This document shows, in pieces, positions 1 through 64,000 of a stretch of 64,000 nucleotides of DNA. The stretch is from Candidatus Latescibacterota bacterium (GTDB lineage: Bacteria; Latescibacterota; UBA2968; GCA-2709665). The number at the start of each line of letters is the position of its first letter. Within the stretch, counting starts at the first letter, position 1. The notes under the pieces are model-generated. The model was given only the letters and a program-made list of their open reading frames with translations, was not told the origin of the DNA and did not search any database. The stretch is from the NCBI GenBank assembly GCA_965205485.1, contig OZ242180.1, positions 1,888,001 to 1,952,000 on the forward strand. The letters are read 5' to 3'. Both the position numbers and the translations under genes were made by a program.

Positions 1-40
1 TCAAGACACTCCTCAAGTACCGTTTCACCGGAATATAAAC

Positions 41-1789
41 GTGCCGCGTCTCAGTCTCATCGTTCCGTACTGTCTGGTTATCTTGCTCGCCCTTCAGTGT
101 TATCACCGGCTAAACCTTGCAACGGCCGTGCCTGTCATGGTGTGTTCGCTGGTTATTCTGTGTGTCGCGGCACTTGCCGCCTTCCGGCAGATACCTAAAC
201 ACAGGGTTATGCGCGGGGCATTGGCGGGTTCCCTTGCCATCTGCGGCCTGTACCTCCTCACCTGCAACGAATGGGTGGAGGTTATCGGCGATAATATTGC
301 GTACATCAGGGACGCGATGCGTCTGGTTCAGGGCAAAGGAGTAATGGACAGCCAGTACGGCCTGGGCGTAAAGACTTTGCTTATGCCTGCTGTTGTACTG
401 TTCCGCAACAGCGTGCCCGCGCTCAAGGTCACGATCGCGGTTTCGGGCTTCCTCTTCCCGCTCTGCACGTTCCTGGTCTTCCGCGAATTTGTCGACAATA
501 ACCGCGCGCTTCTGATTGCCCTGATCTCGGGCGCATTCTGGCTGGCGGTGAGGTACTCCAACGTCGTCACGGCGGACATGCCCTTTCCCGTTTTCTCGTT
601 GCTCGCCCTCTGGTCAATCCTTCAGTACATCAGGCGCCCAGGTATCTCCTGGGGATGGTTGATTGCCGCCGCTTGCGCCGCGGGTTGGGCTTACCACGTA
701 AAGTCGCCGTCCATATACCTGGTGATCGCGGCCACCATCTACCTCGCGCTCCGAAAGGAGGTCAAAAAACCGCTGCTCCTCGTTGCATGCGCCTCCGTAT
801 GGGTTCTGCCCTGGGTAATTTACCTGAAGGTTCACTTTCCTGAGTCCCAGGGCTACCTGGGAATGATCCACCAGATCGCCAGGGGAGCCTATATTCCGGA
901 GGGCGAGGTGGGCGCCTTCTGGCAGAATTTCCTCTACTACATCTTTAAAAAAAACCCGGCCGGCTATCTTCAGAACCTGGAATACTTCCTTCTGCCCGCA
1001 GAGTATATGTATAAGCTGCCGATTTCCGCAAGATGGCGCCCCGTTGGCTGGATCGTTCTGATTCTGATCGGCATCGGCTTTGTCTTTGGGAGAAGACCTG
1101 CAAACAAAAGGCCACTATCGCTCCTGCGGAGCGTGGAGGTCCACGATTGGTACTTCCTGGGTTACGTTGCGACCCTCTTCGTGCTTCCCGGTTCCCCGGA
1201 TCGATATCTCCTTCCCGTTCTGCCGTTCATCGTCTTCTATATATTCAAGGGCTTCGAAGGAATCTGCAACCGCTTTCCGGATTCCATTCCTCCGAAAAAG
1301 GGGTTCATGCGCTACCTGCCACTCGAGAGAGTCACGGCCGTCTTTCAACGGTCCGTCCTGGTCAGATACTACCCCGTCCTGCTGTCGTGCGTGTTTCTGC
1401 TGCCGTCCCTGTTCGCGGATTTCGGGTTTATACGCGACAGGCGGATGAGTCCTGGCTATCATCAGGCCTGGAAGACGTACTACGAGGCCAGCGTCTGGAT
1501 GAGGGACAATACACCTCCCCAGAGCCGGGTCTCCACGCGAAAGCCGGGACTGGTGTGGTTCTGGTCCCGGCGGGAAGCGAATGGCTACCCCCGCGTCGAG
1601 GACCCTGTCGAAATCCTGGCGGCGTTGAAGAAATTTGATTACATCCTGCTGGACAATATCCCGGTTTTCCCGGAAAAATTGAAGTATATCGTACCCGCCA
1701 TAAAGACGTTTCCAGAACGCTTCAAGGTCATACACACCACGGAAGCGCCCAAGACCTACGTTATCAGAATCATTAGGGACGACCCGTAA
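41..1789 (+). CDS. GT-C fold membrane glycosyltransferase (ArnT/PMT-like, GT39/83-type)
   Basis: 582 aa with many hydrophobic helices, an early GDNIAY acidic motif, a RYLLPVLP motif and a soluble C-terminal domain (ASVWMRDNTP), all typical of GT-C enzymes. Confidence 0.65.
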   Translation: MPRLSLIVPYCLVILLALQCYHRLNLATAVPVMVCSLVILCVAALAAFRQIPKHRVMRGALAGSLAICGLYLLTCNEWVEVIGDNIAYIRDAMRLVQGKGVMDSQYGLGVKTLLMPAVVLFRNSVPALKVTIAVSGFLFPLCTFLVFREFVDNNRALLIALISGAFWLAVRYSNVVTADMPFPVFSLLALWSILQYIRRPGISWGWLIAAACAAGWAYHVKSPSIYLVIAATIYLALRKEVKKPLLLVACASVWVLPWVIYLKVHFPESQGYLGMIHQIARGAYIPEGEVGAFWQNFLYYIFKKNPAGYLQNLEYFLLPAEYMYKLPISARWRPVGWIVLILIGIGFVFGRRPANKRPLSLLRSVEVHDWYFLGYVATLFVLPGSPDRYLLPVLPFIVFYIFKGFEGICNRFPDSIPPKKGFMRYLPLERVTAVFQRSVLVRYYPVLLSCVFLLPSLFADFGFIRDRRMSPGYHQAWKTYYEASVWMRDNTPPQSRVSTRKPGLVWFWSRREANGYPRVEDPVEILAALKKFDYILLDNIPVFPEKLKYIVPAIKTFPERFKVIHTTEAPKTYVIRIIRDDP

Positions 1790-1835
1790 AGAGGGGCTGT
1801 TTACCCGACGCCGCGGCCTGCCTCGCTCCCCCCTG

Positions 1836-2790
1836 GAGCGAGGGCATCCCTGCCCTCGGAACGCCGTTGTTGCATTTGTAGGGGCAACCCTTGTGGTTGC
1901 CCGCCTTTTCGCCGTCCCGGTTTTCTTTGTGTCCTTTGTGTCTTCGTGTCTCCGTGTGAGGCCGGGTTTCTTGCCTTTCTCCCTCTTTCCTTTAGGAGAG
2001 AGGGTCGGGGAGAGAGGTCTGCGGGGCGAAGGAAGGAAAAAGGAAGAAACAGCGATAACTATGATTTTAGCCACTTCTGCTATGGGACTCTCGCAAGATT
2101 CAAGTGGAAGAGGATTGCTGGGGAGAGTGGAAAACCGGTGGCATGCGGTGTCGTCTCCCCTTTCACGGCTTACGTCTCTCCGCTTCAGAGGGCGCCGGGG
2201 TTTGGTCCCCCCGGGAGCGAGGGCATCCTGCCCTCGATGGCCGATTCGCGAGGCCCTGGTGCCGTTAATCGAGACGTGATTTCGGATGGAAGGGTAGCGA
2301 TAGGCCCTTGATGCGAGAATCGATGGGTCGCCTTCTATTCGAGGGCAGGATGCCCTCGCTCCGGATATTGGAAGATCATCTCGCGGCTTCTTTGTTTTTC
2401 CTCCCTCTCTCCCGGTGGGAGAGAGGGCCGGGGAGAGAGGTCTGCGGGGAGAGAGGTCTGCGGAAGGAAGAAGGAAGAAGGAAGAAGGAAGAAACAGCGA
2501 TAACTATGATTTTAGCCACTTCTGCTATGGGACTCTCGCAAGATTCAAGTGGAAGAGGATTGCTGGGGAGAGTGGAAAACCGGTGGCATGCGGTGTCGTC
2601 TCCCCTTTCACGGCTTACGTCTCTCCGCTTCAGAGGGCGCCGGGGTTTGGTCCCCCCGGGAGCGAGGGCATCCTGCCCTCGGAACGCCGTTGTTGCATTT
2701 GTAGGGGCAACCCTTGTGGTTGCCCGCCTCTTTGCCGTTCCGGTTTTCTTTGTGTCCTTTGTGTCTTGGTGTCTTTGTGTGAGCTGATTT
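1836..2790. repeat. Composite intergenic cluster of REP-like/miniature repeats
   Basis: Contains GAGCGAGGGCATCC(C)TGCCCTC units, GTAGGGGCAACCCTTGTGGTTGCCC (twice), CCCTCT..GGAGAGAGGG hairpins, CTTTGTGTC 9-mers and a 197-bp exact duplication (2040-2236 = 2485-2681). Confidence 0.9.
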
Positions 2791-2810
2791 TCGCCTTTTT
2801 CCGACAACTA

Positions 2811-2846
2811 AAGAAAGCCCGGCGCGCATTCCCGCCGGGCTTTCTT
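2811..2846 (-). terminator. Rho-independent terminator after degP (probably bidirectional)
   Basis: AAGAAAGCCCGGCG-loop-CGCCGGGCTTTCTT inverted repeat ~45 nt downstream of the degP stop. Confidence 0.75.
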
Positions 2847-2889
2847 CGTACGTATCGATCTGGTGACACGAACGTCGGTGTTGCGCCTC

Positions 2890-4359
2890 TTACTCAGGAA
2901 TCTTCATGGTCAGAAACAGATGGTACGTTCCCCGCCGGACGAAAAAGGCGGCGTTGCGGCCCTTTTCGAGCTTGGCCAGAGATGCCTTGAATTCGGCTAC
3001 GGATCCCACTTCCCGTTCGAAGCTCCCCTGCCGGATCTTGAAGATGATGTCTCCCCGCTGGAAGCGGGCCCGCCCCGCGCGGCTTCCCTGGGCCACTTCC
3101 GTCACGAGAATGCCTTCCATTTCGCCTTCAAGCCCCCATCTTTCCTCGATTTCAGGGGTGATGTTGCTCACGCTCAGACCATGAAGCTCGGTCTGAGCCG
3201 CCTGCGTCCTCGTGGAGGCAACGTCGCCGATCTGCGCGGGCTTTTCTCCCAGCTTGACTGGAAGGGTGATCGTCCTGTTTTTTCGTCTGATTTCCAGCGC
3301 AACGGTTTCGTCAGGGTGTTTTCTTGCAATCAGGCTCTGGACCTGGTTGGGTCGATTGACCGGCCTCCCGTCTATGCTCAGGATGATATCTTCGTCCTTG
3401 AGACCGGCGGCATCGGCCGGCGTGTCCGCGAAGACGTTTGCGATGAGTACGCCCCGGGGGCCGTCCAGGCCGAATGCGTCGGCGAGCGACGCATCCACGC
3501 TTCTGAGGTTGATGCCCAGAAAACCCCGCCGGACCCGGCCATGGTTAATGATGTCATCCATCACCTTCCTGGCCAGATTGATCGGAATGGCGAAGCCGTA
3601 TCCGACAAATCCACCGGTACCGGATGCGATCGCCGTGTTGACGCCGATGACTTTACCGTCGAGGTTGATCAGCGCCCCGCCTGAGTTGCCGGGGTTGATG
3701 GCTGCGTCAGTCTGGATGAAATCTTCGATGGCGAATCCGGAACGGTCCGAGATGATGTTCAGATTTCGGCCCAGCGCGCTGACGATGCCGGAGGTAACCG
3801 TAGAACGCAAGGACAGGGGCGCGCCCACCGCCATCACCCACTCACCGATCTGTACCTCGTCGGAGTCGCCCACCGGCGCGGACGCAAGGTCCTCGGCGTC
3901 GATTTTGATGACCGCCACGTCCGTGAGCGAGTCGGTGCCGACAAGGCGGGCATCGAACTCCTGGTTGTCATTGAGGATCACCGTAATCTCGTCCGCACTC
4001 CCCGCCACGTGATGGTTCGTCAGGATATACCCGTCCGCGGTCATGATGATGCCTGAGCCGAGCCCGGGGCGTTCCTGTTGTCTTTCCCGCCACCCCTCGC
4101 CCCTCGGCATCCGGAAAAAGGGACGGAAGAACTCCGGCCTTTCCCTCGTCCATACATTGGTCACGGTCTCCCTGGTGCTGATGGTGACCACCGTCGGCGT
4201 GATTCGGCTGGCTATCCCGGTAAATGCCTTGTTTAGACTCCGAAGCTGCTCGATGGCCTGGTCTTCGGATGCGAATGCGGGCGAAGTGAAGGCGCCGGCG
4301 GCGATGAGCAGGCCCACGAAAAGCGTGAATCCACGAAAGCGGATGGTCTTATTCGACAT
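2890..4359 (-). CDS. degP: HtrA/DegP-DegQ periplasmic serine protease with two PDZ domains
   Basis: Signal peptide; catalytic triad motifs TNHHV, DVAVIK and QTDAAINPGNSGG; RGFLGI PDZ start. Confidence 0.93.
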   Translation of the reverse strand: MSNKTIRFRGFTLFVGLLIAAGAFTSPAFASEDQAIEQLRSLNKAFTGIASRITPTVVTISTRETVTNVWTRERPEFFRPFFRMPRGEGWRERQQERPGLGSGIIMTADGYILTNHHVAGSADEITVILNDNQEFDARLVGTDSLTDVAVIKIDAEDLASAPVGDSDEVQIGEWVMAVGAPLSLRSTVTSGIVSALGRNLNIISDRSGFAIEDFIQTDAAINPGNSGGALINLDGKVIGVNTAIASGTGGFVGYGFAIPINLARKVMDDIINHGRVRRGFLGINLRSVDASLADAFGLDGPRGVLIANVFADTPADAAGLKDEDIILSIDGRPVNRPNQVQSLIARKHPDETVALEIRRKNRTITLPVKLGEKPAQIGDVASTRTQAAQTELHGLSVSNITPEIEERWGLEGEMEGILVTEVAQGSRAGRARFQRGDIIFKIRQGSFEREVGSVAEFKASLAKLEKGRNAAFFVRRGTYHLFLTMKIPE

Positions 4360-4430
4360 CTGGAAGTGCCCCTTTCTCTGGTTCTCGATTACCTCGACGT
4401 TTCGATGATGACACCCGGGTTTATGGGTGT

Positions 4431-4459
4431 TTAGACCCGGAAGGCGGGGGAAAGGTTCC
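4431..4459 (-). promoter_or_regulatory. ECF/sigmaE-type promoter for degP
   Basis: Minus strand GGAACCT-N16-GTCTAA, ~70 nt upstream of the start codon; matches the RpoE consensus GGAACTT-N16-GTCnAA. Confidence 0.65.
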
Positions 4460-4589
4460 GAAAATCGGGGAGCCGGTAGAGGTGAAAGGGTAGAAGAAAT
4501 CCTTGCCCGATCGGTTCCTCCTACTTGCCTCCGGCACGAGAAGAAACCTTACACGGCATGCGATCTATACCTTCTTCCGTCTACGTCTT

Positions 4590-4900
4590 GCTGTTCCTGA
4601 GGAACACGCCGTAGGCACGACTTTGAACGGAAAAGCAAAAGGGGTTTGTCATTTGCAAGTCGGATTTTCCTGATAAATCCTAATTTTTCAGTTTTTTACG
4701 TCCTTTTTCTTATCCGCGTAAGAAAAAGGACCAAAAAGAAGCGCGCCCTTCGGCAGGGGGCCGGTTTTTCCGTGAACCGCCTAGGAGGCACGAATGCAAC
4801 TCGGTGGCCTGCGACTCCCTGACGTGTGCCAAAACATCGGCGCGGAACGGATGAACACGGAAAAACCCCCCGTACCCCAGGTCGCTTAAACGGAAGAATC
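4590..4900 (-). repeat. Structured ~300-nt dispersed element, copy A
   Basis: Reverse complement has GGTTTTTCCGTG...CACGGAAAAACC and GTCCTTTTTCTT..AAGAAAAAGGAC, homologous to copies at 32.4, 34.9, 57.0 and 57.7 kb. Confidence 0.85.
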
Positions 4901-5212
4901 TGCCATTGCGCGAGACCTGGCCGTGCTCCCTCTCTCCCGGTGGGAGAGAGGGCTGGGGAGAGAGGTCTGCGGGGCCGGGCGGAGGTTTGCCGGGAGCGAG
5001 GTCATCCTGCCCTGGGAACGCCGCAGTTGTGTTTGTAGGGGCACCCCTTGTGGGTGCCCGCCTTGTCGCTGTTTCAGGGTTTCCCTTTGTGCCTTTGTGT
5101 CTTCGTGTCTTTGTGTGAGCTGATCTTCGTCAAAGCTGCCTTTGATCTTGCTTTTGACCTTGCCTTTCGCTTTTAGCTGATGGCTGACGGCTGATAGCTG
5201 ACAGCTGTTCTT

Positions 5213-6760
5213 CTACAGCCCGTACTGCTGGATTTTTCGGTAGAGGGTGCGCTCGGGAAGGTCCAGCAGCGCGGCCGCGCGTTTGCGGTGACCGCCGGTG
5301 GCCCTGAGCGCACGGGCGATGGTCTCGCGCTCCACTTCGCGGAGGGACTTGACCTCGTCGCCCGGTGAAGGCGCGGCGTCGGCCTCGGTGTATTCGACTT
5401 CCGCCACGCGGTCGGCAACCGGCGGGGACCCCTGTGAGTAGACGGGCAGGGAGGGCAGGTCGGCGGGATTCTCCATCAGGTAGGCCTTGAGTTCCTTGAT
5501 GTCTCTCGCAACCTCCAGGACGGCCCAGTAGAGCAGGTCGCGCTGGGACTCCTCCGGCGTTTTTCCCACCTGGACGGGCAGGTTGGAACCGGGGCGTCCA
5601 GACACCTGCGAAGGGTCCATGCCTTCGAGGTGCTGGGTGATGTCGGCCGGCCCGATCCTGCGGTTGACGGAAAGGACCATCAGCCGCTCGATCAGGTTCC
5701 GGAGTTCGCGGATATTGCCCGGCCAGCGGTAATTGAGCAGGATGTCCATCGCCGTCGCGTCCAGTTCGATGGGCGGTACGCCGTGTTCCTCCCGGTAGAG
5801 TTGAATGAAGTGGTCGACCAGGACCGGTATGTCCTCCGGGTGGCTCCGCAGCGGCGGCACCCGGAGCTCGACCACCTTGAGGCGGTGATAGAGGTCGCTT
5901 CGGAAGCGCCCCTCGTTGACGGCCTGCTCGAGGTCCTGGTTCGTTGCGGCAAGCACCCGCACGTCCACGCTGATGGGCTGCGTGCTTCCCAGGCGCGTGA
6001 TCTCCCGGGTATCCAGCACGCGCAGCAGGCGGACCTGGGCCGCGAGGGTCATTTCGCCGATTTCATCCAGGAAGACGGTGCCGCCGTCCGCGGCCTCGAA
6101 GATGCCCTCTCGCCGGGTCCGCGCGTCCGTGAACGCGCCTTTCTCGTGGCCGAAGAGTTCGCTTTCCAGAAGGGTCTCCGGAATGGCCCCGCAGTTCACG
6201 GTGATGAGCCGCGCGTCGGACCGGACGCTGTGCCGGTGCAGCGCCTGGACCACCACGTTCTTGCCCGACCCGCTCTCTCCGGTAATCAGCACGCTGACGG
6301 GAACCGGCCCGACCTGCCGGATGGTTTCCCGGATCCGTCTGATGGCTTCCGAATTGCCCAGCAGGTCCGTGTCAACGTCCGATACGGTCTGGTCGGTGAC
6401 CAGTTGCAGCGCCTGCCTCACCTGCTCCGCGTCCACCGGCAGGTCCAGGATGGCCCGCGGCTCGAGGCCCTGTAGCAGCGTACGGTCCTGGCGTCTTTCC
6501 GGCGTCAGGAAGACCAGGAGGGAAACGTCACCAGAGTCCGCCAGCAGGGGCCGGTCCGGGTCCGATACCGCCCGGGAGAGGTTCGCCTCGTCCACCAGGA
6601 TCAGGTCGACGTCTCCTCGTCTGAGCAGCTTGGGCACCGGTCCGACGCTGTTGGTCAGAATGGTCTTCCATCCCTGCGCTTCCAGCTCCGAGCGCAGGGT
6701 CTGGCCCAATTCCGGATCGGCGCTAACGATAAGCGCGTCTTTTCTGGATGCTGCGGCCAT
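5213..6760 (-). CDS. Sigma54-dependent Fis-family transcriptional activator (NtrC-like) with atypical receiver domain
   Basis: GESGSGK Walker A, ESELFGHEKGAFTDA, FLDEIGEM, WPGNIREL, C-terminal HTH. Start uncertain: ATG 6760 preferred over TTG 6940. Confidence 0.88.
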   Translation of the reverse strand: MAAASRKDALIVSADPELGQTLRSELEAQGWKTILTNSVGPVPKLLRRGDVDLILVDEANLSRAVSDPDRPLLADSGDVSLLVFLTPERRQDRTLLQGLEPRAILDLPVDAEQVRQALQLVTDQTVSDVDTDLLGNSEAIRRIRETIRQVGPVPVSVLITGESGSGKNVVVQALHRHSVRSDARLITVNCGAIPETLLESELFGHEKGAFTDARTRREGIFEAADGGTVFLDEIGEMTLAAQVRLLRVLDTREITRLGSTQPISVDVRVLAATNQDLEQAVNEGRFRSDLYHRLKVVELRVPPLRSHPEDIPVLVDHFIQLYREEHGVPPIELDATAMDILLNYRWPGNIRELRNLIERLMVLSVNRRIGPADITQHLEGMDPSQVSGRPGSNLPVQVGKTPEESQRDLLYWAVLEVARDIKELKAYLMENPADLPSLPVYSQGSPPVADRVAEVEYTEADAAPSPGDEVKSLREVERETIARALRATGGHRKRAAALLDLPERTLYRKIQQYGL

Positions 6761-6821
6761 AGCGTTCAATTGGGTATATCGGTTTGGTCTTTCGTATGGT
6801 CCGGCCTTCCGCCCGTATCCG

Positions 6822-6846
6822 GAGCGAGGGCAGGATGCCCTCGCTC
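6822..6846. repeat. Solitary palindromic REP unit
   Basis: GAGCGAGGGCA-GGA-TGCCCTCGCTC perfect hairpin. Confidence 0.85.
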
Positions 6847-6945
6847 CTGGGAATGGCATCGGGCTTAATGGGACCGAATGAGCACAATTGTGATCGCTGG
6901 AACAGTCACTTTGTTCCTGGCCGGCAGTGGTTTCGGACAAAGGGT

Positions 6946-9900
6946 CTATTGCGTGGGTGCGGTCGCCTCCTGGCTGCCGTCCAACAGTGCCTCCAGCATC
7001 TCGATGCGTTTCCCGGCCTGCAGACCGAAGTCGCTGGCGGCCCCTTCCCGGCGCTGGATGGCCTTCAGTTCACGGATCGCCTCCGTGAATTTCCCCTGGG
7101 CTTCGTAGCAGGTGGCGAGGCCATCGTGCGCGCTCGCCGCCCACTGTGGGGCGCCCTGAAACTGGTACAGGAGTTTCAGATATTCCCGCTTCGCGCTTTC
7201 ATAATCTCCCAGACCGAAGTGGCTTCTTGCAAGCCAGAACTGTATGGTCGACCAGTCGTTCCCCTCGGCGTTTTTCAGGAGAGGAGTCAACCTGGCGATC
7301 GCCAGGCGGAATTGTTTGTTGTCGTGCAGCATGGTGCCTATGTCAATACGGACGTCCGACGCCAGGGGATGCCCGGGAAACTCCTGTACAAGCCGGTTGG
7401 CGTAGGCGATCGCCGTATCCAGCAACTTCAGGCGTCTGTGTACCTTCATCAGCCTGGACAGCACGTTCGGCGTTTCTTCCGGAGACGGACCGGCCTCGAG
7501 CACGTTCCGGTACGCCCTCGATGCCCTTTCGTAATCGCCCGATTCATACAGGATATCGGCCAGCTCCAGGGCGGCGGCGGGCCAGTGGCGGCTGCCTGAA
7601 CGGGCCTTTACAAAGGCGGCGAGCGCCTCCCGGTAGGCTTCTTTCTCACCTTCCCGTTTCAGCGTCCTGACGCGATACCAGGCGGCCTCGGCGGCGGCCT
7701 CGCCTCCGGGGTGTTTCCTGACCACGTCCTCGAAAATCTGGCGGGCTTTCTTGAAATTCCCGGCCCTCTGATAATACCTGCCCTCTTCGATCCGGAACCG
7801 GGCGAGCCAGTCACGGCTGTTCGGGAAGGATTTCTTGAATACGCCCGAGGCTTTTTTCGCCTCCTGCACGCGTTTCAGCCGGTACAGGCTCAGGACTTCG
7901 CGCCCGGCAACCGACTCGTCCCGCGCGTCCGCCGGCACCTGCGCGAGGGCCGCGAGCGCGCCCGGGTAGTCCTCGGTTTCGAACAGGAGGGCGGCGAGGG
8001 TCTTGCCCGCTTTGGCTTTGAGCGGGCTTTCCGGGTATTGTTTCGGGAACGCCTTGAAGGCCGTGACGGCGTCGGCATTCCGCTTCAGTTCCGCCAGAAG
8101 CCGCGCCCTGGTATACGCGAAGCTGTCGGCGTACGCCGCGTTCGGAAAAGCGTCGAGCAGGGCCTTGCAGGCATCAATGGCTTCCGCCGGCTGCCCGTTT
8201 GCCTCGTAGGACCGTGCGAGCCGCCTGAGAACAGGTCCTTCCGGCCCGGCCGACAACAGTTCCACGTCGACGTCGATGGCGCGCCGGTAGTCCCCGGCCC
8301 TGTAGTAACTCTCGGCCAGCAGGTCCCGCGCGGACCGCGCCAGCCCGGCCGGCGCCGGCCCCGCGAGAAGCTCGGTCAGGTCGTCCGCCGCGCTGCGCGG
8401 GAAGCCCCGATCCAGGAGGATGCGGCCGAGTTGGTACCTGGCGTGGCCTTCCAGGTCGCTTTCCGGATACTCGAAGAGGAAATCGCGCAGCGTTTCCTCG
8501 GCCGAAACGTAGTCATTCTTCCGGGCCTGGCAAAGGCCGATGCCGTAGGTTGCCCGTTCCGCGGCGGGGCTTTGCGGATATGCGTTCCGGATGCCACGGT
8601 AGGTCGTCAGGGCGGTGTCGATCCACGCGGGCTCGAATCCGCCCAGCGTTCGCATCGCGTCGGCCATTGCCAGCAGAACCCGGTCCAGAAGGTCGGACTC
8701 GGGATAGGCCGCTTTGAATTCGCCGTAACCTGCGAGTTGCCGCCGCGCCCGCACCGAATCCGGGTCCTCCGCCTGAAGGGTTTCCGTTTCAATGCGCAAC
8801 AGGGCCGCGTTGTCCGCGAATTCGCTTTCGGGATGCCCCGCCTCAACCTCCCTGAGCGCCGCCAGACCCTTGTCGTACCAGAAGGATTCCGCATCCGGCC
8901 GGCCCTGCAGCCCCGACTCCCGCGCCACTTTCAGGGCGCTCTCGCCAAGAAGCCAGGTCGCCTCGGCAGCGAACGGCTGCGGGGCGTCCGTTGACAGCGC
9001 CGCGGCAAGCTGTTCTGCGGCCTCCGCATATTGCCGGCGGCTGTGAAGGAACCGGCCCAGGACGAACTGGGCGTACGGATCGGACGCGATGGCAGGGAGA
9101 TTCGAAAGCAGCGCGGCGAGTTCGGCTGCCGGTATGCCGGTGGATTCGCGTCCGAATTCCCGCAGGTACCGGATTCTGTTCTGGGCCTCTTCGGCGCGCC
9201 TGTGGAATTTCTGCAGGTAGGTACGGTATTCGCGAATGGCCGGGTCCGCCTGCCCGGTTCGATCCAGGATACGGGCGATGCCGAACTGCGCCTCGCCGGC
9301 GACGTCAGCCGGGGCCGTATCCGCCAGATCACGGTAGGTTTCCAGGGCGAGGTCGTGCCAGCCCAGGTCCTGCTCGTACGTGTGCGCGATCCGCAGCCGG
9401 GCCGATGCCGCGGCGTCCGGGGCTTCCGTTTCTTCAATGTATGCCCGGTATGCCCTCAAGGCCCTGCGCGGGGCGCCTGCCGCGCGCCAGACGTCGCCCA
9501 TTTCGGCGTACGCCCGGATGCCGGCTTCCGATTCCGGATAGAGTTCCCGGAGACGGCGGAACGCGTTCTGCGCCTCCCGGTGCTGTTTCAGACCGGCGTG
9601 GGCGCGCCCCAGGCCCAGCCAGGCGCGGTCCAGGTGGGGGCTGGCGGCATAGGCGTTGATGAACTCCGTGAATAACGCGAGCGCTTCGGCCGTGCGTCCC
9701 AGTTCGCGCCACGCGTTGGCCAGGCCCAGTACCGCCTGCTGGCGGCTTTCGCTTTGCGGAAGGCTGCCCCTTGCGAGTTCGTAGATTTCGGCTGCCCGGG
9801 ACCAGTTTCCTCTTCCTTCGTACCAGGAGGCCTGCGCCAGGTAGGATGCGCCCGACGCTGAACTGCGCGGGTAGGCCCTGCGCAGCCTGCCGAAGGCCGC

Positions 9901-10641
9901 TTCCGCCTCTTTCGGGTCCTTCTTGCCCAGCGCGATCCTGCCGATTTCCAGCAGGGCGTCGGGGGTCCATTTGGAGTCCGGTCCCGGGGCGGTGATTGTC
10001 CTGAACCGGACCTGCGCTTCATCGGGGCGTCCGGCGTCCAGGAGGACGAGCCCCCAGTTGTAGTTGGCTTCCGCGACGAGTCCGGATTGCGGGAAATTCG
10101 CGGCGAGCGCGCCGAACGCCCTCCCTGCGGCGTCCGGGTCCTTCGCCTTGCCGAAATTCAGCCCTGCCGCGAGGAGGTTTCCGGCAGCCTGTTTCGCCGC
10201 GGGGAACCGGTCGTGCGCTTCCTGGAAGGCGGCGCCCGCCATTGCGTATTCGGAAAGACGCTCGAGCGCCTCGGCCTTCCGGCGCATCACCGGGGCCGCT
10301 TCGAGGCGTCCGGGATAGCGAACGAGAAAATCACCGTACGCTTCAACGGCGTCTCCGTATTGTTCGCCCAGAAAATGGGCCTCTCCGAGCTGATAGAGCG
10401 CCGCGGGAAGCCGCGCGCTTGCGGGGTACCCGGCGATGAAGCGCCGGAACTCCTGCGCCGCATTGGCATAGTCCCGGTTGTCGAAAAGCCGTTGCGCAAG
10501 CTCGAAACTCTCGTCTTCGCCTTCGGCGGCCTGTCCCGAAACCGGTGCGGTCCATGCAAACAGGACACAGAGACCGATGGCCGCAGCCGGAAAGAATCGC
10601 CGCCCTGACGCGTGGGCGTTGAGAATGCGTGAAATATACAT
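6946..10641 (-). CDS. Large exported tetratricopeptide-repeat protein (BamD/CpoB-like TPR_6 repeats)
   Basis: Signal peptide followed by many helical repeats ending in xYPxS/xFPxS. Confidence 0.85.
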   Translation of the reverse strand: MYISRILNAHASGRRFFPAAAIGLCVLFAWTAPVSGQAAEGEDESFELAQRLFDNRDYANAAQEFRRFIAGYPASARLPAALYQLGEAHFLGEQYGDAVEAYGDFLVRYPGRLEAAPVMRRKAEALERLSEYAMAGAAFQEAHDRFPAAKQAAGNLLAAGLNFGKAKDPDAAGRAFGALAANFPQSGLVAEANYNWGLVLLDAGRPDEAQVRFRTITAPGPDSKWTPDALLEIGRIALGKKDPKEAEAAFGRLRRAYPRSSASGASYLAQASWYEGRGNWSRAAEIYELARGSLPQSESRQQAVLGLANAWRELGRTAEALALFTEFINAYAASPHLDRAWLGLGRAHAGLKQHREAQNAFRRLRELYPESEAGIRAYAEMGDVWRAAGAPRRALRAYRAYIEETEAPDAAASARLRIAHTYEQDLGWHDLALETYRDLADTAPADVAGEAQFGIARILDRTGQADPAIREYRTYLQKFHRRAEEAQNRIRYLREFGRESTGIPAAELAALLSNLPAIASDPYAQFVLGRFLHSRRQYAEAAEQLAAALSTDAPQPFAAEATWLLGESALKVARESGLQGRPDAESFWYDKGLAALREVEAGHPESEFADNAALLRIETETLQAEDPDSVRARRQLAGYGEFKAAYPESDLLDRVLLAMADAMRTLGGFEPAWIDTALTTYRGIRNAYPQSPAAERATYGIGLCQARKNDYVSAEETLRDFLFEYPESDLEGHARYQLGRILLDRGFPRSAADDLTELLAGPAPAGLARSARDLLAESYYRAGDYRRAIDVDVELLSAGPEGPVLRRLARSYEANGQPAEAIDACKALLDAFPNAAYADSFAYTRARLLAELKRNADAVTAFKAFPKQYPESPLKAKAGKTLAALLFETEDYPGALAALAQVPADARDESVAGREVLSLYRLKRVQEAKKASGVFKKSFPNSRDWLARFRIEEGRYYQRAGNFKKARQIFEDVVRKHPGGEAAAEAAWYRVRTLKREGEKEAYREALAAFVKARSGSRHWPAAALELADILYESGDYERASRAYRNVLEAGPSPEETPNVLSRLMKVHRRLKLLDTAIAYANRLVQEFPGHPLASDVRIDIGTMLHDNKQFRLAIARLTPLLKNAEGNDWSTIQFWLARSHFGLGDYESAKREYLKLLYQFQGAPQWAASAHDGLATCYEAQGKFTEAIRELKAIQRREGAASDFGLQAGKRIEMLEALLDGSQEATAPTQ

Positions 10642-10690
10642 ATTTTATGGAGGTTATGAGTGTCTACGGGGCCGTGTAACCAACGATGTC

Positions 10691-10719
10691 AATTTATCAA
10701 ATTCGCGCGCGCGGGTCAA
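10691..10719 (-). promoter_or_regulatory. Putative sigma70 promoter for the TPR gene
   Basis: Minus strand TTGACC-N17-TAAATT with TGn extension, 50 nt upstream of the ATG. Confidence 0.5.
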
Positions 10720-10854
10720 CCCCTGACTTCGATTCCCGCGGTTCGTGAACGGCATTCTCGGCGCGCGCGGATCGGCTTCTTCGCGTGGGGTTTATCCGGC
10801 AGGTGTCGACTGCAAGTTTGGCAGACCCATTGGCCCCGCGCAGCGGATAGGCGT

Positions 10855-10882
10855 TTGACAGAGCGGCGCGGGGGGTTATCAT
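10855..10882 (+). promoter_or_regulatory. Putative sigma70 promoter for the ispE operon
   Basis: TTGACA-N16-TATCAT. Confidence 0.5.
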
Positions 10883-10884
10883 GG

Positions 10885-11410
10885 GCAAGGAAGAAGGAAG
10901 AAAGAAAAAGGAAGAAGGAAGAAGGAAAAAGAAATGCGGTGAGACGGGAGACGTAAGCCGGGAGAAGAAATCCTTGCCAGATAAGGAATTCCTCCTAGCC
11001 TTTGGCACGAGAAGAATCGTCACAAGGCGGGTAATCTCTCCCCTCTCACCGCTTCTCTGAGACGACCGGTGTAAGTACCCCCGGGAGCGAGGGCATCCCT
11101 GCCCTCGGCGGCCGATTCGCGAGGTCCCCCGGGGTCGTATAACGAGACGTGTATTCGCATGGAAGGGAAGCAATAGGATAGGCCCCTGGTGTGCGAATTG
11201 GTCGGCTGCACGGAGTACGAGGGCAGGGATGCCCTCGCTCCGGATATTGGTAGATCATGTTGCGTTTTCTTTGCCTTCCTCCCTCTTTCCTTTAGGAGAG
11301 AGGGCCGGGGAGAGAGGTCTGCGGGGGGAACGGTGGCTTTTGGTTTTGCCTTTCGTTTTTAGCTGATGGCTGACGGCTGATAGCTGACAGCTGACAGCTG
11401 ACAGCTCACA
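10885..11410. repeat. Composite repeat cluster (REPIN-like doublet 11085-11240, heptamer arrays)
   Basis: GAAGAAG/GAAGGAA array, GAGACG-flanked element, inverted REP pair, GGAGAGAGGGCCGGGGAGAGAGG unit, (GCTGAYR)n array. Confidence 0.9.
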
Positions 11411-11421
11411 AGGCTTCTTTA

Positions 11422-12297
11422 ATGCATCGCTTGATCGAAATCGCGCCCGCAAAGCTGAACCTGGGCCTGAAGGTCCTTCGCCGCAGGGAGGACGGCTATC
11501 ACGATATCGTTTCCGTTCTTCAGACGGTGGATCTGTGCGACCGGCTGGCGTTCACGTGGGCCGCGGCCGGCGAGACGCTGGTGCATTGCGATCATCCGGA
11601 CGTCCCCGCCGGGCCGGAGAATCTCGTTTTCCGTGCGGTCGAGGTCCTCCGCCGCGAAACGGGCGACAACCGGGGTGTGCGCGTGGACCTGGACAAACGC
11701 ATTCCTGCCGGCGCCGGCCTTGGAGGCGGGAGTTCCAACGCGGCCGCAACCCTGCGGGCGCTGGACCGGCTCTGGGGATTGCGGCTGGGTCCGGAACGTC
11801 TGTCCGGTCTCGCGGCGGAACTCGGGTCCGACGTTCCGTTCTTCCTGACAGGCGGAACGGCCGTTGCGACGGGGCGTGGAGAGCGGATCCGACCGGTGGA
11901 TTGGGAGGACGATTTCTGGTACGTGCTGGTGTATCCCGGGTTTCCCGTTTCCACCGCCTGGGCTTACCAAAACGTGAGAATTGGCTTGACAGAAACAGAG
12001 GCGTATGGTACATTTCTGGACTTTGCGGAAAAATCGGGACGGATCTGCGCGGACCGGTTGTTCGCCTGTCTGGAGAACGACTTTCTTCCCGTTGTGGAAG
12101 CCGCCGGCAAAGGCGTGAAGCGGATCCTCGCCGCGCTGGCCGCCGGAGGTGCGGTCGCCTGCTCGGTATCGGGCAGCGGGTCCACGCTCTTCGGGGTTTT
12201 TCGTGAGGCCCGGCAGGCCTCGGCCGCGGTCGTCCGCGTGCGGGGCCGTGGGCGTCGGGTCTATCTGTGTCGCTACCGACCGGGTTGTGGTTCTTGA
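11422..12297 (+). CDS. ispE: 4-diphosphocytidyl-2-C-methyl-D-erythritol kinase
   Basis: APAKLNLGL, DGYHDI, KRIPAGAGLGGGSSNAA, LGSDVPFF, SGSGS motifs. Confidence 0.97.
   Translation: MHRLIEIAPAKLNLGLKVLRRREDGYHDIVSVLQTVDLCDRLAFTWAAAGETLVHCDHPDVPAGPENLVFRAVEVLRRETGDNRGVRVDLDKRIPAGAGLGGGSSNAAATLRALDRLWGLRLGPERLSGLAAELGSDVPFFLTGGTAVATGRGERIRPVDWEDDFWYVLVYPGFPVSTAWAYQNVRIGLTETEAYGTFLDFAEKSGRICADRLFACLENDFLPVVEAAGKGVKRILAALAAGGAVACSVSGSGSTLFGVFREARQASAAVVRVRGRGRRVYLCRYRPGCGS
11986..12014 (+). promoter_or_regulatory. Promoter internal to ispE, driving tRNA-Gln/rplY
   Basis: TTGACA-N17-TACATT with TGn extension in an AT-rich patch of the ispE ORF. Confidence 0.55.
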
Positions 12298-12368
12298 TGC
12301 CGGGTCGTCTAAGGGTAAGACAGCGGCCTTTGGAGCCGTTTATCGGGGTTCGAATCCCTGCCCGGCAG
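12298..12368 (+). tRNA. tRNA-Gln(UUG), CCA not encoded
   Basis: Acceptor stem TGCCGGG/CCCGGCA, D arm GTCT/AGAC, anticodon arm GCGGC-CT-TTG-GA-GCCGT, GTTCGAATC T loop; canonical position after ispE. Confidence 0.95.
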
Positions 12369-12403
12369 TACATAACGGGATTGTTTATGCGGAGGTATTG
12401 ATC

Positions 12404-13087
12404 ATGGCTGACAATAACGGCGTAAGTTTGCAGGCCGAAGTTCGCACCGGAACCGGCAAGGGCGAGGCCAAGCGCATCCGGCGGACCGGGAGGATTCCGG
12501 CGGTCGTCTACGGTGACCGGAACGAGACAATCGCCTGTTCGGTAGACGCGAAGGAGTTGGCAACGGTCCTGCACGAGCACGGTCGGAATACGCTTCTGTC
12601 CCTGGTCGTGGGCAACGGGGAAGGGCGGTCCGAAGACACAGCCATCGTCAAGGACCTCCAGCACCACCCCGTCGGCGGGCATCTCCTCCACGCGGATTTC
12701 TACCGGATTTCGCTCACCCGGACAATCGTCGTGGAAGTCCGCGTCGAAGCCGAAGGCATACCGGCCGGCGTACGCACTGATGGCGGTATCCTGGAACAGT
12801 TGCTTCACCAGGTGGAGGTGTCGTGTCTGCCCGGCGAGATCCCCGACAGCATCAGCTTCGACGTGACAGATCTGAATATCGGAGACTCGGTGCACGTTTC
12901 CGATCTGAGCGTAACGGGCAACGTGGAGATCGTCACCGAGGGTGACCGGTCCCTGTTCGTGGTGGTGCCGCCGTCCGTTGCGCAGGTCGAAGAGGAAGAG
13001 GAAGAGCTGATCGAGGAAGAGGAAGAGATGCAGGAGCCCGAGGTCATCGAACGCGGGAAGCGGGACGAGGAGGAAGTGGAGGAATAA
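12404..13087 (+). CDS. rplY: 50S ribosomal protein L25/Ctc
   Basis: GRIPAVVYG, QHHPV..LLHADF, acidic tail; GGAGG RBS before ATG 12404. Confidence 0.95.
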   Translation: MADNNGVSLQAEVRTGTGKGEAKRIRRTGRIPAVVYGDRNETIACSVDAKELATVLHEHGRNTLLSLVVGNGEGRSEDTAIVKDLQHHPVGGHLLHADFYRISLTRTIVVEVRVEAEGIPAGVRTDGGILEQLLHQVEVSCLPGEIPDSISFDVTDLNIGDSVHVSDLSVTGNVEIVTEGDRSLFVVVPPSVAQVEEEEEELIEEEEEMQEPEVIERGKRDEEEVEE

Positions 13088-13093
13088 CATCGG

Positions 13094-13218
13094 GGAGACG
13101 GTAGAGGGAAGACGGGAGATGAAATCCTCGCCCGATATTTTATTCCTTGACTTGCCTCCGGCACGAGAAGAGACCTCACAAGGCAGGTAATCTCTAACGT
13201 CTCCCGTCTCACGTCTTA
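13094..13218. repeat. Heptamer-flanked miniature element
   Basis: GAGACG arrays on the left, CGTCTC arrays on the right, core TTGCCTCCGGCACGAGAAGA; ~9 copies in the window. Confidence 0.8.
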
Positions 13219-13237
13219 CCGCTTCTGGAGGTTTTCC

Positions 13238-13795
13238 GTGAAGGTTGTCGTGGGTCTGGGCAACCCGGGTTCCGAATACGCCCATACCCGCCACAACCTG
13301 GGCTATCGGGTGGTGGACCTGCTGGCGGAAAGGCTGAAGGGGACCTGGTCGGAAAGCGCCTGGTATTTTTTTTGCCGGATCGAGAAGCGTTCGGGCGCGT
13401 TGCTGCTGGTAAAACCCGTCACCTTCATGAATCGCAGCGGCGTTGCGGTTGCGGATGTTCAGGACCGGTTCGACCTGGATATCGGGGACGTCCTGGTGGT
13501 GGTGGACGACGTTCACCTGGATCCGGGCCGGATCCGGCTGCGCCGAGGGGGCAGCGACGGGGGTCACAACGGCCTGGGGTCGATTATCGACTGCATCGGG
13601 TCCGAGGCGTTTCCCAGGCTGAGAGTGGGTGTCGGCGCGCCGCCCGAGGGCGCGGATCGGATCGAACACGTCCTGAGCCGGTTCGAAGACGATGAAACCG
13701 ACGTGATGGACGCGGCGGTCCGCGACGCCGCCGACGGCGTGGAATGCTGGCTTGAATACGGAATCGACGCGGCGATGAATCGGTATAATTCGTAA
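13238..13795 (+). CDS. pth: Peptidyl-tRNA hydrolase
   Basis: VGLGNPG..Y..TRHNLG, KPVTFMNRSG, GGHNGL. Confidence 0.97.
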   Translation: MKVVVGLGNPGSEYAHTRHNLGYRVVDLLAERLKGTWSESAWYFFCRIEKRSGALLLVKPVTFMNRSGVAVADVQDRFDLDIGDVLVVVDDVHLDPGRIRLRRGGSDGGHNGLGSIIDCIGSEAFPRLRVGVGAPPEGADRIEHVLSRFEDDETDVMDAAVRDAADGVECWLEYGIDAAMNRYNS

Positions 13796-13799
13796 AGGC

Positions 13800-13920
13800 G
13801 GGAAGACGGGAGACGTAAGACGTTAGATGAGATCATTGCCGGGTATGTTATTCCTCGTTGCCTCCGGCACGAGTAGAAACCTGACAAGGCAGGTAATCTC
13901 TCCCGTCTAACGTCTTACCT
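13800..13920. repeat. Heptamer-flanked miniature element
   Basis: Same family as 13094-13218. Confidence 0.8.
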
Positions 13921-13945
13921 CTTCCCGATTTTTGGAGGTTTTTCC

Positions 13946-15958
13946 ATGATTTGGACGCCGATATTCGGGATCGCAGGGCTGCTGGTCGCCGGCCTGGTGT
14001 ACGTCCTGATCACCCGCAAACCGGCGGGTACGGACCGGATGCGGGAGATTTCGGATGCCATCCACGAAGGCGCCATGGCGTTTTTGAAGCGTGAGTACGT
14101 TGTACTCGGAATTTTCATCGTGGCGGTATTCATCCTGCTTTCGATCGGCATCAGGCCGTTCAGCACGGCCTTCGCCTTTCTGGCCGGCGCAATCTGTTCG
14201 ATATGCGCCGGTTTTTTCGGGATGAAAGCGGCCACCAAGGCCAACGTGCGCACCGCGTACGCCGCCAACCAGGAGGGCCAGGCGACCGCCCTGAGCGTGG
14301 CGTTCTCCGGCGGTACGGTGATGGGCCTCTCCGTGGCCAGCCTGGGCCTGGTGGGGGTGGGCGTGCTGTTCCTTCTATATGGAAACATGGACCAGGCGGT
14401 CGTCATCAACGGATTCGCGATGGGCGCCAGTTCCATTGCCCTGTTCGCGCGCGTGGGCGGCGGTATCTATACCAAGACGGCTGACGTGGGCGCGGACCTC
14501 GTCGGCAAGGTGGAGGCCGGCATTCCCGAGGACGATCCGCGAAACCCCGCGGCGCTCGCCGATTTCGTGGGCGATAATGTGGGCGACGTGGCCGGGATGG
14601 GGGCCGACATCTTCGAGTCCTACGTGGGGTCCATCGTGGCGACCATCGCCATCGCCGCCACGGCTGCGCCGGCGTTGTTACCCAAGCTGTATGGCAGTTC
14701 CGTGTACGACGGCGAGGTCGTGAAGCTGACGGCCATGCAACTGCCGCTTATCGTGGCCACAATCGGCCTGGTGGCGTCGCTGATCGGCGTTCTGGCGATG
14801 CAGGTCCTGCAGCGCTTCAGTCCCGCGGCCGCCCTCCGGTACGCTTCTTTCGTGGCCGCTGGCGTCATGTTCGCCGGCAGCTATTTCGCGGTGGACGGCA
14901 TGGGCCTCTCCGAAGGCGTGTTCTGGGCGATTCTCCTGGGCGGTCTCACCGGCATCCTCATCGGTCTGCTCACCGAGTATTACACCGGCGGGGCCCCGGT
15001 GAGCAAGGTGGCCGAATCATCTGAAACCGGACCCGCCACCAATATCATCTCGGGCCTGGCCATCGGCATGCAGAGCACCTTCCTTCCCGTGCTGTGCATC
15101 TGCGCCGCCATCGGGTTCGCCTATCACTTCGCCGGGCTGTACGGCATCGGCATCGCGGCGGTGGGAATGCTGGCAACCGTGGGCATCACCATGGCGGTGG
15201 ACGCGTACGGGCCCATCGCCGACAACGCGGGCGGCATCTCCGAGATGGCCGAACTCGGACCGGAGACCAGGAAGATCACCGACGGCCTGGACGCGCTGGG
15301 CAACACCACGGCGGCCATCGGCAAGGGCTTCGCCATCGGTTCCGCCGCGCTCACGGCCCTGGCCCTGTTCTCCGCGTATGCGTCGACGGTGAAGCTGGAG
15401 GTGATCAACCTCACGTCGCCGATGGTGGTGATCGGCCTGTTCATCGGCGGCGCCATCCCGTTCCTCGTGGCTGCGCAGACCATGACCTCGGTGGGACGGG
15501 CGGCGTTCAGGATGGTGGAAGAGGTCCGCAGGCAGTTCAGGGAGATTCCGGGATTGATGGACGGTACCGGCAAGCCGGATACACGTCGGTGCGTGGATAT
15601 CAGTACGGTCGCGGCCCTGCGGGAAATGGTCCCGCCCGGGGTGGTCGCCGTACTCACGCCCGTCCTGGTCGGATTCATCCTCGGCAAGGAGGCGCTGGGC
15701 GGCATGCTGGCCGGGGCGCTGTTGAGCGGCATGCTCATGGCGCTGATGATGGCCAACAGCGGCGGCGTGCTGGACAACGGCAAGAAGCATATCGAAGAGG
15801 GCCATTTCGGCGGCAAGGGCTCGGATGCGCACAAAGCCGCGGTCGTCGGCGACACCGTGGGCGATCCGCTGAAGGACACCTCCGGCCCCTCGCTGAACAT
15901 ACTCATCAAACTTATGTCCGTCGTCTCGCTGGTTCTGGCTCCGTTGTTGATTGATTGA
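13946..15958 (+). CDS. hppA: Membrane-bound ion-translocating pyrophosphatase, K+-dependent type (Na+ or H+ pumping)
   Basis: [54 protein letters not shown] (Ala, not Lys) indicates the K+-dependent class. Confidence 0.95.
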
Positions 15959-16004
15959 TTCAATAGAAGGAATCTTGGGCCCTTTTTCTTATATGCATAT
16001 TGAA

Positions 16005-16325
16005 GAGGGTAGAGGGGAGACGTAAGACGGTAGATGAGATCCTTGCCCGGCATCTAATTCCTCGTTGCCTTCGGCACGAGAGGAAGCCTCACAGGGCAGG
16101 AAGTCTCTAACCTCTCCCGGCTTACTTCTCACCAGGTGGTGGGGCAGGGTGTGGTAATCTACCGTCTCCCGGCTTACGTCTACCCGCTTTTGGCTGATCG
16201 CTTTTCTTTGTGCCTTCGTGTCTTTGTGTGAGCTGATTTTCGTCTAAGCTGCCTTTGATTCTTGCTTCTGATCTTGCCTTTCGTTTCTGGCTGACGGCTG
16301 GCTGATAGCTGACAGCTGACAGCTT
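16005..16325. repeat. Composite repeat cluster
   Basis: Heptamer-flanked element, CTTTGTG 9-mers, (GCTGAYR)n array. Confidence 0.85.
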
Positions 16326-16329
16326 CCTT

Positions 16330-16393
16330 TATCGCCCCGCTCGTGAGCGCCCGGTCGGGCTGGTCGCGGGCCAATTGTCCAGGGGGAGGTTTC
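16330..16393 (+). promoter_or_regulatory. Possible rpsF leader (S6:S18 autoregulatory RNA)
   Basis: CCCGC...GCGGG stem and a C-rich segment able to pair with the GGGGGAGG RBS directly upstream of rpsF; structure not computed. Confidence 0.3.
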
Positions 16394-16780
16394 ATGTCCA
16401 GACGTTACGAACTCACGCTTATTGTCAACCCGCAGGCGCCCGACGGCGCGGTGGACGACCTCGTCGCGCGTTTCGATCGCCTCGTTTCCGCGGGCGGCGG
16501 CCGCTCGGTGGACGTCAACCGCCTGGGGGCGCGCAAGCTCGCCTACGAAATCGGCAGACAGAACCGCGGCGACTATACGTTCATCCGGTTCGAGGCCCCG
16601 CAGGAGGCCCTTCCCGAAATCGACCGCGCATTCAAGCTCGACGAGTCGGTACTCCGGCATATGGTCGTGCTGGATGAAACCCCGGTGGAGGAAGAACCGG
16701 AAGAGGCGGATGAGGAGGAAACCGAAGACGGAGAGGTCACGAACGCCGGAGGCGGAAACGCGAACGAGGAGGCGACATGA
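16394..16780 (+). CDS. rpsF: 30S ribosomal protein S6
   Basis: [31 protein letters not shown] before ATG 16394. Confidence 0.95.
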
Positions 16781-17001
16781 ACCGGTCCAGTGTGAAGGTA
16801 TGCAGGTTTTGCGAAGACAAGGCGTTGACGATCGACTATAAGGACGTACGGCTGCTGCAGCGGTTCGTCACGGAGCGCGGAAAGATCATCCCCCGCCGCG
16901 TATCGGGGACGTGCGCCCGGCACCAGCGCATCGTCACCCGGCACCTGAAACGCGCCCGCCAGATCGCGCTGTTGCCTTTTGCAACAGACAGCATGTCGTA
17001 A
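16777..17001 (+). CDS. rpsR: 30S ribosomal protein S18 (zinc-ribbon type)
   Basis: [34 protein letters not shown]. Confidence 0.97.
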
Positions 17002-17004
17002 AGG

Positions 17005-18030
17005 CGGGGACAAGGAAAAGGGAAAAAGGAAGAAGGAAGAAGGAAGAAGGTTGAGGGAATCCTTGCCAAGAAAGATATTCCTCCTTGCCTCCGGCCCGAG
17101 AAATTACCCTTTACGGCATGCGATCTCTTCCTTCGTGCGTCTCTCCGCCTCAGACGCGGCCACGGCAGGTTCCCTCGGGAGCGAGGGCATCCCTGCCCTC
17201 GACGGCTGAATCGCGAAGTCGGGGTGCCGTTAATCGAGACGTGTTTTCGGATGTAAGGGAAGCAATAGGACCTTGATATTGAAACTCAACGATTTCTCGA
17301 AGTACGAGGGCAGGGATGCCCTCGCTCCGGACATTGGTAGATCATGTCGCGTTTCCTTTGCCTTTTCTCCCTCTTTCCTTTAGGAGAGAGGGCCGGGGAG
17401 AGAGGTCTGGGTGGCGGGGAGCGGTTGCCTTTGATCTTGCCTTTCGCTTTTGGCTGACGGCTGATGGCTGAGAGCTGACAGCTTTGTCTGAGAGGGCCGG
17501 GGAGAGAGGTCTGGGTGGCGGGGAGCGGTGGCTGTTGACTTTGCAATTCGTTTTGCTTTTAGCTGATGGCTGACCGCTTAGAGCTGATAGCTTTTCTTTG
17601 TGCCTTCGCGTCTTTGTGTGAGTCGATTCTGGTTTTGTTCTTGATCAATGCTGTCCAGGATAGTTTGGAAAAGACGATCTTGGATGCGTAAGTACCTGTT
17701 TTTATTGAAAGTCGTTTCGATGTGCCAATGCTGGTTCCCGGCTTTTGGACACGGCTGTCCAAGACAGGAGCCGAATTGGGGCCGGTGTGGTTGGCGTTTC
17801 CGGGAGCGAGGGCATCCTGCCCTCGACGTCGGAAAACTCGTCCCACACGGTGTTTTGCGCGAACCGGTGTCGGTTAGAATGGACACGTCTGTCCCTCGAC
17901 GCGAATTGGGATAGGTGACGCGAAGTTCGAGGGCAGGATGCCCTCGCTCCGGTTATTGGTGGATCATGTCGTGATAGCGGTCGGAAAAGACGATTTTGGA
18001 CAGGTTTTGTTCTTGATCTTTGCTGAAGGC
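17005..18030. repeat. ~1-kb repeat cluster between rpsR and rplI (REPIN-like doublets 17179-17327 and 17804-17949)
   Basis: Two inverted REP pairs, GGAGAGAGG units, heptamer arrays; no credible CDS. Confidence 0.9.
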
Positions 18031-18066
18031 TAACAGCTGCTTTTTCTCTGTACGAAAGGGATCCCC

Positions 18067-18510
18067 ATGAAAATCATCCTTACCGAAACTCTGGACAACC
18101 TTGGCGACGCCGGGTCGGTGGTTGACGTGAAGGACGGGTACGCCAGGAACTACCTCATCCCCCGGAATCTGGCCCTCGTGGCTACCAGGGGCAACAGGAA
18201 GGTGTACGAGGAGCTCAAGCGCCAGAAGGAAGCCCGAGACAACCGCGCCCAGCGCGACGCCGTGGCGCTGTCGAAGAAAATCGAAAAGGCATCCTGCACC
18301 ATTCCCGTGGCCGTGGGCAAGGAAGACCAGATCTTCGGTTCCGTCACCGCGCAGCACGTTTCCGAGCACCTCGCCGAGCAGGGCTTCGAGATCGAACGGC
18401 GCCGGATCGAGCTCGATGAACCCATCCGCGCCCTGGGCGTCTACGACGTCTCCATCCGCCTTCACGCAGAGGTCAGCGCCACCGTCAAGGTCTGGGTCGT
18501 GAAGGAATAA
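18067..18510 (+). CDS. rplI: 50S ribosomal protein L9
   Basis: MKIILTE..LG..G.VVDVKDGYARNYLIP, IFGSVT, PIRALG. Confidence 0.97.
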   Translation: MKIILTETLDNLGDAGSVVDVKDGYARNYLIPRNLALVATRGNRKVYEELKRQKEARDNRAQRDAVALSKKIEKASCTIPVAVGKEDQIFGSVTAQHVSEHLAEQGFEIERRRIELDEPIRALGVYDVSIRLHAEVSATVKVWVVKE

Positions 18511-18519
18511 CTGGCCGAA

Positions 18520-18790
18520 AGGCGGGTAGAGGGAAGAGGGGAGACGGGAGAAGAAGCCCTTGCCAATATGTCCCTCCGACTCGCCTGCGGCATGAGAAAG
18601 AACCTCACCCGGCATGCGATCTCTACCCTCTCCCGGCTTACGTCTCACCAGGTGGTGGGCCGGGGTGGGATCCTCTCCCGTCTCACGTCTCCCCTGGTTT
18701 TCTTTGTGCCATTGCGTCTCCGTGTGAGGCCGGTTATCCGGCCTTTCTCCCTCTTTCCTTTAGGAGAGAGGGCCGGGGAGAGAGGTCGCT
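18520..18790. repeat. Composite repeat cluster
   Basis: Heptamer-flanked element plus CTCCCTCTTTCCTTTAGGAGAGAGGGCCGGGGAGAGAGG. Confidence 0.85.
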
Positions 18791-19137
18791 CTTAGCCTCT
18801 TTCTTTCACCCACCTGAACGAATCGTTCCATCCTTCCCGCTATTTCACCGTCCGATGCCTCACCCCATGAATCCCGCCATTGGCTGAGCCGCCGCTGGTA
18901 ACCGCCACGGCTTCTCTGCCCGCTTTCCCCGCTAATTCGACTTAAAAAGCGCCTCCGTCACCGGTTTTCGCAACCGCGGCCCTGATATTCCCGCCAGTCC
19001 CGGTCTCACCCATCCTGTACTGTCTCCCTGCTCGCGGCGCCCGTCCTAAGGTTCCGCGCCTTGCTGGCATGCTATTTGCCTGCATCCGGCCCGATGCTGC
19101 GTCCATTGGTGTGAGGTGTCTTACAGGGAGGATAGAG

Positions 19138-22100
19138 ATGAGGCTGCGGAGGTTTTCAGGACCGGGTCTGGCGTTACTACTGGTTGTCGGCAATGCCGGC
19201 GTCGCGCGCGCGCAAGACGTCGCGGAGCCGCAGGGAATCATGATTCGCGTGGACAGGCCCGCCGACGGCGCGTGGGCCGGCATCGGAGGCAGGATCGAGA
19301 TTCGCGTCCTGGCCTACGACGGTATCCTCGACGAGGGTTTCCGCGTGTCCGTCGCGGATGCAAGCGTCCGCGACGAGGACGTCGGCGTCACCAACGGCGG
19401 CGCCGTCGCGCGAGGTTTCGTCTATTACAATATATATATACCCGGTCCGGTCAACCTGCCGCCCGGTGTCGCATTCGGCGACAGCGGGTCGTCGGGCATC
19501 GACACGTTCCGCGTATCCATAACCGTCTCGCCGCAGGCTGAGCTGTTTCAATCCGAAGACGGCCGCTCGGCCAAAGTCGTGGTCGACCTGGACGCGGGCG
19601 TCGACGGCGGCGAGTTGAACAACCTGATGACGAAGTGGAAGATCACCCCGGCTTCCACGGGCTTCGGGGCCGGCAGGGTTGGCGACGGGGTCCGGTTCGG
19701 CATCGATGCCAATCGCCCGGTCCACGCCGACGCGTTCGATTCCTTCTCCGTCGAAACGGACGCCCTGAATCCCGATACCACGCAGGCGGGCCTGATCACG
19801 CGCGTCCGGTTCAGTATCGGAGACGAGATTGCCGTCAGGATCGGTCTGAACACGGCCGGCATTCTGCGTGCAGGAGCAAGCCGCATCCTGGCGGGCGTTG
19901 TGGAGACGGACTCCGCCTTTTCCACGGCGCCGGTTTCCTTCGAGTTCTGGGGAGACAGGCTGTATCGCGCGGAACTCCGGGGCTCGAAGCGGATCGAGGA
20001 GGGCGATTTCACCGATAACCGGCGGGTGCGGGTGGAAGCCTACCTCGTCGATGCCGCCGGAAACCTGGGCGGCGCCTCGATGGATGCCCAGACGGCGTCT
20101 CCCGTCAGCGCCGGCCACGGACTCCCTCTCGTTTTCGATCCCGATGGCGTGGAGTGGATCGCGGACGGGTCCCCGCCCCGGATTGCGATCGTCCACCCCC
20201 ATCCTGACAGCCTGGAAGACCGGATCTCGGCGGCCGTCACGCAGACGCTGCCGGACCTCAAGCGCCTGCCGTGGGAGACCGCCGGCGTCCGGGCCGGCCG
20301 CTGGCTGAACCCCCTCGAGTTCAGGCTCAGCGAAGTTCCGGACTCCATCCGGATCACCCACGGCGACAGCGCGTACGGCGTCGGCAGCGGCGCTGAGGAT
20401 AACCCCGGCACGTTCGACGTGGACGAAGATATGGCCCCCACCGGGAGCGATTCCACGGCCCGGCTCGGTCTCCCGTGGAAATACGACGTTGCGGGCGGCG
20501 TGCGGAACAACCTGAAGATCCAGGTCTGGGACAGCCTGGGAAACACGTCCTCGGTAACCCTGCCTGGCATCTGGTACGACGAGAAGGCGCCGGTGATCGG
20601 CAATCTGTTCCCCTCCGAAGCCGCCGCGCCCAAAGACCCGGAGAACCTGGACGAGCCCACCATCAACCTGGCCAGCAAGGACCCGGTCTTCGCCATCGAC
20701 GAGGAATTGGACTCCCTGTCCGTCCGTTACCTGGAGACCGGCGGCGCCACGGCCGTCGTGCAGAGCTTCGGCCCGGGAAACCACCGGCTGGAGATCATCG
20801 GCGAACTGGTGAACTGGCCGGTGGACAACACGGGTTTCTTCGACCGGAACCGGTACGAACTGCAGATCCTGGCGGTCGACCTCGCCGGCAACGCCAGCGT
20901 GACCGGCGGCGGCACGTTCATGTTCTCCCGTGGCTTCCTGAATCCCAATGCGGACGCGTTCAGGCTTGCCGCCCTGGCGGATCGGGCCGTCGTCGTCGCG
21001 GGCCGGGACTATCCGATCCGGATCACCGTACTGGACACGATGCTCACCCGGATCGAGGGCGCGGACGTTCTGGCCGCAACGTATCACGCGCCGTCCGTGC
21101 TGGCCGTGGTGGTCCCCGGTGACCAGTCCGCCGCGCTCGAAGGCGTAAGCTTCGGCGGGCAGGGCGTCAGCCCGGCGCCCTCCTTCCCCCTTCCCGCGGA
21201 CCTGGCTGCCGCGGGTCGGGTCGCCCGGGCCGCTATCATGGACGGCCAGGGGTGGCACGCGGGCCGGCGGGACGTCGCGGTGAGGTCCGCCCGCCCGATC
21301 GCCGGCGCCATGGTGATGGCGGCCGAGTACGCGATCGACCCCGCCACCGGCGCACAAACCCTCCGCATCAGCGGCCGGCTGGACGCGGCGCTGGACGTGG
21401 AGGTCGCCGAGTTCTCCAGTTTCGCGGTCACGGCCCGGGAGGGTGACGTGCCGGCCGTCGCCGTCGACGGCGCCTTTACGGTCAACGTGCTGCCCGCCGA
21501 CGCATTCGGCAACGCGAGCATGAAAATCGACAACACCGTCGGATCCGAGACGTACGGGTCGGTGGCGGTCCGCTTCAGTTCCAGCCACGCCGCGGTGAAA
21601 CTGCCCTCGGGCGTGCAGACGGTCCCGGCCGGCGGCGCGGATTTCGGCGCGATGGCTGCCGATATGGCCGGCAGCGCGACCATCGCCGTGCGCACGGTAA
21701 ACCGGGACTTCGTCACCGGGTCGGGCGCCGACGCCGTGACGGGCGCGCTCACGGGGAGCGTGACAGTGGGGTTCGCGCCGGAGGGCCGGTCCGTCTCCGC
21801 TCCCGGCGCGCCCGCCTCCATCGCGGTTGAAGATTGGCGAGGCCCGGACGGCCAGGGCGACCAGGGCGGCTGGGTGCTGATCAGCTTCCCTGAAGCGGCG
21901 CGGCGCGAAGGCGTGATTCGCTATCGGATCGAGCGGGAGATCGAGACGACCCTCGAGGGGTACGATGAGGAAGGCAACGAAATCCACGGCGAAACGCCCG
22001 TGAAGCAGTGGCTGCACTGGGCGAGCATCGGACCGGGCGCGGACCGTGGCGGCGAGTCGGACGGAGGCGTGCGGCGCGCCGTGATCCCCGCGCTGGACAA

Positions 22101-23025
22101 CGCGGCCACCCGCTGGGGCGTCAGGTCCGTGGTGAGCGACGGCGGGTCCCCTGCGGCCGTGGCCGGCAAGCGCGTCTTTACCAGGGAGCGCATACGCCAA
22201 ACGCTGCGGCTGCTCGGCATCTCGCCCGTACCGGTCCTGACCGACGAGGAACGGATGGCTCGGATCAACGCGCCGGAGGACTTCGTCCGGTCCGTCATCG
22301 GCGATCGGAAGGACCTGGTCTTCGCGCCCGCCAGTCCCGGCGCGGGCGCGCCGTGGGCCAGCGCTTCCGTACCCGACAACATCCGGACCGCGACCGGAGG
22401 CGGCCTGCGGGTCTCCGCCCGCACGGTCACGGAAGGGCCGGTTGGCGCCGTGGACAACGTCGCCCCGGCCGCGGTTACCGGCGTCACGGCCCGGCGCACG
22501 GGCGCGCTGCGGTGGACGGCTTCCGCCGATGACCGGATCGTGGACTTTATTCCGTTTCGCGGCTACACCATTCCGGTTCCGGGCGTGAAGGGCTACAGGG
22601 TGATGCGCGGCCCGTCTGCCGGCGACCTCGAGCAGATCGCCGCGCTGCCCCCTGGATCCACGCAGTTCACGGACGAAGATCTGCCCGACGGCGCGACGTC
22701 CCTGGTCTACCGGATCGACGCGTATGACGACAACAACGTGACGCCGGGTCAGTTGGTCCCCGTGGACGACCTCTCGGTACGCGCGAGGTTCCTCGACGCC
22801 GCCGGCGATCCGGTCTACCTGATCGTGCTGCCGTCCCAGGGAGGCAGCCCGGCGTTCGACTTCGAGGACCTGATCGCCTTCGCGGCAGCGTTCGGGACGC
22901 GGATGGGCGATGTGAATTACAACCCGCAAGCTGACGTGAACGACGACGGGGCCGTGGACTTTTCAGACTTCGTCACCGCGTCGTCCTCGTTCGGCCGCAC
23001 GGCGGTCGAGCCTGCGGGCGATTGA
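19138..23025 (+). CDS. Large secreted multi-Ig/FnIII-like surface protein with C-terminal dockerin-like (duplicated EF-hand) domain
   Basis: GGAGG RBS and signal peptide ending ARA-Q; beta-rich repeats ending AVDLAGN/WDSLGN; C-terminal DVNDDGAVDFSDF; collinear paralog of 25558-30518. Confidence 0.75.
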   Translation: MRLRRFSGPGLALLLVVGNAGVARAQDVAEPQGIMIRVDRPADGAWAGIGGRIEIRVLAYDGILDEGFRVSVADASVRDEDVGVTNGGAVARGFVYYNIYIPGPVNLPPGVAFGDSGSSGIDTFRVSITVSPQAELFQSEDGRSAKVVVDLDAGVDGGELNNLMTKWKITPASTGFGAGRVGDGVRFGIDANRPVHADAFDSFSVETDALNPDTTQAGLITRVRFSIGDEIAVRIGLNTAGILRAGASRILAGVVETDSAFSTAPVSFEFWGDRLYRAELRGSKRIEEGDFTDNRRVRVEAYLVDAAGNLGGASMDAQTASPVSAGHGLPLVFDPDGVEWIADGSPPRIAIVHPHPDSLEDRISAAVTQTLPDLKRLPWETAGVRAGRWLNPLEFRLSEVPDSIRITHGDSAYGVGSGAEDNPGTFDVDEDMAPTGSDSTARLGLPWKYDVAGGVRNNLKIQVWDSLGNTSSVTLPGIWYDEKAPVIGNLFPSEAAAPKDPENLDEPTINLASKDPVFAIDEELDSLSVRYLETGGATAVVQSFGPGNHRLEIIGELVNWPVDNTGFFDRNRYELQILAVDLAGNASVTGGGTFMFSRGFLNPNADAFRLAALADRAVVVAGRDYPIRITVLDTMLTRIEGADVLAATYHAPSVLAVVVPGDQSAALEGVSFGGQGVSPAPSFPLPADLAAAGRVARAAIMDGQGWHAGRRDVAVRSARPIAGAMVMAAEYAIDPATGAQTLRISGRLDAALDVEVAEFSSFAVTAREGDVPAVAVDGAFTVNVLPADAFGNASMKIDNTVGSETYGSVAVRFSSSHAAVKLPSGVQTVPAGGADFGAMAADMAGSATIAVRTVNRDFVTGSGADAVTGALTGSVTVGFAPEGRSVSAPGAPASIAVEDWRGPDGQGDQGGWVLISFPEAARREGVIRYRIEREIETTLEGYDEEGNEIHGETPVKQWLHWASIGPGADRGGESDGGVRRAVIPALDNAATRWGVRSVVSDGGSPAAVAGKRVFTRERIRQTLRLLGISPVPVLTDEERMARINAPEDFVRSVIGDRKDLVFAPASPGAGAPWASASVPDNIRTATGGGLRVSARTVTEGPVGAVDNVAPAAVTGVTARRTGALRWTASADDRIVDFIPFRGYTIPVPGVKGYRVMRGPSAGDLEQIAALPPGSTQFTDEDLPDGATSLVYRIDAYDDNNVTPGQLVPVDDLSVRARFLDAAGDPVYLIVLPSQGGSPAFDFEDLIAFAAAFGTRMGDVNYNPQADVNDDGAVDFSDFVTASSSFGRTAVEPAGD

Positions 23026-23046
23026 CGTAGCCCGAACTTCCCCCGG

Positions 23047-23310
23047 GAGCGAGGGCATCCTGCCCTAAAAGGCTGATTCGCGAGGCTCCGGCGCCGTCAC
23101 CTATACCATTCCCGGGAGCGAGCGCATCGAGGTAGCCAGGAATGCCAATCCCTGGAGCGAGGGCATCCCTGCCCTCGACGGCGAATCCGCGCGGCCGTGG
23201 CGCCGTAGTTCCAGATGTGGTATCCGATGAAAGGAAAGCAATTGCCCCTTGATGTGGAAACGCGTCGTTTACTCGAAGTTCGAGGGCAGGATGCCCTCGC
23301 TCCGGATATT
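23047..23310. repeat. REP units and REPIN-like doublet (23155-23302)
   Basis: GAGCGAGGGCATCC..GCCCTC and an inverted copy ~105 nt apart. Confidence 0.85.
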
Positions 23311-23493
23311 TGAGAGGCACGTCGAGGCTTCTTTGTCCCCCCGGTCCCTTCTGCGTCTTTTGTGCTTCTTGTGGCCGATTCGACTGTTGTCTATTTTCGA
23401 ATTGAGGTTAATGACTTCATTCGCGCCATTCGTAGTTGTGGTGTTGCCTCAATGCATTTTTTCACGTAAATTCGTAGTTAAGGTGTCGCCTGG

Positions 23494-23937
23494 ATGGACG
23501 AGAGAGAATCTGTATGGAGCGTAACGGACAGGAGCATATTTTCGTTACTGTTCGTGGCATTCTTCATCGGTGGCGGATTTCTGCGATTTTACGGCGGCAA
23601 TGATTTTCAGTTGAATTTCACCATCGTGGCGGACGTGGGGGCTATCGGGCTTTTTGCGGTAACGTGTTCATTCCTCTTATTGGAGGTGAGAGACGTTATG
23701 CTTGGCGTACACGAAGCGGTTAAGCAGTGGAATCTCAAACGGGGACTTCAACGGGGCCGCGAAGAAGGCCGTGTAGAGGGCCGGCAGGAAGGTCGTGAAG
23801 AAGGTCTGGCGGAAGGTCGGAAAGAGCGTGACGAAATGGTCCGAATGTTCCGTAAGTGGTTTTCCGAGGAGAAGGCCAAGGGAAGCGAGGGATTCAGCGA
23901 GCCGCCGCCGTTCCTCAGTAACGGAAATGCGGATTGA
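23494..23937 (+). CDS. Small membrane protein with two TM helices and an EGREEG-repeat C-terminus
   Basis: Two hydrophobic segments followed by RGREEGRVEGRQEGREEGLAEGRKE; paralog at 34104-34643. Confidence 0.7.
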   Translation: MDERESVWSVTDRSIFSLLFVAFFIGGGFLRFYGGNDFQLNFTIVADVGAIGLFAVTCSFLLLEVRDVMLGVHEAVKQWNLKRGLQRGREEGRVEGRQEGREEGLAEGRKERDEMVRMFRKWFSEEKAKGSEGFSEPPPFLSNGNAD

Positions 23938-24348
23938 AGTGACTCGCTTTTGCCTTTCCTTCTTCCTTCTTCCTCTTCCTTCTTCCTTTTTCGCTCTTCC
24001 TTCTTCCCTTCTTTCCCTCCGCGTCTCCGTGTGAGCCGGCCTTCCACCCTCTTTCCTTTGCCTTTGATCTTGCTTCTGCCTTTCGCTCTTGCTTTTCTCC
24101 CCCGTTCCTTTAGGAGAGAGGGCCGGGGAGAGAGGTCTGCGGGGCCGGTGGACGGGTCGCCTTTGATTCTGCCTTTCGCCTTTCCTTCTTCCTTCTTCGT
24201 TCTTCCTTCTTCCTTTCTCCTGCTTTTTCCCTTGATTTTCCCCGGCCCTTCGCCATATATTCTTGTTTAGTAAGCGCATTTGCCGAAAATGCCTCCCCCT
24301 GCGGCGCAAAGCCCCTCCCCTCCCTGCGCCGGGAAGGAAGCGCATCCC

Positions 24349-24906
24349 ATGGTCGAAATGAACGTGGTCGGCGTGGCGGTGGAACCCAACACCAACCGGC
24401 CGCTGGTCTGGCTGAAGGACAGGGAGCAGCAGATCTTCCTCCCCATCTCCATCGGCAACTTCGAAGCCACGGCCATCTACATGGCTTTGTACGATGAAGA
24501 GCCGCCCCGGCCGCCCACCTGCGAATTGCTCCGGTCCATACTGGAAGGAATGGGCGTCAAGGTCACGCGGGTGCTCATCAACGCGATCAGGGAAGACGTC
24601 TTCTTCGCCGAGGTCAGCCTGAATGCGGACGGCAAGACCATCGGCGTGGACTCCAGGCCCAGCGACGCGCTCGCCCTGGCCCTCCGCACGGGCGCCCCGG
24701 TTTTCGTGGAAGAGCGGGTGATCCAGGAGGCCGGGCTGCCCATCAATTCCTCTCTGGATATCGAGGTCGAGGGGGTTGAGGGCGGAATTTCCGACAGGTT
24801 GACGGCCCTCAGGGCGGAGCTTCGCGAAGCCGTGGCGCGTGAACAGTACGAAGAGGCGGCCAGCCTGCGCGACGAAATCCAGCGCCTCGAACATCAGATG
24901 CGCTGA
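24349..24906 (+). CDS. Bifunctional nuclease family (DUF151) protein with C-terminal UVR domain
   Basis: LPISIGNFEATAI, RPPT, DSRPSDALALALR, EQYEEAASLRDEI. Confidence 0.9.
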   Translation: MVEMNVVGVAVEPNTNRPLVWLKDREQQIFLPISIGNFEATAIYMALYDEEPPRPPTCELLRSILEGMGVKVTRVLINAIREDVFFAEVSLNADGKTIGVDSRPSDALALALRTGAPVFVEERVIQEAGLPINSSLDIEVEGVEGGISDRLTALRAELREAVAREQYEEAASLRDEIQRLEHQMR

Positions 24907-25099
24907 AACACGGGTATTGTGGTAAGTGAATGGAACAGGCCCTTTATATTGTGGTTACGAGGCCCGCCGTTATCGCCTTTTGAGCCTTTAATCCCGCTAA
25001 TCCGGGTCGGTTTTTGCCTTTAATCCTGTTAATCCTGTTTGCCTTTAATCCTGTTAATCACAGTCGCTTTTTAATCCTGAAAATCCTGCTAAAAAACAC

Positions 25100-25128
25100 T
25101 TGACAGCCTGTTTAGTGTTGCGTATACT
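25100..25128 (+). promoter_or_regulatory. Near-consensus sigma70 promoter for the scaffold gene
   Basis: TTGACA-N17-TATACT with A-rich upstream sequence. Confidence 0.75.
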
Positions 25129-25557
25129 TAGGAACCTGTTTGCCGCATAATGTGCGTGTAAACAGCGAAATCGGCCGAATTCACGGCTGTTTTCACCGAC
25201 TATTGGAAGCGGGTTGTTGAAACCTCAAAACACAATCAATATGAGTCAACTGTGCTATCTCTTGAAGGCGGGAGACGAGGGGGTGGCTTTCGTGCATTTA
25301 AAAGGAGGTGTAACGGGGCGGAATGTCTACAAGGGTTCAACCTATATCCATAGTCAAGTTAAAGTGTTGCAGGCAAGGAATTTGTGAATTTTCCAACCGA
25401 AGGGAGGAACGCCATTACCGCTAAATTCCACAACTCTTCCGATTACCGGCACCCCCCACCCAGGGGATTTCCGGTGTTCAAGAAGTGGCTTCACAACGCA
25501 GCAAGGGAGGTTTACCGCAGGTTTTACGAAGCGTCCTGTTTCACAAGGAGGTTGGTA

Positions 25558-28500
25558 ATGCAGTTAAAAACGGTTTCAAGCATTGGTTTGGCGTTTCTGC
25601 TGGTTTTCGGAGTGGTTGGCGTGGCCTCGGCCCAGTTGAGGTGGCCGCCACGCAGGGTGTTTTCATTCGCGTCGACAAACCGGCCGCCAACAAGTGGGCC
25701 GCGATCGGCGACACGATTGAGTTCGGATCCTGTGCTATGACGGCGTCTCGACGACGGCTTCCGGTTTCGGTGGTCGACTCTCCAGCTCGCTGACGCCGAC
25801 GGCGACGGCGACACGTTATACTTTCACGATCGGTGACACTGCCGACCCAAACGGATGTTTTTACAACGCGGATGAACGCGAAATCGCTGGCATCACACGA
25901 ACCCCGCGGGTGATATTACGGTTACGAAGGGGTTGGGCTCTGGTGTCGATACGTTCACGGTTCAATTACCGTGGAACAGGATGACGCGATCGAGAGCGAC
26001 AGCAACCACGCGTTGAAGGTTGTCGTGGACCGGATGCCACCAACAATCCGGGTGGCGCGCTGAACAACCTGATGACCGAACAAGAAGATCACGCCCGCCA
26101 CGGCCGGCTTCGGCGCCAGCCGCGTGGGTGACGGAAGCTGTTCGGCATCGACAGCGTTCGCCCGCTTCATGAAAATGTGTTTACGGAAATCGATCTGGAC
26201 CTGAACAGGTTGGAACCGTCCTGGTCGATACGTCGGCCTCCGGGCTCACCGGCACCGGCCAGCAACCCTACGTCCGGGAGATCCAGATTACAACCGACCA
26301 GGTGTTCAGAGCGGTGCTGAATCTGAATACCGCGATTCCTGAGCGCCAGGGCGGACAGGATCGAAGTCGGTCTCGTTCCCGCCGACTCGATTGCGCGCTA
26401 TGATGCCGAAACAACGGCCGACCCTCCTGGCCTTGGTTTGGAACTGGAACCGGCGAGGGCGAAAGCTTTCGAGGAGGACGCGCGGGTAAAGGTCACGCTC
26501 CGCGGGGACAGGCTGTACAGCCCGAATCCGAGCGTTGAGGATAAGATTGACGCGGGGCAGTTCAAGGATAACGAGCGGCTTGAGCTCTTCGCCTATCTCG
26601 TGGACGTCGCCGGTAACGTCGGCGGTACGTGCCACAGGGCCCTCCGCTGCCAATTGGAGAACCCTCCACGGCGGTGCCGACTCGCTCCTGGCTGATATAG
26701 CAACTCTGACAGCTGTGGCCGCGGCTGGAGCCAACACAAATGTACCGATTATCGGCGACGCGACCGCGCCCAAGATTACGATCAATATCCCAATCCGGAC
26801 AGTATTGCGGCCGGATCGGAGAATCATAAACCTCTGATCACCGCGGCGATCACGCAGTCGCTTGACGGCATTTATACGCAGTTGCCGGGTGAGCCCGCGG
26901 TACAGACCAACCGTCGGCTGAGACCGCTTGAGTTCAAGCTCAGCGAAGGGGTGAGCAAGATCACGATCAAACACGCCGACAGTACGCTGACGCTCAATCC
27001 CATCCCTGACGATCCCGCTACAACGGGCGACGACGAATCCGCGGACCCCACGGGCGGCGACGGCGTGGCCACGGTGGACTTCCTCAACGATACCCCCGAT
27101 ACGGCCCCATGGTGGACGGTAACTGAGGAAACCGGCGCCGTGGCGGGTATCGATAAAGGGAAGTACGAAGCCAAGGGTGGAACTGCCGGGGATATCATCA
27201 TCACCGCCTGGGACAGCCTGGGCAACAAGACCGAGTACAAGGGCCTGACGGGCATCACGCTCGACGGAAACACCCCGGGGATCACCAATCTGTTCCCCTC
27301 GGACGAAGCGGCGCCCAAGGACGCGGACAACGAGGACGCGCCCACCATAGACCCGGTCACCAAGAACCCGGCCTTCATCATCAACGAAGAGCTGGACTCG
27401 CTGTCCATTCGTTATCATGAGTCGGGCGGCGGAGCGACCATCGTGCAGGCCTACGGGCCGGGCAACGCCAGGCTGGAGACGGTGGGCAGTCTGGTCTCCT
27501 GGCCGGTGAACGATACCACCTTCATCGATCGCCAGAGGTACGAGTCTGGAGGTGCTGGCGATCGACCTCGCGGGCAACGCCAGCGTGACGAAGGGCGGTA
27601 CGCTCACGTTCAAGGATATGTTTACGAATCCGGACGCCGATATGTTCAAGATTGCGGCGACGCCGGACGAGAAGCAGGTTGCCGGCGTGGACGTCTCGCT
27701 GGCGATGACGGTCCTCGATACAACGCTGACGCGTGTCGAAAAGGAAAAGGATAGCGCCGCCGGCGACGTTCTGGCGGTAACCTATCACACGCCGTCGGCG
27801 GTGGCCGTGCTCGTTTCCGGCGATCAGGCCGAAGCGCTCGAAGGCGTGACGTTCAGCGGCACCGGCGTATCTCCGGCGCCCTCGTTCGCGATTCCCGCCG
27901 ACCTGGCCGCGCTGGGCATGGTGGCGAAGGCCGCCATTCTGGACGGCGACGGCTGGCACGCGGGACAGCGGACCGTCAAGTTCAAGTCCACGAAGCCGCT
28001 GACCGGAATTACCGTGATGGCGGCGGAAGGCTCGCATCGATCCCGGCACCGGCGCCTACACGCTGCGTATCAACGGTCAGGCCGCCAAGGCGATCAACAT
28101 CGAGGTCGCGGAATTCTCGAAGTTCAACGTAACGGCGATCGAGGGTGAGATCTCGACGGACAACGTGGCCGGGTCCTTTTCGGTCCACGTGGCGCCCGCC
28201 GACGCCTTCGGCAACCCCAGTCTGAAGATTGAGAATGCTGCGGGTGCGAAGGTGTATACGTCGGTAGCCTTCACCTTCGCTTCCAGTAACGCCGCCGTAT
28301 CGGTGCCCTCCGGCCAGCAGATGGTGACCAGCACGGACGGGGCCACGTACGGCGCGCTGGCCAGCGACGCCAGCGGCAGCGCGACGATCAGCGTCAGGAG
28401 TGTTGAAACCTATACGACCGGCGCTGCACAGGGTACCGATGACGACAAGACGGCGCCGTCACCGGTGCCGTGACCGTCAACATCGTATCCACTGACGGAG

Positions 28501-30518
28501 ACGGCCCGGATCCGGGCGCGCCTGCTGCGCCAGCCAATATCGTGGTGCAGGACTACAAGGGCGCGGACGGTGAAGGCGACCAGGGCGGCGTTGTCGTGAT
28601 CAGCTTCCCGAATTCGTCGCAGCACGACGCCGTGTCCGCCTACCAGATCTCCAGGGAGATCGACTCCACCACGGGCGTTGACGATGAAGGCAACGTGGTT
28701 GAGCTCGAAGAGCCCGTGAAGAAGTGGGTGGCCTGGACCAGCGTCAGCTTCTCGGCCGACGCCGGCGACGATATGGGCGACGCGGAAGGCGACATGCAGA
28801 CCGTGGTCGTTCCTGCCATCGACAACGTGGCCACGAACTGGGGCGTTACGGCGGTGACCGCCGCCGGTGAATCCGACATGACCACGGCCAGCAAGCGCGT
28901 GTTCACGAAGGAGAGCATCCGGCAGACGCTGCAGTTGCTGGGTATGCCCGAGGCGGAGCTTCTGACGGACGAGGAGCTGAGCAATCAGTTCAACGCGCCT
29001 GAAGACTACGTCAAGTCGCTGATCGGCGACCAGAAGAACGTCATCTTCGCGCCGGTGAATCCCGACGTGAGCGCGCTGGTGGGCAATGCGGCGGTTCCGG
29101 CGAACATCCGGACGGGCCACGCGGGCAGTTTCCTTTCGTCCGCCCGCACGGTCACGGAGGAGCCGGTGGCAGCCGTTGACGACATCGCTCCCGCCGCGGT
29201 TACCGATGCCAGTGGTACAGGCGCCGGCGGTGTGATTCTGACCTGGACGGCTTCGGCCAGCGAGGGCATTGTCGACTACATTCCGTATCGTAGCGACCCC
29301 AACGGTGATGGCAAATACATGATTCCAATCATGGGTGTGAAGGGCTACACGGTGATGCGAGGCGCGTCTGCCGACGCACTTGAGTCGGCTGGCACCCTGG
29401 CTCCCGGATCCACCCGGTTCACCGACGACAACCTGCCTGACGGCGCCACCTCGCTGGTCTATCGCATCGACGCGTTCGACGACAATAACGTGGCGATGAG
29501 CGACCTGATCACGGTCGAGAACATTTCGGTCCGTGTGAGCTTCGTGGACGCCAACGGCGATCCCGTCTACCTGATGGTGCTGCCGGCGCAAGGCGGTAAC
29601 CTCGAGGTCGACTTTGAAGACATCCTCGCCTTCGGTGCAGCCTTCGGCAGCAAGAAGGGCGATGCCAACTACAACCCGCAGGCCGACGTGAACGACGACG
29701 GCAGCGTGGACTTTGCGGACCTGGCCACGGCGGCAGCGACATTCGGCAAGACGGCCGTGCTGCCTTCCGGAAGCAAGCTGGCGGTGGTCCCGCAGCGTCC
29801 TGGCGTGAACGCCGATACGGAGATGACGCTCGAGTTGACCGGCGACAAGGTGCTGGTTGGCGAGACGATCACGTTGACGGTGTCCATGGCCAACGCCAAA
29901 GCGTTGAACGGCTACGGTCTGGAACTGGTGTATGACGCTGACAAGTTCGAATTCGTGAGCGCCGTACCCGCTGAGAACGATCTGCTGAAGTCCGATGGTG
30001 GTGAGACGCCGCTGTTCAAGAACTGGCCTGAAGAGGGTCGGGTCTCGGTGGTGAACCTCATTACCGAGTCGGGAACGGTGAGCGGCGAGGGCGCCCTGGT
30101 GACCTTCACGTTCAAGGTTCTGAGAGAGTTCGAGGACAACGCCCGCTTCGAGATCGCACAGGGCGTGGTGTTCGACGGGAATCAGCTGCAGAACCCGGTG
30201 GTGACGCTTGGCGCGCTGGACGTGCAGAGCACACCCACGGAGTTCGCGCTGCATCAGAACTATCCGAACCCGTTCAACCCGCAAACCAACATTCCGTATG
30301 ACCTGGCTGAAGGCGGCGACGTGGTCCTCCGGATCTACAACCTGCTGGGTCAGGAAGTTCGGACGCTGGTGCGCGAGCGCCAGGCGCCCGGACGGTATAC
30401 GGTGCAGTGGAGCGGTATGGACGACCGCGGAGTATCGGTTTCGAGTGGAATTTACTTCTATCAGGTCTCGGTTGCCGGTAAGTTCCAGGATGCCAAGCGG
30501 TTGATGTTGCTCAAGTAG
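25558..30518 (+). CDS. Very large secreted scaffold: Ig/FnIII-like repeats + dockerin-like + cohesin + T9SS type-A (FlgD-Ig) tail; 5' part broken by many 1-bp frameshifts
   Basis: AAGGAGG RBS and signal peptide MQLKT..ASAQ; ORF fragments collinear with 19138-23025; intact 28470-30518 carries DVNDDGSVDFAD, a cohesin-like GETITLTVSM..GYGLELVYDADKFEFV..GALVTFTFKVL segment and QNYPNPFNP..GIYFY..MLLK. Confidence 0.75.
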
Positions 30519-30527
30519 TCAGGAAGG

Positions 30528-30560
30528 GTATGGGAGGTCTTTCGGGGCCTCCCATACTTT
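30528..30560 (+). terminator. Rho-independent terminator/stabilising hairpin
   Basis: GTATGGGAGGTCT-TTCG-GGGCCTCCCATAC followed by a T-rich tail. Confidence 0.75.
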
Positions 30561-30627
30561 AATTTTTCCTTCTGGAGCGAGCACTCGATTCTGGAGCGAA
30601 TCACACACACCGACAAGGAGAGACGAG

Positions 30628-32094
30628 ATGTATAGAGTTAAACCGATTCTGAGCTTCGTTGCGGCTGCCGCTTTTCTTGTGGTTGTCGCTGCCGGAAGCG
30701 CCGATGCGGGCGCCCTGGCGGGCAAGAAGCTGCTGGTCGATACCGTGTTCAATATGGTTGAAGACGACGCCGACAAGGTGAACGAGGGCGTGAATACCAT
30801 CGCGCCGTCGATGACCATGGAAGGCGACACCATCAAGGTGGAGCTGTTCATCGAAGACGGTGGTGGCGTCAGCACGCTGGGTGGCGGCGTCAAGTTCGCC
30901 GACAGCAATATGGATATGATGTTTGACGAGAGCTGGAAGATCGTCGCGGTCGACGGGATCGGTACCATTCCGAACCCGCAGTCCCTGACGGCCGACCAGT
31001 TTTCGCTTCTGCAATTCCCCGCGGCTCCGCTGCCGGATAACGGGTATTTCGCCACGGTGAAGATTGTGGCGCTTTCCAACATCGAGGAAGGCGCATCCTT
31101 CTACGCAAAAACCGCGGTAATAACGACGGACGAAGTGGATTCTCTGGACGTGTCCGAAGCCGTCGTGACCGTCGAGGCCCCCAAGGGTCCGACCATCATG
31201 GCCGATCCGATGATGGGCGGGAATATGTTCCAGATCCCGGCGGACGGCAGCGTTGAGGTGACCCTTTCGCTGGACAACCTCCCGGACGACGCGAGCATCT
31301 CCTGGGCAATCCTGGGCATGGAGGGCGACGGTTCGTTGGCCGTGCTGGATACGGATGGGATGATGCTCGAACCCGACGACATGATGATGGTCACTGCTGA
31401 CATGATCGTGCTGAAGGTGTCGGGCGGAAGCCTGCAGGTGACCGGGAAGGCCATCGTGAACGGCGAGGACACCGCGCCGATAACGATAACGTTCACCCAG
31501 TTGAACCCGGCCGAACTGGCCTCGTTCGACGGCGCAATGCAGACGGACCGCGTGGTGCTGAACTGGTCCACGGTCTCGCAGACGAACAATGCGGGCTGGC
31601 GGGTCATGCGCAGCGTCGACGGCGAGACCTTCGAGGCCGTCGGTAATTTCGTTCAGGGCGCGGGAACCGCCGATGCGCTGATGAACTACAGCTTTGAAGA
31701 CAAGAACCTGCCGGGCGTGGAGAAGGTTTACTACAGGCTGGAGCAGGTGGACCTGGACGGCTCGATTTCGCAGTCGAACGTCATCGAGGTGCTTCTGGGC
31801 GCCCGGATGCCGTTGCCCACGGAGTTCGCGGTCAACGTCTATCCGAACCCGTTCAACCCCAGCACCACGATTTCGTATGAACTCCCCGAATCCGCTCCGG
31901 TTTCGGTGGTCATCTACGACGTGCTGGGCCAGCAGGTGCGTCACCTGGTTTCGCAGTTCAACTCGGCCGGTCGCTATTCGGTCCAGTGGGACGCGCGCGA
32001 TAACCAGGGCAGGGGCGTTGCAAGCGGCGTTTACATCGCCAAGGTCGACGCCGGAACCACCACGCTGTCCCAGAAGATGCTGCTGCTCAAGTAA
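30628..32094 (+). CDS. Secreted acidic Met-rich protein with T9SS type-A C-terminal domain, possible N-terminal cohesin-like fold
   Basis: Signal peptide; PAELASF..VVLNWST..YYRLEQVDLDG Ig module; YPNPFNPSTTISY..ASGVY..KMLLLK. Confidence 0.8.
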   Translation: MYRVKPILSFVAAAAFLVVVAAGSADAGALAGKKLLVDTVFNMVEDDADKVNEGVNTIAPSMTMEGDTIKVELFIEDGGGVSTLGGGVKFADSNMDMMFDESWKIVAVDGIGTIPNPQSLTADQFSLLQFPAAPLPDNGYFATVKIVALSNIEEGASFYAKTAVITTDEVDSLDVSEAVVTVEAPKGPTIMADPMMGGNMFQIPADGSVEVTLSLDNLPDDASISWAILGMEGDGSLAVLDTDGMMLEPDDMMMVTADMIVLKVSGGSLQVTGKAIVNGEDTAPITITFTQLNPAELASFDGAMQTDRVVLNWSTVSQTNNAGWRVMRSVDGETFEAVGNFVQGAGTADALMNYSFEDKNLPGVEKVYYRLEQVDLDGSISQSNVIEVLLGARMPLPTEFAVNVYPNPFNPSTTISYELPESAPVSVVIYDVLGQQVRHLVSQFNSAGRYSVQWDARDNQGRGVASGVYIAKVDAGTTTLSQKMLLLK

Positions 32095-32120
32095 TCGCAG
32101 CCGCGCAGATGGAAAATCAA

Positions 32121-32156
32121 AGGACCGCCGAACCTCGCGTTCGGCGGTCTTTTTTT
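32121..32156 (+). terminator. Rho-independent terminator
   Basis: GACCGCCGAAC-loop-GTTCGGCGGTC followed by T7. Confidence 0.85.
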
Positions 32157-32164
32157 AATTCTCA

Positions 32165-32830
32165 AAGGCAGCTATCAGCGGTCAGTCATCAGCTATCAGC
32201 TAAAAGCGAGAGACAAAGTCAAAAGCAAACATTCCTCCCCACCCCGCAGACCTTTCTTCCCGGCCCTCTCAGGAAAAGCTGTCAGCGATCAGCCATCAGC
32301 TAAAAGCGAAGGGCAAAGTCAAGAGCAGATCCGCCTCCCAGCCCCGCAGACCTCTCTCCCCGGCCCTCTCTCCTACCAGGAGAGAGGGGGACAAGGCGGG
32401 TTTCGCTCTATCAATGCATTTCACGACTGGCGACCGGGGGTATGGGGGGTTTTTCCGTGCTGATCCGTCCAGCGCATTTGCCCTGGAACCGCTGGCAGGC
32501 CACACAGAAGATAAAATCATCGCACTCGTTTGTGAAACACCCCGTGGGTTTGCTTCGCAAGCTGTCGCGACCGGGGGTATCCCATTTGCCCTGGAACCGC
32601 TGAAGAGTTGGCAGGCCACGCAAGTCCCGTTTACGCCTCTGGAGTGATTCACGGAAAAACCGGCCCCCCGCCGAGGGGCGCGCTTCTTTTTGGTCCTTTT
32701 TCTTCCGCGCATAAGAAAAAGGACGTAAAAGAAAGAAAACAAAGGATTTATGAGAAATAGATCTGACATGCAAATGACTTACATGCTGTTTGCCTTTTCA
32801 TATGAAATCATGCATTCGGCATACTCCCAA
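32165..32830. repeat. Repeat cluster with structured element copy B (core 32430-32724)
   Basis: (YRTCAGC)n arrays, CCTCTCTCCCCGGCCCTCTC unit and the nested-hairpin element. Confidence 0.85.
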
Positions 32831-33031
32831 AAAGCTGCGTGGAGATAAGATGTTGGTGGGGAGAGATCCCCTGCCTTGCGAGGTTTCTTATCGCGCCGGC
32901 GACTTTGACACTTAGCCCCTTGATTTGTATTACACGATATAGTACTTTTACAGGTGTTGATCCAGCGGCGCCCGATGCCGGGTAGCCTGCGGAGGAACGT
33001 GAATAAGAAAAGCGTTTGAGGGGGAACACAA

Positions 33032-33226
33032 GTGGGTACGGTGACAGACGACAACGACAACAGAGATTGGGGCAGTGAGCAGGTGGCAAAGCTGCAAGGC
33101 CTTTCGGAACAGATGGATAAGCGGATTGAATTCATGGAAAAACTGTACGTCAGCATAGACCGCGAACTTTGGGCTGTGATAATGCTCGGAGTAGGGGCAA
33201 TCCTGGTACCAATTTTCATCAGGTGA
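33032..33226 (+). CDS. Small hypothetical protein, coiled coil plus C-terminal TM helix
   Basis: LWAVIMLGVGAILVPIFIR hydrophobic tail; start uncertain. Confidence 0.4.
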   Translation: MGTVTDDNDNRDWGSEQVAKLQGLSEQMDKRIEFMEKLYVSIDRELWAVIMLGVGAILVPIFIR

Positions 33227-33274
33227 CCGGATCTTCAATTTGTTTAAGACCCCCACGGAGAAAGGGCGGCAACC

Positions 33275-33823
33275 ATGGCCATTCCCAATCCAACGGTCAA
33301 GTTTACCTACGAAGACTACCTGAACACACCGGAAGACAGGCGGTACGAGCTTATAGACGGAGACCTGTTTATGACGCCCGCGCCTGGGGAACTTCACCAG
33401 CGAGTTTCCATTCTGCTGGGATCGAAACTGTTTCAGTTCGCATCCGAGAACAGGCTGGGGCGGGTCTATGTCGCTCCCTTCGACGTGGTGTTGTCGGACA
33501 TGGACGTGGTACAACCCGATCTGCTCTTTGTCTCTAACGAACGCAGCCGGATCATCACTCCCGAGAATGTGCAGGGCGCCCCGGATCTGGTCGTCGAAAT
33601 CCTTTCCCCGGCTACTGCCACACGAGACACGACATTCAAGCGCGTACTGTATGCGAGGCACGGCGTAAGAGAATACTGGATGGTAGACACACAGGAAGAA
33701 ACCATCACAGTGCTGCTGGCCGGCGATCGAGGATTGGAGATTGCGGAGGTCTATGGCGCAGGAGAGACGTTGACATCCGCTACCTTGGGCGGTTTCAAGT
33801 TGAATATCGACGATGTTTTTTAG
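33275..33823 (+). CDS. Uma2 family (DUF820) PD-(D/E)XK putative endonuclease
   Basis: TYEDY..RYELIDG..PAP..HQ, VQPDLLFV, PDLVVEILSP, K..LYARHGVREYW. Confidence 0.92.
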   Translation: MAIPNPTVKFTYEDYLNTPEDRRYELIDGDLFMTPAPGELHQRVSILLGSKLFQFASENRLGRVYVAPFDVVLSDMDVVQPDLLFVSNERSRIITPENVQGAPDLVVEILSPATATRDTTFKRVLYARHGVREYWMVDTQEETITVLLAGDRGLEIAEVYGAGETLTSATLGGFKLNIDDVF

Positions 33824-33951
33824 TCCAAATTCAAGATAAACTGCAACCTACCGGCGGTCCCGCCTTCCTGGCAGGAAGAGGTTCATGAGGTAGGTCGCAC
33901 ACCACCGGTCTCCTGTCTTGCTTCTACACGTAAATGGCCGCATTTGGGGGG

Positions 33952-33980
33952 TTGACGATTCACAATGGTATGGATATATT
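33952..33980 (+). promoter_or_regulatory. Putative sigma70 promoter
   Basis: TTGACG-N17-TATATT upstream of 34104. Confidence 0.5.
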
Positions 33981-34103
33981 GTATGGAGCCCCAGGACGGT
34001 GCCGGTTTTCGAGACGGGCTCGTTTTTCCGAATCGGGCATCGTGAATCAGGCCGCCCGAGGCTGTATTGATATCCTCGCGCACACAATAAGAAAATTCAC
34101 TGG

Positions 34104-34643
34104 ATGGACGACAGGAAATCTGTTTGGAGCGTTACGGATCGGGGCATATTTTCTTTCCTGTTCGTTTTATTCTTCATCAGTGGCGTTTTCCTGCGGTTTG
34201 CAGGATCTTATGAAATTCAATGGAATTTTTCAATTGTTGCGGACGTGGGGGCGATCGGGCTCTTCGCTGTGACAGCTTCATTCTTCTTAGAAGTTGTTTT
34301 AAAATTGCCGGTGAGTTCCCGAGCGCGAGCGAAAAAGCGGCGGTCAAGGCGGGAAAATCCGCCCATATTTGTCTATACGGGTGGAATTGACCAACGCCGA
34401 CCGGCGCTTTTGCAGCCGCGCGAAGACCGCTGGGAATTTTAAGACAGCTTCTTTTGGGAGGTGAAAGACGTTATGCTGGGCGTACACGAGGCTGTTAAAC
34501 AGTGGAATCTCAAGCGGGGACTTGAAAGGGGAAGAAGAGAACGTGACGAGTTGATAAGGAAGTGGCTATCGGAGGAGAGGGCGAAGGGCAGCGAGGGGTT
34601 CAGGGAAGATCCGCCGTTCCTCAACAACGGATCCGAAGATTGA
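34104..34643 (+). pseudogene. Paralog of 23494-23937 split by a MITE
   Basis: The two halves align to the N- and C-terminal parts of 23494-23937; removing 165 bp restores the frame. Confidence 0.8.
34290..34451. mobile_element. ~162-bp non-autonomous MITE
   Basis: TIRs (A)GAAGTTGTTTTAAAATT / AATTTTAAGACAGCTTC(T); candidate 3-bp target TTA/TTT; absent from the intact paralog. Confidence 0.8.
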
Positions 34644-34887
34644 CGAAAGCAACCCGTTACTGGAAGCAGAAAACCGGGGCTATCGGCGCGCCGGTTTTTT
34701 TATGCAGAACAGATATCTCCCCCGGCCCCGCAGACCTTTCTCCCCGGCCCTCTCAGAAAGAGCTGTCAGCGATCAGCCGTCAGCCATCAGCAAAAAACGA
34801 AGGGCAAAACCAGTAGCCACCGTTCCCCCTTCCCGTGGGAAGGGGGCTAGGGGGTAGGTCTCGCCCTATCAATGCATTTCACAGCTG

Positions 34888-35061
34888 GCGACCGGGGGTA
34901 TGGGGGGTTTTTCCGTGCTTTTCCGTCCATCGCATATGTATTGGTACTGCTGAAGTGTTGGCAGGCCACGCGAGTCCCGTTTATGCTTCCGGAGTGATTC
35001 ACGGAAAAACCGGCCCCCTGCCGAAGGGCGCCCTTCTTTTTGGTCCTTTTTCTTCGGCGCA
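34888..35061 (+). repeat. Structured element copy C (continues at 36362-36480 after the IS)
   Basis: Homologous to copies A, B, D and E; terminal hairpin split by IS481. Confidence 0.88.
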
Positions 35062-36361
35062 TGTATAGACCGGGCAGATAGGTAACACATGTTCGGGCAC
35101 ATGGGTGACAGTTGAAAGTGTTATTGTAGACCTGTAGAAAGGAGGTCTACAATGCCTTGGCCCGAGGTGTCCGCAGTGTCTGCTCGATCAGAGTTCGTTG
35201 ATTTCGCCCATCGTGAAGGCGCCAATGTCAGCAGGTTGTGTGAACGGTATGGCATCAGCCGCAAGACGGGATACAAGTGGCTGTCCCGCTATAAACAGGA
35301 CGCGTGTTGTGACTTCGAGGACCGCAGCAGGTGTCCTGGAACGATTCCGCACCGCACGTCGAAAGCGGTCGAAGATAAAATCATCGCACTGCGAGATAAA
35401 CACCCGGCGTGGGGTGCTCGCAAGCTGTCGCGACGGTTGAAGGATCTGGGAGAACGGGAGGTGCCGGCGTTAAGCACCATTACACAGATCCTGCGTCGCC
35501 GCGGCCGGCTATCTCCGGAACCGTGTCCAGAGCGTCAACCGTGGCAGCGCTTTGAGCATCCCGTACCGAATGCGCTGTGGCAGATGGACTTCAAGGGGCA
35601 CTTCCCGTTGCGGCGCGGGGCCTGCCATCCGCTGACGGTGCTGGATGACCACTCGCGGTTCTCCGTGGGGTTGGTGGCCTGCCCCAATCAGAGAGGCGAC
35701 ACGGTTCAACCCGCCCTCACACAGATCTTCAGGACCTATGGGCTGCCCGACAAGATCCTGAGCGACAATGGCGCGCCGTGGTGGGGTACAAAAGGCGGTA
35801 CCGTCTCGCGTATCTCGATCTGGCTGATCCGCCTGGGCATCCGCCTGACACGCTGTCGTCCGTATCACCCGCAGACCCAGGGCAAGGAGGAACGCTTTCA
35901 CCGCACGTTGAACGCGGAGGTGATCGCCTATCGCGCCTGGTCCACGTTGCCCCAGTGCCAGGACGCGTTCGACCACTGGCGCGACGTCTACAACTTCGAG
36001 CGTCCCCACGAAGCGCTGGACCTCGAGGTGCCCTCCACCCGCTATGAACCCTCTCACCGTGCGTTCCCTGATGCGTTGCCGCCGATCGAATACGGCCCTG
36101 GCGACCACGTGCGGAAGGTGGGCGCGAACGGCTACTTCCGCTATCAAGGACACAGCCTTCGTGTCAGCAACGCCCTGAGGGGCCTGCACGTAGCGGTACG
36201 GCCTACAACCAAAGATGGATGCGTCGACGTCTTCTTCTGTAACCACCGCGTCGGTGCGTTCGACCTTCGGGAATATGATGACACATAAATTGCTGCACAA
36301 CACATCAAAAAGTGTTACCTATGTACCCGAACACCTGTTACCCATGTACCCGGTCCGTACA
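35062..36361 (+). mobile_element. IS481-family insertion sequence, 1300 bp
   Basis: TGT...ACA ends; imperfect TIR TGTATAGACCGGGCAGATAGGTAACA vs TGTACGGACCGGGTACATGGGTAACA; 6-bp TSD GGCGCA (35056-35061 and 36362-36367). Confidence 0.95.
35152..36288 (+). CDS. IS481-family DDE transposase
   Basis: MPW start, HTH GISRKTGYKW, WQMDFKG, LSDNG, PQTQGKEERFHRT. Confidence 0.95.
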   Translation: MPWPEVSAVSARSEFVDFAHREGANVSRLCERYGISRKTGYKWLSRYKQDACCDFEDRSRCPGTIPHRTSKAVEDKIIALRDKHPAWGARKLSRRLKDLGEREVPALSTITQILRRRGRLSPEPCPERQPWQRFEHPVPNALWQMDFKGHFPLRRGACHPLTVLDDHSRFSVGLVACPNQRGDTVQPALTQIFRTYGLPDKILSDNGAPWWGTKGGTVSRISIWLIRLGIRLTRCRPYHPQTQGKEERFHRTLNAEVIAYRAWSTLPQCQDAFDHWRDVYNFERPHEALDLEVPSTRYEPSHRAFPDALPPIEYGPGDHVRKVGANGYFRYQGHSLRVSNALRGLHVAVRPTTKDGCVDVFFCNHRVGAFDLREYDDT

Positions 36362-36694
36362 GGCGCATAAGAAAAAGGACGTAAAAGAAGAAAAAAAAAG
36401 GATTTATAAGAAAGAGATCCGGCATGCAAATGGCATATGTGTAGTCTGCCTTTCTATAAAGAATCATGCTATTCGGAAGAACAAATCGGCACGGATTTCT
36501 TCTCCCGTCTTGCGTCCACCGCCTGCCCGATTCTCCGGAACGAACTCATCCCATATTCGTTAAAGAGATTGGCGGGTAAATGTCGTCCCCGCTTTTTCTA
36601 AAGGGAAAGACACCGAGGATCCCGGGTCCCCCCTTCCTTCAGGAAGGGGGTCAGGGGGTAGGTCCTTGGGAGAAAGGGTAAACAGGAGAACCAT

Positions 36695-37520
36695 ATGAAA
36701 AAAGATCACATTTCTTACCGCAGTTCTGCCGCTCCTGATCGCATCCCACGCGTTCGCGGGCGCCTGGACCCAGAAGAAGGGCGGCTATTATCTCAAGCTG
36801 TCGGGCGGATATCTGAATACCACGCAGGATATCAACGCCGAGGGCGATAAGGTTCGGAAGGACGGCGAGGGCAGATTGCGGGACGTAAACTGCACGGCCT
36901 ATCTGGAGTACGGGATCCAGGATGAGCTCACCCTGGTGGCCACGGCCCCTTACAAGAGCATGAAGGATACCCGAACGTTCCAGACGGGGACCGCCCTGGA
37001 GAGGCGGTGGGGGTTCGGCGACGTGGAGGTCCGGATGCGCCGGCTGCTCTGGAACAGGGATTTCGTGGCATCCGTGGCCGCGGGCGGGAAGATCCCCACC
37101 TGGTACGAAGACGACGAGAGCACGCGGGTGCCGTTGAGCTCGAAGAAGATCGACGGCGACGCGCGGCTTCTCCTCGGAAAGTCCCTCTACCCGCTGCCCG
37201 GGTACGTCACGGGTGAAGTGGGCTACCGGCTGCGCGGGGGAACGTTCAGCAACGAATGGTTCTACACCCTGGAGGCCGGTCTCACCTACGATCGGATTCT
37301 CATCAAGGGATTCATTTCAGGCATCCGGACGTTCGGCAACTGCGAGCCGGGGGATGAAGTGGACCTCATCGGCGATCAGAACATCCTGAAGATTGCCCCG
37401 GGGATCATCTATAAGCTGAATTCGAGGGTGGAGCTGAGTCTGGACCTGATCCACATCGCGTCAGGATGCAACACCACCGCCGGCAATACCTTCTTCGTGG
37501 GCGTGGCCCTCAAGCGGTAG
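36695..37520 (+). CDS. Exported, probably outer-membrane beta-barrel protein; +1 A frameshift in the start homopolymer
   Basis: RBS followed by ATGAAAAAAG; removing one A gives signal peptide MKKITFLTAVLPLLIASHAFA-GAWTQKKG in frame with ORF 36876-37520; alternating beta-strand pattern. Confidence 0.6.
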
Positions 37521-38020
37521 TCGCTTTTTTCAGTCAATCACAACCCGGAATTGTGCATTCAATCGCACGTGTCTACGATCGGCTTCGTTCATTGAACGAC
37601 CTCAATACCCCGGTATCGCACCGTTACCTTCTGTGCCTTTTGTGCTTTTTGTGGTAAATTGACTGTTGTCTTTCTTTCGAATTAAGTCTGGCAGCGTCAA
37701 CTATTTAACGCTCCCCGTAACAATCCTTCTGTGCATTATGTGCTTCTTTCAGCCATTGATCCACCAAGAGCAATAGCCACAAAAGGCACAAAAACACAAA
37801 ATGGGAGAGGTTTTATTCTGTGACCGACTAAGTTGGGGTAACGAACAACGCCCAGATTCCGCCCCGACGGTTGGCGTTTCTTCGCACTGGTTGGCTTTGG
37901 GTTCTTCTGTGCCTTTTGTGCTTTTTGTGGTAAATTAACGGTTGTTTTCTTTCGAATTAAGTCTGGCAGCGTCGACTATTTAACGCTCCCCGTAATAATA
38001 ACGGGAGGAGGATTTGATCG

Positions 38021-39082
38021 ATGGCGAATATCGTGATTCCAAAGGGATGGGAGATGCCGGAAAGCGAGGCCACGTCGGAAGACGTGTACGTGAACCGGCG
38101 GAAGTTCCTGAAGACGGCCGGCGCGGTTGGCGCGGCGGGCGTACTGGCCGGGTGCGGCAGCGAGCGGGTATTCGAACCGTTCGAACCGGAACCTGGGACG
38201 ACCGACGAGGATAAGGACAAGGAAGAAGAGGAAGAGAAGGAAGAGGAGGAGGAGGAAGAAGAGGAGGAAGAGGAGGAAGAAGAAGAGATCAAGCCGGCGT
38301 ACCCGGCACAGACGAATCCGAAGTTCTCGGAGCTGGACCGCAACCTGACGAATGAGTCGATTGCCGGCGGATACAACAACTACTACGAGTTCACCCGCGG
38401 GAAGACCGGCGTCCTGGAGAAGGCGGAGAAGTTCGTGATCAATCCGTGGACGCTGGAGGTCAAGGGGTTGGTCAGCAATCCGCTCACGCTGGACTACGAC
38501 GCGCTGCACCGCAGGTTCCCGCTGGAAGAGCGGCTCTACCGGCTGCGCTGCGTGGAGGCGTGGTCCATGGCCATTCCCTGGACGGGATTCCCGATGAAGG
38601 CGCTGATCGACGCCGTGGAGCCGCAGGCGGGCGTCACCCACGTCAAGTTCAACACGTTCATCAATCCCGACCAGGCCCCCGGTCAGTTCGACCGCCCCCA
38701 GTGGCCATGGCCCTACCAGGAAGGGCTACGGATGGATGAGGCGATGAACGAGCTCACGTTCGTCGTCACGGGCATCTACGGCCACGAGCTTCCCAAACAG
38801 CACGGCGCCCCGGTCCGGCTCGTCATCCCCTGGAAATACGGGTTCAAGAGCGCGAAGTCGATCGTGTCCATCGAGTTCGTGGCTGAACAGCCGGCCACGT
38901 TCTGGAACGAACTCGTCCCCAGGGAGTATGGATTCCTGGCCAACGTGGAGCCGGATGTGCCGCATCCGCGCTGGTCGCAGAAAACGGAGCGGTTCATCAC
39001 CACCGACGTGTCGAAGCCGCTCGTGCGTCCCACGCTCCTGTACAACGGATACCAGGAATTCGTGCAGGATCTGTACGGTTGA
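38021..39082 (+). CDS. msrP: Protein-methionine-sulfoxide reductase catalytic subunit (YedY), Tat lipoprotein with poly-Glu linker
   Basis: NRRKFLK Tat motif, LAGC lipobox, YNNYYEF, RLRCVEAWSM, GAPVRLVIPWKYGFKSAKSI, HPRWSQ. Confidence 0.93.
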   Translation: MANIVIPKGWEMPESEATSEDVYVNRRKFLKTAGAVGAAGVLAGCGSERVFEPFEPEPGTTDEDKDKEEEEEKEEEEEEEEEEEEEEEEIKPAYPAQTNPKFSELDRNLTNESIAGGYNNYYEFTRGKTGVLEKAEKFVINPWTLEVKGLVSNPLTLDYDALHRRFPLEERLYRLRCVEAWSMAIPWTGFPMKALIDAVEPQAGVTHVKFNTFINPDQAPGQFDRPQWPWPYQEGLRMDEAMNELTFVVTGIYGHELPKQHGAPVRLVIPWKYGFKSAKSIVSIEFVAEQPATFWNELVPREYGFLANVEPDVPHPRWSQKTERFITTDVSKPLVRPTLLYNGYQEFVQDLYG

Positions 39083-39109
39083 GGCGCGGGTCAGTCTGCG
39101 GAAAATGAT

Positions 39110-39868
39110 ATGATCATCGACGTCAACGCGTGGGTGGGGCACTGGCCGTTCCGGCAGTTGCGACACAATACGGTACCGGGCCTGCTGAGGCTGATGGACC
39201 GCAGCGGGATCGACAGGGCGGTGGTGGCGTCGGTTCACGGCGTGTTCTACAGGAACGCCCATTCGGCCAACGAGGAGCTGGCCGCACAGGTGCTGCGCCA
39301 TCGGGACCGGTTGATCCCGTTCGCCACGCTGAATCCGGCCTACGCGGGATGGGAGGAGGACCTGCGCCGGTGCGCCGAAGACCTGGAGCTGTGCGGAATT
39401 CGCCTGGTTCCGCAATACCACGGGTACGAGCCGGATTCCGAAGCGGCGCTGGATTTCCTGGATGCCGTTGCGGACCTGGGGTGGTCCGTTCAGGTGCCGA
39501 TGCGAATCGTGGACCGGCGACAACGGCATCCCTGGGACATGGCAGATGACCTGAAGCCGGCGACGTTTCGCCGGCTTTTTAATTTGCGGCCGCACGTCCG
39601 CTGGATGATCCTGAACGGCGCCGGCTTCACCGGGCGCATATTGCCCCCGGACGTCCGCTTCCTGGTGGACGTCTCCCGCCTCACCGCGGTATTGGAGCGC
39701 AGCATCCAGGGACTTACGCAGGCATGGGGCATCGAGCGCCTGGCCTTCGGCTCGGGCATGCCGTTCAACACCCCCGCGCCCGCATTGCTGAAACTTCAGG
39801 TCCTCGACGCGCCCGACGAGGTCAGGGAAGCCATCGCCTGGCGCAACGCCGACACCATGCTCCGCTGA
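39110..39868 (+). CDS. Amidohydrolase_2 family metal-dependent hydrolase
   Basis: IIDVNAWVGHWPF, GIRLVPQYH, RLAFGSGMP. Confidence 0.75.
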   Translation: MIIDVNAWVGHWPFRQLRHNTVPGLLRLMDRSGIDRAVVASVHGVFYRNAHSANEELAAQVLRHRDRLIPFATLNPAYAGWEEDLRRCAEDLELCGIRLVPQYHGYEPDSEAALDFLDAVADLGWSVQVPMRIVDRRQRHPWDMADDLKPATFRRLFNLRPHVRWMILNGAGFTGRILPPDVRFLVDVSRLTAVLERSIQGLTQAWGIERLAFGSGMPFNTPAPALLKLQVLDAPDEVREAIAWRNADTMLR

Positions 39869-40240
39869 CCTCTCTCCCCGGCCCTCTCTCCTATCAGGAG
39901 AGAGGGAGAAAAGCAAAGAAAACGCAACATGATCTACCAAGATCTGGAGCGAGGGCATCCCTGCCCTCGTACTTCGTGCAGCCGACCAATTTGCACACAA
40001 GGAGCCTAACCTAATGCTTCCCTTCCATGCGAAAACACGTCTCGATATACGGCCCCGGGACCTCGCGAATCAGCCGTCGAGGGCAGGGATGCCCTCGCTC
40101 CCGGGGGCACTTACACCGGTCCTCTCAGAAAACCAGGGGAGACGTGAGACGTTAGACGGGAGGGAGTGCCTGCCTTGTGAGGTCTCTTCTGATGCCGGAG
40201 GCAAGTAAGGAATAAAATACGGGGCAAGGGAATGGGGACG
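39868..40240. repeat. Repeat cluster with REPIN-like doublet 39947-40100
   Basis: Reverse-complement homolog of the 10.9-11.3 kb cluster. Confidence 0.88.
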
Positions 40241-40271
40241 TAATGGGTGTGGGGGAGGAATTAAAATATAC

Positions 40272-42885
40272 TCATTGCCCGAACGCCCTGGCAAAGATCA
40301 CAAAATCCCCCAGTCCAATGGCGTCATCGCCGTCCAGATCGAACTTCGGATCGAAGTCCGCATCCGCGGACGTCCTGCCAAACGCTTCCGAAAACGCGAC
40401 AAAGTCCGCGAACCCCACCGTTCCGTCGCCGTTGAAGTCTGCAAACACCGCCGCCTCGATAGAAACCGGCTCGAACGTCCTGAACCCCGCTGAACGTTCT
40501 CCGTTTTTCCACAGTCGCACGTCCAGCGTATAGGCGTCCGAAACCTGCTGCTCGCGCGAAAAGGCAATGTCCGTGCTGAACCGTCCGTTCACAACCGGTG
40601 CGACGAATTGGGTGTCGGACCGGCCGGATGGCGATGTGTCATCCCCGCCGAACGTGAAGAAACTGAATTCGATCTGGGATACCGACGGATCTGACGTGGC
40701 GCCGTCAACCCGCACCGGGTGACCGATCCGGTATTCAATGGGCATCGGCGCGTCGAGCCGGATGCCCTGGAAGAAATCCACGGGAAGCAGGACGGGCCCT
40801 GCTCCTTGAATTACGACGAAGGGGCGGAATGAGTCCTGTGGAAGCGCGTAGTTCGTATTGCCGCGTTGCCTGTTGATCGCCAGCTGATGAACGCCGGACT
40901 GCGCGTGCGTGAAGAGGACCGTCTTGCTGAAGTGCCTCTCGATCACGGGCGCCTCGAAGTGCACGGATCTGTCGATATCCTCGTGCCAGAAGCTGAGGTT
41001 GATCGCCGTCAGCGTTGTATCGGATACTGCGCCGGATATCTGGAGCGCCTGTCCCGTGCGCACTTCAACGGGGACCGGCGAGGAGAACACAATGTCGGTA
41101 AAGTAGCTGGTGGGCAATGGAGACTTCTCCGGTCCTTCCGCTATGGTGAAGACGCCGAAGGTGCCCGCCGGATCGAAGTCCTGTTGAGCCTGCCGTCTGG
41201 TTCCGACCCGGAGCCGATAGTCACCCGCCTGCTCGTGCGAGAAGAAAAACGTCTGGCGGAATTTTTCGTCGCGGATCGGGACAACGTAACGGTTTCTTCT
41301 GCCGAAATCCTCGAGCAGGAGCGTGAACTCGATCTCGGATATTGACGTATCGGATACAGCGCCCGAAACTTGAATCGGTTTGTAGGACTGAAAGGGTCCC
41401 GAAACCGGCGCATCGAGCGAAATCCCTGAAGAAATCGGCGGGAATCGCGATGCGGGTTTGGTCGCGAGGCGGAACGGGGATGAGGAACACCCTGGGAGAA
41501 CCCTCGGCGTCGGTTTGAATCCATATGGTTGTGGTCTCGCGGTACGACAATCGCAGAAAAGCTGCGGAAAGGGGTTGGACGGTTCCCTGTCCGGGGGACG
41601 TCTCCGGAGTGACGGGAATTCCGTTGGAAGGGGAAACCGTCGTGCGCCGCTTGTCGTGTCCGCCAGAAAGGGCGTGGTGTATTCGAGCGCAGGGTTGAAC
41701 CCCGACCCGCTCAGATACAGCCGCGACAGAAATCTCTCGTAAATGTCGGTGATGCGGTCATTGGCGGCCTCTCTCACGTTCCGTAATCCGACGTGGCTCG
41801 TCTGAACCAGGCGCGGGAGGATTTCATGCCGAAATCTTCGATGAGGCTGCCGCACAAACAGATAGGCTGCGCCGCGGACGGCCGGGTTATCGACCGACCC
41901 GCGCAGCGGCGTACCGTGCGGGTTGGCGAGGAAGCGTTCGATATTCTGTCGATTGTGCAATTCGTGCGCGCCGACCAGGTCCTCACAGAGGAGGGACAGT
42001 CCTTCGTTGAGCCAGTTCTCTTCTGGCAGGCCGTTTCGAACCAGCACGTGCTGGTGGAAGCTTAAGAGATGTTGAAATTCATGGGCAAGCACTGCGCCGG
42101 TAACGGCGGGATCGTTGAAAGGATTAATGAAGAGCAGGTCGACCTGGTCGCCGTTGCCGCCCTGGCTCTCGGGCAGGATCGATGCGGCGTTGAAGAATCC
42201 GCGTACCACGGTGGTATCGTCACCCACTTCGTCAACCAGGTGGGTGTAGAGCAGGTGAATCCTCTCGACGCCCACCGCACGCGGGTCGCGTACGAGCGCG
42301 GACGTGACAACGGGATAGATCCTCAGGCCGAACAGGCCGACGTCCCCCTCGATCCGCGTCCTGCTCACGCGGCCGGTGTCGGACACGTCCACGTAGGCTC
42401 TCGCCCGGTGGCCGTCCGCGAAGAGCACCGCCGTAACGGACGTATCGGGCACGTTTCCGAATGCGGGAAATTGCGAACCGGCGGGCGCCGACCAGATGCG
42501 GCGCGACCTTTGTCGCCGGGGGGCGGTATCCGCCGGTCTGTCGTACCCGGCGGGCAAGCTCGTGCTCCTTTCTTCGAAGCTGCGCTTCCAGACCGGCGCC
42601 CGGGATTGACGGCACCCTCGCATCGGGAGTGGGAACGCTCACGGACGTTGGCGCCGCTCGGGATATTGAAAACAGCGAACCCAGTACTCCGGATTCTCCT
42701 TGAGATCGGGCGTCGCTTCCGTATTCAGGGAATACAGGAACATCATGTAGTCCCGGTCGGTAAAATCGAGGGTCAGATGCGACTCGTCCCCAATAGTTGA
42801 CCGCCTGGCGTTCCCCGATCTTCTGCGCGGGAACCGGCTGAAAGGAGAATAACAACAGGAGAATGGAAACGGAAAAACGTGTCAT
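40272..42885 (-). CDS. Secreted zinc metallopeptidase (M30-like) + three ~110-aa repeats + dockerin-like domain; several 1-bp frameshifts
   Basis: Signal peptide MTRFSVSILLLL; LAHEFQH..WLNEGLS; C-terminal DFNGDGTVGFADF..DLDGDDAIGLGDF; homologous pieces in different frames. Confidence 0.75.
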
Positions 42886-43301
42886 TGTTGGCCGTCCTGT
42901 AAATTTCGTGTACGTAATACACGCTGCCCGGACAACCGCACGTCCCGGGCGGGTGGATGAACCCGCCGGCGCCGGCGGGATGGAGCCACACGTCAATGTC
43001 GGCTCGTCGGGTCGACCTGAGGGCGAAGAGGATCGCCCCCTCGCCCCACATTGCAAAACATCAGGCAACCCGGCGACATTGTCAAGCCATTTCACCAGAC
43101 TTCATCGGGAAAACACTTCAGGAAGGCAGTTGCGAAGGGAATACCGGCAACACATCATGACGACGTCACATCGCGGGCGGGGATGATACGGGAGACACAA
43201 CGACGCGCTTACGATGGGGGACGGGAAGTGAAGAGTACGCGTTACTTCCAGCTTTCGATCGATGTCAGTCTCAGTTGATCACATTCCGCTTGATGGCCGG
43301 C

Positions 43302-44579
43302 CTAATTCCCGACGGGTTGCCCGAACGCTTTCGAAAAAATCAGAAAGTCAGTAAATCCGACGGTTCCGTCACCGTCCAGATCGAACCTGGAATCGAAGGC
43401 CTCATCGTCGGAAGACGCGCCGAACGCATCTGCAAACAGGATGAAATCCGGAAACCCAATCGTTCCATCACGATCGAAGTCCGGGGAAGGGGGCGGCATT
43501 AAGGTTATTGGTCCGAATCGTCTGGGACCCAGCGAGCGGTTGCCCCGTCTCCACAGATACACATCCAGCGAACCATCGCCAGGGCGGTGCCCGTGCTCGG
43601 GTGAAAACTCGATATTTGCGATGAATTCACCTTGGGTCACAGGTGAGCTGAAGTCGACCCGGCCTCGGAAATTCTGACGCGATTTGTGTACAAAGAACTC
43701 AAAGTCGATTTGACGCACGGAAGGATCGGACACGGTGCCGGTAACTCGAACGCTTCGTCCAAGCGCATAGACGACTGGCATCGGCGACGTAAGTTCGATT
43801 TCCTCGAAGTAGTCGAAAGGAAAGAACACTGCACCCTCGCCTTCTGTTACGTTAATGGGGCTGAATTCGTCCCGACGTATTTGAACAGTGTGCCCGGAGC
43901 GATACCTTTCCAGTGCCAGTTTGTAAACACCTGCCGTATTGTGCGGCAGGAATATCGGCTTGTTTAGTCGACCGTCGATCACCGGGGCTATGTGCCACAT
44001 CGGAAAATCACCGTTCCTATTGTAGAAGATCAGCTTGACCATGTATAGTGATGGATCGAATACCGTTGCGGAAACACGAACAATCTGACCGGTCGTCATT
44101 TCAACGGGGATCGGTGAGTCCAGTTCAATATCGGAAAAATAATCCACGGGAATCGGCGATATCTCTGGGGCTTGTTGAACAATGAAGGGACGAAATGCGC
44201 CTGCTGAGGAGTATGGCGGCTTCCCCCGTATGAGTCTCAACTGCAAGACATAGTCATCTGCCTGTTCGTGGGAAAAGAACAACGTATGTTTGAATCCCTG
44301 GTCGTGTACCGGAACCATGTACCAATACGCCGACCCACATTGGTCTATTTCTTCACTGTCGTTGTAAAGGAATGCAAACTGGATCTCGGATATCAGAGGA
44401 TCGGATACCGTACCGGAAAAGTGAATCGGCGTGTACGACAGAAATGGGCCGGACACGGACGCATCCAGCGAGATCCCTGCGAAGAAATCTCTTGATATCG
44501 TCGTATTGGCTTGACCGTCCGCGGCAAGCGGCTTTAGACCGAGTGAGATCAGAAGGAACGCAACTGCCAGAGTTCTCAT
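43302..44579 (-). CDS. Secreted protein, three ~110-aa repeats + dockerin-like domain
   Basis: Signal peptide MRTLAVAF; repeats D(F/Y)F..I.L.SP.P; DFDRDGTIGFPDF..DLDGDGTVGFTDF. Confidence 0.85.
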   Translation of the reverse strand: MRTLAVAFLLISLGLKPLAADGQANTTISRDFFAGISLDASVSGPFLSYTPIHFSGTVSDPLISEIQFAFLYNDSEEIDQCGSAYWYMVPVHDQGFKHTLFFSHEQADDYVLQLRLIRGKPPYSSAGAFRPFIVQQAPEISPIPVDYFSDIELDSPIPVEMTTGQIVRVSATVFDPSLYMVKLIFYNRNGDFPMWHIAPVIDGRLNKPIFLPHNTAGVYKLALERYRSGHTVQIRRDEFSPINVTEGEGAVFFPFDYFEEIELTSPMPVVYALGRSVRVTGTVSDPSVRQIDFEFFVHKSRQNFRGRVDFSSPVTQGEFIANIEFSPEHGHRPGDGSLDVYLWRRGNRSLGPRRFGPITLMPPPSPDFDRDGTIGFPDFILFADAFGASSDDEAFDSRFDLDGDGTVGFTDFLIFSKAFGQPVGN

Positions 44580-44882
44580 CTCCAGCCTCCCTGCAAGTTT
44601 TCGACCGATTGCGCACCGCTGGAAACTGATACGTTGCAAATGCTTTGGCAATCTGCAACGATTAACCTCAATCCAAAAAAAACAGCAACGCGGCGACGCG
44701 ATAAAACCCTCCGAAACGGGGCGTTATCGACGTAAAGAAGGGCGTTTTTTCCCTTCACGTACAGTGTCCTGGTGTATCCTGGTAATCAGCCGTCTAATCG
44801 CCTTTATTAACTCGCACATATTCGAATTAACCTTCCCGAAAAATGACGAATCAAGGTCAAAATCAGGAATAGATCCTTCGCA

Positions 44883-46883
44883 TCACTGTCGTCCGTTCGT
44901 ACCGAAAGCCTCCCCGAATATCAGAAAGTCCGAGAATCCCACCTCCCCGTCCAGGTCCAGATCGAACCAGGGTTCGAAGTCGTCGTCGGCCCACGACCTG
45001 CCGAAAGCGCGCGCAAAGAGGATGAAATCCGGGAACCCGACCGTCCCGTCACGGTCGAAGTCCGGAGACGGGCGTTCCCCCCGCATTACGGCCATCGGGC
45101 TGTATGTCGTTGCAAAATGCCTGTTTACGCCAATGCGAAGCGTGTATGTTCCTGCCTCATCCGGATAGAAAAAGAGCCGTTTGTTGAACCGACCCTCGGT
45201 AACGGGCGCACGGAATCGGATCTCCCTCAAGGCGTTTTCAAAATAGAAATCAACCACACCGGACGGCGCCGCAGCGGATGACGTTCCACTTATGGATATG
45301 GCCTGCCCTGTCCTGAACTGAAGCGGCAGCGGCGGGTCGAAGGCAGCGCGGGCCCGATAATTCGCGGGTATCGCGATACGTGGTTGGTAGTTTATGGGTA
45401 TGGGTATGAGTTGTGCCCGAAATGTACCATCCGGATCGGTCTGTATGGTTATCGTGGTCCGCCTTCGGTTTCCAGTCAATCGAATGTACATGGGTGAAAG
45501 TTGATGCAAAAGCCCTTTGACCGTAACCGTGTGCGCATCGCTCCGAAAGACAGGATCGAACCCGCCGCCGTCGTAGATCTGGTACCCGCCTTCCGGCCAA
45601 ATTACAGGCTGATTGGGGAGGGGAAATGCACGAGCGTGCGAAATGTCGTCTGCGAGCGGCGCCGAAGTATAGTTGAGCTTTGTGTTGAGGCGCAATCCAC
45701 TCAGGAACAGCCTCGCAGCGTGCCTGTCGAAAATATCGCCAAATCGACGGCCCGTCGCGGCCTCTATATTTGCAATTCCCGTCTTGTCGGTCTGCACGAG
45801 CCGTGACACGATTCCTGAGCCAAACTCCTCAACAAGGCTATGCACGAAAAGATAAAGGGCCCCACGACTTCTCCGTACACAATTCCCGTTCGTAACCAAT
45901 GGACCCTGGCCCGTAAAGTCGAGGAAGAAATCGGCATTCGATTCATTGAAGAAGTTCTCGCCGATGAGGTCTTCGCAGAAGTGTGATAACCCCTCATTGA
46001 GCCAAAGAACTTCCGGTTGTCCGTTGCGAACGAGCACGCGCTGATTGAAGTTGATGAGATGTTGGAATTCGTGTGCAAGCACGGCATGGACTTTCCGTGG
46101 ATCGGTGTCCGGGTCTATATAGAACATATCGGAAAGGTTACCATTGCCTCCCTGACTCACGGATAGCAACGACGGTGCATGGAAGAATCCGGCCGCGCCG
46201 AAAATGGATTCATCCGGGTTAACGAGATTGGTATAAAGAAAGTGGATCTTGCCATCGCTATCCACGTCTGAAGCCGGTCCGAATGCGGACGTGACAAGGG
46301 GATATGTCTTCTCGCTGAAGCGGTCGACCTGTACCTGGAGCGAGTCTGCGTTCATCCGGCTGACGTCCGCCACGTCCACGTAGGCATTAGCCCGCTCGCC
46401 GGTCGCTACGAGAGACGCCGTAATTGTGGTTTTCGGGACATTTCCGAATGGGGGAAACACGAATTGGCGGGTGCTGCCTATCTGTTGCGGGACGGTCTTC
46501 GCCGCGTGAGGGCGATAGCCGCCGGATTCCTGCAGGCGGCCCGCAAGTTCCCGTTCCCGTGCTCGCAGCATGCTTTCGAAACTGACACGGTCGGCAACGG
46601 GCGCTTGCGGACTGGCCTCCGGTCCGCCATCCAGAACGGGATTCGAAGTGCCGAAAGCGGCGGTCACGGAGTAGCCCAACGGACTTTGGAGACCGAAACT
46701 CTTGTTTTCCAAATGGGTATCAATGGAATAGAGGATCAACTGGTAGTCGCATTTCGAGAAATCAAGGGTCAGCGTCGTTGAATTCTCAGGGAGATCGACC
46801 GGTATCGGCTCGCCGATTTCCTGGGCGGGAAGCTTCTGAATGCCAGCCAATAACAGCAGGAACAAGCAGCTGAGAAGCCTCAT
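44883..46883 (-). CDS. Secreted M30-like zinc metallopeptidase + one repeat + dockerin-like domain
   Basis: Signal peptide; DVDSDGKI; LAHEFQHLI..WLNEGLSH; duplicated DxDxDG tail. Confidence 0.85.
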   Translation of the reverse strand: MRLLSCLFLLLLAGIQKLPAQEIGEPIPVDLPENSTTLTLDFSKCDYQLILYSIDTHLENKSFGLQSPLGYSVTAAFGTSNPVLDGGPEASPQAPVADRVSFESMLRARERELAGRLQESGGYRPHAAKTVPQQIGSTRQFVFPPFGNVPKTTITASLVATGERANAYVDVADVSRMNADSLQVQVDRFSEKTYPLVTSAFGPASDVDSDGKIHFLYTNLVNPDESIFGAAGFFHAPSLLSVSQGGNGNLSDMFYIDPDTDPRKVHAVLAHEFQHLINFNQRVLVRNGQPEVLWLNEGLSHFCEDLIGENFFNESNADFFLDFTGQGPLVTNGNCVRRSRGALYLFVHSLVEEFGSGIVSRLVQTDKTGIANIEAATGRRFGDIFDRHAARLFLSGLRLNTKLNYTSAPLADDISHARAFPLPNQPVIWPEGGYQIYDGGGFDPVFRSDAHTVTVKGLLHQLSPMYIRLTGNRRRTTITIQTDPDGTFRAQLIPIPINYQPRIAIPANYRARAAFDPPLPLQFRTGQAISISGTSSAAAPSGVVDFYFENALREIRFRAPVTEGRFNKRLFFYPDEAGTYTLRIGVNRHFATTYSPMAVMRGERPSPDFDRDGTVGFPDFILFARAFGRSWADDDFEPWFDLDLDGEVGFSDFLIFGEAFGTNGRQ

Positions 46884-47612
46884 CCCTGGCCTCCTTTCAT
46901 ATTCTCAACCGTACGCACGTCGGTGGAAACCGACCGGGTAGTGGTACGATACTTGCAATAGGCCTTATGTTCTGCCATTGAAAAGCGCAGTTGGATCGGT
47001 AAAACCGAAAATTGAAAAAATGTGCAAGCCTGCTGCCATTGTTCAATAGTAACCGGGAAGTTGCACGTTGTTGTCAAATAATATTGTTCAATCATAGCAG
47101 GAAACGTACTGAATTCGCACGGCTTCCTGATCCATCGCGGTCAACTATAGTCATACCCACCCTCCCACAGATCCGAATAATCCCTGCAGGTCGCAATCGT
47201 AGTTGGCCGGATTCCAGCCCTGCTTGTTCGTTATCCGGTCTTGACCCCTGTCCATTGTTTGTCAATCCTGTTCACTCGGTCTCTCATCATGTTCAATCGG
47301 CTTTTCACTTTGTTCAGTCCTGGTCGGGGTTTTGATCCTGCACAATCCGCTTCAAATCCTGTTGCGTTCTGCTCCTGGTTCTTAACCTCAATTCCGCAAA
47401 AGCCGCAACGCGGCAACTCGACGAAACCCTTCGAAACAGGCCGAAATGGTCGTCATGAAGGACATTTTTTCAGTTCACGTACAGTGTCCTGGTGTATCCT
47501 GGTAATCAGCAGTCTAATCGCTTTTTTAACTGACACATATTCGAATTAACGTCCTCGAAAAATGAGGAATCAAGGTTAATCCTGCTTAATCCTTTCCCGG
47601 TTTTTCTCTCAT

Positions 47613-48875
47613 TCACTGCCCAAATGCTTTGGCGAAGATCAAGAAATCGCCGAAATCAACGGTCCCATCGCCATTCAGATCGTACCTGAAAATCCATGCA
47701 GCTGAAGGCCTCCCGAACGCCCCCGCAAATAACCTGAAATCGGCGAGATCCACCGTGCCATTGCCATCAAAGTCAGGGGAGGGTAGTATGGTAATCGGCC
47801 GGAATGTTCTGGGGCCCCGGGAACGATTGCCTCGGCTATGCAAGAAGACATCAAGCCAATAGTCCCCGGGATGCAGCTGGGACGGGAAATCGCCCAGGAT
47901 GGAAAATTGCTTGTAGCTGATGGCTGCCTTGAAGCTTGCGTCTGTGGTCCCGGGTGATGGACCCAGATATCCACTGGGAAACTGGAACTGGAACTGGAAT
48001 TCGATATCGGAGACCGAAGGATCGGATACGGCGCCGGCAATCCGCAGCTTCTGGCCCGGCGAAAATACAACCGGCATACGCGAGGTAATTATGACTCCCT
48101 CAAAGTAGTCATAAGGGAGGTACGCGGTCCCCGCGCCTCTCATGACATTGACGGGTCTGAATACATCCTGTGCGGCGGCACCTTGTCGGCTGCCATGATA
48201 TCTCCATAACTCCAGGTCGTATACGCCTGCTGTTTTGTGGGCAAAAAAGATCGTCTTGTTGAATTTACCGTCTATCACTGGCGCGCGGTGTACCAGCCGA
48301 AAGTCGATATTCTTCTGAAAGAAGGTCAACGCGATCATCGATAGAGTTGGGTCGAATACAGTACCGGAAACTCGAACAGCCTGCCCTGTCGTGATTTCAA
48401 CCGGGATTGGTGACGCCAATTCAATGTCAGGAAAGAAGCCAGTGGGAATCGGCGTGGGTTTCGTATTTTCTTGTATTAAGATCGAGTGGACGACACCCGC
48501 CGAAGAGTACGGCTGTTTACCCCGTTTTGTAAGCAGTTCCAGATGGTAGCCATCCGCCTGTTCGTTTGAAAAGAACAACGTATGGCTGAATCTGCGTTCG
48601 CGCACGGGGACACTGTAAAAATTAAACAAATTACAGTCATCTATGTCTTCAGCTTCATTGAAGTAGACGTGAAACATGACCCGGGAAATCGAGGGATCGG
48701 ACACCGTGCCGGAAAAATGAATTGGCGTGTACGAAAAAAACGGACCGCTTACCGGCTTGTCAAGCTTAATGCCTGTGAAATAATCGGTTGAAATCTCGAT
48801 GTTGGACCGGCTGTCTGCATATAGCGGATGAAAGCACAATAATGAAAGAAGGAATGCGCTTGAAAAGGACCTCAT
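47613..48875 (-). CDS. Secreted protein, three ~110-aa repeats + dockerin-like domain (paralog of 43302-44579)
   Basis: Collinear similarity; DFDGNGTVDLADF..DLNGDGTVDFGDF. Confidence 0.85.
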   Translation of the reverse strand: MRSFSSAFLLSLLCFHPLYADSRSNIEISTDYFTGIKLDKPVSGPFFSYTPIHFSGTVSDPSISRVMFHVYFNEAEDIDDCNLFNFYSVPVRERRFSHTLFFSNEQADGYHLELLTKRGKQPYSSAGVVHSILIQENTKPTPIPTGFFPDIELASPIPVEITTGQAVRVSGTVFDPTLSMIALTFFQKNIDFRLVHRAPVIDGKFNKTIFFAHKTAGVYDLELWRYHGSRQGAAAQDVFRPVNVMRGAGTAYLPYDYFEGVIITSRMPVVFSPGQKLRIAGAVSDPSVSDIEFQFQFQFPSGYLGPSPGTTDASFKAAISYKQFSILGDFPSQLHPGDYWLDVFLHSRGNRSRGPRTFRPITILPSPDFDGNGTVDLADFRLFAGAFGRPSAAWIFRYDLNGDGTVDFGDFLIFAKAFGQ

Positions 48876-48969
48876 TCCGGCCTCCAGCTGTGTTTGAGAC
48901 GGAAAAAATGCCGCAGGAAATCGGTCTGGACGGAGCGCCATGGGGTTCGTTCGCTGTAACCGGAGCGAG

Positions 48970-50964
48970 TCATCGTCCGAAAGCCTCCGTGAAAATCAGA
49001 TAGTCCGAGAATCCCACCTCGCCGTCGAGGTCCAGATCGAACCGGGATTCCCAATCCTCGTCGTCCCTGGAATTGCCGAACGCGCGCGCAAAGAGGATGA
49101 AATCCGGGAACCCGACCATCCCGTCGCGGTCAAAGTCCGGGGAAGGGGGTTCCCTGTGTACCACGGCCATTGGGTAAAAGACCGCTGATCCGTGCCATCC
49201 CGCCACCGTGATGGAGAATGAATATCTCCCGACGTCATTGGGATGAAAGAAGAGTGTCTTATTGAACTTACCATTTGCAATTGGCGTTTGTAAGCGGATT
49301 ACCCGGAGACCGCTCTCCAGCCAGAACTCGACGTTTCCGGTCAATGACGCATTGGAGATTCTTCCGCTGACAGGAATGGCCTCGCCAACCCGGAACTGCA
49401 CGGGCAACGGCGTGTCAAAGGCTACACGTGGCCAATAATTCCCGGATATCGAGATTTGAGGCTGATAGTTCACGGGGACGGGAACGAGTTGTGCCCGGAA
49501 TTCACCTTTTGGATCTGTACGAATGGTAATCTTCGTCTCATTTCGGTTGCCAATCAGGCGTAGATACACAGGCGCGAGCTGATATATTTCCCCTTTGACC
49601 GTGACGGATTGCGTCTCATCCGGGGAGACCGGTATAAACCTCCTGTTTCCGCCAAATTGGTGCCCGCCACCTGGCCACATCAATGCTTGATGGGGGAGCG
49701 GGAATGTCCGTGCGCCGGAAACGTCGTCTGCAAGAGGCGCTTCAGTAAAGCTTAGGTCGGCGTTGATGCCCAGTCCGCTCAAGAATAGCCTCGCAACGTG
49801 CTTCTCGAAAATTTCCCCAAATTGACGGCCCGCCGCAGCTTCTATGTTTTCCAATCCAATCTCGTCGCTCTGCACCAGCCGCGCCAGAATTCCTGACCCA
49901 GACTCCTCAACGAGGCTGCGCACGAAGAGATAGGCGGCACCCCGACTCATCTGGCCCATGCGCGACGTCGTGACCAACGGTCCGCCGCTGGTATTTGTCA
50001 AAAAGAGATCGACATACCTGTCATTGTGCGCGCGGTTCTCGCCTATAAGGTCTTCACAGAAATGCGATAACCCCTCATTGAGCCAAAGAACTTCCGGTTG
50101 TCCGTTGCGAATGAGCACGCGCTGATTGAAGCTGATGAGATGTTGAAATTCGTGTGCAAGCAAGCCGTGCATTCTCCATGGATCCGTGTCCGGGTCGATA
50201 TAAAACATATCGGATAGATTACCGTCGCCTCCCTGGTTCACCGAAAGCAACGACGGGGCATGGAAGAACGCCGCGGCGCCGAATAAGGAATTATCCGGGT
50301 TTACGCGATTGGTGTACACAAAGTGGATCTTGCCATCGTTATCCACGTCCGAAGGCGGTCCGATTGCGGATGTAACAATGGGATATGTCGTCTCGCTGAA
50401 GCGTTCGACCTGCACTTTGATCGAGTCATTACTCATCCGGCCGACGTCGAGCAGGTCCACGTAGGCATTTGCCCGCTGGCTGGTCGCCACAAGAAGTGCA
50501 GAAATCGTGACACTCGCTCTGTCTTCAAACGAAGGAAAGACAAACTTGCGGATTCTGCCTGATTCCTGCGGGACGATCTTCGCCGCGCCCGGGCGATAGC
50601 CACCGGATTCCTGCAGGCGCCTCGCGAGTTCCCGTTCCCGTGTACGTATCGAGCTTTCAAGGCTGACACGGTCGGAAAGGGGCGCTTGTGGACTGGCCTC
50701 CAATCCGCCATCCAAAACGGGATTCGAAGTGCCGAAAGCGGCGGTCACGGAGTAACCCAACGGACTTTTGAGTCCGAAACTACTGTCTTCCAAATGGGTA
50801 TCGATGGAATAGAGGATCAACTCGTAGTCGCATTTTGAGAAATCAAGGGTGAGCGTCGTTGAAGACTCAGCGAGATCGACCGGTATCGGCTGGCCGATTT
50901 CCTGGGCGGGAAGCTTCTGAATGTCGGCCAACAACAGGATGAGCAAGGAGACGAGAATCCTCAT
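48970..50964 (-). CDS. Secreted M30-like zinc metallopeptidase + one repeat + dockerin-like domain (paralog of 44883-46883)
   Basis: LAHEFQHLI..WLNEGLSH; duplicated DxDxDG tail. Confidence 0.85.
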   Translation of the reverse strand: MRILVSLLILLLADIQKLPAQEIGQPIPVDLAESSTTLTLDFSKCDYELILYSIDTHLEDSSFGLKSPLGYSVTAAFGTSNPVLDGGLEASPQAPLSDRVSLESSIRTRERELARRLQESGGYRPGAAKIVPQESGRIRKFVFPSFEDRASVTISALLVATSQRANAYVDLLDVGRMSNDSIKVQVERFSETTYPIVTSAIGPPSDVDNDGKIHFVYTNRVNPDNSLFGAAAFFHAPSLLSVNQGGDGNLSDMFYIDPDTDPWRMHGLLAHEFQHLISFNQRVLIRNGQPEVLWLNEGLSHFCEDLIGENRAHNDRYVDLFLTNTSGGPLVTTSRMGQMSRGAAYLFVRSLVEESGSGILARLVQSDEIGLENIEAAAGRQFGEIFEKHVARLFLSGLGINADLSFTEAPLADDVSGARTFPLPHQALMWPGGGHQFGGNRRFIPVSPDETQSVTVKGEIYQLAPVYLRLIGNRNETKITIRTDPKGEFRAQLVPVPVNYQPQISISGNYWPRVAFDTPLPVQFRVGEAIPVSGRISNASLTGNVEFWLESGLRVIRLQTPIANGKFNKTLFFHPNDVGRYSFSITVAGWHGSAVFYPMAVVHREPPSPDFDRDGMVGFPDFILFARAFGNSRDDEDWESRFDLDLDGEVGFSDYLIFTEAFGR

Positions 50965-51354
50965 CCCTGGCCTCCTTTCATATTCTCAACCGTACGCACG
51001 TCGGTGGAAACCGACCGGGTCGTGGTACGATACTTGCAATAGGCCTTACGTTCTGCCATTGAAAAGCGCCGTTGGATCGATAAAACCGAAAACTGAAAAA
51101 ATGTGCACGCCTGCTGCCATTGTTCAATAGTAACCGTGAAGTTACACGTTGTTGTCAAGTAATATTGTCCAGTCATAGCAGAAAATCTACTGAATTCGCC
51201 AGGCTTCCTGATCCATCGCGGTCAACTATAGTCAATCCCACCCGCCCGCAAATCAAAGTAATCCCGGCAGGTCTCCATTGTAGTTGATTGGGTGTTAAAC
51301 CTGTTCAATCGGATTCAAATCTTGCTCCATCCTGGTCCGGTTTTAGTCCTCGGC

Positions 51355-53454
51355 CTAATCTCCAACCGATTGCCCAAACGCCTTTGCGAATATCAGAAAG
51401 TCCGAAAATCCGACGGTTCCATCACCGTCCAGATCGTACCTTGCGTCGTAACCGGCATCCCCATGACTGAATCCGAATTCTGTCGCAAACCTCACAAAGT
51501 CGGTGAAGTCCACCGTCCCATTATCGTCGAAGTCAGGATCCGGCTTAAGAGGCGTGACAAAGGGTGACACATCCCAGATTAAAACAGTACCGTCCCATCC
51601 GCGGGAAGCCATTATGGGCTTATAGAATGAAAACGCCACTGAACGGATCCCGCCCGGATGCCTCAAGGTTGCGATCTCCTTACGGGCATCGACGTCCCAC
51701 AGCCTGACGGTTTCATCCCATGAACCGGATGCCAGGATATTTGTGTCGGGCGAGTAGGCTAACGTATAGACCCCTCTCTCATGACCTTCGAGCGTGCCGA
51801 TCTCTATCCCTCGCGCCGAATTCCACAATCTGATCATGCTTTCGTCGAGTTCCGCCGAAACGAGGGTGTTCCCGTCGTGCGAGAACACCACGGATTCAAC
51901 GGGATTCAGATGCCACAAGGTGGCGATTTCCTTTCCTGCGGCCACGTCCCACATCTTGACCGTGGTGTCAAACGAGCCCGAAGCCAGGATGGTCCCGTCG
52001 GGCGAAAACGCCAGCGTCTGAATTCTCTCCGCATGCCCTTTCAGCGATAAGACCTCCCGTCGATTCGCTACGTCCCATAGTCTGACCATGAATTTTTCAC
52101 CATTATCGCGACTCCCCCCCGAGGCCAGGAAGGAGCCATCGGGGGAAAAGGCTATTGGATCGACGCCGCGGAGCCACTCTTCGTTAAGGACGGCGATCTC
52201 ATTTCCGGTCGCCAGGTCCCAGATTGTGATGTATCCATCGATGGTGGTTGCCAGGGTGTTTCCGTCGGGCGAGAAACCGACTGAAAAGACCCCTTCCCTA
52301 TCTCTCGCTATCTCCGAGGGTTCTGACTCGTTCGACAGATCCCATCGCAGGATCCTGCCAGAACCTGTTGTAGCGATTAACCTCGTTCCATCGGGCGCAA
52401 TTGCCATCGAAGTCGTATGATGAAAGTCGCCGAGAATGGTGGCGCTTCCCGACTCCAGATCATGTAAGACGACCCCATCGTAGCTCGAAGAAACAAGAAG
52501 ATTCGGTTCGGCCGGGGAATATGTCAACGAGTTCACCGATCCTCCATGCAAACCATCGCCAGCGATACGACCTCCCGTATCGACTTCCCAGCGTATCACC
52601 ATTTTATAGGATCCAACCGTCAGCGTACTGCCATCGGGGGAGAACGCCACCGACCACACCCGGTGGTACCGGCGCACATTCAGCGTGGCAATCTGTTCTG
52701 CGGTCGCTACGTTCCACAATCTTGCGGTATCGTCCCGCGAACCGGACGCCAACATGGCGCCGTCCGGGGAAAAGGCCAGCGTCTCGACGTTCTCTCTGTG
52801 CCCCTCCAACGTGGCGATTTCCATCCGTGCAGCCACGTCCCATAGCTTGATGTTTTGATCGCCAGCGGTCGCCAGCTTACTTCCGTCGGGCGAGAACGCT
52901 AACGCTCTGACGCCTTCAGTATGCCCTTCCAATACGGCCACCACGGTTCGGTTGCCCGGATCCCATAACTGTACTGTGCCGTCATTCGACCCTGAGGCCA
53001 GGATAGTTCCATCGGGCGAAAACACTGCGATGGGAAAATAAAGCGGGTCGTGGCGGAGGGTCCCGATGCGTCTGCCGGTATTGACCTGCCATAGCGCAAT
53101 GGTGTGATTGTGCAACCCGGTGGCGAGCGTCGCTCCGTCAGGTGAAAATGCAACCGAAGTGAGTTGCGTTTCCGTGGGCAAGAGCGTTACATAACGGTTA
53201 GTCGCCACCTCGTAAATCCAAACGCCGATGGAACTCGCAACGGCCAGATATCTCCCATCACTCGAAAAGTCCACGGCGTGATTGCCGTAAGCACTGATAA
53301 ACCCCTTACCCAGGCGGGCAATCGCTCCTTCCGGCAAGTGCCATGTTCGGGGATGACCAGGCAGACTGGCCGGAACAAGCTCACCTGCTCCCTGGCCGAA
53401 TAGCGGTTGAAGGAAAATGAGGACCAGCAAAAAGGCTTGGATAGGGTATTTCAT
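51355..53454 (-). CDS. Secreted WD40-repeat beta-propeller protein with dockerin-like domain
   Basis: GGAGGGAGG RBS, signal peptide, LPEGAIARLGKG, repeated GH..V..LAFSPDG..LASGS.D..LWD, DFDDNGTVDFTDF..DLDGDGTVGFSDF. Confidence 0.9.
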   Translation of the reverse strand: MKYPIQAFLLVLIFLQPLFGQGAGELVPASLPGHPRTWHLPEGAIARLGKGFISAYGNHAVDFSSDGRYLAVASSIGVWIYEVATNRYVTLLPTETQLTSVAFSPDGATLATGLHNHTIALWQVNTGRRIGTLRHDPLYFPIAVFSPDGTILASGSNDGTVQLWDPGNRTVVAVLEGHTEGVRALAFSPDGSKLATAGDQNIKLWDVAARMEIATLEGHRENVETLAFSPDGAMLASGSRDDTARLWNVATAEQIATLNVRRYHRVWSVAFSPDGSTLTVGSYKMVIRWEVDTGGRIAGDGLHGGSVNSLTYSPAEPNLLVSSSYDGVVLHDLESGSATILGDFHHTTSMAIAPDGTRLIATTGSGRILRWDLSNESEPSEIARDREGVFSVGFSPDGNTLATTIDGYITIWDLATGNEIAVLNEEWLRGVDPIAFSPDGSFLASGGSRDNGEKFMVRLWDVANRREVLSLKGHAERIQTLAFSPDGTILASGSFDTTVKMWDVAAGKEIATLWHLNPVESVVFSHDGNTLVSAELDESMIRLWNSARGIEIGTLEGHERGVYTLAYSPDTNILASGSWDETVRLWDVDARKEIATLRHPGGIRSVAFSFYKPIMASRGWDGTVLIWDVSPFVTPLKPDPDFDDNGTVDFTDFVRFATEFGFSHGDAGYDARYDLDGDGTVGFSDFLIFAKAFGQSVGD

Positions 53455-53762
53455 CTCGGCCTCCCTCCAGGGGTGAAACGGCCAGCACATCAATGGCAAT
53501 CGAAAAAGACGTCGCATTTCCTGGCTACTTGAACATTCGGTTATAGTTAAACACGCCGTCAGTGTAAAGGGCAACATGTGTGCCAATGAGTATCGCATGG
53601 ATAAATGTGATTATAAACTATTGTTTAAATTAAGGTTAATTATTTTTCAAGACCTAACGGCCAAAAAAGCCAGCAGCACAAAAGGACGATATATCGACCC
53701 GATTACGATATATCGACCCTGAGTATGCCGGTAGTGGCCTGAGATTTGCACGAATGCCGGGT

Positions 53763-53885
53763 ATGATCAATGATGAGCACGAACATTCTGCGCTTACTGC
53801 GAAGATCATCGGTTGCGCGATGACGGTGCATTCCGCAAATCCCGTTAATCATTGTCAATCCTCCAAAGTCTCTCCACGGTTTTAA
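53763..53885 (+). pseudogene. Truncated N-terminal remnant of a GxxExxY-family gene
   Basis: Translates MINDEHEHSALTAKIIGCAMTVHSA, matching the family N-terminus, then breaks into AATCC-type repeats. Confidence 0.6.
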
Positions 53886-53925
53886 TCAGCTTTTATCATA
53901 GTAATCACACGAATCACGGTACGGG

Positions 53926-53954
53926 TTGACATTGCAAAAACACCGGGCTATACT
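53926..53954 (+). promoter_or_regulatory. Near-consensus sigma70 promoter for the 54105-arc operon
   Basis: TTGACA-N17-TATACT. Confidence 0.75.
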
Positions 53955-54104
53955 TATGCAACATCGTCGCCTTTGAATGTTCTGGTCGCGTCTTGTTCCT
54001 GATTTAATTGGCTTCCAGTCCTGTTTCATCCCGTTCACTCTTGGTCCCGAATCTAATCCTGCCTAATCCCGGTCGTTTTTTGATCTTGGTCAAAGGAGGG
54101 AACC

Positions 54105-55007
54105 ATGGTCCGGTATCGTTTTATCTGCCTGATAATTTCATATGCCCTGGTCGCTCCGGCGGGCACGGTGTACGGCGAAAAGGTGGCGCTCAGCTTCGTC
54201 TACAAGCCGGGGCAGTCGAATGTCTACAAGAATTCCTGGACGTTGGAATACTACAGCGGCCGCGCCGACCTGATTGACGACGACAAGACTTCCGGCACCG
54301 TCGACGTGCGGAGCTACGGAAAATGGAAGAGCCGGGAAGTGGTCAGCGCGATCGAAGCAGCCGCCGCGACAGTCACGGCGACGGTTCAGAATGCCGAAAG
54401 CACGGTTATGGAAGACCGCGTTCAGATCAGCGAGAACAACTTCCCGTATCTGCTCGATATGTTCAACGGCAGGACGTTTTCGTGGAACGTGACCGCTACA
54501 GGCGACGTGACGGGATTCAAACCCGGTTTCAAGCCGTACGAGGTGCGCCGCGAAGCCGCGATCAGCGATTTGCAGCAGCTCTGGATGCCGGAGATTCATC
54601 CGGTCCTGCCCAAGAGGGAGGTTGGATCGGGAGATTCGTGGAACGGGATTCGCCGCCATGAGATTCCCATCGCGGCGCTGCAGGACAAGGGCTCGGTGGA
54701 GATCAACAGCGTCTACGTTCTGAAGCGGCTGGCGAAGAAGAAGGGCCGGCGCGTCGCGCTCATCGACGAGACCCGGCAGATGCGGTACCGTGGATGGATA
54801 TTCTCCAACGCAGTGTCCATTATGGTGGAAGGCACGGGCCAGGGAAAGGGCAAATGGACGATCGACGTGAACCGGGGGCTTGTGATTGGACATGAAATCA
54901 AGGTGTCGTTCAAGGAAGTGCATGTCACCGTGGTCAGGGGCAACGTCAAAGTCGAGAACGCGGGCGCCAAAATGAAATTTGCTTTCAAACGGGAAATGGA
55001 CGATTAG
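54105..55007 (+). CDS. Exported hypothetical protein (possibly DUF6263-like)
   Basis: AAAGGAGG RBS, signal peptide, LPKREVGSGDSW motif, beta-rich. Confidence 0.6.
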   Translation: MVRYRFICLIISYALVAPAGTVYGEKVALSFVYKPGQSNVYKNSWTLEYYSGRADLIDDDKTSGTVDVRSYGKWKSREVVSAIEAAAATVTATVQNAESTVMEDRVQISENNFPYLLDMFNGRTFSWNVTATGDVTGFKPGFKPYEVRREAAISDLQQLWMPEIHPVLPKREVGSGDSWNGIRRHEIPIAALQDKGSVEINSVYVLKRLAKKKGRRVALIDETRQMRYRGWIFSNAVSIMVEGTGQGKGKWTIDVNRGLVIGHEIKVSFKEVHVTVVRGNVKVENAGAKMKFAFKREMDD

Positions 55008-55033
55008 GGTTTACAAACCCCTGGATTCAGGAG

Positions 55034-56755
55034 GTGAGTCCCATTAACGGCCCGAACGAAGGATCTCGCCAGCGAAAGTCGCCGGATGACTTTCTGCAGG
55101 ACTACGTGGATATGCAGCACACGTTCCGGTCCCTGTCAATTATCGACCAGATACTGATGTCGATGGACGAGAAGGACAAGCGGCGTCCCCTGCTCTACCA
55201 TCTCCGCCGGCAGCTTCAGGAAGACGAGATCACATTCGAGGAGGCCAGGCGGACCATCGTGGAGATGGAGACCGCGCTTGAGAAGGTGACGGCGCCGGCC
55301 AACCGGGTGGGTACGCTTCTGGAACCCCCCCGTGACGGCGTGGCATACATCAGTGTGGGCGGCTCGGAATATTATGCCAACGTCGATTCGCGGCTGGAAC
55401 AGGAGGCGCTGAAGGTGGGCACGCGGGTGCTCGTCAACGATGCGTTCGCCATCGTCGGCGATCTGGGCTTTTCGAGTTCCGGCCAGGTCGCGAAGATATC
55501 CGACGTGCTGGAAGACGGCCGGTTGCGGGTCGGACAGGAGCCGGGCGGCCAGGTCACGGTGCTGTCGCGGTCGAGCGACCTCGTGAAGGCGTCCCTGAAA
55601 GCGGGCGACGAGGTTCGCGTGGACCCGAATTTCCGGGTGGCGCTGGAACGCATGCCCGAAAAAGAGGCGAAAGACTACTTCCTCGAAGAGATTCCGAATC
55701 TGCCATGGGAAAAGATCGGCGGCCAGGAAGAGGCCATCCAGGCCATCAAGGATACCATCGAAATGCCGGCGTTGCATCCGGACCTGTTCTCAAGGTTCCA
55801 GTACAGCGTTCCCAAGGGCTTCCTGCTCTACGGCCCGCCGGGCTGCGGCAAGACGCTCATCGGCAAGGCGACCGCCTATAACCTCGTCAAGCAGGCGCAG
55901 CAGGAGGCCGGTCTGAACCTGAAGGAATGTTTCATGAACGTCAAAGGACCGGAAATCCTCAATATGTGGGTGGGCGAGTCCGAGCGCCAGGTCCGGGAGA
56001 TCTTCTCCAGGGCGCGTGAGAAGCGCAAGGAGGGGTACCTGCCCGTAGTGTTTATCGACGAGGCGGAATCGGTCCTCGGCACGCGCCGGGCCATGCGGTC
56101 GCACAGCATTTCGAATACGGTCGTGCCGATGTTCTGTTCGGAGATGGACGGCATCGAGTCGCTGCAGGACGTGGTGATCATACTGGCGTCCAACCGCCCC
56201 GACCTGATCGACCCCGCGATCTTGCGGCCGGGAAGGATCGACCGGAAAATCAAGGTAAGGCGTCCCGACCGGTATGGCGCGCTCGACATCCTCAAGATCT
56301 ATCTGACGCCCAATCTCCCGATCGACCGGAAGACGATGGAAGAACACGGCGGAGACAGCGCCGCGGCCGTGGAGACGCTCGTGGGGCGCACGGCGGAAGA
56401 GATCTTCTCAAAGCGGGACCATTCGATATTTCTAGAGGTGACCCTCCGAAGCGGCCGGAAGGACGTCCTCCGACGGGGGGACCTGGCCAGCGGCGCGATC
56501 ATGGAATCCATTGTAAGGCGGGCAAAGGAGATGGCCATCCGCCGGTCCATCGCGTCGGGGCACGAAGAGGGAATATCCCAGGAAGACCTGCTCCAGGCGG
56601 TAGAGACCGAATACACGGAGAACGAGATCTTCCCGCCAACCGATAACACGGAGGACTGGCTCAAACTCCTGGATTACGATCCCGAAAACGTCGTGCGCGC
56701 TTCGCCCGTTCGCCCTGGACGCGAGACCAACCGCCGGGGTCATAGGATCGTATAA
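55034..56755 (+). CDS. arc: Proteasome-associated AAA ATPase (ARC/Mpa-like)
   Basis: N-terminal coiled coil, two OB-like domains, GPPGCGKT, VKGPEILNMWVGESE, FIDEAES, DPAILRPGRIDRKI. Confidence 0.93.
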   Translation: MSPINGPNEGSRQRKSPDDFLQDYVDMQHTFRSLSIIDQILMSMDEKDKRRPLLYHLRRQLQEDEITFEEARRTIVEMETALEKVTAPANRVGTLLEPPRDGVAYISVGGSEYYANVDSRLEQEALKVGTRVLVNDAFAIVGDLGFSSSGQVAKISDVLEDGRLRVGQEPGGQVTVLSRSSDLVKASLKAGDEVRVDPNFRVALERMPEKEAKDYFLEEIPNLPWEKIGGQEEAIQAIKDTIEMPALHPDLFSRFQYSVPKGFLLYGPPGCGKTLIGKATAYNLVKQAQQEAGLNLKECFMNVKGPEILNMWVGESERQVREIFSRAREKRKEGYLPVVFIDEAESVLGTRRAMRSHSISNTVVPMFCSEMDGIESLQDVVIILASNRPDLIDPAILRPGRIDRKIKVRRPDRYGALDILKIYLTPNLPIDRKTMEEHGGDSAAAVETLVGRTAEEIFSKRDHSIFLEVTLRSGRKDVLRRGDLASGAIMESIVRRAKEMAIRRSIASGHEEGISQEDLLQAVETEYTENEIFPPTDNTEDWLKLLDYDPENVVRASPVRPGRETNRRGHRIV

Positions 56756-56759
56756 AAAC

Positions 56760-57900
56760 CGCACCTCTCCCCCTGGCCCCTCAGAAAGAGCTGTCAGCTA
56801 TCAGCCATCAGCAGTCAGCCAAAAGCAGTTTCTATCAAGGACAAGCGTAAGGAATCACCAAAATTCCCACCGCCACGAGGGCGACCACAAGGGTTGCACC
56901 TACAAATTCAACACCAGCGAGTCCGGTGGTGGAGAGGGTCCTCGGTGCTCTACAATACAGCACCTCTATCGGAACGAATCTCGCCGGATCCTTTCATGCG
57001 CCCGGTTGTGGAGTGAGGGGTTTTTCCGTGTTAATCCGTCCAGCGTTATTTATCCGTCCAGCCCTTTAGCGTTGGTACTGTTGTGGTGCTCGCAGGCCAC
57101 CTGAGTCCCATTTATGCCTCTGAGGGAATTCACGGAAAAACCGGCCCCCTGCCGAAGGGCGCGCTTCTTTTTGGTCCTTTTTCTTACGCGCATAAGAAAA
57201 AGGACGTAAATAAAATAAAAATAATGATTTGATTTTAAAATAGCGACCTGTATTAAGCAAACCTATCTATTGTCTTTCTTTTCAAAATCATGCCTACGGC
57301 GTGTTCCTTAGAACCGCGAAGACGTGAGACGGAAGAGGGGAGAGATTGCCTGCCTTGCGAGGATTCGTTTCGTGCTGAAGGCAAGAAGGAAAAACATAGC
57401 GGGCAAGGATTTCATCTACCGTCTACCCACTTACCTCTACCCGCCTTTTGGCGACCTCTCTCCCCGGCCCTCTCTCCTAAAGGAAACGGGAGCAAGACTG
57501 GAAGACCATCCTCACACAAAGACACGAAGGCACAAAGGGACACAAAGGGAAACCGGAGAAAGCAAAGGGCAAAGTCAAAGGCAACCCATCCGCCCGGCCC
57601 CGCAGACCTCTCTCCCCGACCCTCTCTCCTAAGGGAAAGAGGGAGAAAAGGCGGGTTTCGCTCTATCAATGTATTTCACAACTGGCGACTGGGGGTATGG
57701 GGGGTTTTTCCGTGCTGATCCGTCCAGCGCATTCGCATTGTTACATCAGAAGGATTGGTAGGCCACACAAGTCCTGTTTACGCCTCCGGAGTGATTCACG
57801 GAAAAACCGGCCCCCCGCCGAGGGGCGCCCTTCTTTTTCGCCCTTTTTCTTGGGCGCAGCAAGAAAAAGGGCAAGGGAATAGGGGACGTTTGGGGGAAGG
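56760..57900. repeat. Repeat cluster with structured element copies D (core 57019-57205) and E (core 57685-57872)
   Basis: Same modules as the other clusters, in opposite polarity to those at 1-24 kb. Confidence 0.88.
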
Positions 57901-57987
57901 GAAGACTCCCAATCGCTCCGAGAAAAATTACCGGCGTCCCATATCGCCTTTACCCAACATACAACATGAGATACTGAGACAAGGTCT

Positions 57988-59508
57988 ATGAATCGACTCT
58001 TCGGCCTTGAAACGGAGTACGGGATCACGATCGACGGCGTGGACAGGATCGACGTGGTGGAGGAGTCGATGCAGCTGATCCGGTGCTACCTCAGAGGCGA
58101 GTTTACGCCACTCTGGGACTACCAACTGGAGAACCCCCGCAAGGACGTGCGGGGATTTGAAGTGAAATCGCTGTTGAACGATACCGACGAAAAGGTCCAT
58201 CTTCAGAAAGACCGCCAGCGAAAGGTGCCGCTCGAGGAGTTGAAGAGCGACCTGATCATCCGCAACGGCGCCCGTTTCTACAATGACCATACGCACCCTG
58301 AATACGCCACGGGGGAGTGTCTCAGCCTCTTCGAGCTGGTGGCGCAGGACCGCGCGGGCGAGCGGATCGTGGATATGTGCGCGCGGCGGCGGACGGAGAT
58401 GCTGCCCGAGGGCGCCGTGCGGATCTACAAGAACAATACGGACTTCGAAGGCCACAGCTACGGGTGTCACGAGAATTACCTGATGGACCGCGGGACGCCG
58501 TTCGACCGGATCGTGAAGGGGCTGCTTCCCTTCCTGGTGACGCGGCAGATTTACGCGGGCGCGGGCAAGATGGGCGTGGAACGCGGCGACAGGGCGCCCA
58601 TCTATCAGCTCTCGCAGCGGTCCGAGTTCTTCGAGGTGATCGCCAGCGTCGACACCATGCACAAGCGCCCGCTCATCAACACACGCGACGAACCGCACGC
58701 GGACGCCGGAAGGTACCGCAGACTCCACGTGATCCTGGGCGACGCGAATATGTCCGAGTACGTCACGGCGCTGAAGGTCGGCGCCACCGCGCTTGTGGTC
58801 GCGCTGGTTGAACAGGACGATCTGCCCGACGTGGTCCTTAAGGATCCCGTTGCGGCGCTGAAGGACGTGTCGCGCGACCAGAGTTATCAGTGGCTGGTGG
58901 AGCTGGATCGCAAGACCGGCCGCCTGATACCGGCCGTTGAGGTGCAGCGGATGTACCTGGGGCTGGCGAAGGAGCGGTTCGGCGGCCGGGACGTGGAAAC
59001 GGACTGGGTGCTCAACGCCTGGGACGAGATGCTGCACGGCCTCGAACGGGACCCGATGGCGATGGTGGGCGCCTGCGACTGGGTCAGCAAAAAGTGGCTG
59101 CTGGACTGTTTTCGCGAAGCGGAAGGGCTTTCCTGGGACAATCCGGACGACCTGGCCTGGCTCCAGAGCCAGGATCTGGAATACCACAACGTGGACCCGG
59201 AGGCCGGGCTGTATTTTCTGCTGGAGGAGCAGGGCAAGATGGTCCGCCTTATTGATGACGAACGGATCGAGGAAGCGATGTCCGTTCCGCCTGCCGACAC
59301 GCGCGCCTGGTTCCGTGGGCGATGCCTGGAGAAATTCGGCCACGACGTCAAATCGGTCAACTGGGACCGGATCGTCTTCCTCCGGAACGGCGAACAGCGT
59401 TCGGTGGATATGAAGGATCTGGTTGATGGGGAGAAGGTCGCGTATTATAATAGGGCGTTGGATCGCTCGGATGAACTGGAGGAATTCCTGAACGCGCTTG
59501 AGGTCTGA
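57988..59508 (+). CDS. dop: Dop-type deamidase/depupylase (PafA2)
   Basis: GLETEYG, NGARFYNDHTHPEY, KNNTD..SYGCHENY, RPLINTRDEPHA, RRLHVILGDAN. Confidence 0.9.
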   Translation: MNRLFGLETEYGITIDGVDRIDVVEESMQLIRCYLRGEFTPLWDYQLENPRKDVRGFEVKSLLNDTDEKVHLQKDRQRKVPLEELKSDLIIRNGARFYNDHTHPEYATGECLSLFELVAQDRAGERIVDMCARRRTEMLPEGAVRIYKNNTDFEGHSYGCHENYLMDRGTPFDRIVKGLLPFLVTRQIYAGAGKMGVERGDRAPIYQLSQRSEFFEVIASVDTMHKRPLINTRDEPHADAGRYRRLHVILGDANMSEYVTALKVGATALVVALVEQDDLPDVVLKDPVAALKDVSRDQSYQWLVELDRKTGRLIPAVEVQRMYLGLAKERFGGRDVETDWVLNAWDEMLHGLERDPMAMVGACDWVSKKWLLDCFREAEGLSWDNPDDLAWLQSQDLEYHNVDPEAGLYFLLEEQGKMVRLIDDERIEEAMSVPPADTRAWFRGRCLEKFGHDVKSVNWDRIVFLRNGEQRSVDMKDLVDGEKVAYYNRALDRSDELEEFLNALEV

Positions 59509-59642
59509 ACCTTGGTCGCCTAGCGTGTATGATAACCGTTCGGGGGAACGCTCCGGCATTTTGGAACCGATTTGCGTGACGGGATGGATCGGCGGTCGAA
59601 TGGTGAAGAATTTTTGGGACAGGACACCAGGAGGAGGAGGCT

Positions 59643-59834
59643 ATGAAGAACGATCTGACAGGTTTTGAACGGCGGACCCGGCGGCCCGGCGCGCCCGACG
59701 GGGGGCCGAACGACGGGGACGACGGTCCGTCCCGCCCGGACGTTGACCGCCCCGATACCCGGGATCTGCTGCGCCGGATGCGCCGCGTGGACCCGAATCA
59801 GGCGCGACGCTACCGCCAGCGCACGGGCGAGTAA
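59643..59834 (+). CDS. ubact: UBact (Pup-analogous bacterial ubiquitin-like modifier)
   Basis: GGAGGAGGAGG RBS; 63-aa disordered protein with LLRRMRRVDPNQARRYRQRTGE C-terminus; lies between dop and prcB. Confidence 0.92.
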   Translation: MKNDLTGFERRTRRPGAPDGGPNDGDDGPSRPDVDRPDTRDLLRRMRRVDPNQARRYRQRTGE

Positions 59835-59838
59835 GCCT

Positions 59839-60657
59839 ATGGGCGCGGGTGGGGATTTTCTGGATCTGCTCAAGGCGGAGGGATACCGGCTGCCCGGCGC
59901 CGACCTGAAGGAAAACGCGCCGGGTAGCGCGGCGTCCCTTCCGTTTCAGCCTACCGAGGGCACGACCATCCTGGCCCTTCGCTACCGGGATGGCGTCCTC
60001 ATTGCGGGCGACCGCCGGGCGACCGCCGGCCACACCGTGCTTTACGACCGCGCCGACAAGGTCATCGACATCGACGCGTTTTCGGTGATGGCCATCTCCG
60101 GATCGCCGGCCATGGCGTACGAAATCGCCCGCATCCTCGAACACACCTTTCAATATCACCGGCGACGGCAGTTGCAGGAAATGAGCCTGGCGGCCAAACT
60201 GCGGCGCCTTTCCCTTCTGATCCGCGACAACCTGCCCATGGCCATGCAGGGCATCGGGCCGGTGATCCCCATTTTCGCTACGTTCGACCGGCAGGACAGC
60301 CGCGGCAAGATCTTTTTCTACGACGTGCTTGGCGCGCAGTTCGAGAGCGCCGATTTTGCAACCACTGGATCGGGCGCGGCGGCCATCCGGGGCGCGATGT
60401 TCTACAATAACCAGTGGGGCGAGCGTCCGTTTTCCGAACTGGACCGGAGCGAGAGCCTCGGAATGGCCCTGCGCCTGCTGCATACGGCCGCGGAATACGA
60501 TGCCGCAACCGGGAGGTACGAGCGGGACGCCGGCGTGTTGCCCACGGTGAAGACGATCTCGGCGGACGGACTGCGCACCGTGTCCGAGGAGGACCTGCGG
60601 GCGACCTACGAGCGGTATATCGCCCTTGCCCGGGGACCTGGAGACGCTGAGGAATGA
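59839..60657 (+). CDS. prcB: 20S proteasome beta subunit with propeptide
   Basis: EG/TTILALRY..GVLIAGDRRAT, ATTGSG. Confidence 0.92.
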   Translation: MGAGGDFLDLLKAEGYRLPGADLKENAPGSAASLPFQPTEGTTILALRYRDGVLIAGDRRATAGHTVLYDRADKVIDIDAFSVMAISGSPAMAYEIARILEHTFQYHRRRQLQEMSLAAKLRRLSLLIRDNLPMAMQGIGPVIPIFATFDRQDSRGKIFFYDVLGAQFESADFATTGSGAAAIRGAMFYNNQWGERPFSELDRSESLGMALRLLHTAAEYDAATGRYERDAGVLPTVKTISADGLRTVSEEDLRATYERYIALARGPGDAEE

Positions 60658-61433
60658 TGCTGGACGAACCCTATCGATGGGCGGAGGCGGTAGCCAACCG
60701 GCGGGAATATATAGAGGACCAGCTCCGGGGCGGCAGTCCGGTTGTGGGTCTGGCTTATCGTGACGGCGCGCTGCTCTTGACGCTGGGTCGGGGACAACAG
60801 AAAATCTTCGAAGTCTACGATCGCATCGGTATGGCCGCGCTCGGGCATCCGGCCGACATCGAAAAGCTGCGGCAGTCCGCCGTGGATCTGGCGTCGGTGA
60901 TCGGGTTCAACTATTCCGAACAGGACGTGAACCTGCAGCAGATCGTACACTTCGGCCTGGGTCCCGCGGTCAAGACGGCGTTCGACGAGGTGTTCCGGTC
61001 GCCGTTCATCGTGCGTGTCCTGATGTTGGAGCTGGATGTATCGGAGGAAGGCGCTGTCTTTTATACCGTGGACTACGACGGCACGTTTCAGAAATACGAT
61101 GGCCGCGGCGTTGTGGGCGAGGTTCCGGAAGCGGACGGGTTGATGCGGAGCCGACTGCCGGATACGGACCGGCTCAGTCTGCGGAACGCTTTGAAGGCCG
61201 CGCTGGAGGCGTGGGCGGCCGGGCGGTTTGTGGGAACCCTGGACGAGATTCCACGGGATGTGTCGGAGTTGGAACGGTTGGCCGATGAGGCGGATCTGCA
61301 GGCCATCCTGAAGGACGCATTGGAATCGGCCGCGGTTGAGGCCGTGGTCCTGGACCGTTCCGAGCCTGGAAAACGCCGTTTTCGCGTCCTTGGCGACCGG
61401 GAGATTCGGCCCGTGATCAAGCCCTATCGTTGA
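60654..61433 (+). CDS. prcA: 20S proteasome alpha subunit
   Basis: EPYRW..RREYI..GSPVV, KIFEVYDRIG, YDG; 4-nt overlap with prcB. Confidence 0.9.
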   Translation: MMLDEPYRWAEAVANRREYIEDQLRGGSPVVGLAYRDGALLLTLGRGQQKIFEVYDRIGMAALGHPADIEKLRQSAVDLASVIGFNYSEQDVNLQQIVHFGLGPAVKTAFDEVFRSPFIVRVLMLELDVSEEGAVFYTVDYDGTFQKYDGRGVVGEVPEADGLMRSRLPDTDRLSLRNALKAALEAWAAGRFVGTLDEIPRDVSELERLADEADLQAILKDALESAAVEAVVLDRSEPGKRRFRVLGDREIRPVIKPYR

Positions 61434-61467
61434 GCGCCGGCACAATTGCGTCTGAACCTTTGCCGCT

Positions 61468-61568
61468 CCCTGAGCACTTGCCCTGCTTGTGCTGCTTGCA
61501 CTGAGCTTGTCGAAGTGGCTTGTCGAAGCAAGCCTGCGGTCCCTGAGCCTGTCGAAGGGTCGAAGGGG
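61468..61568. repeat. CCCTGAGC(T/C)TGTCGAAGG-type palindromic repeats
   Basis: CACTGAGCTTGTCGAAGTG and CCCTGAGCCTGTCGAAGGG plus partial copies. Confidence 0.65.
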
Positions 61569-61637
61569 CGGCGACAATCTCATCGAACACCAGATCCTCG
61601 CCCCGCCCGTGTAGGGGCGTCCATACAAGGTCACGAA

Positions 61638-63104
61638 ATGGAACGTCGCATTTTCGGTCTGGAAACGGAATTCGGGTGCATGGCGCCGGAGCACGAGGGG
61701 TTTGTCAGCCCGGATGCCATTACGGTGAAGGTGAAGGACCACGTTTTTCACACCGAGCGCAAGGGTATCGTCGACATCCACTATCGGGGCCGCGACGAAC
61801 CGCCGGGAAACGGCGGTTTTTTGTTCAATTCCGGCAGGGTATATATCGATATGGGGCATATCGAATACACCACGCCGGAGTGCAAGAGCCTGTTCGACCT
61901 GGTGGCCTCCGACCGGGCGGGGGAACGGCTTCTGCAGCGGTCGCTTCGTTCGCTGGGGCTTGCGAAAGAGGCTTCGTTCCTCAAGAACAATATCGACCAT
62001 TATACGGGCGCCACGTTCGGCTGCCACGAGAATTACCTGATTCGGCGAAACGTACCGTTCTCCATGGTTGTGATACCGGCGCTGCTTCCTTTTCTGGTTA
62101 CGCGGCAGATCTACAGCGGCGCCGGCAGGGTGGGCAGCTACGACGACAGCTTTTACTACTATGGCAGGGACGACGTCGACGACGCCGGGCATGAGGACCC
62201 CGTCGCGTTTCAGATTTCGCAGCGCGCGGATCACATCGTCACGGAGATCTATCAGTGGATCCAGTTCAGCCGGGCGATCATCAACACGCGCGACGAACCC
62301 TTGGCCGACTATAACAAGTACCGCAGGCTGCACCTGCTGATGGGCGACTCCAATATGTCGGAGTACGCCACCGCGCTGAAGGTCGGTACTACCGCGATGG
62401 TGTTGAATCTGCTCGAGCAGAGGATTTTCCCGCAGGACGTGGGCCTTGGCGACCCGGTGTGGGCGTTGAAGGAGATTTCCAGGGACCCCTCCCATAAGTG
62501 GATTCTGGAACGCAAGAACGGCAGGCCGGTTTCCGCCGTGGATATCCAGCGTCGGTACCTGGATCTGGCGAAACGGCATCTGCGCGGGATGGATGAGGAG
62601 TCAGACTGGGTGCTGGTCGAATGGGAGGACACGCTGGACGCCCTCGAGCGGGATCCGATGGTCCTGAAGGACCGGCTGGACTGGGTGGCGAAGAAATGGA
62701 TGCTGGAAATGTTCGTGCAGTCGGAGGGCCTGGAGTGGAACGATCCGTGGCTTCAGAGCCTGGACCTGGAATTTCACAATATCGACCCCAACCGGGGGTT
62801 TTTCCTGGACCTCGAACACAAGGGGATGACGCGCCGTATTCTATCCGAGGAGCAGATCGCCCGCGCGGGAGACGAACCGCCCGCCGATACGCGGGCCCGG
62901 GGCCGGTCCGACGTGATCAGGGCCCTCTCGGAGAACCGGATGCGGTACATCGTGGACTGGGACTCGGTCTATCTGGAGAACGAAAGCCACCTGAGCCTTC
63001 TGGATCCGTTCGAGACCTACCGCGACGCGGCGGCAGAATTCATCCAGGAGATCCGTTCCGCGGCGCCCTCGCCCCGCCGCCCCATGCGCCGCAGGCTGAG
63101 ATGA
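61638..63104 (+). CDS. pafA: PafA-type modifier-protein ligase
   Basis: GLETEFG, NSGRVYIDMGHIEYTTPEC, KNNIDH..FGCHENY, SQRADHI, RAIINTRDEP. Confidence 0.9.
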   Translation: MERRIFGLETEFGCMAPEHEGFVSPDAITVKVKDHVFHTERKGIVDIHYRGRDEPPGNGGFLFNSGRVYIDMGHIEYTTPECKSLFDLVASDRAGERLLQRSLRSLGLAKEASFLKNNIDHYTGATFGCHENYLIRRNVPFSMVVIPALLPFLVTRQIYSGAGRVGSYDDSFYYYGRDDVDDAGHEDPVAFQISQRADHIVTEIYQWIQFSRAIINTRDEPLADYNKYRRLHLLMGDSNMSEYATALKVGTTAMVLNLLEQRIFPQDVGLGDPVWALKEISRDPSHKWILERKNGRPVSAVDIQRRYLDLAKRHLRGMDEESDWVLVEWEDTLDALERDPMVLKDRLDWVAKKWMLEMFVQSEGLEWNDPWLQSLDLEFHNIDPNRGFFLDLEHKGMTRRILSEEQIARAGDEPPADTRARGRSDVIRALSENRMRYIVDWDSVYLENESHLSLLDPFETYRDAAAEFIQEIRSAAPSPRRPMRRRLR

Positions 63105-63205
63105 CAACCGTGGGACAGGAGTCGTAGTCGCTCCACCATAAGTAAAGCAGCACACACGGGATGCCCGAAGGAACCCAAGCCTTCGTGCATCCCGTTTCAT
63201 TTGTC

Positions 63206-64000
63206 TCACCGCGATGCGAAATCCCGCTCGTCGTCCCGGTTCGCCTTCAGACCCGCCGCGTCGAGGCAGCGGTCCATCTCCGCGATCAGGTCATGGTAAC
63301 GGGTGCTTTCGAAATAGGCCCTGGCTCTGTCCGTCGTCCGGAGCCCCGTCTTGTCGGTATAGCGCATCGATGTGGTGTAGACGTCGTCAGCGGCGTCTTT
63401 CAGCAGCCGTGCGAATCGGGCCGGCTCGCAGTGGAGCAGCGGCGCCACCGCCGCGGTGACGTGAACGCCCGCGGCCCTCAAACGTCGCATGGTTTTCAGC
63501 CGGACGTCGATGCGAGGGGCGTGCGGCTCCAGCTTTCTCCGCACGCGGTCGTCGTCCGTGGGTACGGAAAAACACACGCGCAGAGGGAATTTGAACGTCC
63601 TCAGCAAGTCCACGTCATCCAGAACCAGGTGGCTACGCGTATGCACCACGACGTCTTTCGGGTTGCTGTCCTGCAGCACGCCCAGGCAGCGGCGGGTCAG
63701 CCGGTACTGACGTTCCACGTATTGATAGGGGTCTGTGGCGGAGCCCACGAAGATACGCCGGCCCCAGATCTTGTCTCGCGCCCTGCCCAGAAGAAACGGC
63801 GCGTTTGTCTTGGGCTGCACCCATGCCCCCCACGGCAGGGGGTGTTCCACGGCGTAGGGGTATTTCATGACGTAGCAATACGCGCACCCCATCCCGCAGC
63901 CCACGTAAGGATTCAGGGTGTACCGGGTGACGGGGGGGCCGTCCTGCGGCATCAGTACGGAACGCGCCGCGGTTTCTTCAATGGCTAGGTGAGTATGCGC
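63206..64000 (-). CDS. Radical SAM protein, SplB/Rv2578c-like (5' end probably outside the window)
   Basis: NPYVGCGMGCAYCY CX3CX2C motif, GSATDPYQ; frame stays open to the window edge. Confidence 0.85.
   Translation of the reverse strand, partial: AHTHLAIEETAARSVLMPQDGPPVTRYTLNPYVGCGMGCAYCYVMKYPYAVEHPLPWGAWVQPKTNAPFLLGRARDKIWGRRIFVGSATDPYQYVERQYRLTRRCLGVLQDSNPKDVVVHTRSHLVLDDVDLLRTFKFPLRVCFSVPTDDDRVRRKLEPHAPRIDVRLKTMRRLRAAGVHVTAAVAPLLHCEPARFARLLKDAADDVYTTSMRYTDKTGLRTTDRARAYFESTRYHDLIAEMDRCLDAAGLKANRDDERDFASR

Follow-up and report, generated by a model that had tools for sequence, protein, structure and literature searches.

Single-cohesin proteins with T9SS tails as candidate surface anchors for dockerin-tagged proteins in a Latescibacterota bacterium

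The stretch of DNA analysed here (the window; 64,000 nucleotides) carries two parts of a cohesin-dockerin kit that extends across the genome, and the earlier picture of one locus built around one scaffold is too narrow. Judging from sequence, we favor a reading in which a few single-cohesin, T9SS-tailed proteins would serve as surface anchors, each holding a single client out of some 90 secreted, dockerin-tagged proteins, and we put its probability at about 0.65. By analogy with cellulosomes and the T9SS, the anchors would pass the outer membrane via SprA and remain on the surface, clients would bind them in a Ca2+-dependent manner, and cohesin-dockerin adaptor proteins would form a second tier. 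The window contains the following features of the kit:

19138..23025, + strand: giant secreted protein with a C-terminal dockerin-like module at 22816-23013; paralogue of the 25558 gene without cohesin or T9SS tail
25558..30518, + strand: giant dockerin-cohesin-CTD gene, predicted monovalent anchor/adaptor; about eight frame changes in the assembly, longest open piece 28470-30518
29565..29765, + strand: dockerin-like module of that gene, first Ca loop degenerate; two helices (residues 146-155 and 179-187) in the model of 29178-30515
29823..30185, + strand: cohesin domain (PF00963, E 4.3e-9, 37.1 bits, cut-off 24.1)
30261..30518, + strand: T9SS type-A C-terminal sorting domain (CTD; PF13860 and TIGR04183 above cut-off)
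30628..32094, + strand: candidate second anchor with signal peptide, divergent cohesin-fold domain (residues 27-183), two Ig-like domains and T9SS tail (AlphaFold2 model)
40272..42885, - strand: zinc peptidase (HExxH), three Ig-like repeats and dockerin; frameshifted near its 5' end
43302..44579, - strand: signal peptide, three Ig-like repeats (a family without a Pfam name; all 28 homologues found are unnamed) and dockerin
44883..46883, - strand: signal peptide, lugdulysin-like zinc peptidase (HExxH; PDB 7bb8, E 6.6e-15), one repeat and dockerin
47613..48875, - strand: signal peptide, three Ig-like repeats (PF00404 E 5e-4 and PF09136 E 2e-4, both below cut-off) and dockerin
48970..50964, - strand: signal peptide, zinc peptidase (paralogue of 44883; HExxH) and dockerin
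51355..53454, - strand: signal peptide, WD40 propellers (PF00400, E 5e-103) and dockerin

The first-pass annotation had described eight duplicated DxDxDGxVxFxDF modules. Eight dockerin-like modules are indeed present in the genes it named, and each of the six 40-53 kb genes encodes both loops and, as claimed, no T9SS tail, but the first Ca loop is degenerate in 19138 and 28470. When the window was searched with HMMs, Cohesin and the FlgD_ig/Por_Secre tail scored above cut-off, while Dockerin_1 stayed below it with a single match (E 5e-4). A profile of 90 modules matched cellulosomal dockerin chains best in the PDB (2y3n_B, E 1.3e-13; 4wi0_B and 4u3s_B, 5-6e-12), with calmodulin-type proteins trailing at E 3e-9 and weaker; the best PDB matches of the six client modules are type II dockerins. 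A dockerin is defined by two tandem Ca-loop and helix repeats of ~22 residues; both loops, with Asp at position 12, are present in 84/90 modules. Phe occupies recognition position 10 in 92% of first and 84% of second repeats, a uniformity that points to a single specificity shared by most clients, which would then be interchangeable.

Genome-wide, 93 ORFs contain a dockerin, six of them the window clients, and counts across the whole order range from 24 to 123 per genome. A signal peptide was found by a crude rule in 74/93 (control, 497/2323), and a possible lipobox in one. Client types comprise zinc peptidases (HExxH in 25/93), WD40, LRR and NHL repeat proteins and a few glycan enzymes; PF00404, below cut-off in the window, exceeds it in 4/20 other dockerin ORFs scanned with Pfam. 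Within the window, the predicted zinc peptidases are borne out by HExxH motifs in three clients, and the predicted WD40 propeller is the product of 51355. The best match of 44883 is lugdulysin, a neutral metalloprotease of Staphylococcus lugdunensis, and we take its peptidase to be M30-type; the signal peptide of the 40272 gene begins near 42885 in a different frame. The absence of glycoside hydrolases holds for the window proteins scanned but not for the genome, where one GH5 and two heparinase II/III proteins carry dockerins (87/93 ORFs scanned, 59 of the 87 by NCBIfam alone, making this count a lower bound).

On the anchor side, the cohesin and the type-A tail assigned to the 25558-30518 gene were both recovered. 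Its treatment as a single protein has to be given up for this assembly: an intact paralogue aligns to it in nine tblastn pieces over three frames, and short-read contigs from related samples have gaps over part of the gene. The counterpart is one ORF of 1613-1797 aa in all nine congeners examined. An alternative genetic code was rejected: reading passes from one frame to another between the open pieces, and the stops include TAA and TAG. The 11 best PDB matches of the cohesin's family profile are all cohesin-containing chains; the best E value is 3e-4, however, and this weak similarity to solved cohesins counts against the anchor model, as do Dockerin_1 scores that for the most part stay under the cut-off. 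Modeling of 29178-30515 with AlphaFold2 (pLDDT 74.5, pTM 0.52; the other four models 46-62) was used for secondary structure only. Because the product carries one cohesin, it is, on its domain content, a monovalent anchor or adaptor rather than a multi-cohesin scaffoldin. The 19138 product, which matched no Pfam or NCBIfam family, shares 55% identity with the 28470 ORF across 413 aa; its congeneric orthologues keep the dockerin-cohesin-CTD order in 6/9 cases and end just after the dockerin in 3/9.

The cohesin of the giant gene had been considered the only one in the window, but 30628-32094 also combines an N-terminal cohesin fold with a T9SS tail (TIGR04183, 45 bits). The best VIA-align match of residues 27-183 is cohesin 2vo8 (Z 10.3, rmsd 2.8, 120 aligned). 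A Foldseek search with the whole model placed generic multi-Ig proteins on top and a cohesin at rank 26, and hhalign gave no match to the canonical cohesin alignment; the connection to cohesins runs through a divergent family (hhalign probability 75%) together with the fold comparison. Genes of the 30628 type lie 3' of the giant gene in 10/10 relatives, and the N-domain recurs in dockerin-ended proteins (P0111, P0112 and P0114).

Dockerins and T9SS tails are divided near-exclusively in this genome: 2/93 dockerin ORFs have a tail (28470 and, outside the window, one of its paralogues), as do all seven canonical cohesin ORFs. Every canonical cohesin ORF has a single cohesin, and no primary scaffoldin with multiple tandem cohesins was found among the seven. 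Tail swaps are seen as well: in one passenger family, C1:1765366 ends in a CTD and its relative C1:1536909 in a dockerin (42% identity, 335 aa). Codon bias was rejected as an expression proxy when its control failed (rplI at the 18th percentile). A scan of genome contigs that keyed on the CTD matched unrelated CTD proteins, and an Atlas search gave no more than a lead (0.88), with cohesin in 18% of members. Contigs of RNA run X8 cover the cohesin region, although contigs cannot show transcription.

Five genes encode a signal peptide, a cohesin and a CTD and nothing else, and four of these have a dockerin ORF no more than 300 bp away, compared to 5.8% of random positions and 0/15 other CTD genes. 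Cohesin also tracks dockerin across the phylum, being present in 99/99 genomes with at least three dockerins and 5/22 with two or fewer, in a set of 121 related genomes over which both profiles lose sensitivity with distance. These small genes and their co-occurrence argue against a reading, which we consider improbable, in which the main role of the dockerin-like tag is that of a Ca2+-binding module for folding or sorting, recognized by a partner other than these cohesins, such as a PorV-like barrel or SprA, with the cohesin folds acting as Ig-like spacers. That reading would account for a cohesin-fold domain standing immediately N-terminal of the dockerin in about ten proteins, in the manner of the X-module that precedes type II dockerins, and it is consistent with seven PorV-like matches in the genome and with SprA in 120/121 phylum genomes irrespective of dockerin presence.

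The first-pass annotation had also treated 19138-53454 as one unit in which a surface scaffold displays interchangeable clients. The cohesin and dockerin identities, the T9SS-tailed cohesins and the peptidase and repeat clients are supported; the display of several subunits on a single scaffold is not, nor is the single unit. The client genes are encoded on the other strand from the anchors, past Uma2-family, IS481, molybdopterin oxidoreductase and amidohydrolase genes unrelated to the cohesin-dockerin set (an Rfam search returned a single tRNA and nothing else). The anchor trio, consisting of tandem giant genes and a 30628-type gene 3' of them, is kept in 10/10 relatives, whereas the client cassette ranges from zero to six genes and is missing from G014 and G029, in which the anchors remain. 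With one cohesin per window anchor and 87 other dockerin ORFs that would compete for it, a local scaffold that shows several of its six neighbors in a cellulosome-like multi-enzyme complex is very unlikely, even though the cohesin, the dockerins and the T9SS tail it calls for do exist. Divergent cohesin-dockerin adaptors elsewhere in the genome, one of which (C1:2691904) has two divergent cohesin-like domains, could nonetheless make small multi-subunit trees.

Two further points weigh on the anchor model. Clients outnumber cohesins ~10:1, so that a large share of them may be set free or remain in the periplasm. In addition, the dockerin and the cohesin of each giant are ~20 residues apart, and the giant's own dockerin could occupy the adjoining cohesin. 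This arrangement, a giant dockerin unlike the client type, the separation of large- and small-type cohesins into subfamilies of ~30% identity and the conserved tandem giant genes would all fit giants that form a surface layer by head-to-tail polymerisation, or by closing in cis, leaving clients to the small cohesin-CTD anchors only. We give this little credence, as 19138 keeps its dockerin after losing its cohesin, a pattern consistent with attachment to an anchor in trans.

How the proteins would leave the cell depends on the T9SS. SprA and the PorV family scored above cut-off, a PorU-like C25+CTD gene falls under the NCBIfam PorU cut-off (313.6 < 420) and ~23 proteins carry a type-A CTD. With a control set that held no T9SS-positive genome, GldL, GldN and PorP were not found in this genome and GldM matched only at E 0.0035. 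Because these components are missing, weak or below cut-off, the T9SS, as far as profile searches reach, is either non-canonical or too divergent to detect. The lineage is one without a detectable secretin (none was found in the genome) and without a recognisable GldLMN motor. In this setting, our preferred guess is that tail-less clients may leave bound to a cohesin-CTD protein: the dockerin would be a second-hand export tag, and some 90 tail-less, Sec-exported proteins would bind a periplasmic cohesin-CTD carrier and piggyback through SprA. We regard this extension of the anchor model as possible, at odds well below even.

Peptidase-bearing and CTD-bearing cohesin-dockerin systems have already been proposed in print, namely the planctosome and that of Ca. 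Stygibacter. The hypothetical, non-cellulolytic planctosome of freshwater Planctomycetes (Nemodlikiaceae) resembles the present kit in its single-cohesin anchor, dockerin-plus-cohesin adaptor and Zn-peptidase clients; it has few components, its proposed anchor carries a lamin-tail where a T9SS tail stands here, and the parts of its description drawn on here mention no large repeat-protein client set (PMC6461901). The cohesin proteins scanned here gave no lamin-tail match and end in FlgD/Por_Secre tails, and an anchor combining lamin-tail, P-domains and cohesin was not found. Ca. Stygibacter (Cloacimonadota) is likewise Gram-negative, with dockerin-bearing peptidases and glycoside hydrolases and a cohesin protein whose conserved CTD was proposed for surface attachment; this cellulosome-like complex, a prediction only, has, in the sections that describe it, one 3,755-aa scaffoldin with tandem cohesins and CBMs and four named enzyme types (PMC8542988). 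Here, by contrast, the cohesin-CTD proteins are monovalent and the ~90 clients are mostly repeat proteins and zinc peptidases.

Cellulosomal anchoring and adaptor scaffoldins, such as SdbA, OlpA and ScaE, are alike in joining one cohesin to a surface sorting module, in pairing a dockerin with a single cohesin in adaptors and in having dockerins nearest to those found here, which match type II chains. Single-cohesin anchoring and monovalent adaptor classes are defined for clostridial and ruminococcal cellulosomes in the portion of PMC11557425 relevant here. The present system differs in belonging to a diderm, in which a T9SS-type tail replaces SLH or LPXTG, in having clients that, as far as scanned, are not mostly plant-wall glycoside hydrolases and in yielding no tandem-cohesin primary scaffoldin. 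In sequence and in fold, both cohesin subfamilies are matched best by non-cellulosomal modules of Clostridium perfringens (NagJ/GH84C and GH33 cohesins; 2ozn, 2vo8), where cohesin-dockerin pairs link host-directed enzymes; in that Gram-positive pathogen, however, cohesins are modules of the enzymes themselves, partners are few and there is no T9SS tail. Compared to the T9SS of Bacteroidota, SprA, PorV-family, PorU-like C25 and type-A CTD proteins are shared, whereas the GldLMN and PorP components are undetected or weak and most secreted-looking clients lack a CTD of their own.

Datasets sharing a small part of the sequence are mostly sponge metagenomes, a lead toward an uncultured, sponge-dwelling bacterium. 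A role toward the host has been suggested for the eukaryote-like repeat proteins that sponge symbionts make. A study of Latescibacterota in sponges lists such proteins, and its main text does not contain the words secretion, dockerin or cohesin (PMC12993501); dockerin, cohesin and cellulosome are absent from the main text of PMC4454575. A dockerin tag shared by WD40, LRR and NHL repeat proteins and by peptidases, together with T9SS-tailed cohesins, would offer a concrete, order-wide mechanism for host-acting proteins. If only the binding is true, the kit would still be of use as a cohesin-dockerin network of cellulosome scale in a diderm cell, though one already foreshadowed in print. If piggyback export is also true, T9SS-type translocons would do more than carry their own substrates, having a hitchhiker mode as well, and a modular tag for surface display in Gram-negative cells would become available. 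Sponge symbionts would then have a broadly usable way of exporting and displaying proteases and eukaryote-like proteins.

The window had been annotated in a first pass as encoding eight secreted proteins with dockerin modules, and all eight modules are present in the genes named. The duplicated calcium-loop motif described for them is complete in both loops in the six dockerin-tagged secreted proteins (such proteins are hereafter called clients, wherever encoded) at 40-53 kb on the minus strand, while the first loop is degenerate in the giant gene 19138..23025 (+) and in 28470-30518, the longest open piece of its giant paralogue. When a profile of 90 dockerin modules (three short matches out of 93 were omitted) was compared with the PDB, cellulosomal dockerin chains came top (2y3n_B, E 1.3e-13; also 4wi0_B and 4u3s_B; all three presumably type II dockerins), and calmodulin-type proteins ranked below them. 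Phe10 is near-invariant in the repeats (92% in the first, 84% in the second), suggesting that most clients share one predicted specificity.

Genome-wide, dockerins were found in 93 ORFs (54 C-terminal, 27 N-terminal, 12 internal). By a crude rule, a signal peptide is likely in 74/93 of these compared to 497/2323 in the control; HExxH occurs in 25, a possible lipobox in one and a possible membrane segment in three. Among the 87 ORFs scanned for passengers (all of the 93 except five WD40 paralogues and a fragment), WD40, LRR, NHL-type propellers, FN3 and FG-GAP are frequent, as are S8/M10/M60-like peptidases and FGE-sulfatase domains; the glycan enzymes are two heparinase II/III proteins and one GH5. 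Canonical cohesins reside in seven ORFs, all ending in a T9SS type-A C-terminal sorting domain (CTD), and five of these are nothing but signal peptide, cohesin and CTD. As each ORF has one cohesin, the single scaffold with several subunits envisaged earlier is not supported. Only 2/93 dockerin ORFs have a CTD. A dockerin ORF lies within 300 bp of four of the five small cohesin-CTD genes, relative to 5.8% by chance, and of 0/15 other CTD genes.

Within the giant gene 25558-30518, the proposed cohesin and T9SS tail were confirmed: the cohesin (29823-30185) scores above the PF00963 cut-off, and a type-A tail comes after it. The gene had also been read as one protein, which does not hold in this assembly, where its reading frame is broken; alignment to the intact paralogue at C1:451759-446909 yields nine pieces in three frames. 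Its orthologue is a single ORF of 1613-1797 aa in 9/9 congeners examined (chosen from 14 for a long-frame cohesin match); in the relative G001, the large-type cohesin sits in a 300-aa frame. In related samples, the short-read contigs have a one-base gap at 26079 (3/3 non-RNA runs), and one contig has two gaps over 26373-26982. This is consistent with long-read consensus error, with the gap evidence covering a minority of the breaks. The client zinc peptidase gene 40272 is also frameshifted, at its 5' end.

The giant protein was thought to be the only cohesin-like one, overlooking a second anchor, 30628..32094 (+), which combines a signal peptide and a T9SS tail with four beta-sandwich domains seen in a structure model. 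The best fold match of its residues 27-183 is the cohesin 2vo8 (Z 10.3, rmsd 2.8, 120 aligned), with other cohesins at ranks 3, 4, 5, 7 and 8. This domain is a member of a divergent cohesin-like family, found ahead of the dockerin in about ten proteins of the genome. The family matches the canonical cohesin profile at E 2.6e-4 and, at E 0.0016, the cohesin of NagJ. In one orthologue (locus L187, G008:C1:2377001-2397000), with a 1177-aa frame, the second Ig-like domain is present seven times, as if the stalk beneath this type of cohesin could be extended by such copies.

The 19138 orthologue is dockerin-cohesin-CTD in 6/9 congeners and ends after the dockerin in 3/9 and in this genome; one passenger family occurs with either CTD or dockerin (42% identity over 335 aa), and the N-domain of 30628 is also found in dockerin-ended proteins. 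This exchange of tails fits a dockerin that serves as an indirect address in place of the CTD. Six secreted T9SS-tailed proteins (G000:C1:497172-507769 and 1763714-1765366) have a passenger in common with a dockerin-tailed protein; it matches, below cut-off, the MctS/CtpM sensor regions, which we take to be Cache-like, so that these are sensor-type domains lacking any membrane or signalling part.

Both giants and 30628 are conserved at this locus in 10/10 relatives, while the client cassette, with six dockerin genes here, has 5, 3, 1, 0, 1, 1, 1, 4 and 0 in the nine relatives with the locus visible (two counted items are fragments; the G004 contig stops before the cassette). The region 19138-53454 is thus not one unit, as first described, but a conserved anchor locus and a variable client island on the opposite strand. 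Two further genes were noted here:

35152-36288 (+), IS481-type transposase between anchor locus and client island, not found at the loci of the ten relatives
38021-39082 (+), Tat-signal molybdopterin oxidoreductase, presumably MsrP-like, with a long poly-Glu stretch behind the signal peptide

Both modules occur in 41/41 genomes of the order searched (24-123 dockerins, 2-13 cohesins). Across 121 phylum genomes, whose kinship makes the counts non-independent and across which the sensitivity of both profiles falls with distance, a cohesin is found in 99/99 with at least three dockerins compared to 5/22 with two or fewer.

SprA is present in this genome and in 120/121 phylum genomes, PorV-family barrels are present, and ~3 kb upstream of one of the small cohesin-CTD genes is a PorU-like C25+CTD gene. 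GldL, GldN and PorP were not found in a whole-genome search that had no positive control, and GldM reached only E 0.0035. A type II route for clients is unlikely, since no secretin was found in the genome by a search that was positive in 6/14 controls. The genome also contains a recurring three-gene cassette, in which a TonB-receptor-like gene and a PorV-family barrel accompany a large secreted protein whose end is CTD-like but degenerate. One copy lies directly upstream of a dockerin/cohesin-CTD cluster:

L046:842-7425 (G000:C1:530841-537424), TonB-receptor-like/PorV cassette
near C1:1053511, 2285483, 2588812 and 3011843, further such cassettes

In the mechanism we propose, SprA would export the cohesin-CTD anchors, which would stay on the cell surface; each client is predicted to bind its anchor 1:1 with Ca2+, and cohesin-dockerin adaptors may supply a second tier. 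That the tail-less clients pass the outer membrane through SprA while bound to a cohesin-CTD carrier is a guess that we hold less likely than not, and no such T9SS piggyback is described in the titles and abstract openings found in a literature search.

The window contains additional features:

54105-55007 (+), 300-aa protein that matches no family in Pfam or NCBIfam, directly upstream of the ARC ATPase in 9/9 relatives covering that stretch
55034-63104 (+), UBact-proteasome operon, a known system, with genes for an ARC-type ATPase, two members of the Pup-ligase family and the beta and alpha subunits of the proteasome
59643-59834, UBact of this operon (NF033388, 77 bits, cut-off 35)
16300-17900 and 57050-57900, examples of similar intergenic blocks that recur several times, noticed as recurring spurious translations and possibly a repeat family

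The genome is a single contig of 5.13 Mb, 97% complete, with the window at C1:1888001-1952000. Its housekeeping proteins fall into 90%-identity clusters together with records named Ca. Latescibacterota or Gemmatimonadota. Among runs with a small share of this DNA, sponge metagenomes predominate, and near-identical contigs covering part of the window come from one sponge metatranscriptome; the organism is probably a sponge-associated Latescibacterota, a habitat that we treat as a lead rather than a result.

Our literature search, in the text it returned, found no account of this system in Latescibacterota. A catalogue of eukaryote-like proteins of sponge Latescibacterota is, in the portion available, without dockerin, cohesin or secretion (PMC12993501); anchoring and monovalent adaptor scaffoldins are defined in PMC11557425, whose accessible text does not mention Latescibacter; and giant dockerin proteins of Omnitrophota are the subject of 10.1101/2023.11.21.568195. 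As far as the available text describes it, the proposed planctosome likewise combines an anchor bearing one cohesin with an adaptor and Zn peptidases (PMC6461901). The scaffoldin proposed for Cloacimonadota alongside dockerin peptidases, as outlined in the available text, bears a CTD but several cohesins (PMC8542988), in contrast to the canonical cohesin-CTD proteins here, with one each. Taken together, the system is real, but it is neither a cellulosome nor a single scaffold: it is a variation on cohesin-dockerin systems already proposed, and its sequences point to T9SS-tailed, monovalent cohesin-dockerin display, with predicted binding, at cellulosome scale in a diderm.
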